Part shown: positions 1-64,000 of the stretch, one piece after another
Layout of the letters: each line of letters begins with the position of its first letter
Numbering within the stretch: the stretch's first letter is position 1
Made by a program: the position numbers and the translations under genes
The notes under the pieces: model-generated
Database searches by the model: none
What the model was told of the DNA's origin: nothing
What the model saw: the letters and a program-made list of their open reading frames with translations, nothing else
NCBI GenBank assembly: GCA_964016885.1
Contig: OZ024740.1
Location: 312,914,001-312,978,000 of the forward strand
Length of the DNA stretch: 64,000 nucleotides
DNA from: Eledone cirrhosa
Taxonomy: Eukaryota
Direction: 5' to 3'

Positions 1-1905
1 AAAAATGTGTAGGAGCTTACAATAAGTGTGTACACATACACACACACACACACATATATATATATGACTAATTACTACACACACACACACATTATCTCTT
101 AATCTCACCATACATATAACAAAATGTCCAAAACTTATTGACAAAGGTATAAAACAGATTTAACATTAACCTGAAAATGTTTGCTCTATTTAAACTTGGT
201 TCACTGGCAAGATCTTATCTCATTTTGGTACATGTTTATGTATATTTCCCCTCAGACACACACATAGACACACATGCATACACGCACACATTCATAAACA
301 ATAAAATTGATTTGGTGTGTGACTATACACACACACACACACACTCACATTTATAAAAAATAATATTGATTTGGTGTGTGGCTTTATACACACACACACA
401 CACACACACAAATATGTTAACTATATATAATTCATGATCACCATTGTCATCCTCATCAAACCTAATAACCACCATCTTTACCAACTCCAGGGAACATCTA
501 CCAGATCACTTGATCTGCTAGAAATATTAACTAGATTTCTCTCAAATCAAGCCGTATCATATTTAAAAAGAAGGATATATAGTGTATGTAGGACTGCATT
601 ATCCCAAGAATTAAATTAAGTTGGATGTTCAAGAGTCTTTGATCATAGGTCAGTTCAATTTCAGTTGACCTAGGGCTAAACAACAACACCAACTCCATCT
701 CCCATCATCATAATAAGCCAAAGAAACTTTTATTTACTTTATTACTCTATTACATGTTCCAACGGAGGGGCTGAGGCCATGCTGGGGCACTGCCATTTAC
801 TTTTTGGTGGGTGGAGAGATGTACAAAAATTTTATTTCAAAATACTCAAATATATTTCTAGAATAAAATTGCATAAAAATAATAAAGAATTTAATATTTA
901 GTCAAACATACAGAAAAAGATAGTAGTATTGGAAAGGACTATAAATGCTATGAATGAGAGGAAAAAGAGGGAAAGAGCAAAGACTATTAGGCAACAAAAG
1001 AAAGGAGAAATGGGTAAAGGTGACAGACTCTACACCTAAGTCAGAGCAATGTTTCGGCTGTGCCCCCCTGTGGATAAAATGGCAAAGGCATTTCCGCAGA
1101 TAATGGCCAGTAATAACCACTGCAACAGCCACCCCACCTCACAGGGCTCCTTCCTCAGTTGGGCTGTTATCAATCTGATTTTACAGAAGAGGTCAGCTGT
1201 ACAGAGTCTGAGGATGCCTTGGTCTTGATGGTGACCGGTGCTAGAAACAGCAACCAAACTCTCCTCAAACCAAACCCTTACAATCTTAACACAGAAGGGA
1301 CAGATTTGACAACATAAAATTGGGATACAAATGACTGGAATGTTTCTGATTATCGGGCTTCTCAAACATGATTAAGCAGGAGTTAAATGAGAACAACAAC
1401 AACAATCATCATCAACATGACTGTCTATGTTCTGAGTTCAAATTCTGCTGACATCAACTTTGTCTTTCATCCTTCTGGGGTCAATAAAATAAAATACCAG
1501 TTAAGTACTAGGTTTGAAATAATTGACTTTCCCTTCTCTCAAATTGCTGGCCTTATGCTAAAGTTAGAAATGATTATTACTGCTTCTAACATCATCACCA
1601 CTATCTTCCTTCTCCTCCTCCTTTCTTTCCTCATCCTCTATCTTCACTATCTTCAACCTCCCTTCTCATCTCCCCCTCATCATCATCACCATTCCCACCC
1701 CCACCATCCCTTTTCCTTCTCCACAATTATCATCATCATTACCATCACCACCACACCATCTTCCCCTATTCCTTATAATCCATCTCATTGTCCTCCCCTC
1801 CTCCTTTTCCTCTATCTTCCTCCTCACTCTCATTCATCATCACTGTCTATTTTTAATTAGTAAGAGAGAGAGAAAGGATCGATACATATGTAAAGTGAAA
1901 CTCAC

Positions 1906-2122
1906 CCTTGAGAACCTGCGTAAAGATGTTGGGAATTGTCTGAAATGCCACTCAGTCATTGGAGAAAAGATGTTTTTGAGAATATCTTCTGAGAATGTAT
2001 TAATATTGATGATGTTGAAGTGACGCAGGAAACGGGGTGTTATCGGGTTACGACCTCCTCCAGCCGGAGCCATTGCTGACAGTATCTTCATATCAACTAA
2101 CTCAAACATGCTAGTGTCTTTT
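1906..2122 (-). CDS. Dynein heavy chain exon, AAA3
   Basis: [36 protein letters not shown]...RRFSR|GTGAG; next exon not found inside the window. Confidence 0.94.
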
Positions 2123-4927
2123 CTGGATTGAATAAACAAATAAGCGCAAAATATATGACACAGCAGTATAACACGAAATTGCATGCTAGCAAGTGGCTGA
2201 TGAGGTAGAATGCAGTTGTCTGTCCATCTTATGTAATTGTTTTTCTGCGTGTATTTTCTACTGATACTATAAGGTCTTAATGGTTTAAAGCACCTAGCCA
2301 GTATCTGGGAGATATGGAGTCCAATTCCTCAGCGATTGATTGCAACTTCTAGTCCAACCCTTGCTAACAGGGAAAGCAGACGTTAAAACAACAATGATGA
2401 TGATGATGAAACTATAAGATCCTAGTAGTGTAATGGTTTGCATGTTTACTACATACACCTCATACTTAACAGGAGATGTATAGTTCAATTTTCTTGTGTA
2501 GTTTGAGAACTTACTTTTTTATGAGGAAGTACCAGGACTGCATGTGGTGACATGATAAATCCTTTCCATCTCACATGATCAAGCATTAAATGCCTCGGTT
2601 CTTCACCAGACAGTTCTGTATCTTCTTCAACAACTCTCTTTAATGTTTGGAGAGGACTTCTGTGTTTGTGTTTCATATTAGTAAAAGTTTTGTCGCGGGT
2701 TTGTTGCCTCTCATGGCATGACCTGCAAGTTGAAGACACCTAACACGGATGGTATGGCTAATGGGTGAGTGGTTGCCATAGAGAATTTTATTTGTAACAC
2801 AGTCAAGAGGTTTGTTGTTTTTTATCCTTCTTATCATTCGTGTGTAACAACCATCTACAGTTTTGGTGAAAGGTATTGTCACCAACCATGATTAACAGGA
2901 ATACAGTAATATTGATTCCACTGTAGCTTTGAATAATCTAAACTTTTGTTTTTGTGGTTATGTTAGATTTCCACACCTTATCTACCAAGTTCACAGAAGA
3001 CCATGAAATAAAAATACCTTAAATAAAAACATGAAGAGAATTTAAAAAGTGTTGTCCTACCTGTCATACCAGAATCTGTGATCTAACCACTGTCTTAGGA
3101 GTTCTATTGGAGGTTGAGCTCCATATTTTTCAAGAGCTGGCATATTTAAATCATCAACAAATACACACAATGTTTTTTCTGCTGAAGGACCATAGACACC
3201 TTTACATCGCCTTAAAGTACAAAGGACATATATTATTTAATGTGAAATCAATCAAATATAAAAATAAAGACATATTATATTAAAACATTTTGAGCAGAGT
3301 TTTTCTTTATTTTCTAACAATTGTCTTTTATGAGATGTAAAGCATTTAACCTACCTTTCTAGTTTGGAGGTAATATTATCTTGAACATGATTGGTTGAAC
3401 TTACCTTTCTAGTTTGGAAACAATGATATCTTGAGTCTGGTTGGCTGAAGTTTGTGCTGAGAAGTTGATGTTACATGTTGCGTAGGAGCCTTTATTCAGT
3501 TTTAAGAGGAAATTGTTGATAACAGAACTTTTCCCTGTTCCCGTGGGGCCAACAAATAGTAAGGGCTTTCCTTGATGAAAGAAAAGCTCTAAGAAAAACT
3601 TCTGTCTTTCAGTTTCTTTTGTATTCACTATTATTTTGTTGATCTGGAAATGGATATGAAAGGTATTATAAATCATCATCATCATCATCATCACCTTCAT
3701 CACTGTTTAACGTCCATTTCCCATGCTAGCATGGGTTACGCGAGTTGTTCCGTTGTGAGACAAGTCAGATCAGATGACCATATCTTGCTCACACAGAATT
3801 GTTTTTGGCTTGATTTCTACAATGTGGATTGGGTGTTTTTGTTGTATCTCCAACATGACCACTTTTCAGGTTAGACTGGGAGCTTTTGTATTGCCACCAA
3901 CACGACCATCTGAAGCGACTGACAGAACAATCAATCAATCACAGAGTAAACCCCCAGTTATGGCTGCTACTCATTTTCAGCTGAGTATGCTGGAGCAAAG
4001 TAAAATGAAGTGTTTTTCTTAAGAACACAATACACAACCCAGTCCAGGAATCAAACCCACAACATTATAATCGTAAGTCCAACACCCTTACTACTAGGCC
4101 GTGTGCCTCCACCTCATAAGATATAAGAGGTCCAGTATGTTGAACCAACACTGCTACTGTGTCTCTAACATGATGATAAAACAAGTTATACTTTGTTATA
4201 ACCACGGCAGCAATACTAACTATAACCATGACTAACAGAACTAATCAAAGAAGTTTTAATTACCTTTGTTTTCTCTGTGATGATTGTTGGATCAACAAGA
4301 CTTTCCCAAGTCTTCCAAGATCCATAAAGCTTCTTCATATAAATATAATCATAGATGGATCCCTTCTTAGGGATTAAAAGACTCCGAGAGAATTTCATTT
4401 CTTTTGGTCTACGAAAACAAGATGTTATTTTTATTAGAATAACAAACACTTAAATATAAATTGAATATATATGAGAGAGAGAGAGAGAGAGAGTAACCAA
4501 AGAATTACATATATATGTATATATAATAAATAAGAGACGATTTTAATCGTACATTTCTATTTTATTCATTATACGTATTTCGAAGATGTAAGGTAGTTAT
4601 ATAATAACTCACATCTACGAAATACGTATAACCAATAAAATAGGAATGTACAAATAAAACTGTCTCTCTTATTTATTATAATAAAACTTTGGATGAACAA
4701 AAACCGTGGAGTGCTTCACATTGTCAAAGAATAAGTCGGCAAATTTCTAATCAACCAGCTTTCTTCAATTAAATATATGCATATATATATGCATATATAT
4801 ATATAATTAAGGTTGTTTTCCAAAGTGGATAAAAAAAACTGTAAAATAAGGCATTCAATATGTTAGTAGAGAAGAAGCATATTTATTTTGTATTGAAATG
4901 ACTTCTACAGGACTAGAACTGTTTCAT

Positions 4928-4960
<33 letters not shown>

Positions 4961-7900
4961 ATATATATATATACATACAGTGGAAGGAAGCCACAGTAAA
5001 GGTAGACCAAGAAAAACCTGAGCAGAAGTAGTGAAAGCTGATTTCAATTGCTGAGATTCACAGAAGTGATGATGAAGGAATGCAGTGAATGGAGAGATGC
5101 TGTGCTGAAAAGGACCCATCCAACCCATGCTAGCATGGAAAAACGGACATAAACATGATGATGATGGTGATATATATATATATGTATATATATGTATATA
5201 TATAAATACTTCCTTCTGTTTACCTTGTGTTTATATTTTCAGTATCACATAGCTTGTGGAAGAACTCTTGAAATCTGAGACTTGAATCAAGGTTCAAAGT
5301 TGCTGATAGTGACCAGACCAGTGCAAACATGAAGTGGGCAATAATCATGTTAAATCTTTCTTCAGATATTTTTTCCTGAATTACTGAATATCCTGCCATA
5401 TCATCAATGCTAACCATCTCTTCATCTTGTTGTCCCTCAATATGTCTGGAAAAAACCACAGATTTTCTTTGTTTATGCCAAGAATTTGCTTCTTTATTTA
5501 AAGATTTATTTGAAGGAAGATAGGTAGTATTCACCGGTCTCTAGAGTTCATTTCAGCTTGCCAAGGTTGATGCATACAAATAATGTACATATGAATTATG
5601 GGTGTAACTGTATAATCTTTGTCAGCCCAATTAATAAGCCTACTAGCTTAAAGGTTGACAGATCATATCCTATCACTATTATTGTGCTGGGTTCAACTAC
5701 ATAACTACTTGAAGCTTGTTAACTCAGCTGACCAAGCTATACATAAGAATGATAAGTTTGGGACAGTAAACTGTGCAATAAATGATTTCTTTTGACTAGC
5801 TAGCATACTCTATTATATGTTCCAGCCGAGAGGCTGAGGCCATGCTGGGGCACTGCCATGCTGGGGCACTGCCATGCTGGGGCATGCCTTCTTTTGAGGG
5901 AAATGATTATGTTTCGTTTAAATTAATTCTGGTTGAGATTAAAGGAATTAAATGGCTGAAGCTTATAGATTAATGACTTAAAATTCTGTGAGTCATTGGA
6001 GCATCACCGAAGACTTCAGACTTCCTTTTTATGTACTTTTAACATGGAATATGAGGTGTGTCAGAAAAGTAACAGGACTTTTTCCCATCAATGTTTCTGC
6101 TAATCATAATTATGATATTACATTGATCAATGAATTGTGATATCACATTGACACACTTGATCAGTAAAATCTGTTATGTGGAAGTTGAATGACATTTTCC
6201 AGTTTACTATTATGTGATTTATTTAGTACTTCTATTCAGTGTTAATCCTGGAGAACCCACATAATGAATAAATCACTTTATGGCTCACACCTTCAGCTTT
6301 CTGACATCATAAGGCACAAGAGGCTCACATTAGTTGCACATGTGAAACATCGCAATGAACCTGCTGGCAGAGTTCATTCCTAGAAACCTGATGTATGCAA
6401 ACGAGTTGGGAGACACACCACCACACTGAAGGATGTTCAAGTGTTTTTGTTAAGATCCACAATATTGTAATTAGTATTTGAATATGAGCCATTGAAAGGT
6501 GAATAGATTGCACTATAGACTTGGCTAGTTGAGACCATGGAATTTCTATTTGTGATATGTGGACCTGAAATTGTTTTGACATAAAAAATGTGGGCCTGAA
6601 ATTGTTTTGACACCAAAAATGGGCCACAAGGAAGAAAAGGTTGAGAAAGACTGGGCTAAGCAACATTAGCTAAACAAATAGCTGGTATGAAGATTAAGTG
6701 AAGTAAAATGACTCAACTGAGAATTAAACTGAAATTGTAGACACAACTTACTGGGAAATGACAGCCATTTTACATCCTAGTAATAAATCACTAGTGTAAA
6801 CATTGGGGTAAAGATAGACAAAAGATATATCACAGGGGGTGGGGTCTGAGGGCTAGGTGACTTGATGACAATATCAAATGGAATTTACCTGACGTCTTCA
6901 AGAAGACATTCATATAGTTTCAACATGTTAAGGACCAGGTGCATATATTGACAAGGTACAATCTGAGTGCAGTATTTGGTAACAAAGTTCAAACTACTGG
7001 GAAGTAACCAATTGAAAAGATACTGAAGTAGAGAAATAAAGGAAATGTCAAACAATGACAGCAATAAAAATAATATGTGAAATAAACAGCATAAATAATT
7101 TAGAAAAAAAATACAAATAATTGTTAAAACTAAAAACAGAATGAAGAAAAAATTGGTCATGTTTGGGGATCCAGCCAGATTAGTTGGAGACAGTTGCTTC
7201 TGATAGGACTCGCTGGAAGGAGTGTTTGAGAACTCTGCCTCCATGACCCTCTCTTTTTGATGGTGTTAAGCGATAGAGTACAAGACTATCCTGGACAAGA
7301 TGCCTGTACTCCACAGGGTTAAACCTCCAGCTACTGCTAGTATTCACTTCCAGCTGAGTATACTGAAATGAAGTGTTTTGCTCAAGAACACAACACATAA
7401 CCCACTCTAGAAATCAAACTGATGGCATTATGATTGTAAGTCCAACACCCTGACCACTAGGCCACATGCCTCCACTTAGTAATGACTACAGTGACAAAAT
7501 TAGCCTATGGGAAAGGGTTTACCAGGACTCAAATCTTAGCCCTCTTCTGTTTATCATAGATTCTCAGATTCATAAATTCCTAAAACTCTTGTTTGAATGC
7601 TTTGGGAAATAATGGTAAGATTGTGTTCGTTTGTTTTTTAGCAACTATCCAGAAAGAGAAAAGTAGTCTCTATCCATTACCCATTTTTTCAAGATCTCCA
7701 AGATTAGTGGGAGAAAGGAAAGTTATTCTCAAATTGAATTTTTAGCCAAAATACTTACAACAGAGTGAATCCCACTAAAGGTCCTTAAGGTACTTAAGAA
7801 ACTGTGTGATAAATAAAGTTTACCTCTCAAGAGCTCAGAACATAAAGATTCAGAATAGATACAATCATCATCATTTAACGCCTATTTTACACGCAGCATA

Positions 7901-10900
7901 GGTAATTTTGATAATCCATCACCTGGACTGTTACTTTATGTTATAAACTTCTTATAGATTTAGTGAAGAAATTGTTTTTTAACAAACATTAAATTGCCAA
8001 CTTTGTATGTATGTGTGACGTCCGAATGAGTATCCTACACTCCACCTCCAACTATCTTACCCTCCACCTCCACCAGAACAAATACCAGCAAGATATTTTG
8101 TTTGATTCTCTAGTGACTCTACCAATTCACTTATGACATGAAATAATTGTTTCTTCTTTTGGCACTAGGTCAGCAATTACCCCAGTGCATTACTGGATCT
8201 TTATCGACCTCGTAAGGATGAAAGGCAAAGCTAACCTTGGCGGGATTTGAACTCATAACGTAAAGGGCCATAACTCTATGCTGCAAAGCATGGTGTCTGA
8301 TGTTCTATCGAAACTGCCAATAGCTTCTAATTTTATAAGCACTGGCCTGATGAGCTGCTGGGCTTGAGACAGACTTTAGAGTCATTATTAACTCTTACCT
8401 TGCTGACTACACCTCTATATTGTCCGTGAGAGCTAGTAAGTCATGACAGTCTAGAAGTATCTAGTACTTCTTACAGCTGAGAAATGAAAAACAAGATACA
8501 CAGATATAAGTGAGTATAAAAATAAAAAACAAATAAAATAAAATAAAATAAAATAAAATAAAATAAAATAAAATAAAATAAAAATATAATTTTGGCCATC
8601 ACAGACGACCAGTAATCTTTCTCTTTGGATTCCATTTTTTTAAATCTATGAAGGTTGACTAAAAAGTTCATAGGCTGACTATGAAGGAATAATGTTAGTG
8701 CTGTGGAATTTTGCATGTATTAATTTCAACTCTACTTATTAATAACTGCATTGTTTTTTTCCAGGGACTATGTTGAAAAATAAACCTCATTTGGTCAATC
8801 CATGAGAGTATCTTAGTCAGCATAAAATCTTTATAGTCGACCCTCAAGTATAATATACACTCACTTCTATTGTCTTCTGTTCTGCTTTAGAGAAATCTTC
8901 TAGATTCTTCATCCAAGATTTTACTAAAGAGTTCCATCCTAGTTGCAGTGCATCCATGTAAATCATACCACACCTGAAGAATAAGTAAGGTAACTGTGAG
9001 TTTGTAGTTAAGTTGCAATAAATACATTGTAGCAAGGATTGCAGTAAGATGCCAGTCCATTGCAAAGTTAAACCCCCAGCTATTACTGGGACTCATTTTC
9101 AGCAGAGTATACTGGATCAATGTGAAATGAAGTGTTTTGCTTAAGAACATAACACACAACCCAGTCCAGGAATTGAACCCACGACCTTATGATCACATGT
9201 CTATTAAATGTTTTGACTACCATTCCACACCTCTGCAATATATGTTCTTAATGCTATGTCATAACATGATTTGACTGTTATGCTGCATCCCACACAACAT
9301 GTCCTAATTGTCACATTCTATCTCTTGAAATCAACAGAAGGATAATGTGTCTTGTGATTGAGATGAAATACAAGGTGGATGTGATCTGATATCAGAGCTG
9401 TATGCCCCTATAAGCTAAATAAGCTATAGCTTAGGGCCACACTCTCAGGGGCCTCATTTTTTAAAATGTATATTTATTTTACCATTAGTTTTTATTCTTT
9501 AATACTAAATCATCAAAAATTATATATATATCATTGTCATCATCGTTTAACGTCCATTTTCCACATTAGCATGGGTTAGATGGGTTGTCCCATTAGAAGC
9601 AAGTTGGGTCAGGTGACCGTGTCTTGCTCTCATGTGTGTGTGTGTGTGTATTTATTCTTTATCATTAAGATTAATATAAAAAATAATAATTATGCATAAT
9701 TAATACAAAAGATCCGACTTCCGATAGGTACAAGCTGAAGCTGAAACATAAAGACAGTATGGCCCCACCCCCTTCCCACTGTACAGTGGTCATGTAAGAA
9801 CCATGGTAAAAAGCACCCAGTACTCACTGTAAAGGAGGTTGGTGTTAGGAAGGGCATCCAGCTGCAGAAACCAAGCCAAAATCAGTTCTGTATGTATAAG
9901 ACATGATCATCTGACCTGGCATTGCCCACAACAGGACAACTCATCTAACCCATGCTAGCGTGGAAGAATGGATGTAAAACGGTGATGATGATGAATTATT
10001 AAAAATGATTTTACCCAAATTTTTTTAGAGAAGAGGCTCAAGGGGCTCAAATTTCATATAGCTTAGGGCCTCAGCAGGTAAAAGTTTAACCCTGTTTGAT
10101 ATCATTATGCCATAGCTACATGTACATATAGAACCCCTCATATTCTAACCAACAACAACATTAACAAAGAAAGTAAAGAGCAACAATATGTGAAGTACAG
10201 AACAACAATACATGGAAATGTGAAGAACAACAATACATTACCTACTGACAGTGGCAGGAGATGCTTGTTCAAGATGACACACTTCAAATATCATATTCTG
10301 TTTGTTGTTCATCTGTATAATTTCTCCACTCATGAGGCACAGCTAAATAGAGAAATTACATAGAAGTTACAGTGAAGGTGTGTGGCATAGTGGTTAGAGA
10401 GTTGGATTTACAATAGTGAGGTTGTGAGTTCAATTCTCAGACTTGGTGATGCATTGTGTCCTTGAGCAAGACACTTTAATTCCTGTTGCTCCCTCTGCCA
10501 GGAGTTGTGACTGGTTGATAGTATCAGCAATAGAAACATCGTTTCCTTGGTCTGATTTGACAACGTCCGCCCCACTTGGCGAGTGAATGAGGTTTGGGAT
10601 CTTGTCAATCGTTCCTAGAGATTGTGAAATACATATACACTGCTCATCAAAAATATATATTATCGTAGGTGTGATTCAGATATTCTATTGTATTTATGGG
10701 TCAGAGACTGGAGTGTGTTGGGGTCTTTATGTTAATCACTCAGGCCAGTTTTTGTATAGAGACTAAGATGTGTCTGTATGTGTAGCAGCAGCTGGACATT
10801 GGTCAGTTTTTTCCATCCATAGGCGTATTTTACTTGATTTTCTAAGCTATTATTTATAGCAATTGACTGTGTTTCCAGTTAATTTCTGTGTCTGAGATTC

Positions 10901-11677
10901 CTTCATTTTATATGAACTTTATAACTCCTCAGCGTTTTGAAAGTTTGATACTTTACTTGGTCTATGGCAGTGATAACACCTACTCCGTGGTCATTTCCAA
11001 ATCAAATATTTTCTCTATTTTCTTCGCTTATATCTTCTTGGTTTGTGTTTGCTGTAATTCTTTTATTGAGTAACTAATTATGCAATATGCACCCAATGAT
11101 GTCGTCAGGACTTTTTCATAACCTGACCATTGAAATATATATAGTGTTTTTGCAACAATAAAACTTTAAGGGAACTTCACCAGTCATTTTAATCAAAATA
11201 ATAACTCCGTTTCTGCACCACCAATAGGATTCAACATCAAAGATGGATGAGTTGCAAAATGCTGAGTGCTTTTCCTACTATTACATCAAGGTTAACTATA
11301 TGGGCTAACCAGTTCTATCCAGTGGTAAACCACCAAACTTAAATGTATATATATCATCATCATCATCATTTTATGTCCGCTTTTCCCTGCTTACAAGGGT
11401 GGGATGGGAACTGATTCTGGCTTGCTTTCTACAGCTGGATGCCCTTCCTAACACCAACCTCATTTACAATGAGTGCTGGGTGCTTTTTTTCCATGGTGCC
11501 TACATGTCCACTTTACAGTGTAGGCTGAGTGCTTTTTTGCTGTGGCACCTCCACAACCACTTTGCAATGGAATGATAGGGACTCCAGTCCTATCATCTCA
11601 TTTCTACAGCTGAGTAAACTGGAGCAATGTGAAATAAAGTGTCTTGCTCAAGGAAACAACACTTTATTTCGCATTGC

Positions 11678-11762
<85 letters not shown>

Positions 11763-14700
11763 CACATAGCTTAGTGGTTAGAGCATTGGCCTTGCAATCG
11801 GAAGGTTGTGAGTTCAATTCTCAGACAGGGTGATGTGTTGTTTCCTTGAGCAAGATACTTTATTTCACATTGCCCCAGTTTACTCAGCTGTAGAAATGAG
11901 ATGATAGGGACTGAGGTCCCTATCATTCCACTGCAAAGTGGTCGTGGAGGTGCCACGGAAAAAAAGCACCCAGCACTCACTGTAAATGAGGTTGGTGTTA
12001 GGAAGGGCATCCAGCTGTAGAAATCAAGCCAGAATCAGTTCCCGTCCCACCCTTGCAAGCAAGGAAAAGCGGACATAAAATGATGATGATGATGATGATA
12101 TATATATATTGGAGAATATTTCTAGAATATTACTCTCTGTACCTTTATACCTGTTTATCTTTATTCACTCTCCCTACCCACCTAAGAACCACACTACCTA
12201 TAACCCGGATTAACTGGGGACGAAATATAGTCTTTTTGCACATTTCATCGGGTTTTATCACTTTCAACCTCACATCACGTTTGGTAACACGCGATGATCC
12301 GACAGATGTGACGACATTGCCGGCTGCACGCTGGGCACCCGGGTGAATAAGCCTTCCTGGAGTGCTCGGAAAAATTAATTTCCATTTCTTTTGCTAGACG
12401 ATATCACTCGGAACGGCTGACACATGGTTAGGAAGGGCTGGCCAGGATCTGCAGTCGTCGCTGATTATTGACTGCTAAACAAGGGCTTAATCTTTACTCT
12501 ATATACTACCCTGAAAACTTATTGAGAATATCTATAATACACTTAAACTTTTTCATAAAAGACTCTTTCTGTAAATTCTTTAACTAAATCTCACAACCCA
12601 AACCTTAAACCTTATTTCTCTTATTTTTCTAATAACTCTAAACATAAGTTTAATGTTCCTAATTGCTAACCAAAATTTCTGTCCACACATTACACCATAC
12701 AGACGCCCACTATATATGCCTTTGTTAAAGATATATATGCTTTGGAAAAAACATTTTTCGTGGCAATTTCTAGCACGCACGGTCAGCCTGATTGTGGCAT
12801 GACCTTTTCTCTTTGACGGGGAGGTAGTAGTACATTATAAGCTTACGCCCCCTCACCAGATAGTCATAAGTAGACTTAATAATCAACACTCGAGGGCGAC
12901 TGACTGAGATAGAAGCTGCTAAATAGTCGGTCGTCCTCTTGTCTCTGATTTTATCTGTTATATTCCTTTGTTATATTTCGAATACCTGATTCGAATATAT
13001 TTCGAATACCTGATGATATCACCGGATTCATAGTATAATAAACCTTTCAAGGATTTACACCAGTCCAGCCTCCTGTTATTTTATAATAATTAACTCCGTA
13101 CTCACACCACCAACTACACAAACGAAGACGGGTGAGTTGCATTACGTTGAGTACTCTCCATAATATTACATCGAGATTGACCATACGGAATGACCAGTTC
13201 TATCCAGTGGTGAACCAACTAACCTAAATAAATATATATATATAATTAAAATGCGCGGGTGAAAAATGCACAGAAGTATATTTAAAAATTCTTTTTTCTT
13301 TAATCCAACAGAATGAATAATTTTATGATTGCTGCACTAAATATAAATATCAAAAATTGGATATTAAATATTAAAAAAAATGTTTTTTCGTGTTAGTTTT
13401 CTGTCAACTCACATATATTCGAACTACTCACAGAACATATGAAAAAACATTAAAGAAATATTTAATATCTAATATTTGATAAAATTGTTATACTAATTAA
13501 AACCTGTTATATTTAATGCAACAATTATAAAATTATTCATTCTGTTAGATTAAAGAAAAAATAATCTTTAAATATACTTCTATACATTTTCACCTTCACT
13601 TTCTAGTTATCACCTTTGTTCTGTATAGAACTTTACCCCATTTTTCAACAACAACAACACACACATACATACATACATCATCATTCATCATCATTTCATT
13701 TTACGTCCTCTTTTTCCCTGCTTGCAAGGGTGGGACGGGAACTGATTCTGGCTTGATTTCTACAGCTGGATGCCCTTCCTAACACCAACCTCATTTACAG
13801 TGAGTGCTGGGTGCTTTTTTGCCGTGGCACCTACACGACCACTTTGCTGTGGAATGATAGGGACCCCAGTCCCTATCATCTCATTTCTACAGCTGAGTAA
13901 ACTGGAGCAATGTGAAATAAAGTGTCTTGCTCAAGGAAACAACACATTACCCGGTCTGAGAATTGAACTCACAACCTTTCGATTGCAAGTCCAATGCTCT
14001 AACCACTAAGCCATGTGCCTCCATACATATATATATACATATATATATACATACATATATATATACATAAATATATATATATAATATAATATAAAATCAA
14101 AAGATGGTTAAAAGAGTTCCATGTATTTTATTATGCGCATTTCAAAAACAAATATCATCATGGGATGATATTTGCGTTTTCATCAGATAAAATAGGGAGA
14201 CATGATATGAAGCTTAAAAAACACTTGCGAGCAGTGAAGTGTCAAATTAACATAGGAAAAATAAAATTAGAGGGATATATGAGATTGGAAAAAAGGAAAG
14301 GAAAGGGGAAAGAAAAGGTAAGGAAGAGGGAGAAAAAATGTCTATTTTCCATGCTTGCATGGGTTATACAGCTGTCACATGCTGAGGCCAGACTGGTCAG
14401 GTGACTAAGTGTCCAGTTCATATGCTTTGTTTCAGTTTGGTTTTTATGGCTAGATGTCCTTCATAAAACACACACACACACAGACAGAGATAAGTAGGTG
14501 CATATTATTGACCAGACTCAAATATCAAAATAGATATGTTTGCTAAACTATTAAGAAATATTTATACAGAAAGACACCATACTGTGTTATTGAATATGAT
14601 CATTTGACACAAAATAGTTTGTTTCAACTTGACTCATATTTCATTTATCTATTGTCTGTTTATAAAAGGTTTGAATTTCAGGTGGTTGATTGAAGTAGTT

Positions 14701-14793
14701 AATTATATATCAATCAATAAATCAATCAATACTAGAGATCTAACAATCAATTGCAGCTCCAAGCAAATGTTAAATGTATGAGGAAGAAAAAAA

Positions 14794-14831
<38 letters not shown>

Positions 14832-17800
14832 CACATACATATATGTGTATACATTCTGCATAGTCACTTGACTTCCTAGAAACAACAACTAAATTTCCCC
14901 CAAATCACTGCTCCCACTGTCTGCAATATAAAAAGAACATATTGGAAAACGTAGTTTTTGATACCCCTAAACATATGGGATGATCATGGCTCAAATACTT
15001 TTGATCACAGGTTTGTTTATTTAAAGCTGACTTGGGGGCTTAAAGACAACAACAGCAAGAAGAACAACAGCAGCAGCAACAAGGACAATAACAATGATGA
15101 TAATAACAACAATAGCAGCATCAATGACAGCATCGGCAACAACAACAACAGTAACACCAATGACAACAACACAACAACAACAACAACACCACCAATGACA
15201 ACAACAACAACAGCAGTAACACTAGAATTATTACCTTCTTATTGTCATCTAGAACAGTATTCATATTTTCAATCCAAATGGCATCAACAGGTCCATCAAA
15301 CACCATCCACTTACGGTTTCTTGATGTACTGGAAGCATGTTCTCGGAAACTGTTTGCTAGAACTCCTAACAACATTAAAGTTATGAAACAATAAAGTTAT
15401 TAAATAAATAAACATTGTTGTCTCTGATTGAGACGAAGTGAGAGTATATTTGAATTCATAGAACAATGAGAAAACTCATCACTAGACTAGCTGTTAAACC
15501 AGCCAAATGGTGTCAATGATAGTGATGGTCAAAAATGCCTCAGAGGACAGAGACCAGTGGCCAGTGGTCAACAGAGAGACAATCCACAAGGTGGGTGACA
15601 AGCAGATGAAATATAGAAAAGATCGAGACATTGTCATCCTCCTCTCTCAATCTTTTTTATATTTCATCTGCCTATCAGAATATATCTATATTTCATATGC
15701 CGTATGTATTGTCTCTTTGCTGCTGGTCTCTGTCCTCAGAAACACTTTTGCCCATTGACAGTATTTGACTGTTTTCTGTTTTAGCGATGAGTTTTCTTAT
15801 TTTTCTATGAATTAAAGTTATTCATTAGTAAATCAGATTTGTGACTGCAAATACAAATTAAACAACAATAATTACATACGAGGACAATACTGTCTCGTGT
15901 TTAATGTGTGGCATTCTCTAATGCCTAGGGTCAGATTTATTAGGGGTGGGGGTAGCAGAGGGAGTGAATACCCTGAGCACCTCTTTTTAAACAGGGCCTC
16001 TACTAGAAACAACCATGGCTCACCCCAACATGAACTATCCAAGATCTCCCAAACCTGAACGGCTTGTCTAAACTTGAGTTATCTTGCCCCCCCCCCCATA
16101 CCAGAACTGCCTCAAGGTCAAAATATGGCTCTGCTAATGCCCCACACAGCTTGACACTGACCAACAATGTTTTATGTCTGATTTTTTTATGTCATGTTCA
16201 GAGCTAGTATATGAGTATATGACATTGGTGCTTGCTATTTTATGTAACATGACTACGTCATCTTAAGTAACAGATGGCTATGTTATCTTAAGTAACAGAT
16301 GGCTATGTCATCTTAAGTAACAGATGGCTATGTCATCTTAAGTAACAGATGGCTATGTTATCTTAAGTAACAGATGGCTATGTCATCTTAAGTAACAGAT
16401 GGCTATGTTATCTTAAGTAACAGATGGCTATGTTATCTTAAGTAACAGATGGCTATGTTATCTTAAGTAACAGATGGCTATGTCATCTTAAGTAACAGAT
16501 GGCTATGTCATCTTAAGTAACAGATGGCTATGTTATCTTAAGTAACAGATGGCTATGTTATCTTAAGTAACAGATGGCTATGTTATCTTAAGTAACAGAT
16601 GGTTATGTTATCTTAAGTAACAGATGGCTATGTTATCTTAAGTAACAGATGGCTATGTCATCTTAAGTAACAGATGGCTATGTCATCTTAAGTAACAGAT
16701 GGCTATGTTATCTTAAGTAACAGATGGCTATGTTATCTTAAGTAACAGATGGCTATGTTATCTTAAGTAACAGATGGCTATGTCTTCTTAAGTAACATTT
16801 CACTATGTCATCTTAAGTAACAGATGGCTATGTCTTAAGTAACATTTCACTATGTCATCCTACTTAACAGATGGCTATGTTATCTTATGTAACATCTCAC
16901 TATGTCTTTTTAAGTAACATATCACTATGTCTTAAGTAACACATCACTATGTCTTCTTAAGTAACACATCCCTATGTCTTCTTAAGTTACATCTCACTAT
17001 GTCTTCTTAAATAACATATCACTACGTCTTCTTATGTAACATGTTACAATGTTTCCAGATGTAGTGTTTGACAACATTGTCTGATGTTTGATGCATAAAA
17101 CTATCTCATTTATAATGCTTGATATAATGTGTGATAACATTGTTTGATGTTTGATATAGTTTGATGTTTGATATATAATGTGGCAAAAGACAATATTCAT
17201 GTTTGATATATTGTACAATATAGTCTGTTTAATGTAATGTATGACATACAATTTGTTAGCATTGTCTGAAACAATAATTGAGCTGATCCTCTCTTTTCCT
17301 GTTCAGAAAGCCATTTACAACTGTCTGATGTATCTAATAGGAGGCACATTGGCAGAATCGTTCAAATATCAAACAGAATGCTTTGCAGTATCTGTGGTGC
17401 CTCTGAGTTCAAATCCTGCTGAGGTCAATTTTGCCTTTTATTCATTCAAGGTTGATAAAAAGGTACAAACCTAATACTGGGGTCGATTCTTCCTCTATAT
17501 CTCTTTCTTACTACTATTCTCTCACTCTCTAACCTTCTCAGGAAGAAATCTGCTGTATTCAGATCTGGAGAGGAGATGGGCTCTGCCAGGTTTAAAAAAT
17601 GTCCTAGAAATGCTTATGACACTACAACGCTCCTACGACTCCCTCAAGAATTACATGTTAAAGAAGAGGAATGTACCTAATTAACCTTTTTGATGTCAAT
17701 CTACTTAAAAAATGCCCCTCCTTCTATAAAACAATAAAAATCTTGATGTCGGGAACTTTTGTTTAGTTATATTATAAGTACAATCTTACAATCTTAACAA

Positions 17801-20800
17801 TGAAATAATTCATAATTTTGGTAAAACACTCAAAATGTTTCATTAGAAATAAGGTAACAAAAGAGTAAATATTATTTAGTTTTGGTAGAGCATTGGACAA
17901 GATGCTTCACAATTTATAGTTATGTCCCTTTATGTTCAAATCCTGCTGAGGTTAGATTTGCCTTTCATCTTTACAGGATCACTAAAACGAAGTATCAGTA
18001 ACACACTGGGGTTGATTTAATCGACTTTCCCCTTTCCAGAATTATTGGCCTTGTGCCTAAATCAGAAACTATTATTTTGTTTACACAGTGATAGCTAACA
18101 TCTAGGTTTATCATATAGTATACAAAGGTAGGCTGAAAAGATCATAGGCTGACTATGAAGGAGTGATGCTAGAGCTGTGAAATCTAGCATGCATTAATTT
18201 CAACACTTCTTATTAATAACCGCATAGTTTCTTTCCTGGTACTATGTTGAAAACTAAACCTCATTTTGTCATTTCATGAGAGTATCCTCGTCAGACTATG
18301 AACTTTTCAGCTGACTCTCATATTATAACATCAAAAAACAAACATTGCTTATGTGTCAGCAATTTATTGAAGTTTACCATCAGTCCATTCATGAGAGATT
18401 GGATCACATGTACCATATAGCTGACCCATAGTTATGGCTTTCGGGTTAATAACTTGATACTCAACCTGCAATGACAAATAATATAAGATTCAATTATGTT
18501 TGGACATCATCAAAACCACCACCACCATCGCACACCCCACCATCACCACTACCACCATCAAAACTACCATCACCACCATCACCATCGTCATTATCATCAC
18601 CCCCATCACCCCTCATCATCATCACTACCACCACCACCAGTAAAAAAAATGAAACAATGCAGTATCTTACCTGGTTCTCGTCCATAAGGTTGTGTTGGGA
18701 AAGGTCTCCTAGTGTATCAGCCAATACTTTATAGGCACAAGTCTTGCCAGCTATAGGATCCCCTACAATCATTAAACCATGGCGTACCAATATCATATTG
18801 TATATCTGCCAAAGTTGAGAGTAAGAAAAGATAAAGATATCAGAATGGACGTTTGCAACTACAATGAAAATATATCATTGATGGTCTTCATTTTCTTCTT
18901 AATATAATTTCTAATAAATAAGACATTAAGGTTAGTAAATATGTAACGGTTAGGCCAGATAAGATTGGCTCAGGTTAACTGTTAAGATTAGGTCAGGTCA
19001 AATTAGATCAGGGCAAATCAAATGTTAAAATTAGGTTAGGTGAAGATTGGGTCAGATATAAAGATTAGATTTGATGTTAAGACCAGGGAAAATTTTAGAA
19101 TTGTATCAAATGTTATGATTGGGTCAGGTGTTGATTGGATTAAATATTAAGGTAGGATCGAATGTTGAAATCAGATCGAATGTTGAAATCAGATCAAATG
19201 TTGAGATGAGATCAAATGTTGAGATGAGATCGAATGTTGAGATGAGATCGAATGTTGAGATGAGATCGAATGTTGAGATGGGATCGAATGTTGAAATCAG
19301 ATCAAATGTTAAGATGTTATGATTGGGTGAATGTATTGATTGGGTCAAATGTTAAGATTGGTTCAAATATTGAGATTGGATCAAATTTTAAGATTGAAGG
19401 GTGCAGGATTTACAACTTGTCTGGTCCTAGCAAGGAAAGTGGACATTAAAATGAGGACAATGATGAGGAAGAGGATACCTTTTATTGAAGAAAGTGCTGC
19501 ATAATTAATAAAGTCCAAGGAAATGAGGAAACAAGATAAATATTTATGATTGGATTGAGAGTTAGTGGGTTTTGTAATGGACAGAAATGGACAGGTAGAG
19601 GTTGTCAATAGAGATAGATATTTAGGAAGATGATAGTGTTATATACTGTAGAAGTGACTTATATAATATATATATATGAGATCAACTCAGGGTATAATCA
19701 AGGTGATGGGGCCTGACTCTTTTTCAACATTTTGCCAGATATGCGAGCTTATATGTGCAATGACACATCTAAACCCAAACGAAATGGACCTTGTAACAGC
19801 ATTGAGTTCTTCGAATGGCATGTCACCTGTAACTGTTGTTACACACCTAACTAACACACATATATATATATATCATATTTGATTTATAAGTTTGTATGAT
19901 AAATATACTAAACATGTACTGAATTAAGGACTCCCTATATAGTATATAGAATCAATATAATAATTATTATTTACAGTGACTGTTTACTTCAAAATATTTC
20001 TAATATTATTGGCTTATCAAAAATAGATGTATGATACTACTGCTACTAGTGGAGGCACGTGGCCTAGTGGTAAGAGTGTTGGACTTACGATCATAATGTT
20101 GTGGGTTCAATTCCTGGGCGGCGTGTTGTGTTCTTGAGCAAAACACTTCATTTCATGTTGCTCCAGTTTACTCAGCTGAAAAGGAGTACCAGCAATAGCT
20201 GGTGGTTTAACCCTGCGATGGACTGGCGTCCTGTCCAGGGGGGAGTCTTGTACTCTCAGTCACTTCACGCCATTAACCGGGATAAGCACCGGCCAAATGA
20301 GCCTTCTGGCTTCAGACAGACTTTAGACTTTTTTTTTTTTTAGACTACTGCTACTACTACTATTACTAAATTCATTTACTTCTTTGTGGTGACATGATAA
20401 AATCTTTCCATCACACACAATCCAACATTAATTGCCTTAGATCTTCACCGGATAATTTTGTATGTTCCTCAATGACTCTCTTTAATGTCTTGAGAGATTT
20501 TCCGCATTTGTGTTTCACATTAGTGGGCTCCTATAATAGTGTTTTCTAGCAGGTTTTTTGCCTCTCATGACATGACCTGCAAGTTGAAGACACCTTACAT
20601 AGATGGTATGGTTAATGGGTGGGAGGTTGTTATAGAGAATTTGTTTGTTACACTGTCTAGAGGTTTGATGTTATTTATCTTTCTTAGCATTTGGGTGCAG
20701 CAACCATTTAAAGCTTTGGTGATATGTTTTGTCACCATAACCTTTTTCATAAGCTAATACTTCAAAGTAAATAGTTGGTATTATTAATATATCATCATCA

Positions 20801-23800
20801 TCATCATCACCGTTTTACGTCCGTTCTTCCACGCTAGCATGGGTTAGACGGGTTGTCCTGTTGTGGGCAGTGTCTGGTCGGCTGACCATGCCTTGCTCAT
20901 ACAGGAACTGATCTGGCTTGATTTCTACAGCTGGATGCCCTTCCTAACACCAACCTCATTTACAGTGAGTGCTGGGTGCTTTTTCGTGGCGCCTACACGT
21001 CCACTTTACAGTGTGGGCTGGGTGCTTTTTTGCCGTGGCACCTCCACGACCACCTTGCGGTGGGGGGTGTGGGGGCATATTGTTTATATGCTTCAGCATG
21101 TACCCATGGGAGGTCGGGTACCCTGTATTACTGCGTGGCGCCAGAAGTCACGGTCGTGTGTCATTGACTTTGAGAGGTGTAATTGGGTAAGTTCGGCTTT
21201 TATCACCTCATCCCAAGTCTTCTTGGGTCTCCCCACTCCGCGGTTTCCATCAACTTCTAGTGCTCTGCACCTTTTTATGCAGCTGTCATCCTTCATACGC
21301 ATCACATGTCCATACCAGCGTAACCGCCTCTCCTGCACGCAGCATTTGATTCCTCTTATGCTCAGTCTCTCTCTCAATTCCTTTATGCTTTGTCGTTCAC
21401 GTATATTACTGTTACAGTCCTACGCCATTTTGTTTCTGTTCAAAGGAGAGGCACAGAAACAAAGAAAGGAATCCCCAGTCACTGAAGAGGTCACAGAGTG
21501 TGTGACGAAAGGACTATGACTATATATAAACAACTATCTGGTTGTGGAACCAACCAACCAACCAGAAATTTATAAATTTATAAATTTGTAAATTTATAAA
21601 TATATAATAAATTGAAGTGAAAGCAACTGGTGCGTGTGTTTCTTATTGGCAACATGACCCTCCCAAAGTATAACAATATCGGTTTCAACACACGATTTCA
21701 GATAAAGAATCTTGCTAAACAAATTCAGAAATGATATATATATACATATATATATATTTAAGTAACAATTTCCACCCTCTCCATATATAATTATCAAAGC
21801 TAGATGAAATGAATAACTACCTGGATTATTTTTTCAATATACCAAGGTACAGGCTGCATGTTCAATATCTGTAGAGTCTTTTTTACTGCCATCTCTAAAT
21901 GGCTGTATTCTTTACTTTGAGGTAGTTTTAACCCTGGAAACAGGTCAGATATGATGCTTTCGAATAATGTGATGTCTTGAGAAAGGAACTACAACATAAG
22001 CAATTGATAAAAAAGACTTTAGAAGTTAACACATTCAACTAATTGTTCCTAGGTTATGGTTTTAATCTATCTGATAGATGTATATTATTTATTAATACTA
22101 GCAGAAGAACCGCCCAAAGGGTGGTTTTCTGCTAGCATATGTAGTGTGTATATTGATATACGCAAATATATATATGCACATAGATATAATACGTAAATTG
22201 ACAATATGCACATAAACTGAACAAAGACTGCGTTACACTTGCTTCTGTAATCACTAAAGTAATCCATGACACATTAAAAAAAAAGGCGATAATGGAGATG
22301 GAAAAGCGATGAAAGTGTTGACGGAAAATGTTCATGAATCTTCACTTGAGAATGTCGATGGGAAGCTTCAAGCAGTGAATTTGAAAATAGATGCTGCTGG
22401 TATGAATGAATGAATTACATTTACCAATATGAAGAGTTGACCTTCCCTATATTGTTGTTTTACTGTATTCACATATAGACGTCTTAAGTTTTTGTAGTGT
22501 CCTTTTTCTAGCAGTTAAAAAGTAATTGAAATGCATTTCAACTAAAAGAGAGTGATAGCTGTTTCACATCACTGTAGAATTTCTTTGTAGACACAGTTGT
22601 CAGCAAACAGACCCCTTTCATTTAATATTTTAATATTTTCTTTTTTTGTTAACTCGTGATAATGCAACATACATTTGACCATGTGAGAAGAATTGTGTTG
22701 GTAGATATACACCTATCTTTTCAAATGTCTGCCCATGTGCCTTGTTGCATGTAAGGGCAAAGGCTGGTTTGACAGGAAATTGCTTGCGAGTAAGGGTGAA
22801 AGGGAGCTCAAGCTCTTGAGATACATGTGGTATCCTTGGGATTAGCAACCTTGTTCCAGCATTGGGACCCATGCCATTTCAGCTTCAATTACATAATTAT
22901 GTAAACTGATGGTGATGTACCATTGCAATGCCTGTTTAGAGGATCCAGATTTCTTAGAAGCATGATGCAACTGCCTTTCTTCAGTTTAAGTATGTGTGTT
23001 GGGTAGCCTGATGGGGTAAGTTTGTTGATGAACTCAATTGGATATTGCAGTTCATTATCTACTGTATCAGAGCTTCTGTAGATTATTTCATGACCAGGGA
23101 ACTTGTTGACCATGAACTCATTCACCAATTTTGCTGCATCATTTGTTGGAGTGATAATGGCTCTATTTGCAAGCCATAGTGGGTTTATGTAGTTTCCTGG
23201 AAGATTTGTATACACAAAATCACACAGTCCAGACACATTACCATATTCCAGACAAAGTTCATTTGGCAGAAGAATTGTGAATGCACCTACAGTTGGAACA
23301 GTTGGAATGTTACCATCTCCCACATCAAGAAGGTAGTTTGCAAACTGTCTTTCCTCAGAATCCTCCGCATTAATTAACCGTTGAGTAGTTGTCATCTCCA
23401 TGGTTTCCACATAGTCCCAGAGATAGGATATCTTGATGGTTGTCTCAACTATTCGTGGTCTAGCACCATGACGTACAACTGGAAGAATTTGCTTCCAGTC
23501 ACCAGATAGTAATTGTTAGACCACCAAATGGCTTTTTGCAATCTCGAACATCTTTGAAGCTCCTGTCAAAGCATTCAAAGATATGTTTATGTCCCATACC
23601 TATCTCATCAGTGATTAGCAGGTCAGCTTGCTGCATAAGTTTACCTGTGTCATCCCTCTTTGTGAAGAAGGAAGTTGATTCAGCAGTCACATTGAGAGGA
23701 ATCTTGCACTTGGAATGAAGAGTTCTACATTTGTGAAGCAAAGTGGCTGCTATTCCAGATATGGCAGTGGAAAGTGCAATTTTTTTCTTTTTTAGATCGG

Positions 23801-26800
23801 AGGTAATCCAATAGGATGTTTATGACATAGGTCTTTCCTGTACCTGCAGTTGCATTCAAGCAGAAAATTCTGCCTTCATTTCCATTTACAGAGGTGATTA
23901 CTTTGTGGAAAATAACCAATTGCTCAGGATCCAATGTTGGCAGAAGTTCATTTATGTTTGCTTGCAGTTGGTGTGTATTGAAATCAGTTTCTGCCATAAG
24001 AACCCTGTTGATTTCTGGTATGGCAACAATAGTTGGGTCTGGAAAAAGGAAGTCCATAGTTGGTATGACTGTCCAAATCATCATGTTGAAGTTTTTGTTG
24101 GATCTTCTGTAGAACAATCTGTATGGTTTACTTGGACATGACTTGCTCATGACGTTCATGCATGATATCCTCTGCAAGACAATTCTTCCATTTCTCCCAG
24201 AACTGCAGAGGGTCATTTGGCATGCTGTACAATAAAATGGTGCAGAATATCTCTCGCAGCTGAGGACCAAGCATAGTGGATGAGGCCACTTCCATAGCTT
24301 TGTTTTTTTTCTCCATCTTGATCTAACAGACCAAGTTTCCTGCATGCTTCTTGGAATGTTGGAAATTCAACTCCTTCAATTGTCCTCAAATCGTTGTATG
24401 AAGTTGACCTAGCCTTGTGATGTAGGATCATCCTGAGTAATATAATTCAGATTGATGTCTACTGAGAGATACTGTTGGAATGCGTCCAAGAGATTCACTC
24501 ATAAATTGTTGATCACCATCCAGATGTCCCTTTTTTCTTCTTTGCCACTTTTTGTTTGCCCAAGTGAAATATTTAGGAATATCAATATACAATATGTTTT
24601 GTGCCAGTGGGTCTCTAATATTCAATTGAAAATATTCCGTCAACTTAGTCATTGGCTGTCCCCTAGAAACAGTACTTTCTTCCTGCCCTCGCTCATACAC
24701 CAGTAACTGCTCCAAAATCAATGATATAAAACACTCCTAATACAACAACGTGGTATGCAACAATAACAACAATAATTACTGTTATGACAAGAGCAGTAGA
24801 AGCCTTAACAATAACACCAACAACATGAACAGAATTACAGATAAAACTGAAATCTTACTTTTGGTAAGTTGACATCTTTGATGGATTTTAAGACCAAAAG
24901 TGCTTCACTTTGATCTGGGTACATCAATTTGAGGTTACCTACAGCTGTTAATACAGACCTCACAGCCCTCATTCCATAATCATAATGCTGTTGTGTGGAA
25001 AGCTAGACAAATATAACAAATAGATTCTGCATGATTATTTAGCTTTGGTAATCTACTTTATAATTGTTTCTACTTTTGGCACAAGGCCAGCAATTACACA
25101 GTGTATTACTGGTACTTTATTTTATCAACCCCGTAAGGATGAAAGGCAAAGTTAAACTCGGCAGGATTTGAACTCAGAATGGCAAGGGCCGTAACTCTAT
25201 GCGTCAAAGCATGGCATCTGACCCTCTACCGATACTGCCAATCCACTGCCCTTATAATTAAAATGCATTCATTTGTTCAGGACAGTCATGGGCAAGCTGT
25301 GGTGCATGAGCCACATGTGATTCATTGGCTTTCTGAATGGCATGCCTGATTTCAAAATTATCTTGAATTATTTTAGTAGTGTGGCCCCACCTTATGATGA
25401 GCTACATCTTATGTGGCCCACTGCCTAAAAAAGGTTGTCTAGGAAGTAGAAACATGAGGTTAAGAAGTTCATTTTGTAACCATCTACTTTTGAGTTCAAT
25501 CTCACTGGATGGTACTTTGGACAAGTGTCTCCTACCATAACTTCAGGCTGACCAAAGCCATGTAAGTGAAATTGTGTAGATAGAAACTTATTGGAAAAAC
25601 CATTCTTGTTCTTTGGTGATAGACCTATCATATATACTCAAATATAAGCTGATACGAATATAAGCTGAGCCCACTATTTTATGTTTGAGAAATGGGCAAA
25701 AATCCAAACCTTATTTTTGTAGAATTTGAAGTTGGTGAAAATCATCAAAATAATGACCTTGAATATAAGCTGATCTTCTCACTTCTACCATTGAATTTTT
25801 GGCCACATATTCCTCAGCTTATATTCAAGTATCTATGGTAATCTTTTTTCTTATTTAACATCCTCACCTGTCTATGGGATAACTTTAGAAATGTATCCAT
25901 TTACAAGTCTAAGCCATGCTAGTGTGGAAGATGGATGTTAAATGATGATGATGATGATGATGATGATGAAGCGTTTGGATCAGATCTTTAGTTTCTTTCT
26001 CCCTTTCCACCCACCAATCCCAGAAACTTTGAAAATAGATCATGGGTGCTACCCCTCGTCCTCTGATAATTAAAACAAACAAAGATAAGGAAAAATCTAC
26101 TAATGTTCCTAGCTGCACACCAATAGCTAGTGGAATAAGGAGAACCAAATGAAGCAGGTATAGTTAATATCTAATTATAGGTTACCAGTAGAAGAAAGAT
26201 GTAAATTGGATGAAAGTTAATAAAAGTGCAGCTCTGAAGTAGAAAGATTGGGTTAAAAAAATCATAGATATTCTTTTAGCATGGTTTGGGTATATGCATA
26301 GTGTCACAGTTATATGAGTATATTACATAAAATATTACCAGCCCTTAGGACAGAGGGGATTTTATTCACACATTATTACCATACATCATTATTAAGGCTG
26401 GTGGATTGGCAGTATAGGTAGAGGATCGGACGCCATGCTTTGACGCATAGAGTTACGGCCCTTGCCATTCTGAGTTCAAATCCCGCCGAGGTTAACTTTG
26501 CCTTTCATCCTTACGGGGTCGATAAAATAAAGTACCAGTAATGCCCTGGGATAATTGCTGGCCTTGTGCCAAAAGTAGAAACAATTATTATGTCTACATT
26601 TCACACATTCAGTGTTACCATATTTATCTACTATATGTTACACACAAACACTATATATGAGAGGGTGCTGAAAAGTTACTGGCTTTGGGTAAAAGAATGA
26701 TAGGAACGGCAAGAAATGATGGAGAGAGAGAGAGAAAGGCAGAAGAGAAGGAGATTCGTGTACCTGTTCTGAGCAGAGTCTGTAGGTAGCAACAATCTTT

Positions 26801-29800
26801 GTTGAAAGATTCCTGGCATCAACAAATCCCATTGAATATAAGAGAATTTCAGAAATCATGGCATAGTCTGGTATCATCATGGCAACAGGGCGGAATAATA
26901 CTTTAAGATTGTCTGGTAGCTCTGCCCGGCCTGCATATCCAGGATTCATTGTAATAAATATTGTACATGTAGGATCAAGAGATATATATGTCCCTTCAAA
27001 GACAAACATACTCTGTTGTTCTGCTCTAGCACGCTGGATAGTTTGTACTTGCTGAGCAATTACGGACAATACCTGAAGGAGAAAGAAGAGAAACAAAAAT
27101 TGAGGAAATATCTGAAACTTCTGTCATTGTTGATGTGTTTATCAAGCTACATCCCTTATCAGTTCTGTGTCAGGCATGCTTTATGGCATAGAGTTATGGC
27201 CTTTTGCAATCTGAGTTCAAATCTTGTTGAGGTTAGCTTTGTCTTTCATCCTTATGGGTTCGATAAAATAAAGTACCAGTAGTGCACTGGGGTCGATTTA
27301 GTCAACCTTCCCCTCACCCAAAATTATATTGGCCTTGTGCCTAAATCAGAAACTAATATTCTGTTATTGTTGTTGTGTAGTACCAGGTCAGCTCCAACCA
27401 TGCAAATGGTAGGGTGAAGTTTGAAAGGGATTTGACTGCTCTTTCAAGCAGGCTGAATGGCCCCCTAGAGGCTTCCTCATTGGCTTATTTAAACTTAAGC
27501 GAGAAATAAGATGTTTGTTTGCTTTTATCAAGCTTAGGTTACTCTGTTTCAAGCAACATATCCCTGACATTGTTATCACATCTAAATCATTGTAATTCAC
27601 AGCTAATTGATTGAATTGCTGGAATATTGATCCAGATATCTCGACTTTAACCTGGTCAAAGCTGGCTTTGGTTCTATGAAATAAAACCACCAATTTTAAA
27701 GATTTCTAATTTAATTTAAATTAAATTAAATTAAATCTTTCTTCTTCACTCACTTATTCCAGAGAGGGTAATAGGGGCAGAATCCTCAAACACTCCTTCC
27801 AGCAAGTCCTATAAGAAGCAACCATCTTCAATTGATCACTGGTACTGGCTTTGAAACATCTGTGATATAAGGCATTGTCACCTAAAGTAAGTAAATCAGT
27901 AATCAATATCAGGTCACAGGCTAACCCTGCTAAGAGCTTGTCTTGATCTGTAGTACTCTCCATCTTTATTTTATAAACTATTAATTTCTTTCTTACACAA
28001 AACTTATTTACAGAGGTGGAGAAATGAAACTGATATTTTTACCACTCGAAAAGGGCAATGATGACCTAAGACAAATGGTATGGTTACAACTGAAGATTGA
28101 AACCATATTTTAGATAAGCTCTATATGGTGCTTATTCCAGTTTGAAGTCACTGATCATACAAGACTCCCATCGCAGGGTTAAACTCCCAGCTATTGCTGG
28201 TACTCATTTTCAGCTGTGTATAGACTTTGTCAATGGTGAGCACCACATAGACTAATTTTTATTGTTAAAAGAGTTTCAGAAAATAATATCACCCAACTCG
28301 CTCTACTCCTATTTACTACAAGCAACATATTTTATATATGTACTATCTAGCTACACTTACCTCCAGTTCTATTCTGTTAAATTCATCAAAACATGCCCAA
28401 GCACCAGACTGTGCAAGACCTTTAAAAAATTTGCCCATGGCTTTATAGTTCAGACTGTCAGAGCAATTAAAGACAACACACTGTAAAAATAATAATATTA
28501 ATAATGGCTTCATATTTATATTTTCAGATTTATAAAAGAAAGAACATTTATAAGCTGGAGAATTTATAATTTTTACATGTGAATTAGATATACTAGCAGA
28601 AGAACCGCCCGAAGGGCAGTTTTCTGCTTGCATATGTAGTGTGTATATACGCAAATATATATGCACATAGATATAATACGTAAATTGACAATATGCACAT
28701 AAACTGAACAAAGACTGTGTTACACTTACTTCTGTAATCAGTAAAGTAATCCATGATACATTAAAAAAAAAGGCGATAATGGAGATGGAAAAGCGATGAA
28801 ACTGTTGACGGAAAATGTTCATGAATCTTCATTTGAGAATGTCGATGGGAAGCTTCAAGCAGTGAATTTGAAAATAGATGCTGCTGGTATGAATGAATGA
28901 ATTACATTTACCAATATGAAGAGTTGACCTTCGCTATATTGTTGTTTTACTGTATTCACATATAGACTTCTTAGGTTTTTGTAGTGTCCCTTTTCTAGCA
29001 GTTAAAAAGTAACCGAAATGCATTTCAACTAAAAGAGAGTGATAGCTGTTTCACATCACTGTAGAATTTCTTTGTAGACACAGTTGTCAGCAAACAGACC
29101 CCTTTCATTTAATATTTTAATATTTTCTTTTTTTGTAACTCGTGATAATGCAACATACATCTGACCATGTGAGAAGAATTGTGTAGGTAGATATACACCT
29201 ATCTTTTCAAATGTCTGCCCATGTGCCTTGTTGCATGTAAGGGCAAAGGCTGGTTTGACAGGAAATTGCTTGCAAGTAAAGGTGAAAGGGAACTCAAGCT
29301 CTTGAGATACATGTGGTATCCTTGGGATTAGCAACCTTGTTCCAGCATTGGGACCCAATGCAACTTCAGCTTCAATCACATGATTATGTTAACTGATGAT
29401 CATGTAGCGTGTACCATTGCAATGCCCGTTTAGAGGATCCAGATTTCTTAGAAGCATGATGCAACTGCCTTTCTTCAGTTTAAGTATGTGTGTTGGGAAG
29501 CCTGATGGCGTAAGTTTGTTGATGAACTCAATTGGATATTGCAGTTCATTATCTACTGTATCAGAGCTTCTGTAGATTATTTCATGACCAGGGAACTTGT
29601 TGACCATGAACTCATTCACCAATCTTGCTGCATCATTTGTTGGAGTGTTAATGGCTCTATTTGCAATCATCTCTTGATGGTTGCCTCAACTATTTGTGGT
29701 CTAACACCATGATGTACAACTGGAAGAATTTGCTTCCAATCACCAGATAGTAATATGTTAGATCACCAAATGGCTTTTTGCAATCTCGAACATCTTTCAA

Positions 29801-32800
29801 GCTCCTGTCAAGGCATTCAAAGATATGCTTATGTCCCATACTTATCTCATCAATGATTAGCAGGTCAGCTTACTGCATAAGTTTACCTGTGTTATCCCTC
29901 TTTGTGAAGAAGCAAGTTGATTCAGCAGTCACATTGAGAGGAATCTTGCACTTGGAATGAAGAGTTCTACCTTTGTGAAGCAAAGTGGCTGCTATTCCAG
30001 ATATGGCAGTGGTAAGTGCAATTTTTTTTTTAGATCGGAGGTAATCCAATAGGATGTTTATGACATAGGTCTTTCCTGTACCGGCACTTGCATTCAAGCA
30101 GAAAATTCTGCCTTCATTTCCATTTACAGAGGTGATTACATTGTGAAAAATAACCAGTTACTCAGGATTCAATGTTGGCTGAAGTTCATTTAATTTTGCT
30201 TGCAGTTGGTGTGTATTGAAATCAGTTTCTGCCATAAGAACCCTGTTGATTTCTGGTATGGCAACAATAGTTGGGTCTGGCCAAGGAAGTCCATAGTTGG
30301 CATGAATGTCCAAGCCAGCATGTTGAAGTCTTTGTTGGGTCTTCTGTAGAACAATCTGTCCTGTTTGCATGGACATGACTTGCTCATGCATGATATCCTC
30401 TGCTCCCAGAACTGCAGAGGGTCATTTGGCATGCTGTACAATAAAATGGGGCAGAAGATCTCTTGCAGCTGAGAGCCAAGCGTAATGGATGAGGCCTCTT
30501 CCATAGCTTTGTCTTTTTCTCCATCTTCATCTAATAGACCAAGTTTCCTGCATGCTTCTTGGAATGTTGGAAATTCAACTCCTTCAATTGTCCTCAAATC
30601 GTTGTATGAAGTTGACCTACCCTTGTGATGTAGTATCATCCTGAGGTAATATAATTCAGATTGATATCTACTGAGAGATACTGTTGGAATGCGTCCAAGA
30701 GATTCACTCATAAATTGTTGATCACCATCCAGATGTCCCTTTTTTTCTTCTTTGCCACTTTTTGTTTGACAAAGTGAAATATTTAGGAATATCAATATAC
30801 AATATGTTTTGTGCCAGTGGGTCTCTAATATTCAGTTGAAAATATTCCGTCAACTTAGTCATTGGCTGTCCCCTAGAAACAATACTTTCTTCCTGCCCTC
30901 GCTCATACACGACCATTTGTTCCCCAGGTAAAGGGCAAGGCAACTTTTCAAGTGGCGGTTTTCGAAGATGTAATGGAAATTTATAGATTCTCCAGAATGC
31001 TTCACTGGTTGAGATGCATTGATATAGGTCTCAATCTCATTTTAGGCATGGACACAATTTCTTTCATCATCCTTAATAGTGAAAGTGATCTTGTCTGATC
31101 CTTTTGTGATGTACTTATATAAGTACTTAACAGCCTTGACACTGTGGTCAACCTCACAATTGATGAGGAAAGGGTTGTATGGAACAATTATCCAACAATT
31201 ATCAACAGTAAATTCTTGACATTTGTATGGATTGCATGGATTTTATATGGGTGTGACCTCCATGCTGTCTATCCCTTCTTCTATACTCCGGAAAGGAATT
31301 TTCGGCAACAAATGTGGTTTGTCTGAATGCCTTGGGATAACGTTTTGAGCAATGGCCTTGTTGTCCTAGCCCTTCCATTCATGAGCACATCATATTAGTT
31401 TGTCCACATGGGCCATGAATGTTGCAGGATGTGATGATCTTATGCAGAATTGGATTGATCTCTTTATTAGAAATCTCACAGTACACTACCTGATCAATGG
31501 CATCAGCAGTTTTGGGCTTGCTATCTTCAGCCATTATCAGCAGAATATGAGCATGTCATGAGAATATCAGTATGTCATCCATAAGGCTGTCATACTTGAT
31601 CTTGAAGACTCTTGCACAAATATCAGGACGGTCTCTAGGTTCTTCACCAGAATGCAAACTATTTTTTATTTCATCCCAGTTAAGGTTAGTTGTTACCATG
31701 ATGAAATAAGATGGCTTCCCCATGTGTCGAATCACAGTCATCGAATTCTGAAAGCACTCACTGTAGAAGCGAGGGGAACCATAGATTGAAGGAGGAAGAA
31801 CAATTCTCCGGCCTGCACTTGTTTTAGACGATAAACTGTACTCATGCTGGGGTACCACGATTAAAGGATTTTCTTGACCTCAATTCCAGTACATATATTT
31901 TAAAATCTAGTACTTATTTTATTGATCTCTTCTATTCTCTTTGAAACGTGTGTGTGTGTGTCTATGTGTTCATATGTATGATGGTACCCTATCGCTTGCG
32001 ACGAGGATTCTTTCAGCTAGGTTTCTCAAATGGAACTGCCTGAAATTATGGTGAGAGTGTCTGAGCATTGCATAGACACGTATAACGGAGGGTTTCAGGG
32101 TGGGACTACATTGGTTCTTCGACTTACTGGCAGAGTACATTTTTTTTTTTACTTCAGTGGAGAGAAGAAAGGCAAAATAAAGTGTCTTGCTCAAGAACAC
32201 AACGCACTGATGGGATTCAAACTCTCAACATTACAGTCACGAGACACACACACGGACATAAACGCACACACATATACAGATACAGTGACACACATATGCA
32301 CACACACAGATACACACATACAACATACACAAACACACCACACATACATACATATATATACGTGTGTGAGTATATGTACTTATGCAATGGTAAAAAGAAT
32401 ATACACCTGTGGATTGAATCATTGGTACTGTAGTAAATTATCCTTTCCTTATTTCCACATCTTCACATACATACACACAGCCACATATACAGATAACCAC
32501 ACTATCGTCTATCTTTCTGTCTACCTACCTATATATCTACGTATCGATCTATCGATCTATCTATCTACCTGTCAATCTACCTGTCTATCTACCTCCCTCT
32601 CTCTCTCTCTCTCTCATACACACACACACACAAATATATCTATTCTAGAGAGTGTGTCCGTTATATGTATAATTGCATTTCAAGAATTATGAAGAATTTG
32701 CAAGTTACTTCACCCGGGGAGGATTAATAATGGCTTCACTAACCTCGGAACACAATTTGTGTGTGGTGTAGTATGTATGTGTGTGTGTATATATATAAAT

Positions 32801-35800
32801 ATATATGTATGTGTGTGTGTCTGCATCAGACATAATTTATATGCTATTACATTTATATATATCTAATCAATGGGCGTACAACAGTGCTTAATCTAAACTA
32901 TAATAAAGTAAGAAGCGCGGGACTGCGTACGGTTTATAATTTTTTATCCCCTTAGTAAAATAAGTTGGATTACTTTGAATAAATAATGAATGAATATTAC
33001 ATAATTTATCTACTAAATTTCGTGGCTGTTCATTAAATATATTTTATTACTTATTTAAAATTTTCAAATGTCAACACATCCAGTTAGCGATCGTTTAAAT
33101 AAATATTCATATATTTCTGTTACTAATTTTCTCCTAATGCAGTTTATATATAATATTGTCTTTTTTAATGTATCATGGATTACGTTACTGATTACATAAG
33201 ACAGTGTAACACAGTCTTCGTTCAATTTCTGTGTATATTGTCAATTACGATTTTATTTGATCATGATATATATATACTTGCGTATAATATCAATATACAC
33301 ACTACACATGCTAGCAGATATATAATATCGTCTTTTTTTAATGTATCATGAATTACGTTACTGATTACAGAAGACAGTGTAACACAGTCTTCGTTCAATT
33401 TCTGTGTATATTGTCAATTACGGTTTTATTTGATGTATCACACCTACATGCATATATACTCGCGTATAATATCAATATACACACTACATATGCTAGCAGA
33501 AAACCACACGAAGGCTGGTTTTTCTGCTGAATTTTTTTTTATAAAAAGAGTTAATAAATAAATAAAGAGTTAAGAAATAAATAAAACGTTATACTTGTTT
33601 TACCCTCCCATTTCCAATTAAACCGAACGCTATCATGACTGTATGTGTGTGTTTGTGTAAATGTATGTATGTTTGTGTGAATGTATGTGTATTTGTGTGA
33701 ATTATGTCCGTGAGTGTGTATTTTTATAAGTTTGTGTTTGCGCGATTATAGTTATATACTCATACATATAGATGTATGTATATGCACACTCATACACGCC
33801 AGTATGTAGAAAATCATAATCCCTCTATCTCTCTCATCACACACTCTCTCTTTCTATATATATATATATATAGATGGTAGTTGAAGTGGTGGTGGTGGCG
33901 ACGATATACCTTAAGTGCAACTTTGAAAAGAAGTCAATTTTAGATTATTTATTTTTACGAAATTATTTCTTTACGAAATTTAGCACATAAATTATGTAAT
34001 ATTCATTCGTTATTTATTCAAAGTAATCCAACTTATTTTACTAACTGGATTAAAAGAAATAAACCGTACGCAGTCCCGCAGCCCTTGCTTTATTATAGTT
34101 TAGATATTAAAAACAATTCTAACCGAGAAAAGAAAATGGCATTTGAATTTTGTTTATCAAGAACAATGAGGATTGTACAAAGTTAAGTGTACTGAAATTG
34201 ATACTTCATAAAAACTAATCAGAATAAATGACTGCTTCGTTCAAATCCCAGTAAATTTCATTTCTCCTTCCAACCTTCCATGATTGATAAATAAAGTCTC
34301 ACCAAAGGCCAAAACACTCAGTTGAGTAGGGTTTCTTCTCTGAAGACCTTCTGCTGTCCAGCTCTCCTGACAGTTTCTTACCATTGAAGACATTCAACAA
34401 TATAATACTGGACTAACTGTCAAGTTATTTGATGTAATCTCTAGGTAGCAGACATGTTTTAGATTTTGATGAGATTCACTTTGTAAAAAGACACAATTCC
34501 CAATTTGCAGAGTGTACACAGCAGGAAATATGTTCTCCTAAAATTTCCATTAAACTCAAGTAAAGTCCATAAATGACATGGAAATTGGTGATGAAGATAG
34601 ATATTGGTTTTCACAAAACACAGCAATACAATATTGAAAAAATTGTGAGATGACATTGTGAAGGCCTAATCTTTAGCTTATTTATTTATGTTAAGGAATC
34701 AATTGACAAGGTCCCCAGACTTCATTCACTTACTGAGTGGTCTTTCCAGTGATGATACTATCTACTGGCCGCAACACCTTGCAGTGAAGGCACATGGCTT
34801 ATTGGTTTGAGAATTAGATTCACAATCATGAAGTGATGCATTATGTCCTTGAGCAAGACACTATTTCATGTTTACTCTTTCTGCCAGGAGTTCTTTATCT
34901 TAGACTTAGCTTAGTTCTTTTTTTTTTCTTACAGTTCGTTTATGTTGTATTTTTTGGTGGGGTATAAGGCAAATTTTATTTACAGTAATAATAATGACAA
35001 CTATAATAACGGCAATAATAAAGAAAGAAAAGGAAACAAAAGAAAAAAAGAATAGGGGAATATAGAGAAAAAAAGAAAAAGAAAAAAAAACTAGATGCAA
35101 TTTGTGTGTACTGATACACATTATACTTACTTATGGACAGATGAACTTGGTTATTAAAGATTAAATGTTTTGCTACACAGATACTATGAAGTGGTAGTGA
35201 CAGAATCTCTCTCTTCTATCAAGTTGATGGATGCTCTCTGGTGATTTCATTGACAAGAACTATGTCAAGTGCTTGTCATGGAATTGGAATTTTTTTACAA
35301 GACACTATCATGTCTGTATCTACTGGCACACTCAAATTGTAAAGCACAAGAATAAATGCTGTAAAACATTTTATGCAATGCACTAACGATTCTACCTATC
35401 AACCATCTTGGTCATGTACTTTATTTTATCAATAACAGATAGATCAAAGGCAAGTTAACCTTAGTGAGATTTGAACCCAGAACATAAAGGGCAGAATAAA
35501 TACTGTAAAGCTTTTTGTCCAATGCTCTAACGATTCTGTCAATTCACCTAATTGCCTAACTGGTTAACCATCTTACCCTAGTAACTCATTTGTTCTCCCT
35601 CTGTGTCATAAACTGTGTTATTATTGTTCCTACACAGAGCACATCATAAATGAAGAGGTTCGCAAAAGAATCACCCAACACATGAGTCACTTTGAAGATC
35701 TGCTGATCGCGGTAAGAAGAGGAAGTTGAGGTAATATGGGAATGTAACAATATCGGACAGATTGTCTAAGACAATTCTTTAAGGACCAGTGTGGGGAAAG

Positions 35801-38800
35801 AGAAGGTGGGGCAGACAGAGAAAGCGGTGGACAGACAACATAACTGAGTGGACAAGAAAGAACTTTACCACAAACCAAGCACTTTCCCATGACAGCCAGA
35901 GCTGGAGGCAGTTGGTGCAGCGTTCAATACTGCAGTGTTCCAACGACCCAGAAAAGGATTAAAGGACCATGATGATGATAATATTTCAACCACTTTTACT
36001 ACTTATAATATTCTTAGAGCACCACCTGACATCTAAACCCTAAATATTAGTTGTCTCACCTGTTTTGCAACTGCCTTTGCTAAATCTTTTGATGTTTCTG
36101 TCTTCCCAGTTCCAGCAGGTCCTTCAGGTGCTCCACCCAAATTTAATCTGATAGCATTCATAAGAGTTCTAAAAAATGTCAAAGGTTAGAAGAATCAACT
36201 AATATATACACAACAGAAGCACACACAAAGTCTTATACAAACATGTATGTATACATTATTAAAGAAAACTGTATATAAAAATATTTACAGACAATCTATC
36301 TAGTTAATATCTAAATACTGCCCAGAATTGTCACTGTACTTGCCAAAGATAGGACTCACTCTCTTTGCTTATACTCATACAGATTTTAATTGATGTTTAT
36401 ACTTAAATATAAGGTGATACGAATATAAACCAACCCTATTGTTTTGTTTGAGAAATGGGCAAAAATCCAAACCTTATTTATGTAGAATTTGAAGTTGGTG
36501 AAAATCATCAAAATATTGAGCCTGAATATAAACCAACCACCTACCATCAATTTTTTGGTCCAATATTCCTTGGCTTATATTTGTGTATATACAGTAAGCT
36601 TAATATATATTCTTGAGTTGCCCCCACCACTGTCTTCCTTGATTACAACTGATCATTAAAGCTAATGTTTTTTTTCATCACTGCATCTAGAATATTAATT
36701 AATATTTTAAGTAATATGGGATTTGATGACATATAGGATGAGAAATTAAAGGGTTTATGGAGTTATGGTCTGAAAATAGCTTGGAATCAGAGAGTAATAC
36801 AATAAGTCTGCAGATTAGACTTCATAAATGAAGTGGTACACAGATATATGAAGGTAGGCTGAAAAGTTCATAGGCTGACTATGGAGTGATGCTAGAGCTG
36901 TGAAATCTTGCATAGATTAATTTCAACTCTTCTTATTAATAACTGCTCAGTTTTTTCCAGGGACTATGTTAAAAAATAAACCTCATTTGGTTATTTCATG
37001 AGAGTATCTTGGTCATGAACTTTTCAGCTGGCCCTTGTATGTTGTTGTTTAATGCAATAAAACTTACCCAAATCAATACAATTCTTTATTGATCTTGTTT
37101 ATTGATCATCTACTATGACTGATGACATCAAAAACAATGACAACAATAATAATAAAACGAATTAAATATAAACTCAAATTTCCAAATCATTGTTTACCTG
37201 TAACACCTGTCTGTAAGTGGAGTAATTACCAGTCTGCTAGAATTCCCCAGGTATTCATAGGCATAAGCTATTGAGGTGACCACCATTCGGACTATGACTG
37301 ACTGTTCTTCAAAGTAATATCGTAATTGGCTAATCCAATTAAAGTCTTGCACATTGCTTACTTGAGAAGCTGCCAACTGGGTTAGGATATCTCTGGCTAA
37401 TTGGAAAAAGTAAGAGTAATTTATGAAGAAATGATGAAGACAATAGATCAATAAAATTTCTCTGCTAAATATAGCAGCTAAATCTTCCTCAAATCACATC
37501 CAACCATCTTAGATAAAGAAAGTACATATTAGAAAATACAGTCTTACATATACCTAAAGTAACAAGATAGTGACAGCTGGAATACCTTTATCATAGGTCT
37601 GTTTGATCAAGATTAAGTTGGGGCTAAACAAAAGCAACAACAACAACAAAAGCAACAACAACAAAAGCAACAACAACAACAGCAACAGAAGCAGCAGCAA
37701 CTATAACTAAAACAATGTTAGTTATCCTGAATGGTCAACATTTTTATGTTCAACATTTTCTAACCAAAAACTGGAGAACATGAAGAGTAACTAAACTCCT
37801 TACCATGAACATCAATGACAATGAGGGCCCCCAGAGTGATTCTGGCCATTTTTGAAAGATTACCACGAACAATTTCCACAATTTCTTCAATATTGTTTTG
37901 CCTTTTCTCCATATAATGTGGGATAAATCCCTTTTCAATAGCCTACAATATAGATATAGAAAGGGTTGTTCAAATATATTTTGGAAACAAATTTTTAGCT
38001 ATTTAATAACTTGGGGGGAAGGGCGGGGGGCTGCAGCTGCATCCCCACACTGCCCTAGCAATAAGCCACTGGTATTGATACATTGAGAAATACCTGAAAA
38101 TCCCCACTTAAGAGCCCATAACAAAGCAAACTTCACCCAAGAGACAACCAGGCCAGAGGACCAACCATGTTTTTTCTCACACTGAACTGCTTTTGGCTTG
38201 GTTTCTACAGCTGGATGCCCTTCTTAATGCCAACCACATTTACAATATGAGCTGGGTGTTTTTTGTCGTGACACCTACATAACCACTTTACAGTGTGGAC
38301 TGGATATTTTTTGTTATAACACCTACACGACCACTTCACAGTGTTGGGCTGAGTGCTTTTTGTTGTGACACCTACATGACCACTTTACAGTGTGGACTGG
38401 TCATATATTAAAAATATGAAAGTGTATACCTTTAAAATACAAAACCTAAGGATGGAGTAAATTATACAAATAATTTCCTTTGTACTTCCCATTGCTTGTT
38501 TTAAATTATAGAAATATTATTTTTACCAAACCTGTGTAATTTCAGTTGTCCAATGTATCTGGCTGGCTGCCAGTACGACCTGCCCAGGCCACATTAAAAC
38601 CCATTCTCTCCTGTGATTGTGACTGTAACTATCAACAGCTTTAACCATTTCTTGTCGCAGACTTAGTTTCATTGCATGTTCTACCTGAAGTTGATGGAGA
38701 ACAGATTGAAGATCATTTCTATCTAGCTGGGGTGAATACATATCTATATATCTATCTAACCCATGTAAAAATGGAAAAAATAGACGTTAAATGATGATCG

Positions 38801-41800
38801 TGGTGGAGATGAGGATAATGATGGTGTTGGTGGTGATGGTGTTGGTGGTGATGGTGATGATTGTGATGATAATGATTATCGTAGTGATGATGATGATGAT
38901 GATGGTAGTGATGATGATGATGATGATGGTAGTGATGGTGATATGATGGTGGTGGTGGTGGTGGTGATATGATGGTGGTGGTGGTGGTGGTGATGGTGGT
39001 AATGGTGATGGTGGTGATAACAATGATGATGATGATGATGATGATGACAATGATGACAATAATGATAATGACAATGATGATGATAACAATGATGATGATA
39101 ACGAAGGTTATGATGGTGATAACAATAACAATGATATTGGATGTAATCACCAATTATTTCATTGACAAGAACTAAATAGCACCAGATGAAGTCTATTCAA
39201 GTCTCAGATGATATTCAATCTTTAATCACATTATTTTCTATATATTCAATGATAACATTAGATTTTTTCAATGTAGAAAAATATATTATTTGAAAAATCT
39301 TATCTTAATAATAAATCAATGAACTGAGGTGATTTTTAACACAATTAGATTCAGTAAATTTGTGTGATAAAATCACTATTGTTGTCACCATTGTCACACA
39401 GCAAAGAACTGAGGACAAAGTGCGAACCTTTGATAAGGGCTGTATATTTGGGATGTATAAATACTAATATATTTTTGCATTTTTTCTTTATATTTCTTAT
39501 TTCATTCCCTTAAATAAAAAGGATAAAGGGTAAAGACCCCCTTTGGTCATGATTGACCATAGGATTTACACCTAGAAAGTTCCCCCCTGAGGCACAAGTC
39601 TAGGCAAGGTTGTTTGTGGAAGACCAGCAGTCACCCTTGCATACCAGTCTCTCCACTCCACACCACCAATGTTGTCCAAGGAAAAAAGCAAAGGCACCAG
39701 AGATGTCACAACTCATTTCTACAGCTGAGTGAACTGGAGTAACATCAAATTAAGTGTCTTGCTCAAGGACACAACACAAAGCCCAGTCTGAGAATCAAAC
39801 TCACAATTGCAATAAAACTCAGCACTGTTGACAAGGTAAAATGGTCATGAAATGGAAATGATTATTTTTCATGCATGGTAGTGAAACATGGGTTGAAGAC
39901 ATGTATAGATTAGAGAGAAATGAAGCACCCATGTTTTGTTGGATGTGCAATGTAAGTGTCAGAGAAAGGCAGAGCTTGGATGAGCCGAGGGAGTAGCTGG
40001 GTTTAAGAGGAATCTGAGTTGGTGTACAGGAGAGAAGACTGCATTGGTAAGGACATGTGATGTGCATGGACAATGACTGCTGGGTGAAGAAATGCCAGGA
40101 AATCCCAGTGGAAGGAAGCCACAATAGAGGATGACCAAGAAAGACCTAGGCAGAGGTTGTGAGAGTGAACCTCAAATTGATAAGACTGGGTGAGGAGATG
40201 ACGAAGGAATGTGACAAGGGGAGAGATGCTGTGCTGAGAAGGACCCATCCAACCCAAGCAAGCATGGAAAAGTGGACGTAATGATGATGATGATGATGAT
40301 GATGAAAATAAGCTGTGATGAATTAATTGAATGTCCCTCTAATTAATCCTCAACTTACTTGCTGAAGCCATTTCTCAACAAGCCCATGAGCCTGTGATGG
40401 GACAATACTGTTACAGAAGTTCACTCTTTCCTTTTCTGAAGATTCCATAGCTACAATTACTTTCTCTGGAGTAAAGACTAATTGAGCGACACTTTCGAAA
40501 CATTTCTTCAGGTGAGGTTGCACACGTAAAGGATCTTTAGTCTCAGAAAGAATTTCCAAAAGCTCATCATTTGATAAGAAGAAAAATCTGAAACCAAATA
40601 CATTCATTAAACTTTAGGAAAATAAATAAAAAACAAAACAGACAAACAAAATTACTATATGAGAAATAAGTGTAAAGTCTGTCTTGAACCCAGAGGTTGA
40701 TCAGACTGGTGCTTATCCCAGTTTCTGTAGTATGAAGTGACTGGAAGTACAAGACTTCTCCCTGGACAGGGCACCAGTCCATCACAGTGTTAAAGTCTGT
40801 CTCGAGCCTGGAGAGTCATCAAGCTGGTGCTTATCCCAGTTTCTGTAGCATAGAGTGACTGAAAGTACAAGACAGGACACCAGTCCATCACAGGGTTTTA
40901 TCCCCCAGTTACTGCTGGTACTAGTTTCCAGCTGAGTATACTGGAGCAACACACAACTCAGTCCAGGAACTGATGTTTTACAGCATAGTTACGTCCCTTT
41001 ACGATCTGAGTTCAAATCCCGCCGAGGTTAACTTTGCCTTTCATCATTACGGGGTCGATAAAATAAAGTACCAGTAATGTACTGGAATAATTGCTGGCCT
41101 TGTACCAAAAGTAGAAACAATTATGATTGTACATCCAACAGACTTACCACTTAGCTACATGCTCTATATGAGAAATAATAGATATGTATTATAGGGATGT
41201 GTGTCCTCTAATAGATTAGGGGACACACTAATCTAATCCAATCCAGGGGCCTTCTCACTCCTGTTGGATAAACCCCTCCCTGGTTGACTTTCACCACTTT
41301 GTTTGGTTTTGGTCATGTCAGGGATGTTGCCATACTCACCATGCTTGGCCAAGAGTCAGAACAAATACTGCAAAGCATTCTATCCGATGTTCTAACAACT
41401 CTGGCTATTCACTGCCTATACATGTTTATAGTAAAGTTAATTTGACCACTTGAGGTTGAAGACAGAACCACATTGATGATACAAACCATTGATTCTTTAC
41501 CTACTTGACTACTGACATTTTATTGACTCAATCAACTTTGATTCTCATTACAATTAAATGAGGAAGACAAAGGCAGAACATGAGAGAATCTGTGATCAAT
41601 AGTAGAGGTGGTATTGATTGAATATTAATCATTAGCTGGTCAAATAATGAAGGAAACTTGAGCTGGACATTGGTGTTGATTAGTTTTATTATAACATAAG
41701 GGTGGTAGATTGGCAGTATCTGTAGAGCATTGGACACCATGCTTTGTAGCATAGAGTTACGGTCCTTTACTTTCTGAGTTCAAATCCCGCTTAGGTTAGC

Positions 41801-44800
41801 TTTACCTTTCATCCTTATGAGATTGATAAAATAAAGCAGTAAAGTAATACACTGGGGTCGATTTAATTGACTTTCCCTCCCCCAAAATTGTTGGCCTTGA
41901 GCCTAAATCAGAAACCATTATGATAACATAAATATTATATTATTACAGTTAACTTGACTTGGCTGGCAACTTAGTCATTTAACTAAAAAATGACTAAAAT
42001 GGCTTTATTTAAGATCTGGTTTAATTCGAATTAAATGGAACTCTTCCAGATTTGGCTTATTCCATACATGAGGGCTAGTACCACTGGTTTCATGCCCCAC
42101 ATAACTTTGGGTTAAAGATATTGGGCTTGTTCATCTTGTATCAGTTTTTTTTCATATTCTGAGTGTCTCAATATATTTATTCATTTTATTTAATCAATTT
42201 AAACGTCCGTATAGAGCTAGTAAGCCATGACAGACTAGGAGAAGTATCTAATACTTCTTATAGTTGAAAAACAAAAACAAACAAGATATACAGAGATAAC
42301 TGAATATAAAAATAAAAATTAAATTAAAAATAGAATTAGATTAAAAAAAAAAATTAAATATGGAAGGCCAACTGGAGGTAAAATGAACATAAAATAAAAA
42401 AAAAATGGCAAGCAAGGGAAGCTGTTACTTACCTTGGGAAAAATATTCTCTTTTTCTCCAGATAGTCATTTAATCCACACTGTATATCTTCTAGTAAAGT
42501 CTAGAGGAGAAAATAACTGTTGTTATTGTTGTTGTTAGTGTGTAACCTCAGATCAGTTCATGTAGACCTATCATCAAAAGACATTCCAGTTGTGACCATC
42601 CCATTTATTTGTGTGTGTAATTCAGGTACAGTTTATATAGGATCATGTCATCCTGTTTCTTATACCCATCATCCTCTACTGCTATCATTGTACACAACAC
42701 ACTGTACACCCCCTCCCCTCAACCATCAACCTATTACTATCGTCATCATTATGTAGATGATTCTGAGTCTGAATTAACCAACCATTATACATGTATAACA
42801 CAATATAAGTAACTTATGAATTTATGGATTTCACAAGTTTCGTGATTTTCAAAAGTCGAGAGATGGAGAAATGTGTGGCTCTGTGGGACAAGCTGATAAA
42901 TATATACATATATAACAGATCCGAACAAAATGGAACAAAACTCCCACTGTCACTGCCTCCGTCTCTCCTGCTCTCCCGATCTCTCAGTTGACTATAGCTA
43001 TAGAGAAGAGGTAAAAGTCAAGGTATGACAAAAACCTCAGTCATTAATGGTTGTTAACATTTGATTCAGTTCTGCGGTGATCCTTAGGACATGTTTTTAA
43101 GCAACAATATGTCCCCCAAAAACTCATTATGCTTGTTATATGCAATTGAGAGATCACAGCTCCAACACTATGGGCATGTAGTTAGAAAGTCTCAGGAAAA
43201 AATCGATGGACAGGTTTTGCAAGCACAACCAACTGGCAGGAGACACAGGGGTAGACCCCGAGCTAGATGGTTGGATAACATCCACGAGTTTGGCTGGTCT
43301 CGCTTGGGAATCCAGCCAGATCAGTTGGAGAAAGTTGCTTCTGATAGGACCTGCTGAAAGGAGTGTTTGAGGACTCTGCCTCCACAACTCTCTTAGGAAT
43401 AAGTGGGTGCACAAGAAGAAGAAAAAGAAAAAGTAAAGAAGAAAAAAGAAAAAAGAAAAAAGAAAAAAGAAAAAAGAAAAAAGAAAAAAGAAAAAAGAAA
43501 AAAGAAAAAAGAAAAAAGAAAAAAGAAAAAAAGAAAAAAGAAAAAAGAAAAAAGAAAAAAGAAAAAAGAAAAAAGAAAAAAGAAAAAAGAAAAAAGAAAA
43601 AAGAAAAAAGAAAAAAGAAAAAAGAAAAAAGAAAAAAGAAAAAAAGAAAAAGATAAAGAAAGATATTTAGTGAATTTTGTAAATTCAGATAAGTTCAAAC
43701 TTATTCAAATTTATGAATGTCATTAAATAAATAATTGTTTCTACTTTTGGCACAATGCCAGCAATTATCCCAGTGCTTAATGGTACTTTATTTTATTGAC
43801 CCCATAAGGACGAAAGGCAAAGTTAATCTCGGCAGGATTTGAACTCAGATTGTAAAAGGCCATAACTCTATGCTGCAAAACATGGTGTCTGACCCTCTAC
43901 CAATACTGCCAATCCACTAATTAAATAAATAATAATTGTTTCTACGTTTGGCACAAGGCCAGCAATTACTCATTATTGGTACTTTATTTTATTGACCCCG
44001 TAAGGATGAAAGGCAAAGTTAACCTCGGTGGGATTTGAACTCAGAATGGCAAGGGCCGTAACTCTATGCGTCAAAATTATCTATTTTTAGAAACGTTGAG
44101 CAGATATTTCATCATCATCATCATTTTACATCCGCTTTTCCCTGCTTGCAAGGGTGGGACAGGTCCTATTCAGCACAGCATCTCTCCAATTGTCACGGTC
44201 CTTCGTCATCTCCTCCGTGAGCTTCAGCGATCTGAGGCCTGCTCTCACCACCTCTGCCCATGTTTTCCATGGTCTTCCTCTACTGTGTCTTCCTTCAACT
44301 GGCATTTCTTGGCACTTCTTTATCCAGCGGTCATCCTCCATGCGCATAACATGTCCATACCATCGCAGTCTTCTCTCCCGCACATCACACCTCTTAAACA
44401 CAGTTTCTCTCTCAACACATCCATGCTCGGTCATTCACGCACATTGACATTGCACATCCAACGGAGCATGCTTGCCTCATTTCTCTCCAGCCGTCGCATA
44501 TCCTCTGCAGTTGCTGCCCATGTCTCACTACCATGCACCTCACACAGGCATCATATAACCGGCCTTTCATACACAGGGAGAAACCCTTCTTCGTCAGCAG
44601 AGGGAGCAGCTCCCTAAACCTTTTCCAGCCCGTCCTTATTCTAGATACTATGGCCCCGGAACACCCCCCTCCCATGCTAATCTGATCACCTAGATACCGG
44701 AAGCTATCAACCACTTCTATAGAACCCATCTGCATTTGAAAAATGTGTCTATCAATGCGATTTCTACTGTCAAATTTCCCTGTACATCTACTGCATACAT

Positions 44801-47800
44801 ATTTTTCCTTACCTGTTAGTTTGCCTGCTATCCCACTACAACTCTTGTGTACCCAGGATCTGCATTGTGTACATTTTATAGAATTTATGCCAGTTCCTTT
44901 TCTACATATCGAACATGACCATTTCCCTGACGGAATCAGAGTTTTGTCCTCTTTTCTACTCATCAACACTTTTGTCTTAGCTAGGTTCACTCTCAGTCCT
45001 CTTAATTCCAACTGTTGTTTCCATAGCCAGAATTTCTTCTCTAGCTCCTCTACTGATTCTGCTATAAGAACCAGATTGTCAGCATAGAGAAGTTCCCATG
45101 GTCTTAAACTCCTCTGTTATGGCTGGAGGACTATAATGAACAAGAGCGGGCTGAGGACCGAACCCTGATGTACTCCTACTTGTATCTGGAATTCCTCACT
45201 AAACTCCATTCCTACCCTCACTTTACTGAGAGCACCTCTGTACAAAGCTTGCACAGTCCTCACAAGCCATTCCTCAACACCTTTCCTTAGGGACCACCAG
45301 ATGACAGATAGGGGTACCCTATCAAAGGCCTTCTCTAGGTCAACAAAAGCTAAGTATAGTGGCTTATTCTTCTCTAAGAACCTCTCTTGTAGTTGTCTCA
45401 CTAAGAAGAGGGCATCTGTTGTACTTTTTCCGACGGTCCAGTGGCCTTACCATTTTTCATTTCCTTAATCGCCTCTTGGACCCTATATTCATCAATCTCA
45501 ATAGCTGGTCCCTTTGTCGGATCAACTGGGAGTAATTTCTCTCTCTCCCATTCATTCTCCACATTCATCAGTCTCTCATAATGACATTTCCAGGCTTCCT
45601 TTTTCTGATCATTTTTGACACTTAGTACACCGGCATCATTCCGGACACACTTATCTCCAACAACATCCTGATTTGCACTGACACACTGCCTTGCAATGCG
45701 GAACACCGCATGTCTCTGATCTTCCCGTCGCAGAACACTGGCAAATCTCCTACTCTCAGCCTCCCTGTGTGCTAAGTACACCTAACGTCTAGTTTCTCTC
45801 TTAGCGGCTGTGTATCCTTCTCTATTCCCACCATTTCCCAAGCATACCATGCTAGTCTTTTGTCTCTAATGGCCCTATCAACCGTGCTGTTCCACCACCA
45901 GGTCACTCTCTGTCTGGTTGAAGCTCTGCTCCAGCCATAAGTTTCTTCAGTAGCCTGCAGTAAGTTGTCACGTAAGAAATTCCAGTTATCATGTATGTCA
46001 TACAACTTTAAATTGTCTTCTTTTTCGTCATACACTTCTTGATGGGCTTTCCTAAATTTATATTTTAGTGAAAGGTCTTTTAGCTTCCAGACCTTTCTTT
46101 TCCACACCTTCCTCTATGTCTCATTCTTTCTCTTGCTTACTGAGATATCACTAACGACTAACCTATGCTGTGGGGTACATTCTTCCCCGGGGTATGCCTT
46201 GGTATTTGATACCATCTGTCTCTCTTGCTGCCTAACTAGCAAGAAGTCAATCTGGCTTATGTGCTCACCTGATTTGTAGGTTATTAGGTGGTTAGCAGGT
46301 TTCTGGAAGTTAGTGTTGCAAATGGTTAGTACACTTGCATCACAAAATTCAAGAAGCCTTACTCCATCTTCATTTCTTGAGCCGTAACCGTGCCCACCAT
46401 GTACCCCAGTGTAACCATCCTGGAGCTGTCCAACATGACCATTGAAGTCCCCTGCTAGCATAACAATGTCTCCATCCTCTGTTTATTTATTTATTAAAAA
46501 TCGCTAGAAACTTCAACATATTTTTTATACTATAAAATGTAATATTTTTTTTACCTAACAAATTAGCATAAAAACCCCTGGACGAAAAAAAAGTTGATAG
46601 CGTTACCCATGGGATACTGTTAACTTTTTCCAGTCAGGGGTTTTTATACTAATTTATTAGACTATTTTTCATAGTTAAAAAAATACGTTGAAGCTTTTAA
46701 ATTTTCAAATAACAATGGTCTGTAATTTAGGCACAAGGCCAGCAAATTTGGGCGGAATGGAAAGTCGATTATATTGATCCTAATTCTTTACTGATATTCT
46801 ATTTTATCAACCCTGGAAGGATGGCAGGCAAAGTTGACCTCAGCAGCATAATAATGTTGTATAGAGTATTAGAGTATTTACCACAGAATATTGCAGCTTT
46901 TCAAGCATCTGGTCTTGGGACACACTATTTAATACCTTGCTACTTGCCATAGCAGTCGTCAAGATTTGTTTCCTGAGAAAAAAGTGATGTTAATTATTTC
47001 TAGAATGAACATACAGTATTTGCTGGCCTATTGGAAATACTTTTTTTCCTCCAAAACATAAAAAAATCTTCTCTGTATCCAGTACACCCATATCACCGAT
47101 GGGAGGCTGAACAGAGGGTGAGGACAAACATGGTTAAACAAATTTAGTTTGTATTACTATTAATATTACTAATACAGTAATACAATACAATTTATATAAG
47201 CAAAATGATGGCAAACTTATATAAGAATTTCTGAAAAAATGAAATCATTTTTTATAAATTTTTCTCAAAATATCCTTATAAAACCAGGGGGAGTCTTAAT
47301 ATGAAGGGGCATCTAATAGGTCTGCAAATACAGTATATTTGATGTCACAGACAATGAATAATTTAAAACTAAAACTAATTTTAACAAGAATATGCAATTC
47401 ACAGATGAAGGGATACTTCTGAAAACTTCAATGAATTTATGCTATATATTAATTTCTAACAGACATTATCATTATCATCTTTTATGTGCATTTTTCCATG
47501 CTTGCATGGGTTCAATGGATCTTTTCCAACACAGCATACCTCCTCGTTTTCTTTTGTCATCTCTTCTATGAAGTTCAACATTTTGAGATCCACACTCACC
47601 ACATCTGCCCAAGTTTTCCTTGCCCTTCCTCTACTTCAGCTTTCTTCCACTGGGAGCTCCTGACACCTCTTCACCTAACGATTATCCTCCATGCACATCA
47701 CATAGCCACTCTAATAAAGTCTTCTCTCTCTTGCACACATTTGATTCCTCTTAGACATAGTTTCTTTATAATCTCATCATCATCATTTAACATCCAATTT

Positions 47801-50800
47801 CCTTGCTAGCAAGGGTTGGATAGGTCTACATAGACCAAGTTAGTACTGAAGTGAGGTTACTGACATCCTAGACACAACCACTATCTATTTCTCTCTATTT
47901 ATGAAGGTACCTGGAAAAACCCTGTGTTCCAATTTATGCGAAACTTGTTTTATTCCATTTGTATTCCCATTTCAGGGGCAACCTCCTTTCAAAGTGTTTT
48001 CCCATTATGCGCCATTTTGGTTGTATTAAATTACAGAGGAGCACACAATCACAGAGTTTTAGTAGTGTGTATATATACATATATATATAGTGTCATATAT
48101 ACAGTCATGAAGGGCCATGGGTTTTGCAGCTAGAAAGTTCCCCTCCAAAGCACAATTCTGGGGAAGGTTGTTTGTGGAAGACCACCAGTCTCCCATCTCC
48201 ATGCTACAGATGTTGTCCAAGGGAAAGGCAATGGCTGATACAGTTTGGTGCCAGTGATGTTGCAACTCATTTCTACAGTTGAGTAAACAGGAGCAATGTG
48301 AAACATATATATAGGAAAAGAGTCAGGACCCTGACGGCTGAGCTCCAGCGATTTTGACAGCTAGTGTTGAACACTACTGGGTTAGTTCAGATCTAGCTGT
48401 CGGGGTCCTGACTCTTTTCCTATTACCCACTCTACTACCCTAAGTATCGAATACTCTTGTGCGTTATGGTCCACTGGTTCCTTACCACACTTCCTTCGTT
48501 ATATATATATATAACTGTGTATTTTTGCATTTCTGAGATTGTTTTGTTTCCTTTATTAACTATATATATATATATGTATATATATATAGTTTAGGAAAGG
48601 TAGGAGAAACACAAACATCAACTACCCACAGCAGAAAGCCAAAGAGTAGGAATTGTCCTTATGTTTGTGTTTCTCTTACATTTTCTAAACAATTAGTAAC
48701 CACACAGTGCCTTTGTCACTTTTAATATATATATATATATATATATATAAATATAAGATGGGCTTCTCAACAGAATTCGTCCACCAAACTTCACTCACAA
48801 GGCATTGGCCAACCCAAGACTATAGTAGAAAACACTTGCCAAAAATGCCATGCAGTGGGACTGAACATGAAACCATGTGGTTGCTAAGTGAACTCCTTAA
48901 CCACACAAAAATGTAATAACAAAATCCATTAAAAAAAATTCAATGGACAATTTATAGTAGTAATAAATTAATTTACCAATTTTTGTCAACTTCTTCAAAC
49001 ATTTTACCCTGTACAGGAATTTGTTCTCTAATATCTTCTGATCCAAATATTGGTTCCAAGTACATCCAAGCAGATTGAACCTTCAGCCAAGAGTCCAGAA
49101 TATCCTTCATACGGTTCTGAAGCAAAGTAGAAAGAGTTTTAGATCCTACAGACTTTACATTATAAAAATATGTTAATTTATTAAACAGAACTGAAGGGTG
49201 TAATATATATGATGTTTATGATTTTTTTTCAAGAATACAGCAGCATAAATAACGGAATCAAGACAAGGAGTCTTCTCTTTGTTAAGGCAAAGATCAAGAA
49301 ATTAATATGAACTTGATCATCAGACCTTGATCAAATAAGAATGAGGTAGGCATAGGGGTGCCAAATACCATTCCTGATACTAACCCTTTTAGTTGCATCT
49401 TATGGCATGTAAGGATATGTTTTATATATCATAATCATCATCCTCATTTTACGTCCGCTTTTCCCTGCTTGCAAGGGTGGGACAGGACCTATTTAGCACA
49501 GTATCTCTCCACTTGTCACGGTCCTTCGTCATCTCCACCGTGAGCTTCAGCGATCTGAGTTTGCTCTCACCACCTCCACCCATATTTTTTGTGGTCTTCC
49601 TCTACTGCGTCTTACTTCTACTGGGATTTCTTGGCATTTCTTTACCCAGCAGTCATCTCCATGCACATCACATGTCCATACCATTGCAATCTTCTCTCCT
49701 GCACACCACAACTTATCCCTCTTATACACAGTTTCTCTCTCAACTCATCTATGCTTGGTCGTTCACGCACATTGTCATTGCACATCCAATGCTTGCTTCA
49801 TTTCTCTCCAGCTGTCGCATATCCTCTGCAGTTGCTGCCCATGTCTCACTATGATGCAGCATCATGCATCTCACACAGGCATCATATAACCGGCCTTTCG
49901 TACGCAGGGAGAAATCCTTCTTTGTCAACAGAGGAAGCAGCTCCCTAAACTTCTTCCAACCCGTCCTTATTCTGGATACTATGGCCTTGGAACACCCCCC
50001 TCCCATGCTAATCTGATCTCCTAGGTACTGGAAGCCATCAACCACTTCTATAGAACCCACTTGCATTTGAAAAATGTGTCTATCACTGTGATTACTACTG
50101 TCAAATTTCCCTGTACATCTACTGCATACGTAGTTTTCCCTATCTGTTAGCTTGCCTGCTATCCCACTACATCTCTTGTGTACCCAAGATCTGCATTGTG
50201 TGCATTTTATAGAATTTATGCCAGTTCCTTTTCTACATATCGAACATGGCCATTTCCCTGATGGAATCAGAGTTTTGTCCTCTTTCTACTTATCAACACT
50301 TTTGTCTTAGCTATGTTCCCTCTCAGTCCTCTTGATTCCAACTGCTGTTTCCATAGCCAGAATTTCTTCTCTATCTCCTCTACTGATTCTGCTATAAGAA
50401 CCAGATCAACAGCATAGAGAAGTTCCCATGGGCAGCCCCTCTTAAACTCCTCTGTTATGGCTTGGAGGACTATAATGAACAAGAGCAGGCTGAGGACCAA
50501 ACTCTGATGTACTCCTACTTGTATCTGGAATTCCTCACTAAACTCCCTTCCTACTCTCACTTTACTGACAGCACCTCTGTACATAGCTTGCACTGTCCTC
50601 ACAAGTCATTCCTCTACACCTAGTTTCTTTAGGGACCACCAGATGATAGATCGGGGTACCCTATCAAAGGCCTTCTCTAGGTCAACAAAAGCTAAGTATA
50701 GTGGCTTATTCTATATGCATATATATATATCCAGAGAGTGTAACATGGAGTTACTGCAGGTTCACCCATGTGAGCACTCGATGTTTAGGTTCACTTCAGT

Positions 50801-53800
50801 GTCGAGGTGTAGAGCTAGACAGAGTGTATTATAGTGAAATAAGATAACAAGGATGATTGATTACTCCTTCATTAAGTTTTTTGGCTGGTGACGCGCGTTT
50901 CGCCACTGATCAGCCCAGGGTTCGATCTGTATCAAGCTGACCTGACTCTGTAATCCCCGGCTCGTCAGACCCCTTGTAATATTAATGGAAAAAAAAAAAA
51001 TATATATATATATGAAGGTGCATGGCTTAGTGGTTAGAGCATTGGGCTTGCAATCGAAAGGTTGTGAGTTCAATTCTCGGACCGGGTTGCTCCAGTTTAC
51101 TCAGTTGTAGAAATGAGATGATAGGAATGGGGTCCCTATCATTCCACTGCTAAGTGGTCATGGAGGTGCCACGGCAAAAAAGCACCCAGCCCACACTGTA
51201 AAGTGGACGTGTAGGTGCCACGGAAAAAAAAGCACCCAGCACTCACTGTAAATGGGGTTGGTGTTAGGAAGGGCATCCAGCTGTAGAAATCAAGCCAGAA
51301 TCAGTTCTTGTATGAACAAGACAAGATCAACCAACCGGATACTGCCCACAACAGGACAACCCGTCTAACCCATGCTAGCGTGGAAGAACAGACATAAAAC
51401 GGTGATGATGATGATGATGATATAAAATACATGTATTATTGTGAGTGCATCACCTGCATATTTAGACTCTTTATATGGATTGTCTGGCAGATTCCAAAAA
51501 TTATATCATTCAGAAAGCATTGATTAACCCGAACAAAAATATTTGTCTAAGGTGCCATGAAATGGGATCAAAATCAGAACCACATGGTTGCATAGCTAAC
51601 TTCTTACATACACAGCTATACTTTATATGTATATATATTTATACAAAGATTTGAATATTATTAAAAGATATGGAAAGTATAAGGACAATAGAGAGCAAGG
51701 GGGAGGGGAGAGGGAGAATGTAACAGAAAGAGGAAGAGAGAGAGAATATATGATATAAAGAGAGAGAGAGAAATAATGTGCAAGTGAGTGAGAGAGGGAG
51801 GAAGAGAGAAAGAGAGGAAGTACGAAAAGGATATAGAAGAATCAACTCCATTAATGGACTGGTTCTTTTTTTTATTGACATTGAAAGGATGAAAGGCAAA
51901 GTTGACCTCGCAAAGTTGACCTCACAAAGAGTTGGAATGAATGGTACAAAGCATCCTATCCAATGTTCTAACAACTCTGCCAATTTGCCAAACTAAATCA
52001 ATATCACTGAAGTAATATTCACTCTGATTTATAATGTAGCAAAGGGAGTTAGTGTGAAAAGGAATAAAATAGGAAATAGAGACATGAATAAAGAAAAGAA
52101 ACAGTGATGAGAGACAGAGACAAGACTGTAGGATCATTCCTCAATAAAGAAAAGAAATAGAGATGAGTGACAGAGAAGTAAAATAGACTTACAAGACTGT
52201 AGGACCATTCCTTAATCTCTGATTCAAAAGGTCCAATAAATGCTGAACCTTTCATTGTTGCAGTCTTCACAATATGATCTTCAAGGAGGGCTTGGATATC
52301 ATCAAAAGCTGACAGTATAAACAGTTCTGTGTCTTTGTAAGGAATGAAGTTGAATACCATATTTTCCCAGTCACCCTTCATTTTAGATAACGCCTGAAAA
52401 TGGCATAGAGAAACTTATTATTTTTTTTAATCGATTGAGAAGATCCAAGACCTCATTTGCTTACCTAGTGAGGTGGAACTCATTAAATTGGACCAAAGAA
52501 ACAATGTTTCCATTGGTGTTTCCCTTGCTGATCCTTTCTACTAGTTGCAACTCCTGGCAGAAAGAGTAACATGAAATAAAGTGCCTTGTTCATTGTCTGG
52601 TCTGGAAATCGAACTTGCAACCTCATGATTGCAAATCCAATTATCTAACCACTAAGCCACACACCTTCACTTGTTTTACAGTCAATAATACATTTGTAAA
52701 GTTTAAGACAATTTCATTATTGATACACTTCTCAAAAATATTGGTATTTGTTGACTGAGATATGAATTAGCAGATATAGACTTTTGATAAACATCTTATT
52801 AAGGGCTACATTATTGAATCTACCCTTCTATTTTATTAGACTGCATGTGTAATTTGAAGGCGATTTGGTTGATATTTCTAGTAAGTTCAACAACAGCATT
52901 AAGCAACAATGAGGTGCCACTCACCCAATTCACATTTGAGTTAGTCTATTGACAAAATCTTTAAAAACCCATATGAAAAAACAACAAAATAAATCACTTA
53001 AACATTAAAACCAAAAGAGTAATATTTGTAGAGGTTACATTCGTATACAAAAACAACAACAAAAAATACTATTTGGTTCTAATGTTTAAGGAATTTATTT
53101 TTTTCATATGGTTACATACCTATATAGATGGAAAATTTGGCAGAGTTTTCAGAGCATTGGTTATTTGTCTCAGATTTCTGGTTAAGAAACATCCACCAAT
53201 TCAGAAATTACAATTATTAGCATTCGTTACACCTATATATTAAACACACTCTTAAACTCACCTTTTCTAAAGCAAATTCTTTATTAGCTTGAGAGCTTAT
53301 ACCAGATAGTTCATCCAAATATCTTTCAAGATCCAGCTTCAATACTTCTGACAAAGGTGTATTCTCCTCTGGTACCATATCAAAACCTACCTAAATTGAT
53401 GTAGAAACATAAATATTGTTTATAATTGTCATTAGCACTGATGGGAGTCATCAAGGAAGATCTCCAGAGGCTTGATGTCACTTTGAAGGATGCAGAGAGG
53501 CTGGCACAGGACCACCAGCGATGGAGGGCACTGGTCAGCTTTATGCATGATGATGCCCCTGGTCACTGACCTAAGATGATCCCAGTCTAGAAGAAGAAGA
53601 AGAAGAAGAGGCCCCCTCCCCACCTTGTTCCATGGAAAAATTGTCTTGCAGGACATTGGTCTGTGGAGCAAAAAGGTTGGTGACCACTGTCATATTTATT
53701 CTGGTACTCTGAGTTCAACTTCCACTAAGTCAACTCTGATTTTCATCTTTTAATAGTTGACAAAGTTCAATACTGAGGTTGATTTTATCTCTCTCTCACC

Positions 53801-56800
53801 TACTCTCTCTCTTCCATTCTAGATTGTACTTGTTATTCAAAGGTCCGCCCCATCACATTGTGTCCTGCTGATTTCACTTAAGAATTACATTAAGGCATGG
53901 ATGGATTAACCATTAAACAAAAACACATACTAAGAGCATCAAGGGAAGAGGGGAGCCATTTTATTCAAGTTAAATGCAATAGTCATTCAAAAATTAAAAA
54001 AATGTAGACTTTATATATAAGGGGCATCACAATCTTTTAAGTACACCAAAAGAACTTAATCTAGCTTGCATTAATGGTACATGTGTCTATGATATAGCCT
54101 CCTACACATCAATTTTAAGAGTTAGGATTAGAGTTAAGGTCTGATTGGCACAGAATCCTCACATCCACTCAATCAAGATTACCAAAGAACAAAAATCAAG
54201 TATAGTATTATATTTAGTCATATTAAAAACTTAGATAAAAATCTCAGAAATAAATAAATAAGTCATCATCATCATCGTTTTAGTGTCCACTTTCCATGTG
54301 AGCAAGGGTTGGACTGTTTTACATAGACCAAATCAGTACTGAAGCAGGGCTACTAACCTCCCAAACAGGCTATAACAATTGATCTCAGCAAGATTTGAAC
54401 TGAGGACTTAAGGAAAAAGATAATATCATTTACAAAACTACCTTTTCACTCATCATCTTCCAGTGTCTAGTTTTTATACCAGGATTACAGAGTGCTTTCA
54501 CAAGAGGAATATTTATTTTAAATTTCTCCAGCCTGTTTTTCATGGCTCTGGCAGCTTTGAATGGTCCTTTCTTGTCTGGGTGATTAAATACTTGTGTTAG
54601 TTTGTAGGCAATCCTCCATAGTATCTGGATCTGAAAGAATTACATTTTCAAATTTAACGCCAGTTAATGTAATAAAATAAAATATTCTTTAGCACAAAGT
54701 CAAGTGAGTGAGAAATGGTTAAAGTAACATGATTAAAAGTTAAGGTGAGTATACTAAATTGTGGTTTTGTTCCAGGTTAGTCATGATCAAGCAGATCAGA
54801 AGTGTTCTAGTCACAACCATCTAGATCATTTTTTTCCCAGATATAAGCTTATGTGATCTTTCCTTCTTTTTAAAATGGTATGATGTGATTTGAGGGCCAT
54901 TCAGTTACTTTTCTAGCAGTTTCTGATAGACTCAGGTACACAAAGTTGTTGTTGCTGTTACTGTTGTTTAGACTCATTTCAAACCTGTTCATTAAGAGCC
55001 ATCATCAAAGGTCATTTTGAATATCCATATCTGTAATTCAAAGTGACCTTTCTTTCAAGAGGATAGGGTGTGAATTGAGGGAAATTTGGTTGCTATTTCA
55101 AACAAGTCTAGCGACTATATAGAAGCTCTCTTACAGGTCTAAAATGAAGTATAATCTGTGTGTGTGTGTGCATTCACATGTGTATATCATTGTGAGTAAA
55201 TATTTGCATATGAGGAGTTCAAAGTAAAAGAGACAGTGATACCAGAGGTTTTTTTTCCTGATGAAAAGAAATGAAGTTTTGGTATTGAAATGTTTGCCTA
55301 TGAGTTAAAGAACACACACAGAAAGGTATTCTAAGAACTGACTAACATCTCAGTGAATTTATTGTTATATACTAATGTCAGCCATAATAAATTGTAAAAA
55401 ATCTTACTTCTTTATCCACCTCTTCAGAATTGACATTCAACAAAGGTCCATTCATCCAACGTTCATACTGTGTCTGTAATTTGACAGCGTTTGACCAGAG
55501 TCTTTCGTAAGGTTCAAGAGCAGTAGCTAGAAACTGAATCTGTTCAAACTCACTGATTTCTTCCAGTCCCAACATTATCTCTTCTTCATTGATTTTCCGT
55601 TTCTGATGAAAATAAAAAAAATTTGCATCCGTATGTATATATAGATTCAAAATAAGGTGCACACAGGATAAAGACAATGAAAAACAAACAAACCGGAAAG
55701 ACAGACAGTCCTATCTTCTCAGTCAACCTCTGGAGATCCCTATGGTTTTGGTGCATTAAGGTTGAAACATTCATTCCAGTGCACATTGGGACATAAAACA
55801 GGTAGATACAAGTTATGCCTTTAGGCAAATTACACAAATATAGTGTGCAAGGGCTTAGCTAAAGGAGAAAAATATAGAAATGAGGGAATAAGGACTGTAA
55901 TCCAATGGGCAGACAAAGAAGGAGACTGAGGCGTAGAAAAAGTAAAAAGGAAGAATAGGGAAAAAATGATGGGATGTCTATTATATGATAGTTTAAAAAA
56001 AAAAGCTCTGAATCTGTTGATTTTATTAACTCTTTCATAGAACCAAACTTAGTATAAGTTGGACGCTCTGTATGTATCTATACTCATGTAGAGATATATA
56101 TATTTCTTCATTTTATATATAATATACTCCCTTATGGTAGAATGAAAATTTGGCCATATTGAACTACTACTTCTAGTAGCACGTAGTCTGCCATTGTCCA
56201 CTTTTACTACCCTCCTGTTGGTCACTTGTCATGTGATAATTCTTCCATTCGAAATTTTCACTGACAGCGAATGGCTGGGAATTCTTATGTTGAATTTTCC
56301 TTCTGGACTGAGAAAGTCTCCTGATGATTAGAGATTTCTTGCAATATTCTACTCGGAGTATTGTTATTTTCTCAATGATTCTGCAGTAGGGACATTAAAG
56401 TGAGTAAGTAAAGATTTTTTTATCTTGTTTGCTTTTCCCATATATGATATATATATATCATTTAACATATGTTTTTTCATGCTAGCATGGGTTAGATGAG
56501 TTGCCCCATTGTGAAATAAGTCAAATCAAATGACCATGTCTTGCTCAGACTGTTTCTGTCTTGGTTTTTACAGCTGGATGCCCTTCCTAACGCCAGCCAC
56601 ATTTACCATGTGGACTGGATGCTTTTCATCATGGCACCAAAATGACCACTTTACAGTGTAGACTGGGTGCTTTTTGTCATGTCACTAACATAACCACTTT
56701 ACATGTGAGCTGTATTCAGCATGGAAAAGCAGATGTATAGCTAATTCATTTTGGGAGTAATTTCAGCAATTTCATACAAAAGATTCTATAAACTATTTCC

Positions 56801-59436
56801 ATAGTAATTATTGCTGAAGTTAAATGATTATAATTGGCATTGAATATTTGCAGTACAATAGTAATGTTATAAAGAATAAATGTTTTTTCATAAAGCTAAT
56901 CAATCCTGCCTCACATGCTGTGATATATATTAAGTTATTGGCTGATGTCTCCTCAATCGTATTGTTAATCCTGTTGTGTTTATTGATATTCTAATGATGT
57001 CTATTGAATGTCATTGAACTAAAGATAATTTGTTGACAAGTTGAGACTAGATCGTTGGTTGAAGACATTTCACCTCACACCATTAATACTCTCAAGAAAA
57101 ACATGAAAGTTATTCTATATGATATATACACCTCATAGAAAGTAGAAATCCTTTGAGAAGTGAACAGCTTAATATATTTCAAATATTTCACACTTATGGA
57201 ACCAGAGATAACCTTAGAAGCAGTTTTATAACTAAAAAAAAACAAAATGACCCAAAACATCCAAATAGACATTGATTTATATAGGAGTTTGCTGTCAAGT
57301 GTTTTTAAGTGCTGTATAAAGGTGCGAAAACATAATTATAAAGAAATAAAAATGAAATTATTCATTCCATATATTCTCGGGGCCGATACACTTTTGACAT
57401 TGATTAATCAATTTCTAGTTAATTTTGCAGTTTGTTTTGGGGGTTACAAAATGTGTGCACATGTGGACATACAGAGGATAAAAGGAACAGGGCAGTTTTC
57501 TTGTGTTTTTTGTTCCCACCAATGTTATTGTACATATAAGGGGAACATTATCTTCTCTGAGTTATCTACAGAAATGCCTACACACACAGCATAAAGGGAA
57601 CAGGACAGTTTTCTTGTGTTTTTGGTGGAAAACAGAAGTGCATTCATGGTTTCCCTTTCTTAGGCTCTTGTGATGTAAGTGAAGTGAAATAGTAACACTA
57701 CAGAATAAAACACCAGTTTATGGATTTGGTTCACAGAAACTTATCCTCTGCTACCTGTCACTCTTTATAACATGACACTATATTATTTGGTTCACAGAAA
57801 CTTATCTCCCCCTGCTTGTCACTTTTTATAACATGACACTATATTGGCAGTATCGGTAGATGGTCGGACGCCATGCTTTGCAGCATAGAATTATGGCCCT
57901 TTATGATCTGACTTCAAATCCCGCTGAGGTTAACTTTGCCTTTCATCCTTACAGTCACGCACTGGGGTCGATTTAATTGACTTTCCCCTCCCCCAAAATT
58001 GCTGGCCTTGTGCCTATATAAGAAACCATTATTTGGTTCACAGAAACTTATCTCCTTCTGCCTGTCACTCTTTATAACATGACACTGTATTATTTGTAAA
58101 TTAAATAAAAGAATAATTTATACCTCTTTTTTCAAAACATCCAATTCACTTTCAATGATACGAATCTCTGACAAAATCTGTTGAGCTTCTGACATTCTGT
58201 CTTTAGTTGCAAATTCCTTCAACCTTTTAGATAAACTGTTTACTTTGTCTAGAATCTGTTTACGGCAACCATTCAGCTTCTCTATAGCCAAATCATGTTG
58301 TTTTTGAAGTTGACTTTCACTGCAATGGATTAAAACAGATGTAACATATAAAGTATCTGTAATTAATATGTATGGAGGCTGGCTGAAAAGTTCATAGGCT
58401 GATTATGAAGGAGTGATGCTAGTGCTGTGAAATCTTGCATTAATTTCAACTCTTCTTATTAATAACTGCATTGATTCTTTCCAGGGACTATGTTGAAAAA
58501 TAAACCTCATTTGGTCATTTCATGAGAGTATCTTGGTTAAGCTATGACGGATTGATGCTAGAGCTGTGAAATCTTGCATGCATTAATTTAAACTCTTCTT
58601 AATAACAGCATTGCTTCTGTCCAGGGACTATGTTGAAAAATAAATCTCATTTGGTTATTCCATGAGCGTATCTTGGTCAGCCTATGAACTTTCAGCTGAC
58701 CCAGGTATCTTTGACTGCAGGTGTTCAATCAGGAATGGTCTGATAACACCAACAACATTGATATCTATTTAATATAGATGACCAAAACAGCCTACTAAAC
58801 ACATTAGCGGGTTAAGACAGAACAAACTAAATATCATATACCAATTAGTTAACACAAATACAACATATTAAACATTATATATAATTGGGAGTATTGGTAG
58901 AGGGTCGGACGCCATGCTTTTGACGTATGGAGTTACGGCCCTTGCCATTCCGAGTTCAAATCCTGCCAAGGTTAACTTTGCCTTTCATCCTTACGGGGTC
59001 GATAAAATAAAGTACCAGTAATGCACTGGGTAATTGCTGGCCTTGTGCCTAACGTAGAAACAATTATATATATATATTGTAGGATGGTGGTGAGTTGTAG
59101 GATTCGGTATAAACCAACACGCAGGTGGCAAATTGGCAGAGTTGTTAGAACATTAGATAGAATGTTTTGTGGTATTCATTTCAACCCTCTTCTCTTTGAG
59201 TTCAAATCCTGTTGAAGTCAACTTTGCCTTTCAATAAAACAAGTACCAGTCAAGTACTAGGGTAATTTCTTCTATGTTTCTTTCACACTTTCTCTCACAT
59301 CCCCTCTCAATCCATCTTTGAAAGAAATCAGCTGTATTCAAATATGGCGAGGAGATGGGCTCTGCCAGGTTAAAAAATGTCCTAGAAATGCCATATGTCA
59401 ATATGGTGCCCCTACAACTCCTGTGGAGATACAAGG

Positions 59437-59480
<44 letters not shown>

Positions 59481-62400
59481 ATCAATCTGGGACTTGGACA
59501 GGTGCATATCTGAGATGTAGGTCCACATCTTCCCCGGATTCTTCCTAAACCTTAGGTTGGTCACTATCAAGTTTGCTTCCAGCAGGGTGTCTCTCAGTAG
59601 TCTTCCATTTCGGTTGGTTTTGTTATGGAAGTATCAGCAAGGATCTTCACTGCCCTCCTTACTCAGATGTGCATTGAAGTCCCCCAAAACAAGCAGGATG
59701 TTGTGTGCTTGAGTGGAGAACATGCGCCTTGCACTGGAGAAACACCAGGACTCTGGCTTTACTGTAGCACCGGCTCAGAACAGGAGAGTTAAAGCAAAAA
59801 AGGTATCAGATACTGAATTTGCCAACGACATAGTTTTGGTGACAAATACAGTGAAGGATGCAGGAGGTTGAGACTGTGTCGATGAGTGTGGGGTTGAGAA
59901 TGAATGAGACTAAAACAAAATATCTGGTAGAGAATGTTGAGAAGCCAGAGGGGATCACTAATGTAGGCAGGAAGCTTCTAGAATTGGTTGAGGACTTCCT
60001 GTATTTGGGAGCAAAGATTGGGAATACATAAGATGATATGGTCGAGCAAAGCCTGGGCGGAAGTTGATGTGGTTGAGAGAAAGAGCAAAGCCTGGGCGGC
60101 GTGTCACAGCTTGAGATCGGTGTGGAAGTCGGACCTTCGTAAAGACCTGAAAATCCGCCTCTTCATTGCTGTAGTGGAGTCTGTGGTGCTGTACAGGTCT
60201 GAGACTTGGACACTGACCAAGAAACTCACTCAGATGGTGGATGGGTGCTACACGAGAATGCTGAGGATAGCTCTGAACATTAATCAGTATACACTGAGGA
60301 TGAAAAACTCAGCTCAAAAGTGACACAGAGGAGACTGAGGTTAGCTGAACATGCTCACCGACATCCAGAGTTGACATTGCACTCAGTGCTCCTGTGGGAA
60401 CCCCTACATGGACACACTGGAAGAGGAAGACCAAGGTTAACGTATGTTGATGCCCTAAGGACAGACACTGGTCTGTTGGAGACGCAGGACATGGCAGCAA
60501 TAATGAGGGACAGAGACCACTGGAGAGAACTCGTCCATGGATCTCGGGAATTTTACCCGCCCTAGATATTGTTATACTTTGGGAGGTCATGTTGCCAATA
60601 AGAAACACACGCACCAGTTGATTTCACTCCAATTTATTATAAATTAAATTATAAATTTCCGGTTGGTTGGTTGGTTCCACAACTGGACGGTTGTTCATAT
60701 ATTGTCAAAGTTCTTTCGTCACACATTCTGTGACCTCTTCAGTGACTGGGGATTCTTTTCTTTGTTTTGTGACGAAAGAACTTTGACAATATATGAACAA
60801 CCGTCCGGTTGTGGAACCAACCAACCAACCGGAAATTTATAAATTTTTAAATTTATAATTTAATTTATAATAAATTGGAGTGAAATCAACTGGTGCGCGT
60901 GTTTCTTATTGGCAACATGACCCTCCCAAAGTATAACAATATCGGTTTCAACACACGTTTTCAGATAAAGAATCTTGCTAAACAAATTCAGAAACGAAAT
61001 ATATATATATGAAGGCTGGAAGATCACTGATGAAGGACTAAATTTATTCATATGTAACCCATTTGCAACCATGCAGCATGCCATGTTTTCATATATTTAT
61101 ATATATATTATCATCATCATCATCAACGTTTAACGTCCGTGTTCCACGCTTGCATGGGTTTGGACGGGGGTAGTCCCACTTGAGGCAAGAGTGATCGTCT
61201 TGCTCGCATAGGACTGTCTGGCAGGTTTTCTACAGTTGGATGCCCTTCCTAACACCAACCACATTTACAGTGTGGGTCTGGGAGGTTTTTACCGTGTTGC
61301 CTACACGGCCACATTACAGCGTGGACTGTGTGTTTTTTTGTCGTGACACCTACACGATCTCATTTGTTTCGGCCTGGATGGTGTGGCACCAACATAACTT
61401 TACATAGAACGGGGTGGTGTGGATGGGGTGGGGGTGGGGTGGGTGGGACGGGGGGGGGTATTTTGTTAGAGGTGGTGGGACGGTTATATATATATATATA
61501 TATATATATAGATAGATATATATATGTGTATATTGTAGGATAAGACACTAAGTTTGATTATCCTTATGAACAACATTTTACAACTCTGCTACAAATATTC
61601 AATGTTAATCAATTTTATGCAAGAATCTTTGTTAAGTTATGTTCCAAACAGTAGCTTAACAATGAGAAACTTAGTTATCTTACTAAATCACTCTAAATTT
61701 TTTTATTATTTGAAAACCATAGGCAATGTCTTTCATTAGAAATAAGGTAATGAACGGGTTAAAGTGACTTCAATGTTTAACTGGGACTTGTTTTATTGAT
61801 ACCAGAAAAATCTGATTTGAATTAAGAGTATATAAACCATAATTGAATAACACAAAGCTATTTTGTTTGGTGCTCTACATATTCTGCCAACCCACTGAGC
61901 TCAGGAAGAAGCCTCTACATGGTAAATTTAACCTGCTAGAAATACCAACTACATCTCTCACAAATTATGACATTACCATTTTTAATAAACAAGTATATAT
62001 TAAACAATGTGTTCACAGGTATACAAAAAGAGGGAATAATCATGGCTGGATTACGTTTGAGTATAGGCAGGACTGTATTGCCATTAAGCCAATTAGGTAT
62101 TACAAACAACCTGTTATTATATAATTGCCATAATCACCATCATCATCGTCATTTAACTCCCATTTTCCCTGCTAGCAAGAATTGGCCAGTTTGTCACAGA
62201 TTGAGTCAGTACTCAAGTGGAGTTACTGACTTCCAAGATGGTCTAGGGGCTCTGCATCTCACATTTCCCCATTCTACCGGGTGCTTGAGCAGGCTAATGC
62301 TCACATTTCACTTACAAAATATACCCATGTTGTTCCAAGTGATTTTAGCATAGCACCAGCACTAGGGAGGTGTGATGTCATTTATGTGGATGAAGAGTTT

Positions 62401-62696
62401 TCCCAACCCTTTTTTTGACAGGTTTTCTACAGCTGGATGCCCTTTCTATCACCAACAACTTTACAGAGTGTACTGAATGTGTTTATCATGTAAACCACCA
62501 ACATCAGGAAGGTTATATATATATATATATATATATATAGAACCTTCTTGGTGTTGGTGAACTAACTGTTGTGGAACTACTTCTACCAAACTCGTCCCAT
62601 GGATTGAGTGCTCTACTATTATGGATATAACCCTCCAGTGTTATACAATTATATATATATATATGTATATATGTATACATACATACACACACACAT

Positions 62697-62748
<52 letters not shown>

Positions 62749-64000
62749 GTGTATATATACAATATGTATGTATACATGTGTGTGTATATACATACACGTG
62801 TTTGTTTGCCTTACATCTTGGTAATAATTGGTATAATCCGATCAGACCAACTGAAGGTATTGTTGATCAACAAGAAATCCTCTCTTTTCATTGTAGCATA
62901 TGTCATCATAAACATCACATTAGCAGCAGCTACTTCTTGTTTCTCCTGATAAGGTAAATATATATAAAAAGTTATAACAACAGACTAGACAATGAAGCAT
63001 TACATTTTGTATAGTTTTCGAAATCATGAATATAATAGATGAAGATGGTTGTAAACTCTCATTAGCAATGTTATTTTCACAGAGCAGAAATAAATATTTT
63101 TTTCTTCTTTCTGGAGATTAGATAATTCTGAATACAAGCGGCTGAAATAGGGTTTCCCCGAAGGGCCCTTGGAATAACGTTACTCGATAGTGTATCTCGG
63201 AGATCAGAGAGTCACTCCAGGTAGAGCTGCTACTTTTTCAAATTGAGAGATCACAGCTCTGTAACTAAGAGCATGTGGTTAGAATGTCCCATGAAAGAAC
63301 TGCTGGACAGATTTTACGGGCAAAACCAGCTGGTAGGAAACCAAGGCTAAACTCCGAGCAAGATGGATGGATAATATCTATGATTTTGGCTGGTCTCGCT
63401 TGGGGATCCAGCTGGATCAGTTGGAGATGGTTGCTTCTGACAAAACTTGCTGGAAAGAGTATTTGAGGACTCTGCCTCAACGACCCTCTCAGGAATAAGT
63501 GGACGAAGAAGAAAAGAAAAAAGAAAAAAGAAAAAAGAAAAAAGAAAAAAGAAAAAAGAAAAAAGAAAAAAGAAAAAAGAAAAAAGAAAAAAGAAAAAAG
63601 AAAAAAGAAAAAAGAAAAAAAAACGAAAAAAGAAAAAAAAACGAAAAAAGAAAATGAAATCTCATCACCCCGGTCACAAATCTGGGCACTGCCACCTGTA
63701 AGTCAGAAGAGCGGAAGATAACAAAATATCGGGACTTGACGGACTGTTTCATTTTTTTTAATGCTGGTTGCTATCAAAACCTCTGATGTCGTTTCTCGGA
63801 CAAAACAATAACCAAACAACAAAAAAGTCGTAAAAAAAAAACAACAAAGTTTAAACTACCTTCAATGATAAGAGTTCTCCACAGCTGAGACCATCGATAT
63901 ATTTCTGTAAAGCCACAAGATCTGACGTAGTGGCTGCTTGTCTTGTAACTGTCTCCACTATCTGGTCGTACTGATTACAGATGGAACGATGGAAGAGCTG
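1906..64000 (-). CDS. DNAH3: Axonemal dynein heavy chain, inner-arm DNAH3/7/12 group (DNAH3-like); partial gene, 30 exons in window, open at both ends
   Basis: 30 exons with GT-AG boundaries and consistent phases join into about 1574 aa. Motifs: [37 protein letters not shown]1 GPAGTGKT / CFDEFNR / [22 protein letters not shown]2 GDPIAGKT / [17 protein letters not shown]3 GPTGTGKS / FVDDLNMP. Paralog assignment (DNAH3 vs DNAH7/12) is from recalled similarity only. Confidence 0.9.
2490..2995 (-). mobile_element. Decayed RTE-like RT 3' fragment
   Basis: [14 protein letters not shown]..., [11 protein letters not shown]; related copy at about 20380-20755. Confidence 0.65.
3061..3210 (-). CDS. Dynein heavy chain exon, AAA3 Walker B
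   Basis: [49 protein letters not shown]; uses an AAG acceptor. Confidence 0.94.
3405..3643 (-). CDS. Dynein heavy chain exon, AAA3 Walker A
   Basis: [14 protein letters not shown]...[13 protein letters not shown]...[21 protein letters not shown](R). Confidence 0.95.
4264..4408 (-). CDS. Dynein heavy chain exon
   Basis: [34 protein letters not shown]...EKTK. Confidence 0.9.
5224..5445 (-). CDS. Dynein heavy chain exon (AAA lid region)
   Basis: [10 protein letters not shown]...[28 protein letters not shown]...; phases fit. Confidence 0.88.
6889..7022 (-). CDS. Dynein heavy chain exon
   Basis: [44 protein letters not shown](R). Confidence 0.9.
8647..8850. mobile_element. Mariner-type MITE (about 200 bp, TA flanks)
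   Basis: TIR consensus TA..aggtnggctgaaaagttcataggctgac / gtcagcctatgaacttttcagc...TA. Confidence 0.75.
8865..8973 (-). CDS. Dynein heavy chain exon
   Basis: [36 protein letters not shown]. Confidence 0.93.
10242..10342 (-). CDS. Dynein heavy chain exon
   Basis: [33 protein letters not shown](R). Confidence 0.95.
10650..11345. mobile_element. Degenerate Penelope-like element: possible RT fragment (minus) plus pseudo-LTR with hammerhead relic (plus, 11090-11146)
   Basis: cac-ccaatga-(gtcagg...cctgac)-GAAA-tatata-TA-gtg. 11150-11345 is homologous to 13035-13230. The RT-like remnants are frameshifted and weak. Confidence 0.45.
11353..11680 (-). mobile_element. SINE family A, head missing
   Basis: Reverse-complement match to 11835-12098. 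Confidence 0.85.
11759..12098 (+). mobile_element. tRNA-derived SINE family A (CORE-like body, RTE-derived 3' tail)
   Basis: A box TAGCTTAGTGG, B box GAGTTCAATTCTC, ccttgagcaagatactt...ccagtttactcagctg body; tail ccttgcaagcaaggaaaagcggacataaaa(tga)n matches the RTE 3' end. Confidence 0.85.
12110..13230 (+). mobile_element. Probable Penelope-like element 3'/pseudo-LTR relic between (TA)n tracts
   Basis: 3' 200 bp homologous to 11150-11345; CTGATGA at about 13010 with the rest of the hammerhead apparently deleted; AATAAA; flanked by (TA)n. Confidence 0.45.
13675..14022 (-). mobile_element. SINE family A, full length
   Basis: Near-identical reverse complement of 11759-12098. Confidence 0.85.
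14124..14194 (-). ncRNA. Minimal type I hammerhead ribozyme (Penelope-like-element type)
   Basis: Minus strand: tattttat CTGATGA aaacgcaaatatcatc-ccat-gatgatatttgttttt GAAA tgcgca TA ataaaata; 8-bp stem I, long stem II, palindromic stem III. Confidence 0.85.
15235..15365 (-). CDS. Dynein heavy chain exon, AAA2
   Basis: GVLANSFRE...[27 protein letters not shown]. Confidence 0.96.
16257..17045. repeat. 25-bp minisatellite (TCTTAAGTAACAGATGGCTATGTYA), about 22 homogeneous units then degenerate units
   Basis: Direct inspection. Confidence 0.95.
18121..18322. mobile_element. Mariner-type MITE copy
   Basis: Co-linear with 8647-8850. Confidence 0.75.
18378..18465 (-). CDS. Dynein heavy chain exon
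   Basis: [29 protein letters not shown](G). Confidence 0.95.
18671..18805 (-). CDS. Dynein heavy chain exon, AAA2 Walker A
   Basis: [29 protein letters not shown]...MDENQ. Confidence 0.95.
19155..19320. repeat. 18-bp minisatellite (ATCRAATGTTGAGATGAG) x about 9 inside a degenerate array 18940-19400
   Basis: Direct inspection; produces the spurious RSNVEM ORF. Confidence 0.9.
20049..20343 (+). mobile_element. Full-length tRNA-SINE family C with V-domain-like body and TSD
   Basis: A/B boxes; ccctgcgatggactggcgtcctgtccaggg; TSD actactgctacta at 20036-20048 and 20344-20356; partial copies at about 7260-7475, 9040-9200, 40670-40970. Confidence 0.8.
21093..21405 (-). mobile_element. RTE LINE 3' fragment
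   Basis: [13 protein letters not shown]...[12 protein letters not shown]. Confidence 0.8.
21477..21521 (+). ncRNA. Minimal type I hammerhead ribozyme in a Penelope-like pseudo-LTR relic (21405-21735)
   Basis: agtca CTGAAGA g gtcaca gagtg tgtgac GAAA ggac TA tgact. Confidence 0.75.
21821..21988 (-). CDS. Dynein heavy chain exon
   Basis: [23 protein letters not shown]...WYIEKIIQ. Confidence 0.94.
22098..24700 (-). mobile_element. Helitron, 5'-truncated, decayed PIF1-like helicase
   Basis: [49 protein letters not shown]...[11 protein letters not shown] across frameshifts; 3' hairpin and CTAG|T at 22098. Confidence 0.92.
24859..25002 (-). CDS. Dynein heavy chain exon
   Basis: [25 protein letters not shown]...DVNLPK. 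Confidence 0.95.
25628..25840. mobile_element. Tigger/pogo-like MITE; second copy at about 36398-36596
   Basis: Termini tatatactcaaatataagctga / tcagcttatattcaagtatctatggta. Confidence 0.6.
26395..26590 (+). mobile_element. SINE family B (tRNA head; gaggttaactttgcctttcatccttacggggtcgataaa body)
   Basis: More than 12 copies in window, e.g. 8145-8320(-), 25060-25255(-), 27175-27360, 40975-41125, 41700-41920, 43730-44075 (two, -), 57846-58030, 58885-59065. Confidence 0.8.
26764..27072 (-). CDS. Dynein heavy chain exon, AAA1
   Basis: VLSVIAQQ...[32 protein letters not shown]...YRLCSEQ. Confidence 0.96.
28361..28480 (-). CDS. Dynein heavy chain exon, AAA1 Walker B
   Basis: [40 protein letters not shown]. 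Confidence 0.96.
28593..34104 (-). mobile_element. Helitron with both termini (A|TC...CTAG|T), decayed Rep-helicase at 29056-31830
   Basis: Rep motifs [20 protein letters not shown] (HUH) and [10 protein letters not shown] (Y2); PIF1 motifs; 3' end CTAG|T at 28593; 5' end A|TCTAAACTATAATAAAG at 34104. Coding part is certain; linkage to the 5' end is inferred. Confidence 0.85.
32892..33530 (+). mobile_element. Non-autonomous mini-Helitron of the same family, nested in opposite orientation
   Basis: Starts A|TCTAAACTATAATAAAG (32892-33023 matches the reverse complement of 33972-34104). Ends with the family 3' hairpin CTAGCAGAAAACC...GGTTTTTCTGCTGA. 3' subterminal 170 bp is tandemly duplicated. 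Confidence 0.8.
36060..36168 (-). CDS. Dynein heavy chain exon, AAA1 Walker A
   Basis: [36 protein letters not shown]. Confidence 0.96.
36847..37039. mobile_element. Mariner-type MITE copy
   Basis: Co-linear with 8647-8850. Confidence 0.75.
37198..37396 (-). CDS. Dynein heavy chain exon (start of AAA1)
   Basis: ARDI...[11 protein letters not shown]...[22 protein letters not shown](R). Confidence 0.95.
37804..37942 (-). CDS. Dynein heavy chain exon
   Basis: AIEKGF...[26 protein letters not shown]. Confidence 0.93.
38532..38684 (-). CDS. Dynein heavy chain exon
   Basis: [13 protein letters not shown]...[26 protein letters not shown]. Confidence 0.92.
38790..39150. repeat. Compound (GAT)n/(GGT)n microsatellite; similar tracts at 1590-1840, 15045-15220, 18500-18640
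   Basis: Direct inspection. Confidence 0.9.
39875..40305 (+). mobile_element. RTE LINE 3' fragment with (GAT)n tail
   Basis: Homologous to the 3' end of the 44110 element; shorter pieces at about 4980-5170 (+) and 47470-47760 (-). Confidence 0.8.
40359..40587 (-). CDS. Dynein heavy chain exon
   Basis: [31 protein letters not shown]...GLVEKWLQQ. Confidence 0.95.
42433..42500 (-). CDS. Dynein heavy chain exon
   Basis: [22 protein letters not shown](R); TAG/GTAAGT. Confidence 0.92.
43075..43660 (+). mobile_element. RTE-like 3' fragment with tail expanded to (GAAAAAA)n
   Basis: [14 protein letters not shown]...GRPRARWLD followed by about 230 bp of heptamer repeat. Confidence 0.75.
44110..46480 (-). 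mobile_element. RTE-clade LINE, 5'-truncated, frameshifted endonuclease plus RT
   Basis: APE motifs GDFNGHVG and QIDFLL; [28 protein letters not shown] (decayed YADD); [12 protein letters not shown]; (TGA)n tail. Confidence 0.92.
46882..46972 (-). CDS. Dynein heavy chain exon
   Basis: [30 protein letters not shown]; phases fit both neighbours. Confidence 0.85.
47013..47336. mobile_element. Tigger-like MITE relic
   Basis: Termini tacagtatttgctggcctatt / aataggtctgcaaatacagta. Confidence 0.5.
48977..49116 (-). CDS. Dynein heavy chain exon
   Basis: [46 protein letters not shown](W). Confidence 0.93.
49432..50712 (-). mobile_element. Second RTE LINE copy (RT 3' part)
   Basis: Co-linear with 44110-45370; [16 protein letters not shown]. 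Confidence 0.9.
50887..50971 (-). ncRNA. Type I hammerhead ribozyme with extended stem II (element about 50730-50990)
   Basis: Minus strand: ggt CTGACGA gcc...ggc GAAA cgcgcg TC acc; canonical GUC cleavage triplet, palindromic stem III. Confidence 0.8.
51014..51420 (+). mobile_element. SINE family A
   Basis: tRNA head, body, (GAT)n tail; partial copies at about 9780-9995, 20790-21060, 38185-38400, 56460-56710, 61110-61360. Confidence 0.8.
52193..52393 (-). CDS. Dynein heavy chain exon
   Basis: ALSKMKGDW...[37 protein letters not shown]; CAG/GTAAGT. Confidence 0.92.
53262..53390 (-). CDS. Dynein heavy chain exon
   Basis: [43 protein letters not shown]; TAG/GTGAGT. Confidence 0.92.
54442..54630 (-). 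CDS. Dynein heavy chain exon
   Basis: [11 protein letters not shown]...[18 protein letters not shown]; CAG/GTAG. Confidence 0.92.
55408..55602 (-). CDS. Dynein heavy chain exon (DHC_N2/linker region)
   Basis: [12 protein letters not shown]...PYERLW...[17 protein letters not shown]; CAG/GTAAG. Confidence 0.9.
58124..58319 (-). CDS. Dynein heavy chain exon (tail)
   Basis: CAG|[17 protein letters not shown]...[13 protein letters not shown]...LDVLKKE|GTAT, phase 2 to 0. Confidence 0.85.
58371..58707. mobile_element. Mariner-type MITE copy with internal tandem duplication
   Basis: Internal 135 bp (tgatgctag...tatcttgg) present twice between one TIR pair. Confidence 0.75.
59477..60565. mobile_element. 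Non-LTR retrotransposon (second RTE-like family) with 5' inversion
   Basis: 59477-59720 minus = endonuclease (LVLGDFNAH...SQIDN); 59721-60565 plus = RT C-terminus ([32 protein letters not shown]). Confidence 0.8.
60566..60998. mobile_element. Penelope-like pseudo-LTR relic with inverted duplication (arms about 160 bp)
   Basis: 60566-60724 is the reverse complement of about 60768-60943; the right part is co-linear with 21500-21735; contains a hammerhead; ends in (TA)n. Confidence 0.7.
60703..60747 (-). ncRNA. Minimal hammerhead ribozyme, same family as 21477-21521
   Basis: Minus strand: agtca CTGAAGA g gtcaca gaatg tgtgac GAAA gaac TT tgac. Confidence 0.7.
62815..62945 (-). CDS. Dynein heavy chain exon (tail)
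   Basis: CAG|[43 protein letters not shown]|GTAAG, phase 0 to 2. Confidence 0.85.
63130..63655 (+). mobile_element. Same RTE-like family 3' fragment with (GAAAAAA)n tail
   Basis: Homologous to 43130-43420; a shorter piece lies at about 7155-7255. Confidence 0.75.
63860..64000 (-). CDS. Dynein heavy chain exon (tail), 5' boundary at or beyond window edge
   Basis: ...[42 protein letters not shown] then GTAGT donor. Confidence 0.8.

Follow-up and report, generated by a model that had tools for sequence, protein, structure and literature searches.

The occurrence of hammerhead ribozymes in the pseudo-LTRs (pLTRs) of Penelope-like elements has been published (Cervera and de la Pena 2014, PMC4209133), and (TA)n targeting by Penelope-like elements has been described together with one octopus family of the Hydra clade, Hydra-1_Obim of Octopus bimaculoides (Craig et al. 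2021, PMC8557442). The minimal type I hammerheads of the former report share type I topology, a long stem II and a short palindromic helix III with the motifs analysed here; in both cases many sequence families occur per genome, mostly as lone copies of truncated elements, and nearby pairs on opposite strands are present. Hammerheads of Penelope-like elements show weak cleavage in vitro, and the ribozyme was dispensable for insertion in the sole reconstituted system (PMC4209133; PMC11167929). The association of Penelope-like elements with hammerheads is thus already known, and it is the scale found here that is notable.

The window, a 64-kb stretch of Eledone cirrhosa DNA, carries minus-strand exons of a dynein heavy chain gene, between which four intact hammerhead motifs and three relics were located (Table 1). 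Very probably, these motifs are pLTR hammerheads of several Penelope-like families, left by truncated or inverted insertions at (TA)n, present at genome-average density and likely inert for the dynein gene.

Table 1. Host gene, element copies and hammerhead motifs in the window
Feature	Position	Strand	Remarks
Host gene, axonemal dynein heavy chain exons (DNAH3/DNAH7-like)	1942..63994	minus	Pfam, PDB, exon map
Family D relic	4518..4819	plus	two inverted arms, each with the GAAA-TACGTA-TA half alone; CTGAAGA half absent
Family E relic	10958..11354	plus	core disrupted at 11093-11099 (CCAATGA); loop III TATATA; (TA)n at end
Family F copy, 5'-truncated	12122..13234	plus	core intact at 13010-13016; stem II 3' arm, GAAA and loop III deleted; (TA)n at both ends
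Family A element 3' end (pLTR), 5'-truncated, Hydra-clade motifs	14080..14339	minus	97% to locus L003; (TA)n 14023-14093 at end (TRF)
Hammerhead motif, type I, family A	14124..14194	minus	predicted cut after 14132; sense to dynein pre-mRNA; stem I 8 bp; loop III TGCGCA
Family B element 3' end, Neptune/Nematis-type motifs	21440..21760	plus	motif and tail running into ORF start; (TA)n at end; 97.5% to locus L182
Hammerhead motif, type I, family B	21477..21521	plus	predicted cut after 21516; antisense to dynein; stem I 5 bp; additional G ahead of stem II; loop III GGAC
Family C element 3' end, 5'-truncated	50712..51013	minus	(TA)n at both ends; 91% to locus L056
Hammerhead motif, type I, family C	50887..50971	minus	long stem II; predicted cut after 50890; sense to dynein; stem I 3 bp; loop III CGCGCG
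Family B insertion with 5' inversion	60563..61010	minus	arm 60768-61010 is the reverse complement of motif 3' half and tail
Hammerhead motif, type I, family B	60704..60746	minus	predicted cut after 60708; sense to dynein; stem I 4 bp; loop III GAAC; H17 is U

In the descriptor search the core elements CUGAnGA, GAAA and UH were present in the motifs together with stems I and II, and the positions and strands given for the four intact motifs in a first-pass annotation were confirmed. With the strict descriptor two motifs were found in the window, a number reached by 0 of 200 local dinucleotide shuffles, and the relaxed descriptor returned the same four motifs and no others (shuffles, n = 100: mean 0.14, maximum 1). 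An Rfam scan of the window, a check proposed at first pass, gave no hammerhead family at the gathering score, nor among the 81 matches at E values up to 10. Rfam-based counts, such as the 235 hammerhead matches reported for the giant squid, can therefore miss hammerheads of the Penelope type (0 of 4 recovered here).

Motif frequency also exceeded that of shuffled sequence outside the window, as 48 motifs were found in 60 evenly spaced 10-kb samples of the genome (600 kb) compared with 0.55 in shuffles; a diverse genome-wide population, as had been proposed, was thereby recovered, and 23 families with six-base loops were compared. Exact searches of the whole genome returned 126,476 matches for one pattern (532 for the reversed-pattern control) and 18,388 for a second (0 in the control), from which the genome appears to hold about 145,000 or more hammerhead motifs, one per 20 kb or closer. 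Extrapolation of the sample gives 2.4e5 motifs (bootstrap 1.4-3.4e5), but the sample over-predicts three direct pattern counts by 1.2 to 2.1 times, and a genome total of 1.5-2e5 is therefore preferred. The pattern CTGANGAN{34,64}GAAACNNNNGTH (20,925 matches, control 1,369) was left out of the headline count because 32 of 100 listed rows were, judged by eye, a coding stretch of an RTE LINE. About 9,000 hammerheads in Xenopus and 4,000 in the coelacanth are given in PMC4209133, with a descriptor of its own; the 126,247 motifs of the axolotl are equalled here in a genome of about one tenth the size, although the descriptors differ.

Stem covariation across families was likewise found. Over the 23 families, which are not phylogenetically independent, stem II pairs 5-8 were paired in 77 of 92 cells (shuffle mean 40) and the inner palindrome positions of loop III in 43 of 46 (27 in shuffles), and neither value was reached in 5000 shuffles; stem II pairs 1-3 and stem I are partly forced, since the descriptor demands some pairing. 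That the motifs are chance matches in AT-rich, repeat-rich introns, a reading with which the empty Rfam result and the LINE stretch taken up by the loose genome pattern would agree, is refuted by the window and reversed-pattern counts and by covariation and palindromes across families, and its probability is negligible. At stem II pair 4, a pyrimidine-pyrimidine mismatch was present in 15 of the 23 families while the neighbouring pairs covary, a feature without mention in the accessible text of PMC4209133. The additional base after A9 and the G10.1-C11.1 pair, both called conserved in PMC4209133, are absent from most families here: the former was found only in B among six families, and G-C at stem II pair 1 in 5 of the 23 six-base-loop families. 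In the published Hydra hammerheads (PMC8557442) stem II is fully paired and loop III has 1-3 nt, in contrast to the 6-nt palindromes and pair-4 mismatch of this genome, and the published octopus Hydra motif is unlike all six families in sequence. U10.1-U11.1, a known tolerated hammerhead variant, is shared by families E and F with published Hydra motifs. The genome is a rich source of covariation data, and these already hint at conservation of the stem II mismatch.

The motifs and relics of the window belong to six repeat families rather than about five, the motifs at 21477 and 60703 being members of a single one. Nor are the families unrelated with only the core in common, as had been assumed: Hydra-clade motifs occur in both A and C, E is homologous to F (65-78% identity across motif and tail), and A, D, E and F have the same stem II layout. 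The palindromic stem III noted at first pass stands for A, C, D, E and F, but not for family B, whose loops III are not palindromic. The relics proved to be decayed copies, as the full motif is retained elsewhere: 9 of 25 (D), 4 of 25 (E) and 18 of 25 (F) fetched top matches pass the descriptor. The proposed (TA)n targeting also held, with (TA)4 or longer lying within 300 nt downstream of 45 of 48 sampled motifs (random positions: mean 22.4, maximum 32).

Within the window no RT/GIY-YIG ORF of families A, B or C was found, whereas other genomic copies carry one directly upstream of the motif, as expected for the Penelope-like origin that had been suggested; the search for linked Penelope ORFs that had been proposed with it thus recovered them for all three families. 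In full copies the motif lies 0.2-1.2 kb 3' of the ORF, in which RT is followed by a C-terminal GIY-YIG domain, as identified by Pfam for B and by motifs and tblastn for A and C. The family B ORF of locus L182 matched Pfam RVT_1 (E 7e-4, below the cutoff) and GIY-YIG (above the cutoff), with a predicted protein of Octopus vulgaris as best protein match (72%), while Pfam searches with A, C and other Hydra-type ORF pieces gave no match below E 0.01 for 6 of 8 proteins. A same-strand endonuclease was located within 1.6 kb upstream of 21 of 89 A-type, 16 of 51 B and 6 of 27 C motifs in fetched loci, some of which overlap, so that these counts are not independent; the distances between endonuclease and motif were family-specific.

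By motifs, and not by a tree with named references, A and C appear to be of Hydra type and B of Neptune/Nematis type, Neptune and Nematis not being told apart. Family A (at least 23,403 exact genome copies of the motif 3' half, motif retained in 29 of 30 fetched copies) has an ORF upstream of the motif with RW(I), DKT, YRDD and CxCX5C in other copies, and in family C the other copies carry a Hydra-type endonuclease upstream of the motif. Like the Hydra clade (PMC8557442), both have the CxCX5C linker, lack CCHH, and show CxxC and CxH around E and N; they are inserted at (TA)n, with the hammerhead within the pLTR. DKT is present in A, with RWI where Hydra has RWK, and the N-terminus of C lies outside the recovered sequence. 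Differences from the clade are UTRs of about 1 kb and a family A unit estimated at about 3.6 kb, which exceeds the published range, generally under 3 kb; the order pLTR-ORF was seen in loci L262, L264 and L266, and in full copies of family A the next ORF starts about 225 nt after the motif. Family B shares with Neptune/Nematis a CX4CxxC linker (definition CX2-5CxxC) followed by a C-terminal GIY-YIG with CCHH, but differs in DKS for DKG and in its non-palindromic loop III, GAAC or GGAC. The pLTR features found in A, B and C comprise partial tandem and 5'-inverted copies, 5' truncation and an optional tail. Inverted flanks were present in loci L031-L034, L182 and L191, 17 of 48 sampled motifs had an inverted partner upstream, and copies had fixed end points in the tail that follows the motif and variable ones on the upstream side.

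By analogy with what has been published for other Penelope-like elements, a tandem precursor would be the RNA form of the element, and the endonuclease would nick AT-rich DNA. Reverse transcription would start within the tail, 3' of the ribozyme, and usually halt early, so that the ribozyme would be copied more often than any other part. Two motifs of the same family may pair in the parent RNA via the self-complementary loop III and cut the precursor into units, or the protein of the element may aid this cutting; a lone intronic copy without a same-family partner would cut slowly or not at all.

The elements had been described at first pass as short and ORF-less, and complete retrozyme-like elements of this kind, spreading as small circular RNAs, are an unlikely explanation of the motifs overall. 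For A, B and C, and hence for all four intact motifs, it is refuted by the upstream ORFs; ORF-less tandems were nevertheless found in family F and in loci L203 (1,293 nt) and L211 (470 nt, strongly self-paired), and D and E are without a proven ORF. In the fetched loci no ORF partner was found for D, E or F: an endonuclease lay upstream of 1 of 13 intact D motifs, a case that resembles a nested neighbour, and of 0 of 5 in E, and the ORF neighbours in loci L103 and L189 were not common to other copies. Among the six families, an ORF-less organisation is demonstrated for F alone. Its tandem unit of 2,077 nt contains one type I hammerhead and no Penelope protein match, and 19 of 20 fetched loci are collinear over at least 1.5 kb. 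Non-LTR retrozymes (Cervera and de la Pena 2020, PMC7229834; Li et al. 2026, 10.64898/2026.07.22.740005) consist, like F, L203 and L211, of ORF-less units arranged head to tail, each containing a single type I hammerhead, and L211 fits this class well. F and L203 are, however, longer than the published units (170-400 nt; 51-972 bp, search period <=1000), F by far, and not strongly self-paired, and F, folding little better than shuffles (-467 compared with -451 +/- 10 kcal/mol, four shuffles only), lacks the compact monomer of retrozymes, which is below about 1 kb and highly self-paired. Non-autonomous Chlamys elements such as MRC1 (PMC8557442) are Penelope-like and resemble F in lacking an ORF, in having pLTRs and in inserting head to tail, but belong to another clade and host, and most Chlamys lack a canonical hammerhead. 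Family F may be a non-autonomous element moved by proteins of autonomous families.

All seven motif and relic sites are intronic, lying between mapped minus-strand dynein exons, of which exon 62814-62984 gave no useful match in a PDB search and was placed by tblastn with mollusc dyneins. Three of the intact motifs lie in sense orientation to the pre-mRNA, as had been noted, and intronic hammerheads domesticated and conserved in amniotes have been described; retention of the present ones for dynein regulation is nonetheless very improbable, as the copies are 90-98% identical to dispersed family members with flanks conserved as much as the motif, 3 of 7 are broken, and motif density (4 per 64 kb, about 5 expected from the genome sample) equals the genome average. 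For motif density the dynein gene is not special, and the motifs there are ordinary transposon litter. When contigs of one sample were mapped on 10800-15000, depth was very high over repeats, which does not represent copy number, and many joints were repeat-derived; no usable empty-site allele was present among 15 listed of 230 joints.

Penelope-like origin would also be compatible with cutting of host pre-mRNAs by lone intronic copies, through a monomer with a tertiary contact at the stem II mismatch, a dimer in trans or the element's protein, with consequences for splicing or RNA turnover in thousands of genes. In favour stand the very high copy numbers, the 32 of 45 sampled motifs that lie locally within 4 kcal/mol of the ribozyme fold, the retained pair-4 mismatch, and the cleavage seen with the anole Penelope-like ribozyme once its protein is added (PMC11167929). 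With 150-nt flanks, though, only 11 of 45 remain within 4 kcal/mol, and for 17 the difference is above 10; minimal motifs in the literature gave no cleavage as monomers and low cleavage as dimers (PMC4209133), anole RNA-seq had no read ends at the cut site (PMC11167929), insertion orientation in the window is unbiased (3 sense, 4 antisense, n = 7), and selection on the parent element alone can explain the mismatch. Such cutting is considered improbable. For the dynein pre-mRNA in particular, cleavage looks unlikely because A and C are without a same-family partner and the inverted arm is predicted to sequester the motif at 60703 in a long hairpin; in context, +25.5 kcal/mol would be needed there, and about +14 kcal/mol at 50887, to reach the ribozyme secondary structure.

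Inert pLTR remnants thus remain the preferred reading. A bolder proposal, to which little credence is given, is that octopods bear one of the largest ribozyme loads among all genomes, 150,000-200,000 hammerheads, mostly of an undescribed subtype with three pairs in stem II, a conserved mismatch of pyrimidines, a long distal helix and a six-base palindrome as stem III. This subtype would cleave in vivo, in trans or with the element protein, a large proportion of long pre-mRNAs being cut in introns; the ORF-less tandems of 1.3-2.1 kb would be a class of intermediate size, larger than retrozymes and smaller than full Penelope elements. As intact and broken intronic copies of dozens of families occur in sense and antisense, activity in vivo could be assessed from genome sequence alone, by way of orientation bias matched for family and age. 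The family A motif at 14124, with its strong palindrome, is predicted to differ from the ribozyme fold by no more than about 3 kcal/mol, and with the copy number of family A, pairing in trans between transcripts may be possible. For a mixed A-C dimer, pairing between the loops is feasible (-8.9 kcal/mol), but the arms of stem I do not match, so that a swapped dimer is reasoned to be unlikely.

The first-pass annotation had placed hammerhead ribozymes in the introns of a dynein gene, and the four intact motifs that it claimed were present at the positions given for them. A strict descriptor returned two motifs from the window (families A and C), both with six-base palindromes, a number reached by none of 200 local dinucleotide shuffles. 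When one extra base was permitted after A9, the two family B motifs joined and no others in the window, and the relaxed descriptor gave a mean of 0.14 motifs in 100 shuffles (maximum 1), so that the motifs were more frequent than in shuffled sequence. The Rfam covariance search suggested as a check matched no hammerhead family in the window, either at the gathering score or among the 81 matches with E up to 10. The host gene was confirmed with Pfam as an axonemal dynein heavy chain, with DNAH3 and DNAH7 among the best PDB matches. On the exon map obtained by tblastn with mollusc dyneins all seven sites were intronic, as had been proposed, one intron being common to those of A, E and F. Three intact motifs were indeed sense to the dynein pre-mRNA; they belong to three different families with differing stem I arms. 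A match to the Rfam model RMST_9 (lncRNA region) above the gathering score falls precisely on a coding exon of the dynein gene, which suggests that this model covers dynein-like sequence.

Genome searches, one per site, gave 577, 2138, 61, 566, 696 and 2261 first-look candidates, of which 40 were scored per search, these figures not being copy numbers; 25-30 loci were fetched per family. Six families (A-F) were distinguished instead of about five. The relics were recognized as decayed members of families D, E and F, whose other copies have a complete motif. The full descriptor was retained among the fetched top matches in 29/30 (A), 25/30 (B), 22/30 (C), 9/25 (D), 4/25 (E) and 18/25 (F) loci. 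The palindromic stem III ascribed to most of the families was found in all except B. The families had been regarded as unrelated apart from the core; E and F were 65-78% identical over motif and tail, and A and C have the same linker and endonuclease type.

Coordinates of the features in the window (G000:C1:312914001-312978000) and at two further loci
Feature	Position	Strand	Details
Family A motif	14124-14194	minus	loop III TGCGCA
Family B motif	21477-21521	plus	loop III GAAC or GGAC, non-palindromic
Family B motif (60703)	60704-60746	minus	loop III as above
Family C motif	50887-50971	minus	loop III CGCGCG
Family D relic	~4572-4635		family loop III TACGTA
Family E relic	11090-11146		family loop III TATATA
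Family F relic	~13010		family loop III TGATCA
Dynein exons	63994 down to 1942	minus	
Dynein coding exon	40356-40589	minus	
RMST_9 match	40358-40550	minus	
Helitron-like copies	22633-24736; 29059-31879	minus	broken; PIF1 helicase (Pfam) in the first
RTE-like LINE fragments	44129-46482; 49550-50605	minus	RT, then PHD-like finger
tRNA-like heads	13956-14013; 51023-51080; 11767-11824		
Tandem repeat	16249-17041		25 nt, 32 copies
Inverted-repeat pairs	25099-26548; 32891-34105		133-156 nt, ~1 kb apart, MITE-like
Tandem unit	L203:5749-7042	minus	1,293 nt, ORF-less
Head-to-tail array	L211:5116-6526 (G000:C2:389000001-389010000)	minus	470 nt, four hammerheads

Family copies had few fixed end points 3′ of the motif and scattered end points upstream. 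The suggestion that the elements are ORF-less held for F but not for A, B and C, long copies of which continue upstream into RT and GIY-YIG ORFs. The endonuclease was located ~1.0 kb upstream of the motif in 21 of 89 family A motifs, approximately 0.2 kb upstream in 16 of 51 family B motifs and ~1.1-1.2 kb upstream in 6 of 27 family C motifs (among the fetched loci, some of them overlapping). A near-complete B element (L182) carries an inverted copy of the element's end on its 5′ side, and at three loci (L262, L264, L266) the motif is followed by the ORF in the same orientation. The family A ORF starts ~225 nt after the predicted cut and contains RW(I), DKT, YRDD and a CxCX5C linker; CCHH is absent, and CxxC and CxH flank the last conserved residues. 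The features of A and C are those of the Hydra clade (Craig et al., PMC8557442), and both families appear to be of this type, as assigned by motifs. Family B shares its CX4CxxC linker and CCHH with Neptune and Nematis, its clade likewise being judged by motifs. For one element protein the top-scoring relative was from Octopus vulgaris (72%), which makes an octopod host probable. No Penelope ORF was found within the window, where the copies are 260-450-nt ends, and for families D and E the search for an ORF partner linked none. Family F consists of a 2,077-nt unit without a long ORF in head-to-tail and inverted arrays, to which tblastn with 11 Penelope protein pieces gave no match (E up to 0.01). 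Of 20 additional loci, 19 were collinear with this unit.

A sample of sixty 10-kb stretches, drawn at even intervals and round positions from 17 large contigs, contained 48 motifs in 18 clusters, compared to 0.55 in shuffles. The dynein gene is not special in motif density, since the four motifs in 64 kb equal the number expected from this sample (~5). In the whole 3.0-Gb genome, a 22-mer of family A had 23,403 exact matches (control 0), the main pattern (core, 16-46 nt, GAAA, T-R-N-N-Y-A, TH) 126,476 (control 532) and the family B pattern 18,388 (control 0); 28 of the 30 main-pattern matches in the sample passed the pairing test. The C-N4-G class pattern had 20,925 matches (control 1,369), about one third of those listed being a LINE coding stretch. 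Main and B patterns together amount to ~145,000, or one per 21 kb, and all classes to an estimated 150,000-200,000 motifs, many of which are arms of inverted insertions and whose intact core is no proof of activity. A density record is not claimed, since the small genome of Schistosoma holds some 50,000 hammerheads. Published counts, only roughly comparable as descriptors differ, are 126,247 in the 28-Gb axolotl genome, over 6,000 in Acropora, ~9,000 in Xenopus and ~4,000 in coelacanth (PMC4209133), and 235 in giant squid by Rfam. In the same sixty stretches (L192-L251), Penelope-like ORF pieces covered ~3.6% of the 600 kb and occurred in 15 stretches, a figure reached with just 11 query pieces. 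Frequently, a single (TA)n run held nested copies of different Penelope-like families.

The proposed (TA)n adjacency was borne out, with (TA)4+ within 300 nt downstream of 45/48 sampled motifs compared to 22 at random places. An inverted copy of the motif's 3′ half was present within 5 kb upstream in 17/48 and a tandem copy in 6/48. Covariation was analyzed across 23 families whose loop III has six bases, each represented by a single majority row, with stem II pairs counted from the catalytic core (pair 1 = 10.1-11.1). Pairs 2 and 3 were paired in 46/46 cells and pairs 5-8 in 77/92 (40 on average in shuffles). The inner positions of the palindrome, on which the descriptor makes no demand, were paired in 43/46 (27 on average in shuffles). 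None of 5000 shuffles came up to these values, and the stems covary; part of the pairing is forced by the descriptor, and the families are related to one another. Pair 4 was paired in just 7/23 families, while in 15 it consisted of two mismatched pyrimidines (11 times C-C), and pair 1 was G-C in only 5. By analogy to canonical hammerheads, where this position is near the start of loop 2, the pair-4 mismatch may, speculatively, be a docking site. In the Hydra motifs listed in the PMC8557442 supplement, by contrast, stem II is paired over its whole length and loop III is short; a descriptor demanding full stems would conceal mismatch cases.

To the observed origin, truncation, inversion, (TA)n neighbours and density, published work adds a possible mechanism. 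A Penelope-like protein nicks AT-rich DNA and primes reverse transcription within the tail after the ribozyme (PMC11167929); lying directly upstream of the copying start, the ribozyme would be the part most often inserted. The anole ribozyme showed cleavage only with protein added and was dispensable for insertion in vitro, and RNA-seq gave no ends at its cut site (PMC11167929). Minimal motifs showed no cleavage as monomers and weak cleavage as dimers (PMC4209133). For the dynein transcript, folding predicts that the inverted arm of the 60703 insertion sequesters its motif (+25.5 kcal/mol to reach the ribozyme fold) and that the motif at 50887 misfolds (+14 kcal/mol); solely the sense motif at 14124 is near its predicted ribozyme fold (+3 kcal/mol). 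Cleavage of dynein pre-mRNA relevant to the host is regarded as unlikely. In family C (the window copy and L037-L066), the catalytic core is paired with sequence from within the long stem II region in the lowest-energy predicted fold, which lies at a median of 7.3 kcal/mol from the ribozyme fold and could be a built-in off state.

The motifs are real, of a known kind and ordinary for their host genome. Hammerheads in Penelope pseudo-LTRs, their sequence diversity and (TA)n targeting are already published, as is an octopus Hydra family with hammerhead (Hydra-1_Obim, PMC8557442 supplement). In literature on octopus or cephalopod Penelope elements with hammerhead or self-cleaving ribozymes, mostly outside subscription papers and Repbase, neither the scale nor the stem II mismatch nor ORF-less units >1 kb were reported; the mismatch may already be visible in supplementary alignments of PMC4209133. 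A 2026 O. vulgaris repeat annotation includes Penelope-like elements, and the whole word 'ribozyme' is absent from its available text (PMC13282606). The genome-wide motif number makes activity in vivo testable through orientation bias, and a structural subtype of hammerheads is the second point of value.

Further repeats were observed in the sample and the window. L203 is a second long non-autonomous family, its hammerhead having the E/F layout with U-U at pair 1 and C-C at pair 4. The L211 array, with a 7-bp stem I, loop III CTAG and a predicted monomer fold of -152 kcal/mol (-97 +/- 7 in 20 shuffles), looks like a classical non-LTR retrozyme. The Helitron-like copies lie in dynein introns, and the coding stretch of RTE-like LINEs imitates the hammerhead pattern across the genome. 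The tRNA-like heads probably belong to SINEs, and in two cases no more than a (TA)n run separates them from the insertions of A and C.

Follow-up and report, generated by a model that had tools for sequence, protein, structure and literature searches.

The type I hammerhead motif in an intron of a dynein heavy-chain gene of Eledone cirrhosa is, with high probability, part of a Hydra-clade Penelope-like element (PLE). It would lie in a copy of 260 bp, truncated at its 5' end, whose insertion at a (TA)n tract of the intron was likely a matter of chance and whose cutting of the host pre-mRNA is predicted to be rare. The window (the whole stretch of DNA analysed, 64,000 nt) holds the motif at 14124..14194. 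The motif itself is ordinary, since retrotransposon stubs of this kind number in the tens of thousands, and it calls for caution, as most large genes of this genome are expected to have an intact hammerhead in an intron. The family is of use as a young and very abundant Hydra-clade element with long open frames, covarying hammerhead stems and a fixed mismatch.

The hammerhead motif and its host intron

The features on which the analysis rests are listed below in window coordinates.

10343..15234, minus strand, host intron of the dynein heavy-chain gene, GT-AG, 4,892 nt (exon junctions, Pfam)
14080..14339, minus strand, 5'-truncated 3' end (pseudo-LTR part), 260 bp, of a retrotransposon assigned to the Hydra clade of Penelope-like elements (locus comparison)
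14194-14124, minus strand, type I hammerhead motif (sequence, descriptor search, folding)
14194-14187 with 14131-14124, minus strand, stem I, 8/8 Watson-Crick pairs (sequence)
14186-14180, minus strand, core CUGAUGA (sequence)
14179-14144, minus strand, stem II, 15/16 positions paired, C-U mismatch at pair 4, G-U at pair 5, CCAU loop
14143-14140, minus strand, GAAA (sequence)
14140-14133, minus strand, helix III palindrome AUGCGCAU (sequence)
14132/14131, minus strand, predicted cut after the cleavage triplet AUA (sequence)
14186, 14140, 14133, 14132 and 14131, positions C3, A15.1, U16.1, H17 and N1.1 in hammerhead numbering
14119..14205, minus strand, predicted stem I extension of ~5 extra pairs (14205-14201 with 14123-14119)
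14023..14085, no strand, (TA)n-type microsatellite at the 3' end of the element, the insertion target; 3' ends of the family lie in TA runs
13712..14021, minus strand, tRNA-headed dispersed repeat, SINE-like, across the TA tract from the element and unrelated to it

The minus-strand sequence that the earlier note gave for the hammerhead is correct to the base. The perfect 8-bp stem I, the stem II of about 15 bp and the AUA triplet with its predicted cut, all read there from the letters, are borne out by the sequence, stem II with the mismatch at pair 4. A CUGANGA / GAAA / UH core and three helices, open at stem I, are present, as in type I hammerheads. The palindromic stem III described in the same place stands as an intermolecular helix but fails in the monomer, where at most 2 A-U pairs form around a GCGC loop; helix III of the window motif is 2 bp in cis and 8 bp in trans. 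A 6-nt pyrimidine bulge (14200-14195) would separate stem I from its predicted extension and is a candidate loop 1, judging by the sequence and by constrained folds of family members.

The type I descriptor gave a single match in the 64-kb window (stem I 8, stem II 15 and stem III 3 pairs by the count of the script). With strict stems it gave 0 matches in 200 dinucleotide shuffles, and in its loose form 0.165 per shuffle. The 81 nt of minus strand with the hammerhead folded with z = -3.3. No hammerhead family was matched in the Rfam scan, neither at the gathering score nor at E<=10.

The borders of the host intron are exact. The upstream exon (...DDNKK) ends at 15235, followed by GT at 15234, and the downstream exon (LCLMSGEII) begins at 10342, after the AG that ends at 10343. 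These borders agree with the proposed location between the exons at 15235 and 10342. The motif had also been described as sense to the dynein heavy-chain transcript, and the dynein Pfam domains are all on the minus strand: DHC_N2 (40353-40601), AAA_6 and AAA lid, with Dynein_C ~84-96 kb downstream of the window. From its motif, we take this heavy chain to be of the axonemal type. The distance of about 40 nt to a (TA)n tract also holds, with the tract starting near 14085. The dispersed repeat on the other side of that tract contains an Rfam tRNA match (13956-14013) and has an inverted copy, 96% identical, at 11759-12068; it is presumably a SINE.

Other repeats were seen nearby. A 25-bp minisatellite of ~30 units (16124-17000) occupies the next intron upstream, and an intronic short tandem repeat with a unit of ~18 nt (19119-19449) appears as a repetitive open frame. 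On the plus strand, at 21476-21525, lies a second hammerhead of a different family, antisense to the dynein gene. It has a CUGAAGA core, an extra G, a GUCAC/GUGAC stem II and a minimal helix III, with a TA run ~200 nt later, and its pattern has 16,321 genome matches (8,165 + 8,156; control 0). The DHC_N2 coding exon (Pfam E 2e-30) was in addition matched by Rfam RMST_9 on the minus strand (40358-40550; 70.8 bits, above the gathering score). Region 9 of the lncRNA RMST of mammals may accordingly derive from dynein or resemble it, and invertebrate 'RMST9' annotations may be dynein exons; 7 'RMST9' copies have been annotated in a tunicate (PMC8704543). A literature search on the likeness of RMST_9 to dynein found no paper stating such a link.

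The retrotransposon family and its insertions

The earlier note had suggested searching the genome for family copies, and the search identifies the family as a transposon. A tight pattern (stem I, core and palindrome frame) gave 39,733 matches (20,078 + 19,655) in 3.0 Gb, and the reversed pattern used as control gave 0. In the DNA search of the same genome (3.0 Gb, 1,796 contigs), 577 candidates were obtained, and the 40 that were scored contained 41 matches at 96-100% identity. The window copy is 97% identical to the copy in locus L003, and the exact 71-mer occurs at 20 loci genome-wide (19 besides the window). In four contig runs (at most 2 samples of 1 study), the summed depth over the motif was far above that of the unique flank, and no contig spanned the insertion.

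The tight pattern occurs once per 75 kb, a density at which a sense intronic position requires no special explanation. It predicts 0.85 copies per 64-kb window and 0.9 sense copies in the gene body of at least 137 kb, with P(>=1)=0.6; inverted pairs make these figures overestimates. Within the 264 kb scanned, 1 copy was found where 3.5 were expected (P = 0.14, pairs inflating the expectation somewhat). These numbers bear on the reading that the motif is an intronic ribozyme domesticated to regulate the splicing or expression of the dynein gene, in the manner of CPEB3 or of the intronic hammerheads that are ultraconserved in amniotes. Its orientation (sense) and its intact structure are compatible with such a role, but the position is expected by chance, the boundaries are those of a truncated insertion, and dozens of dispersed copies share 96-98% identity with this one, whose 71-mer is found exactly at 19 other loci. 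This identity and the recurring 71-mer indicate a young copy with nothing locus-specific, and domestication is considered very improbable.

The limits of the element were set by comparison of loci. Similarity reaches from the TA tract to 14338/14339 in 25 of the 29 other fetched loci. Upstream of this point most of those loci share more sequence, of staggered lengths, and the window copy stops. The common 3' end and the staggered 5' ends indicate a fixed 3' end with variable 5' truncation. The window copy (14080..14339) is solo, without ORF and without inverted partner. Among 12 long loci, selected for long copies or known pairs, 9 have a head-to-head inverted partner (two of them represent one duplication). 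Two of the 12 long stretches carry a C-terminal endonuclease frame ~0.8 kb upstream of the motif region. Locus L063 is a canonical partial tandem, pLTR-ORF-pLTR, with direct repeats at 3236-3848 and 6914-7521 (613 bp). The motif region is present in both repeats at 95% identity, the upstream core being mutated, and the likely ATG of the ORF lies ~215 nt past the cut site of the upstream hammerhead. In this locus and in the extended loci, the hammerhead sits in the pLTR, sense to the ORF.

A TA run was found within 400 nt of 119 of 121 motif occurrences (overlapping loci counted separately), clustered at two distances. The 3' ends lie ~40 nt past the predicted cut in 65/121 occurrences and ~130 nt past it in 42/121. 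Ends at these two distances, including that at L063:3763-3850, indicate an optional tail of ~90 nt, which exceeds the 30-40 nt given for PLE tails in the literature. The partial-tandem pseudo-LTR, the 5' truncation, the inverted 5'-truncated partner and the optional tail together make up the anatomy of an EN+ Penelope-like element.

Several side observations concern these insertions. In the short head-to-head pairs L135-L143 (G000:C1, e.g. 5077430-5078080), the point where one arm turns into the other lies no more than a few bases from a CATATG palindrome, which is itself ~61 nt upstream of stem I. This turn is present in 8 of 13 pairs picked for short spacing, 4 of them with perfect symmetry, and locus-specific variants are mirrored across both arms. 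The turning point suggests a fold-back hotspot in cDNA synthesis. In the window copy the CATATG palindrome is mutated, and the copy extends beyond it. Stubs of subfamilies B/C (L064:3915-4057, L069:4435-4576, L066:465-595) have the same stem I and core with another stem II. In L064 and L069 they share TA tracts with subfamily A elements, so that insertions of more than one PLE family are stacked at a single microsatellite. The variant B motifs that precede the ORF in L064 and L069 had been considered as a second, different hammerhead at the 5' end of the element; this was rejected, since they are separate stubs bounded by TA runs. Tandem hammerheads of another family, spaced ~420-500 nt, occur at L067:8528-9478 (-) and L068:8249-8665 (+) and are possibly a retrozyme array. 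At G000:C4:352199857-352283643, four endonuclease-frame matches of identical score, with a 569-aa frame, are spaced by ~27.5 kb, probably a tandem segmental repeat carrying the element.

The coding capacity was examined in the longer copies. A search with the endonuclease frame gave 117 genome matches at 75-100% identity. The 14 of these that were extended have 500-760-aa frames upstream of, and sense to, the hammerhead, and in L063 and L064 the frames are open over 715-760 aa. The family ORF contains the RT motifs QFD..YS and YRDD and a GIY-YIG-type C-terminus. A profile of 12 ORF sequences matched a neighbouring, Pfam-annotated RVT_1 + GIY-YIG ORF (96.6%, E 5e-10). Pfam gave no match in the 6 family ORFs or fragments scanned, and five homologues were without RT or GIY-YIG match, so the RT/EN identity rests on motifs and on the profile comparison. 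A profile search of the PDB with the family ORF returned nothing meaningful, and the database homologues of the ORF included no named protein except one 'hypothetical protein'. The longer copies have the organization of EN+ Penelope-like elements, a single ORF with RT and C-terminal GIY-YIG.

The same data bear on a rival reading in which the motif is a single unit left by a non-LTR retrozyme, whose non-coding hammerhead units are arranged in tandem and yield circular RNA. The type I fold, the short palindromic helix III and the low GC are as in metazoan retrozymes (PMC7229834), and retrozymes have been proposed to derive from PLE pLTRs. However, no tandem array was found in the window or in the 264 kb scanned, and longer copies run upstream into a coding RT-EN ORF and not into another unit, a contradiction that holds for subfamily A. 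The upstream ORF was seen in 5/30 loci, all of subfamily A. We regard a retrozyme origin as extremely improbable.

The clade of the PLE was then read from the ORF. Marks of the Hydra clade are DKT, a CxCx5C linker, CxxC and CxH in the EN, no CCHH, and (TA)n targeting (PMC8557442). All are found here: SDKT (DKT for DKG), CNCPVRTKC (CxCx5C), CNLC (CxxC), CLH (CxH), no CCHH, and insertion at (TA)n. The N-terminal motif is RWI in L064 and RWK or RWR in the database homologues. Judged by these motifs and by the (TA)n target, with reference RTs compared by eye, the element is assigned to the Hydra clade of PLEs. The Neptune/Nematis clade (Neptune had been the first label) was rejected, its CX2-5CxxC linker and CCHH motif both being missing.

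Expected activity of the solo copy

The secondary structure was compared across the family. All fetched loci together yielded 47 distinct stem II sequences, of subfamilies A (29), B (6) and C (12). Stem II pairs 1-3 and 5-7 are formed in 44-46 of the 47, and pair 4 is unpaired in 46, as C-U in subfamily A and C-C in B and C. At pairs 2, 3, 6 and 8 the subfamilies differ by changes on both sides of the pair (in the 47 sequences and in a smaller set of 39). Shifting the register by 1-2 lowers pair 6 to 2-11/47, and pairs 1-3 remain high from A/U runs. Stem II thus covaries among the three subfamilies, which are related and non-independent; the core and stem I, which the search pattern prescribed, are not counted. 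Helix III changes from AUGCGCAU in subfamily A to AUAUGUAU or AUAUAUAU in B and C with self-complementarity kept, and the perfect palindrome is the commonest helix III (55 of 85 motif strings). This pattern points to selection on the hammerhead fold during the history of the family. In the models of A and C, stem I is predicted to continue past a bulge or internal loop; for B the prediction is less clear.

Folding of the window motif was predicted via ViennaRNA, in which tertiary contacts are outside the model. The pairing probability of helix III in the monomer is ~0.001. The active monomer fold has -11.2 kcal/mol compared with an MFE of -17.7 kcal/mol, 6.5 kcal/mol above the optimum. The probability of stem I in 260-420 nt of context is 0.13-0.47. 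The two-strand MFE is -46.5 kcal/mol (vs 2 x -17.7, -35.4) and represents a double hammerhead through the 8-bp palindrome. In the region between -100 kb and +164 kb, which takes in the 3' end of the gene, no second copy (subfamily A, B or C) and no element ORF was found. This 264-kb scan indicates that no cis partner lies downstream in the gene or within 150 kb upstream. Little of the cutting of the nascent transcript that the earlier note had proposed is predicted, since the motif likely needs a second copy that is missing nearby, and as a solo copy the hammerhead may have low monomer activity.

Published experiments give a range of behaviour. Minimal hammerheads of PLEs did not cleave as single motifs and cleaved weakly as dimers (PMC4209133), and a review states the dimer requirement (PMC6765202). 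The hammerhead of the anole Poseidon element cleaves only with its own protein and is dispensable for insertion in vitro, and no RNA-seq ends were found at its site (PMC11167929). Invertebrate retrozyme hammerheads with a 2-bp helix III and a tetraloop can cleave singly, at ~0.8/min for a coral, and the axolotl Amex2 hammerhead cleaved 22% per hour as a single motif (PMC7229834). A slow hammerhead in an intron let splicing persist, whereas a fast HDV ribozyme blocked it (PMC2995048, citing Dye 2006 and Fong 2009).

The most probable course, in the reading of a Hydra-clade stub inserted by chance, would be as follows. The element endonuclease would nick (TA)n, and the RT would copy the element RNA from near its 3' end, with an early stop at the window locus. 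In an intact pLTR-ORF-pLTR, the 8-nt palindrome would join the two hammerheads as a double hammerhead, which, possibly aided by the element protein, would process the RNA of the element itself. The solo intronic copy, with no cis partner, would require a trans dimer or the weak 2-bp monomer helix. A slow cut 1.1 kb past the 5' splice site would likely still permit splicing. Against this reading stand the intact core of the window copy and its long stems I and II. From the models, the bulged stem I extension could provide tertiary stabilisation. The ~40,000 copies make trans dimers less implausible than for a rare element.

On these points hinges the alternative that the transposon origin is the same and the solo copy cuts a measurable share of nascent dynein transcripts, as an unselected side effect. 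The solo copy would act either as a monomer, stabilised where stems I and II touch, or as a trans dimer with the many other transcribed copies. The intact core, the 8-bp stem I and the 15-bp stem II speak for it. The helix II covariation around a near-invariant pair-4 mismatch suggests a tertiary site under selection, cleavage as a single motif is known for some hammerheads whose helix III has 2 bp (PMC7229834), and trans partners would be common because the palindrome is the commonest helix III (55/85). However, helix III is A-U only with a monomer P of ~0.001, stem I reaches only 0.13-0.47 in context, and A10.1-U11.1 stands in place of the typical G-C pair (PMC4209133). Moreover, the PLE hammerhead tested with its protein did not cleave when the protein was absent and left no RNA-seq ends in the reported data (PMC11167929). 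A measurably active copy is therefore judged unlikely.

A wider conjecture, which we hold to be quite unlikely, is that the family represents an undescribed type I architecture, in which helix II has a base of 3 bp, then an invariant C-pyrimidine mismatch and a long outer helix, on which a bulged helix I docks. That fold, or trans dimers through the palindrome, would make solo intronic copies active. Thousands of host pre-mRNAs, including that of dynein, would be cut co-transcriptionally and then spliced across the break or lost. If solo copies were active, the ~20,000 motifs per strand would be a natural test of splicing across cut introns. The family likewise offers material on the role of PLE hammerheads and on the purging of sense intronic copies, through an orientation-bias test with very large n.

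Comparison with known systems

Conserved intronic hammerheads are likewise self-cleaving motifs in sense orientation within an intron of a protein-coding gene, the cut site being a predicted one in the present case. They are single-locus and kept across species, whereas the window motif belongs to a high-copy transposon, is a young copy and shows no sign of locus-specific conservation. Among mobile elements, minimal and variant hammerheads of PLEs are reportedly also treated by Lunse et al. 2017, as cited in a review (PMC6765202).

The minimal and variant PLE hammerheads of Cervera and de la Pena 2014 (PMC4209133) share with this family the type I fold, the place in pLTRs, the palindromic helix III and the predicted function as dimers, and they too are mostly dispersed single motifs from truncated elements. 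The 39,733 motifs counted here with one tight pattern exceed the 4,000-9,000 reported for coelacanth and Xenopus (PMC4209133) and are fewer than the 126,247 type I motifs of the axolotl (PMC7229834). Metazoan non-LTR retrozymes (Cervera and de la Pena 2020, PMC7229834; Li et al. bioRxiv 10.64898/2026.07.22.740005) have in common the type I fold, the short helix III and the link to PLE pLTRs. In contrast to them, the element here is neither tandem nor non-coding, and its longer copies encode RT-EN.

A search of the octopus and cephalopod hammerhead and Penelope literature, in its available portions, and of the corresponding part of Craig File S2 found no description of the ribozyme of this family; repeat libraries (Repbase, Dfam) and the supplements of repeat papers may include the family. 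In the main text of the O. vulgaris repeat paper, neither 'ribozyme' nor 'hammerhead' occurs. Earlier publications already describe PLE hammerheads, the scattering of these as single motifs, and Hydra-clade elements in octopus.

The closest likeness is to the Hydra clade, including Hydra-1_Obim of Octopus bimaculoides (Craig et al. 2021, PMC8557442). Common to both are the single RT + C-terminal GIY-YIG ORF with DKT, CxCx5C, CxxC and CxH and no CCHH; the (TA)n target, 5' truncation, partial tandems, inverted partners and optional tail; and a canonical type I hammerhead ~50-130 nt before the 3' end. On visual comparison, the RT motifs are very close to those of Hydra-1_Obim. Differences here are an Asn-rich insert, a ~1.1-kb 3' UTR and a very high copy number. 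The length of ~3.7 kb and RWI also differ from the 'generally <3 kb' and RWK of the clade. The hammerheads of Hydra-1_Obim and of the other Hydra elements in File S2 have CUGANGA+N cores, a stem II of 3-7 bp and a helix III of 3-4 bp, and the fixed C-Y mismatch at pair 4 was not seen among the Hydra hammerheads in the available part of that file (PMC8557442). In contrast, the family described here has a stem II of up to 16 positions, no extra nucleotide and an 8-nt palindromic helix III.
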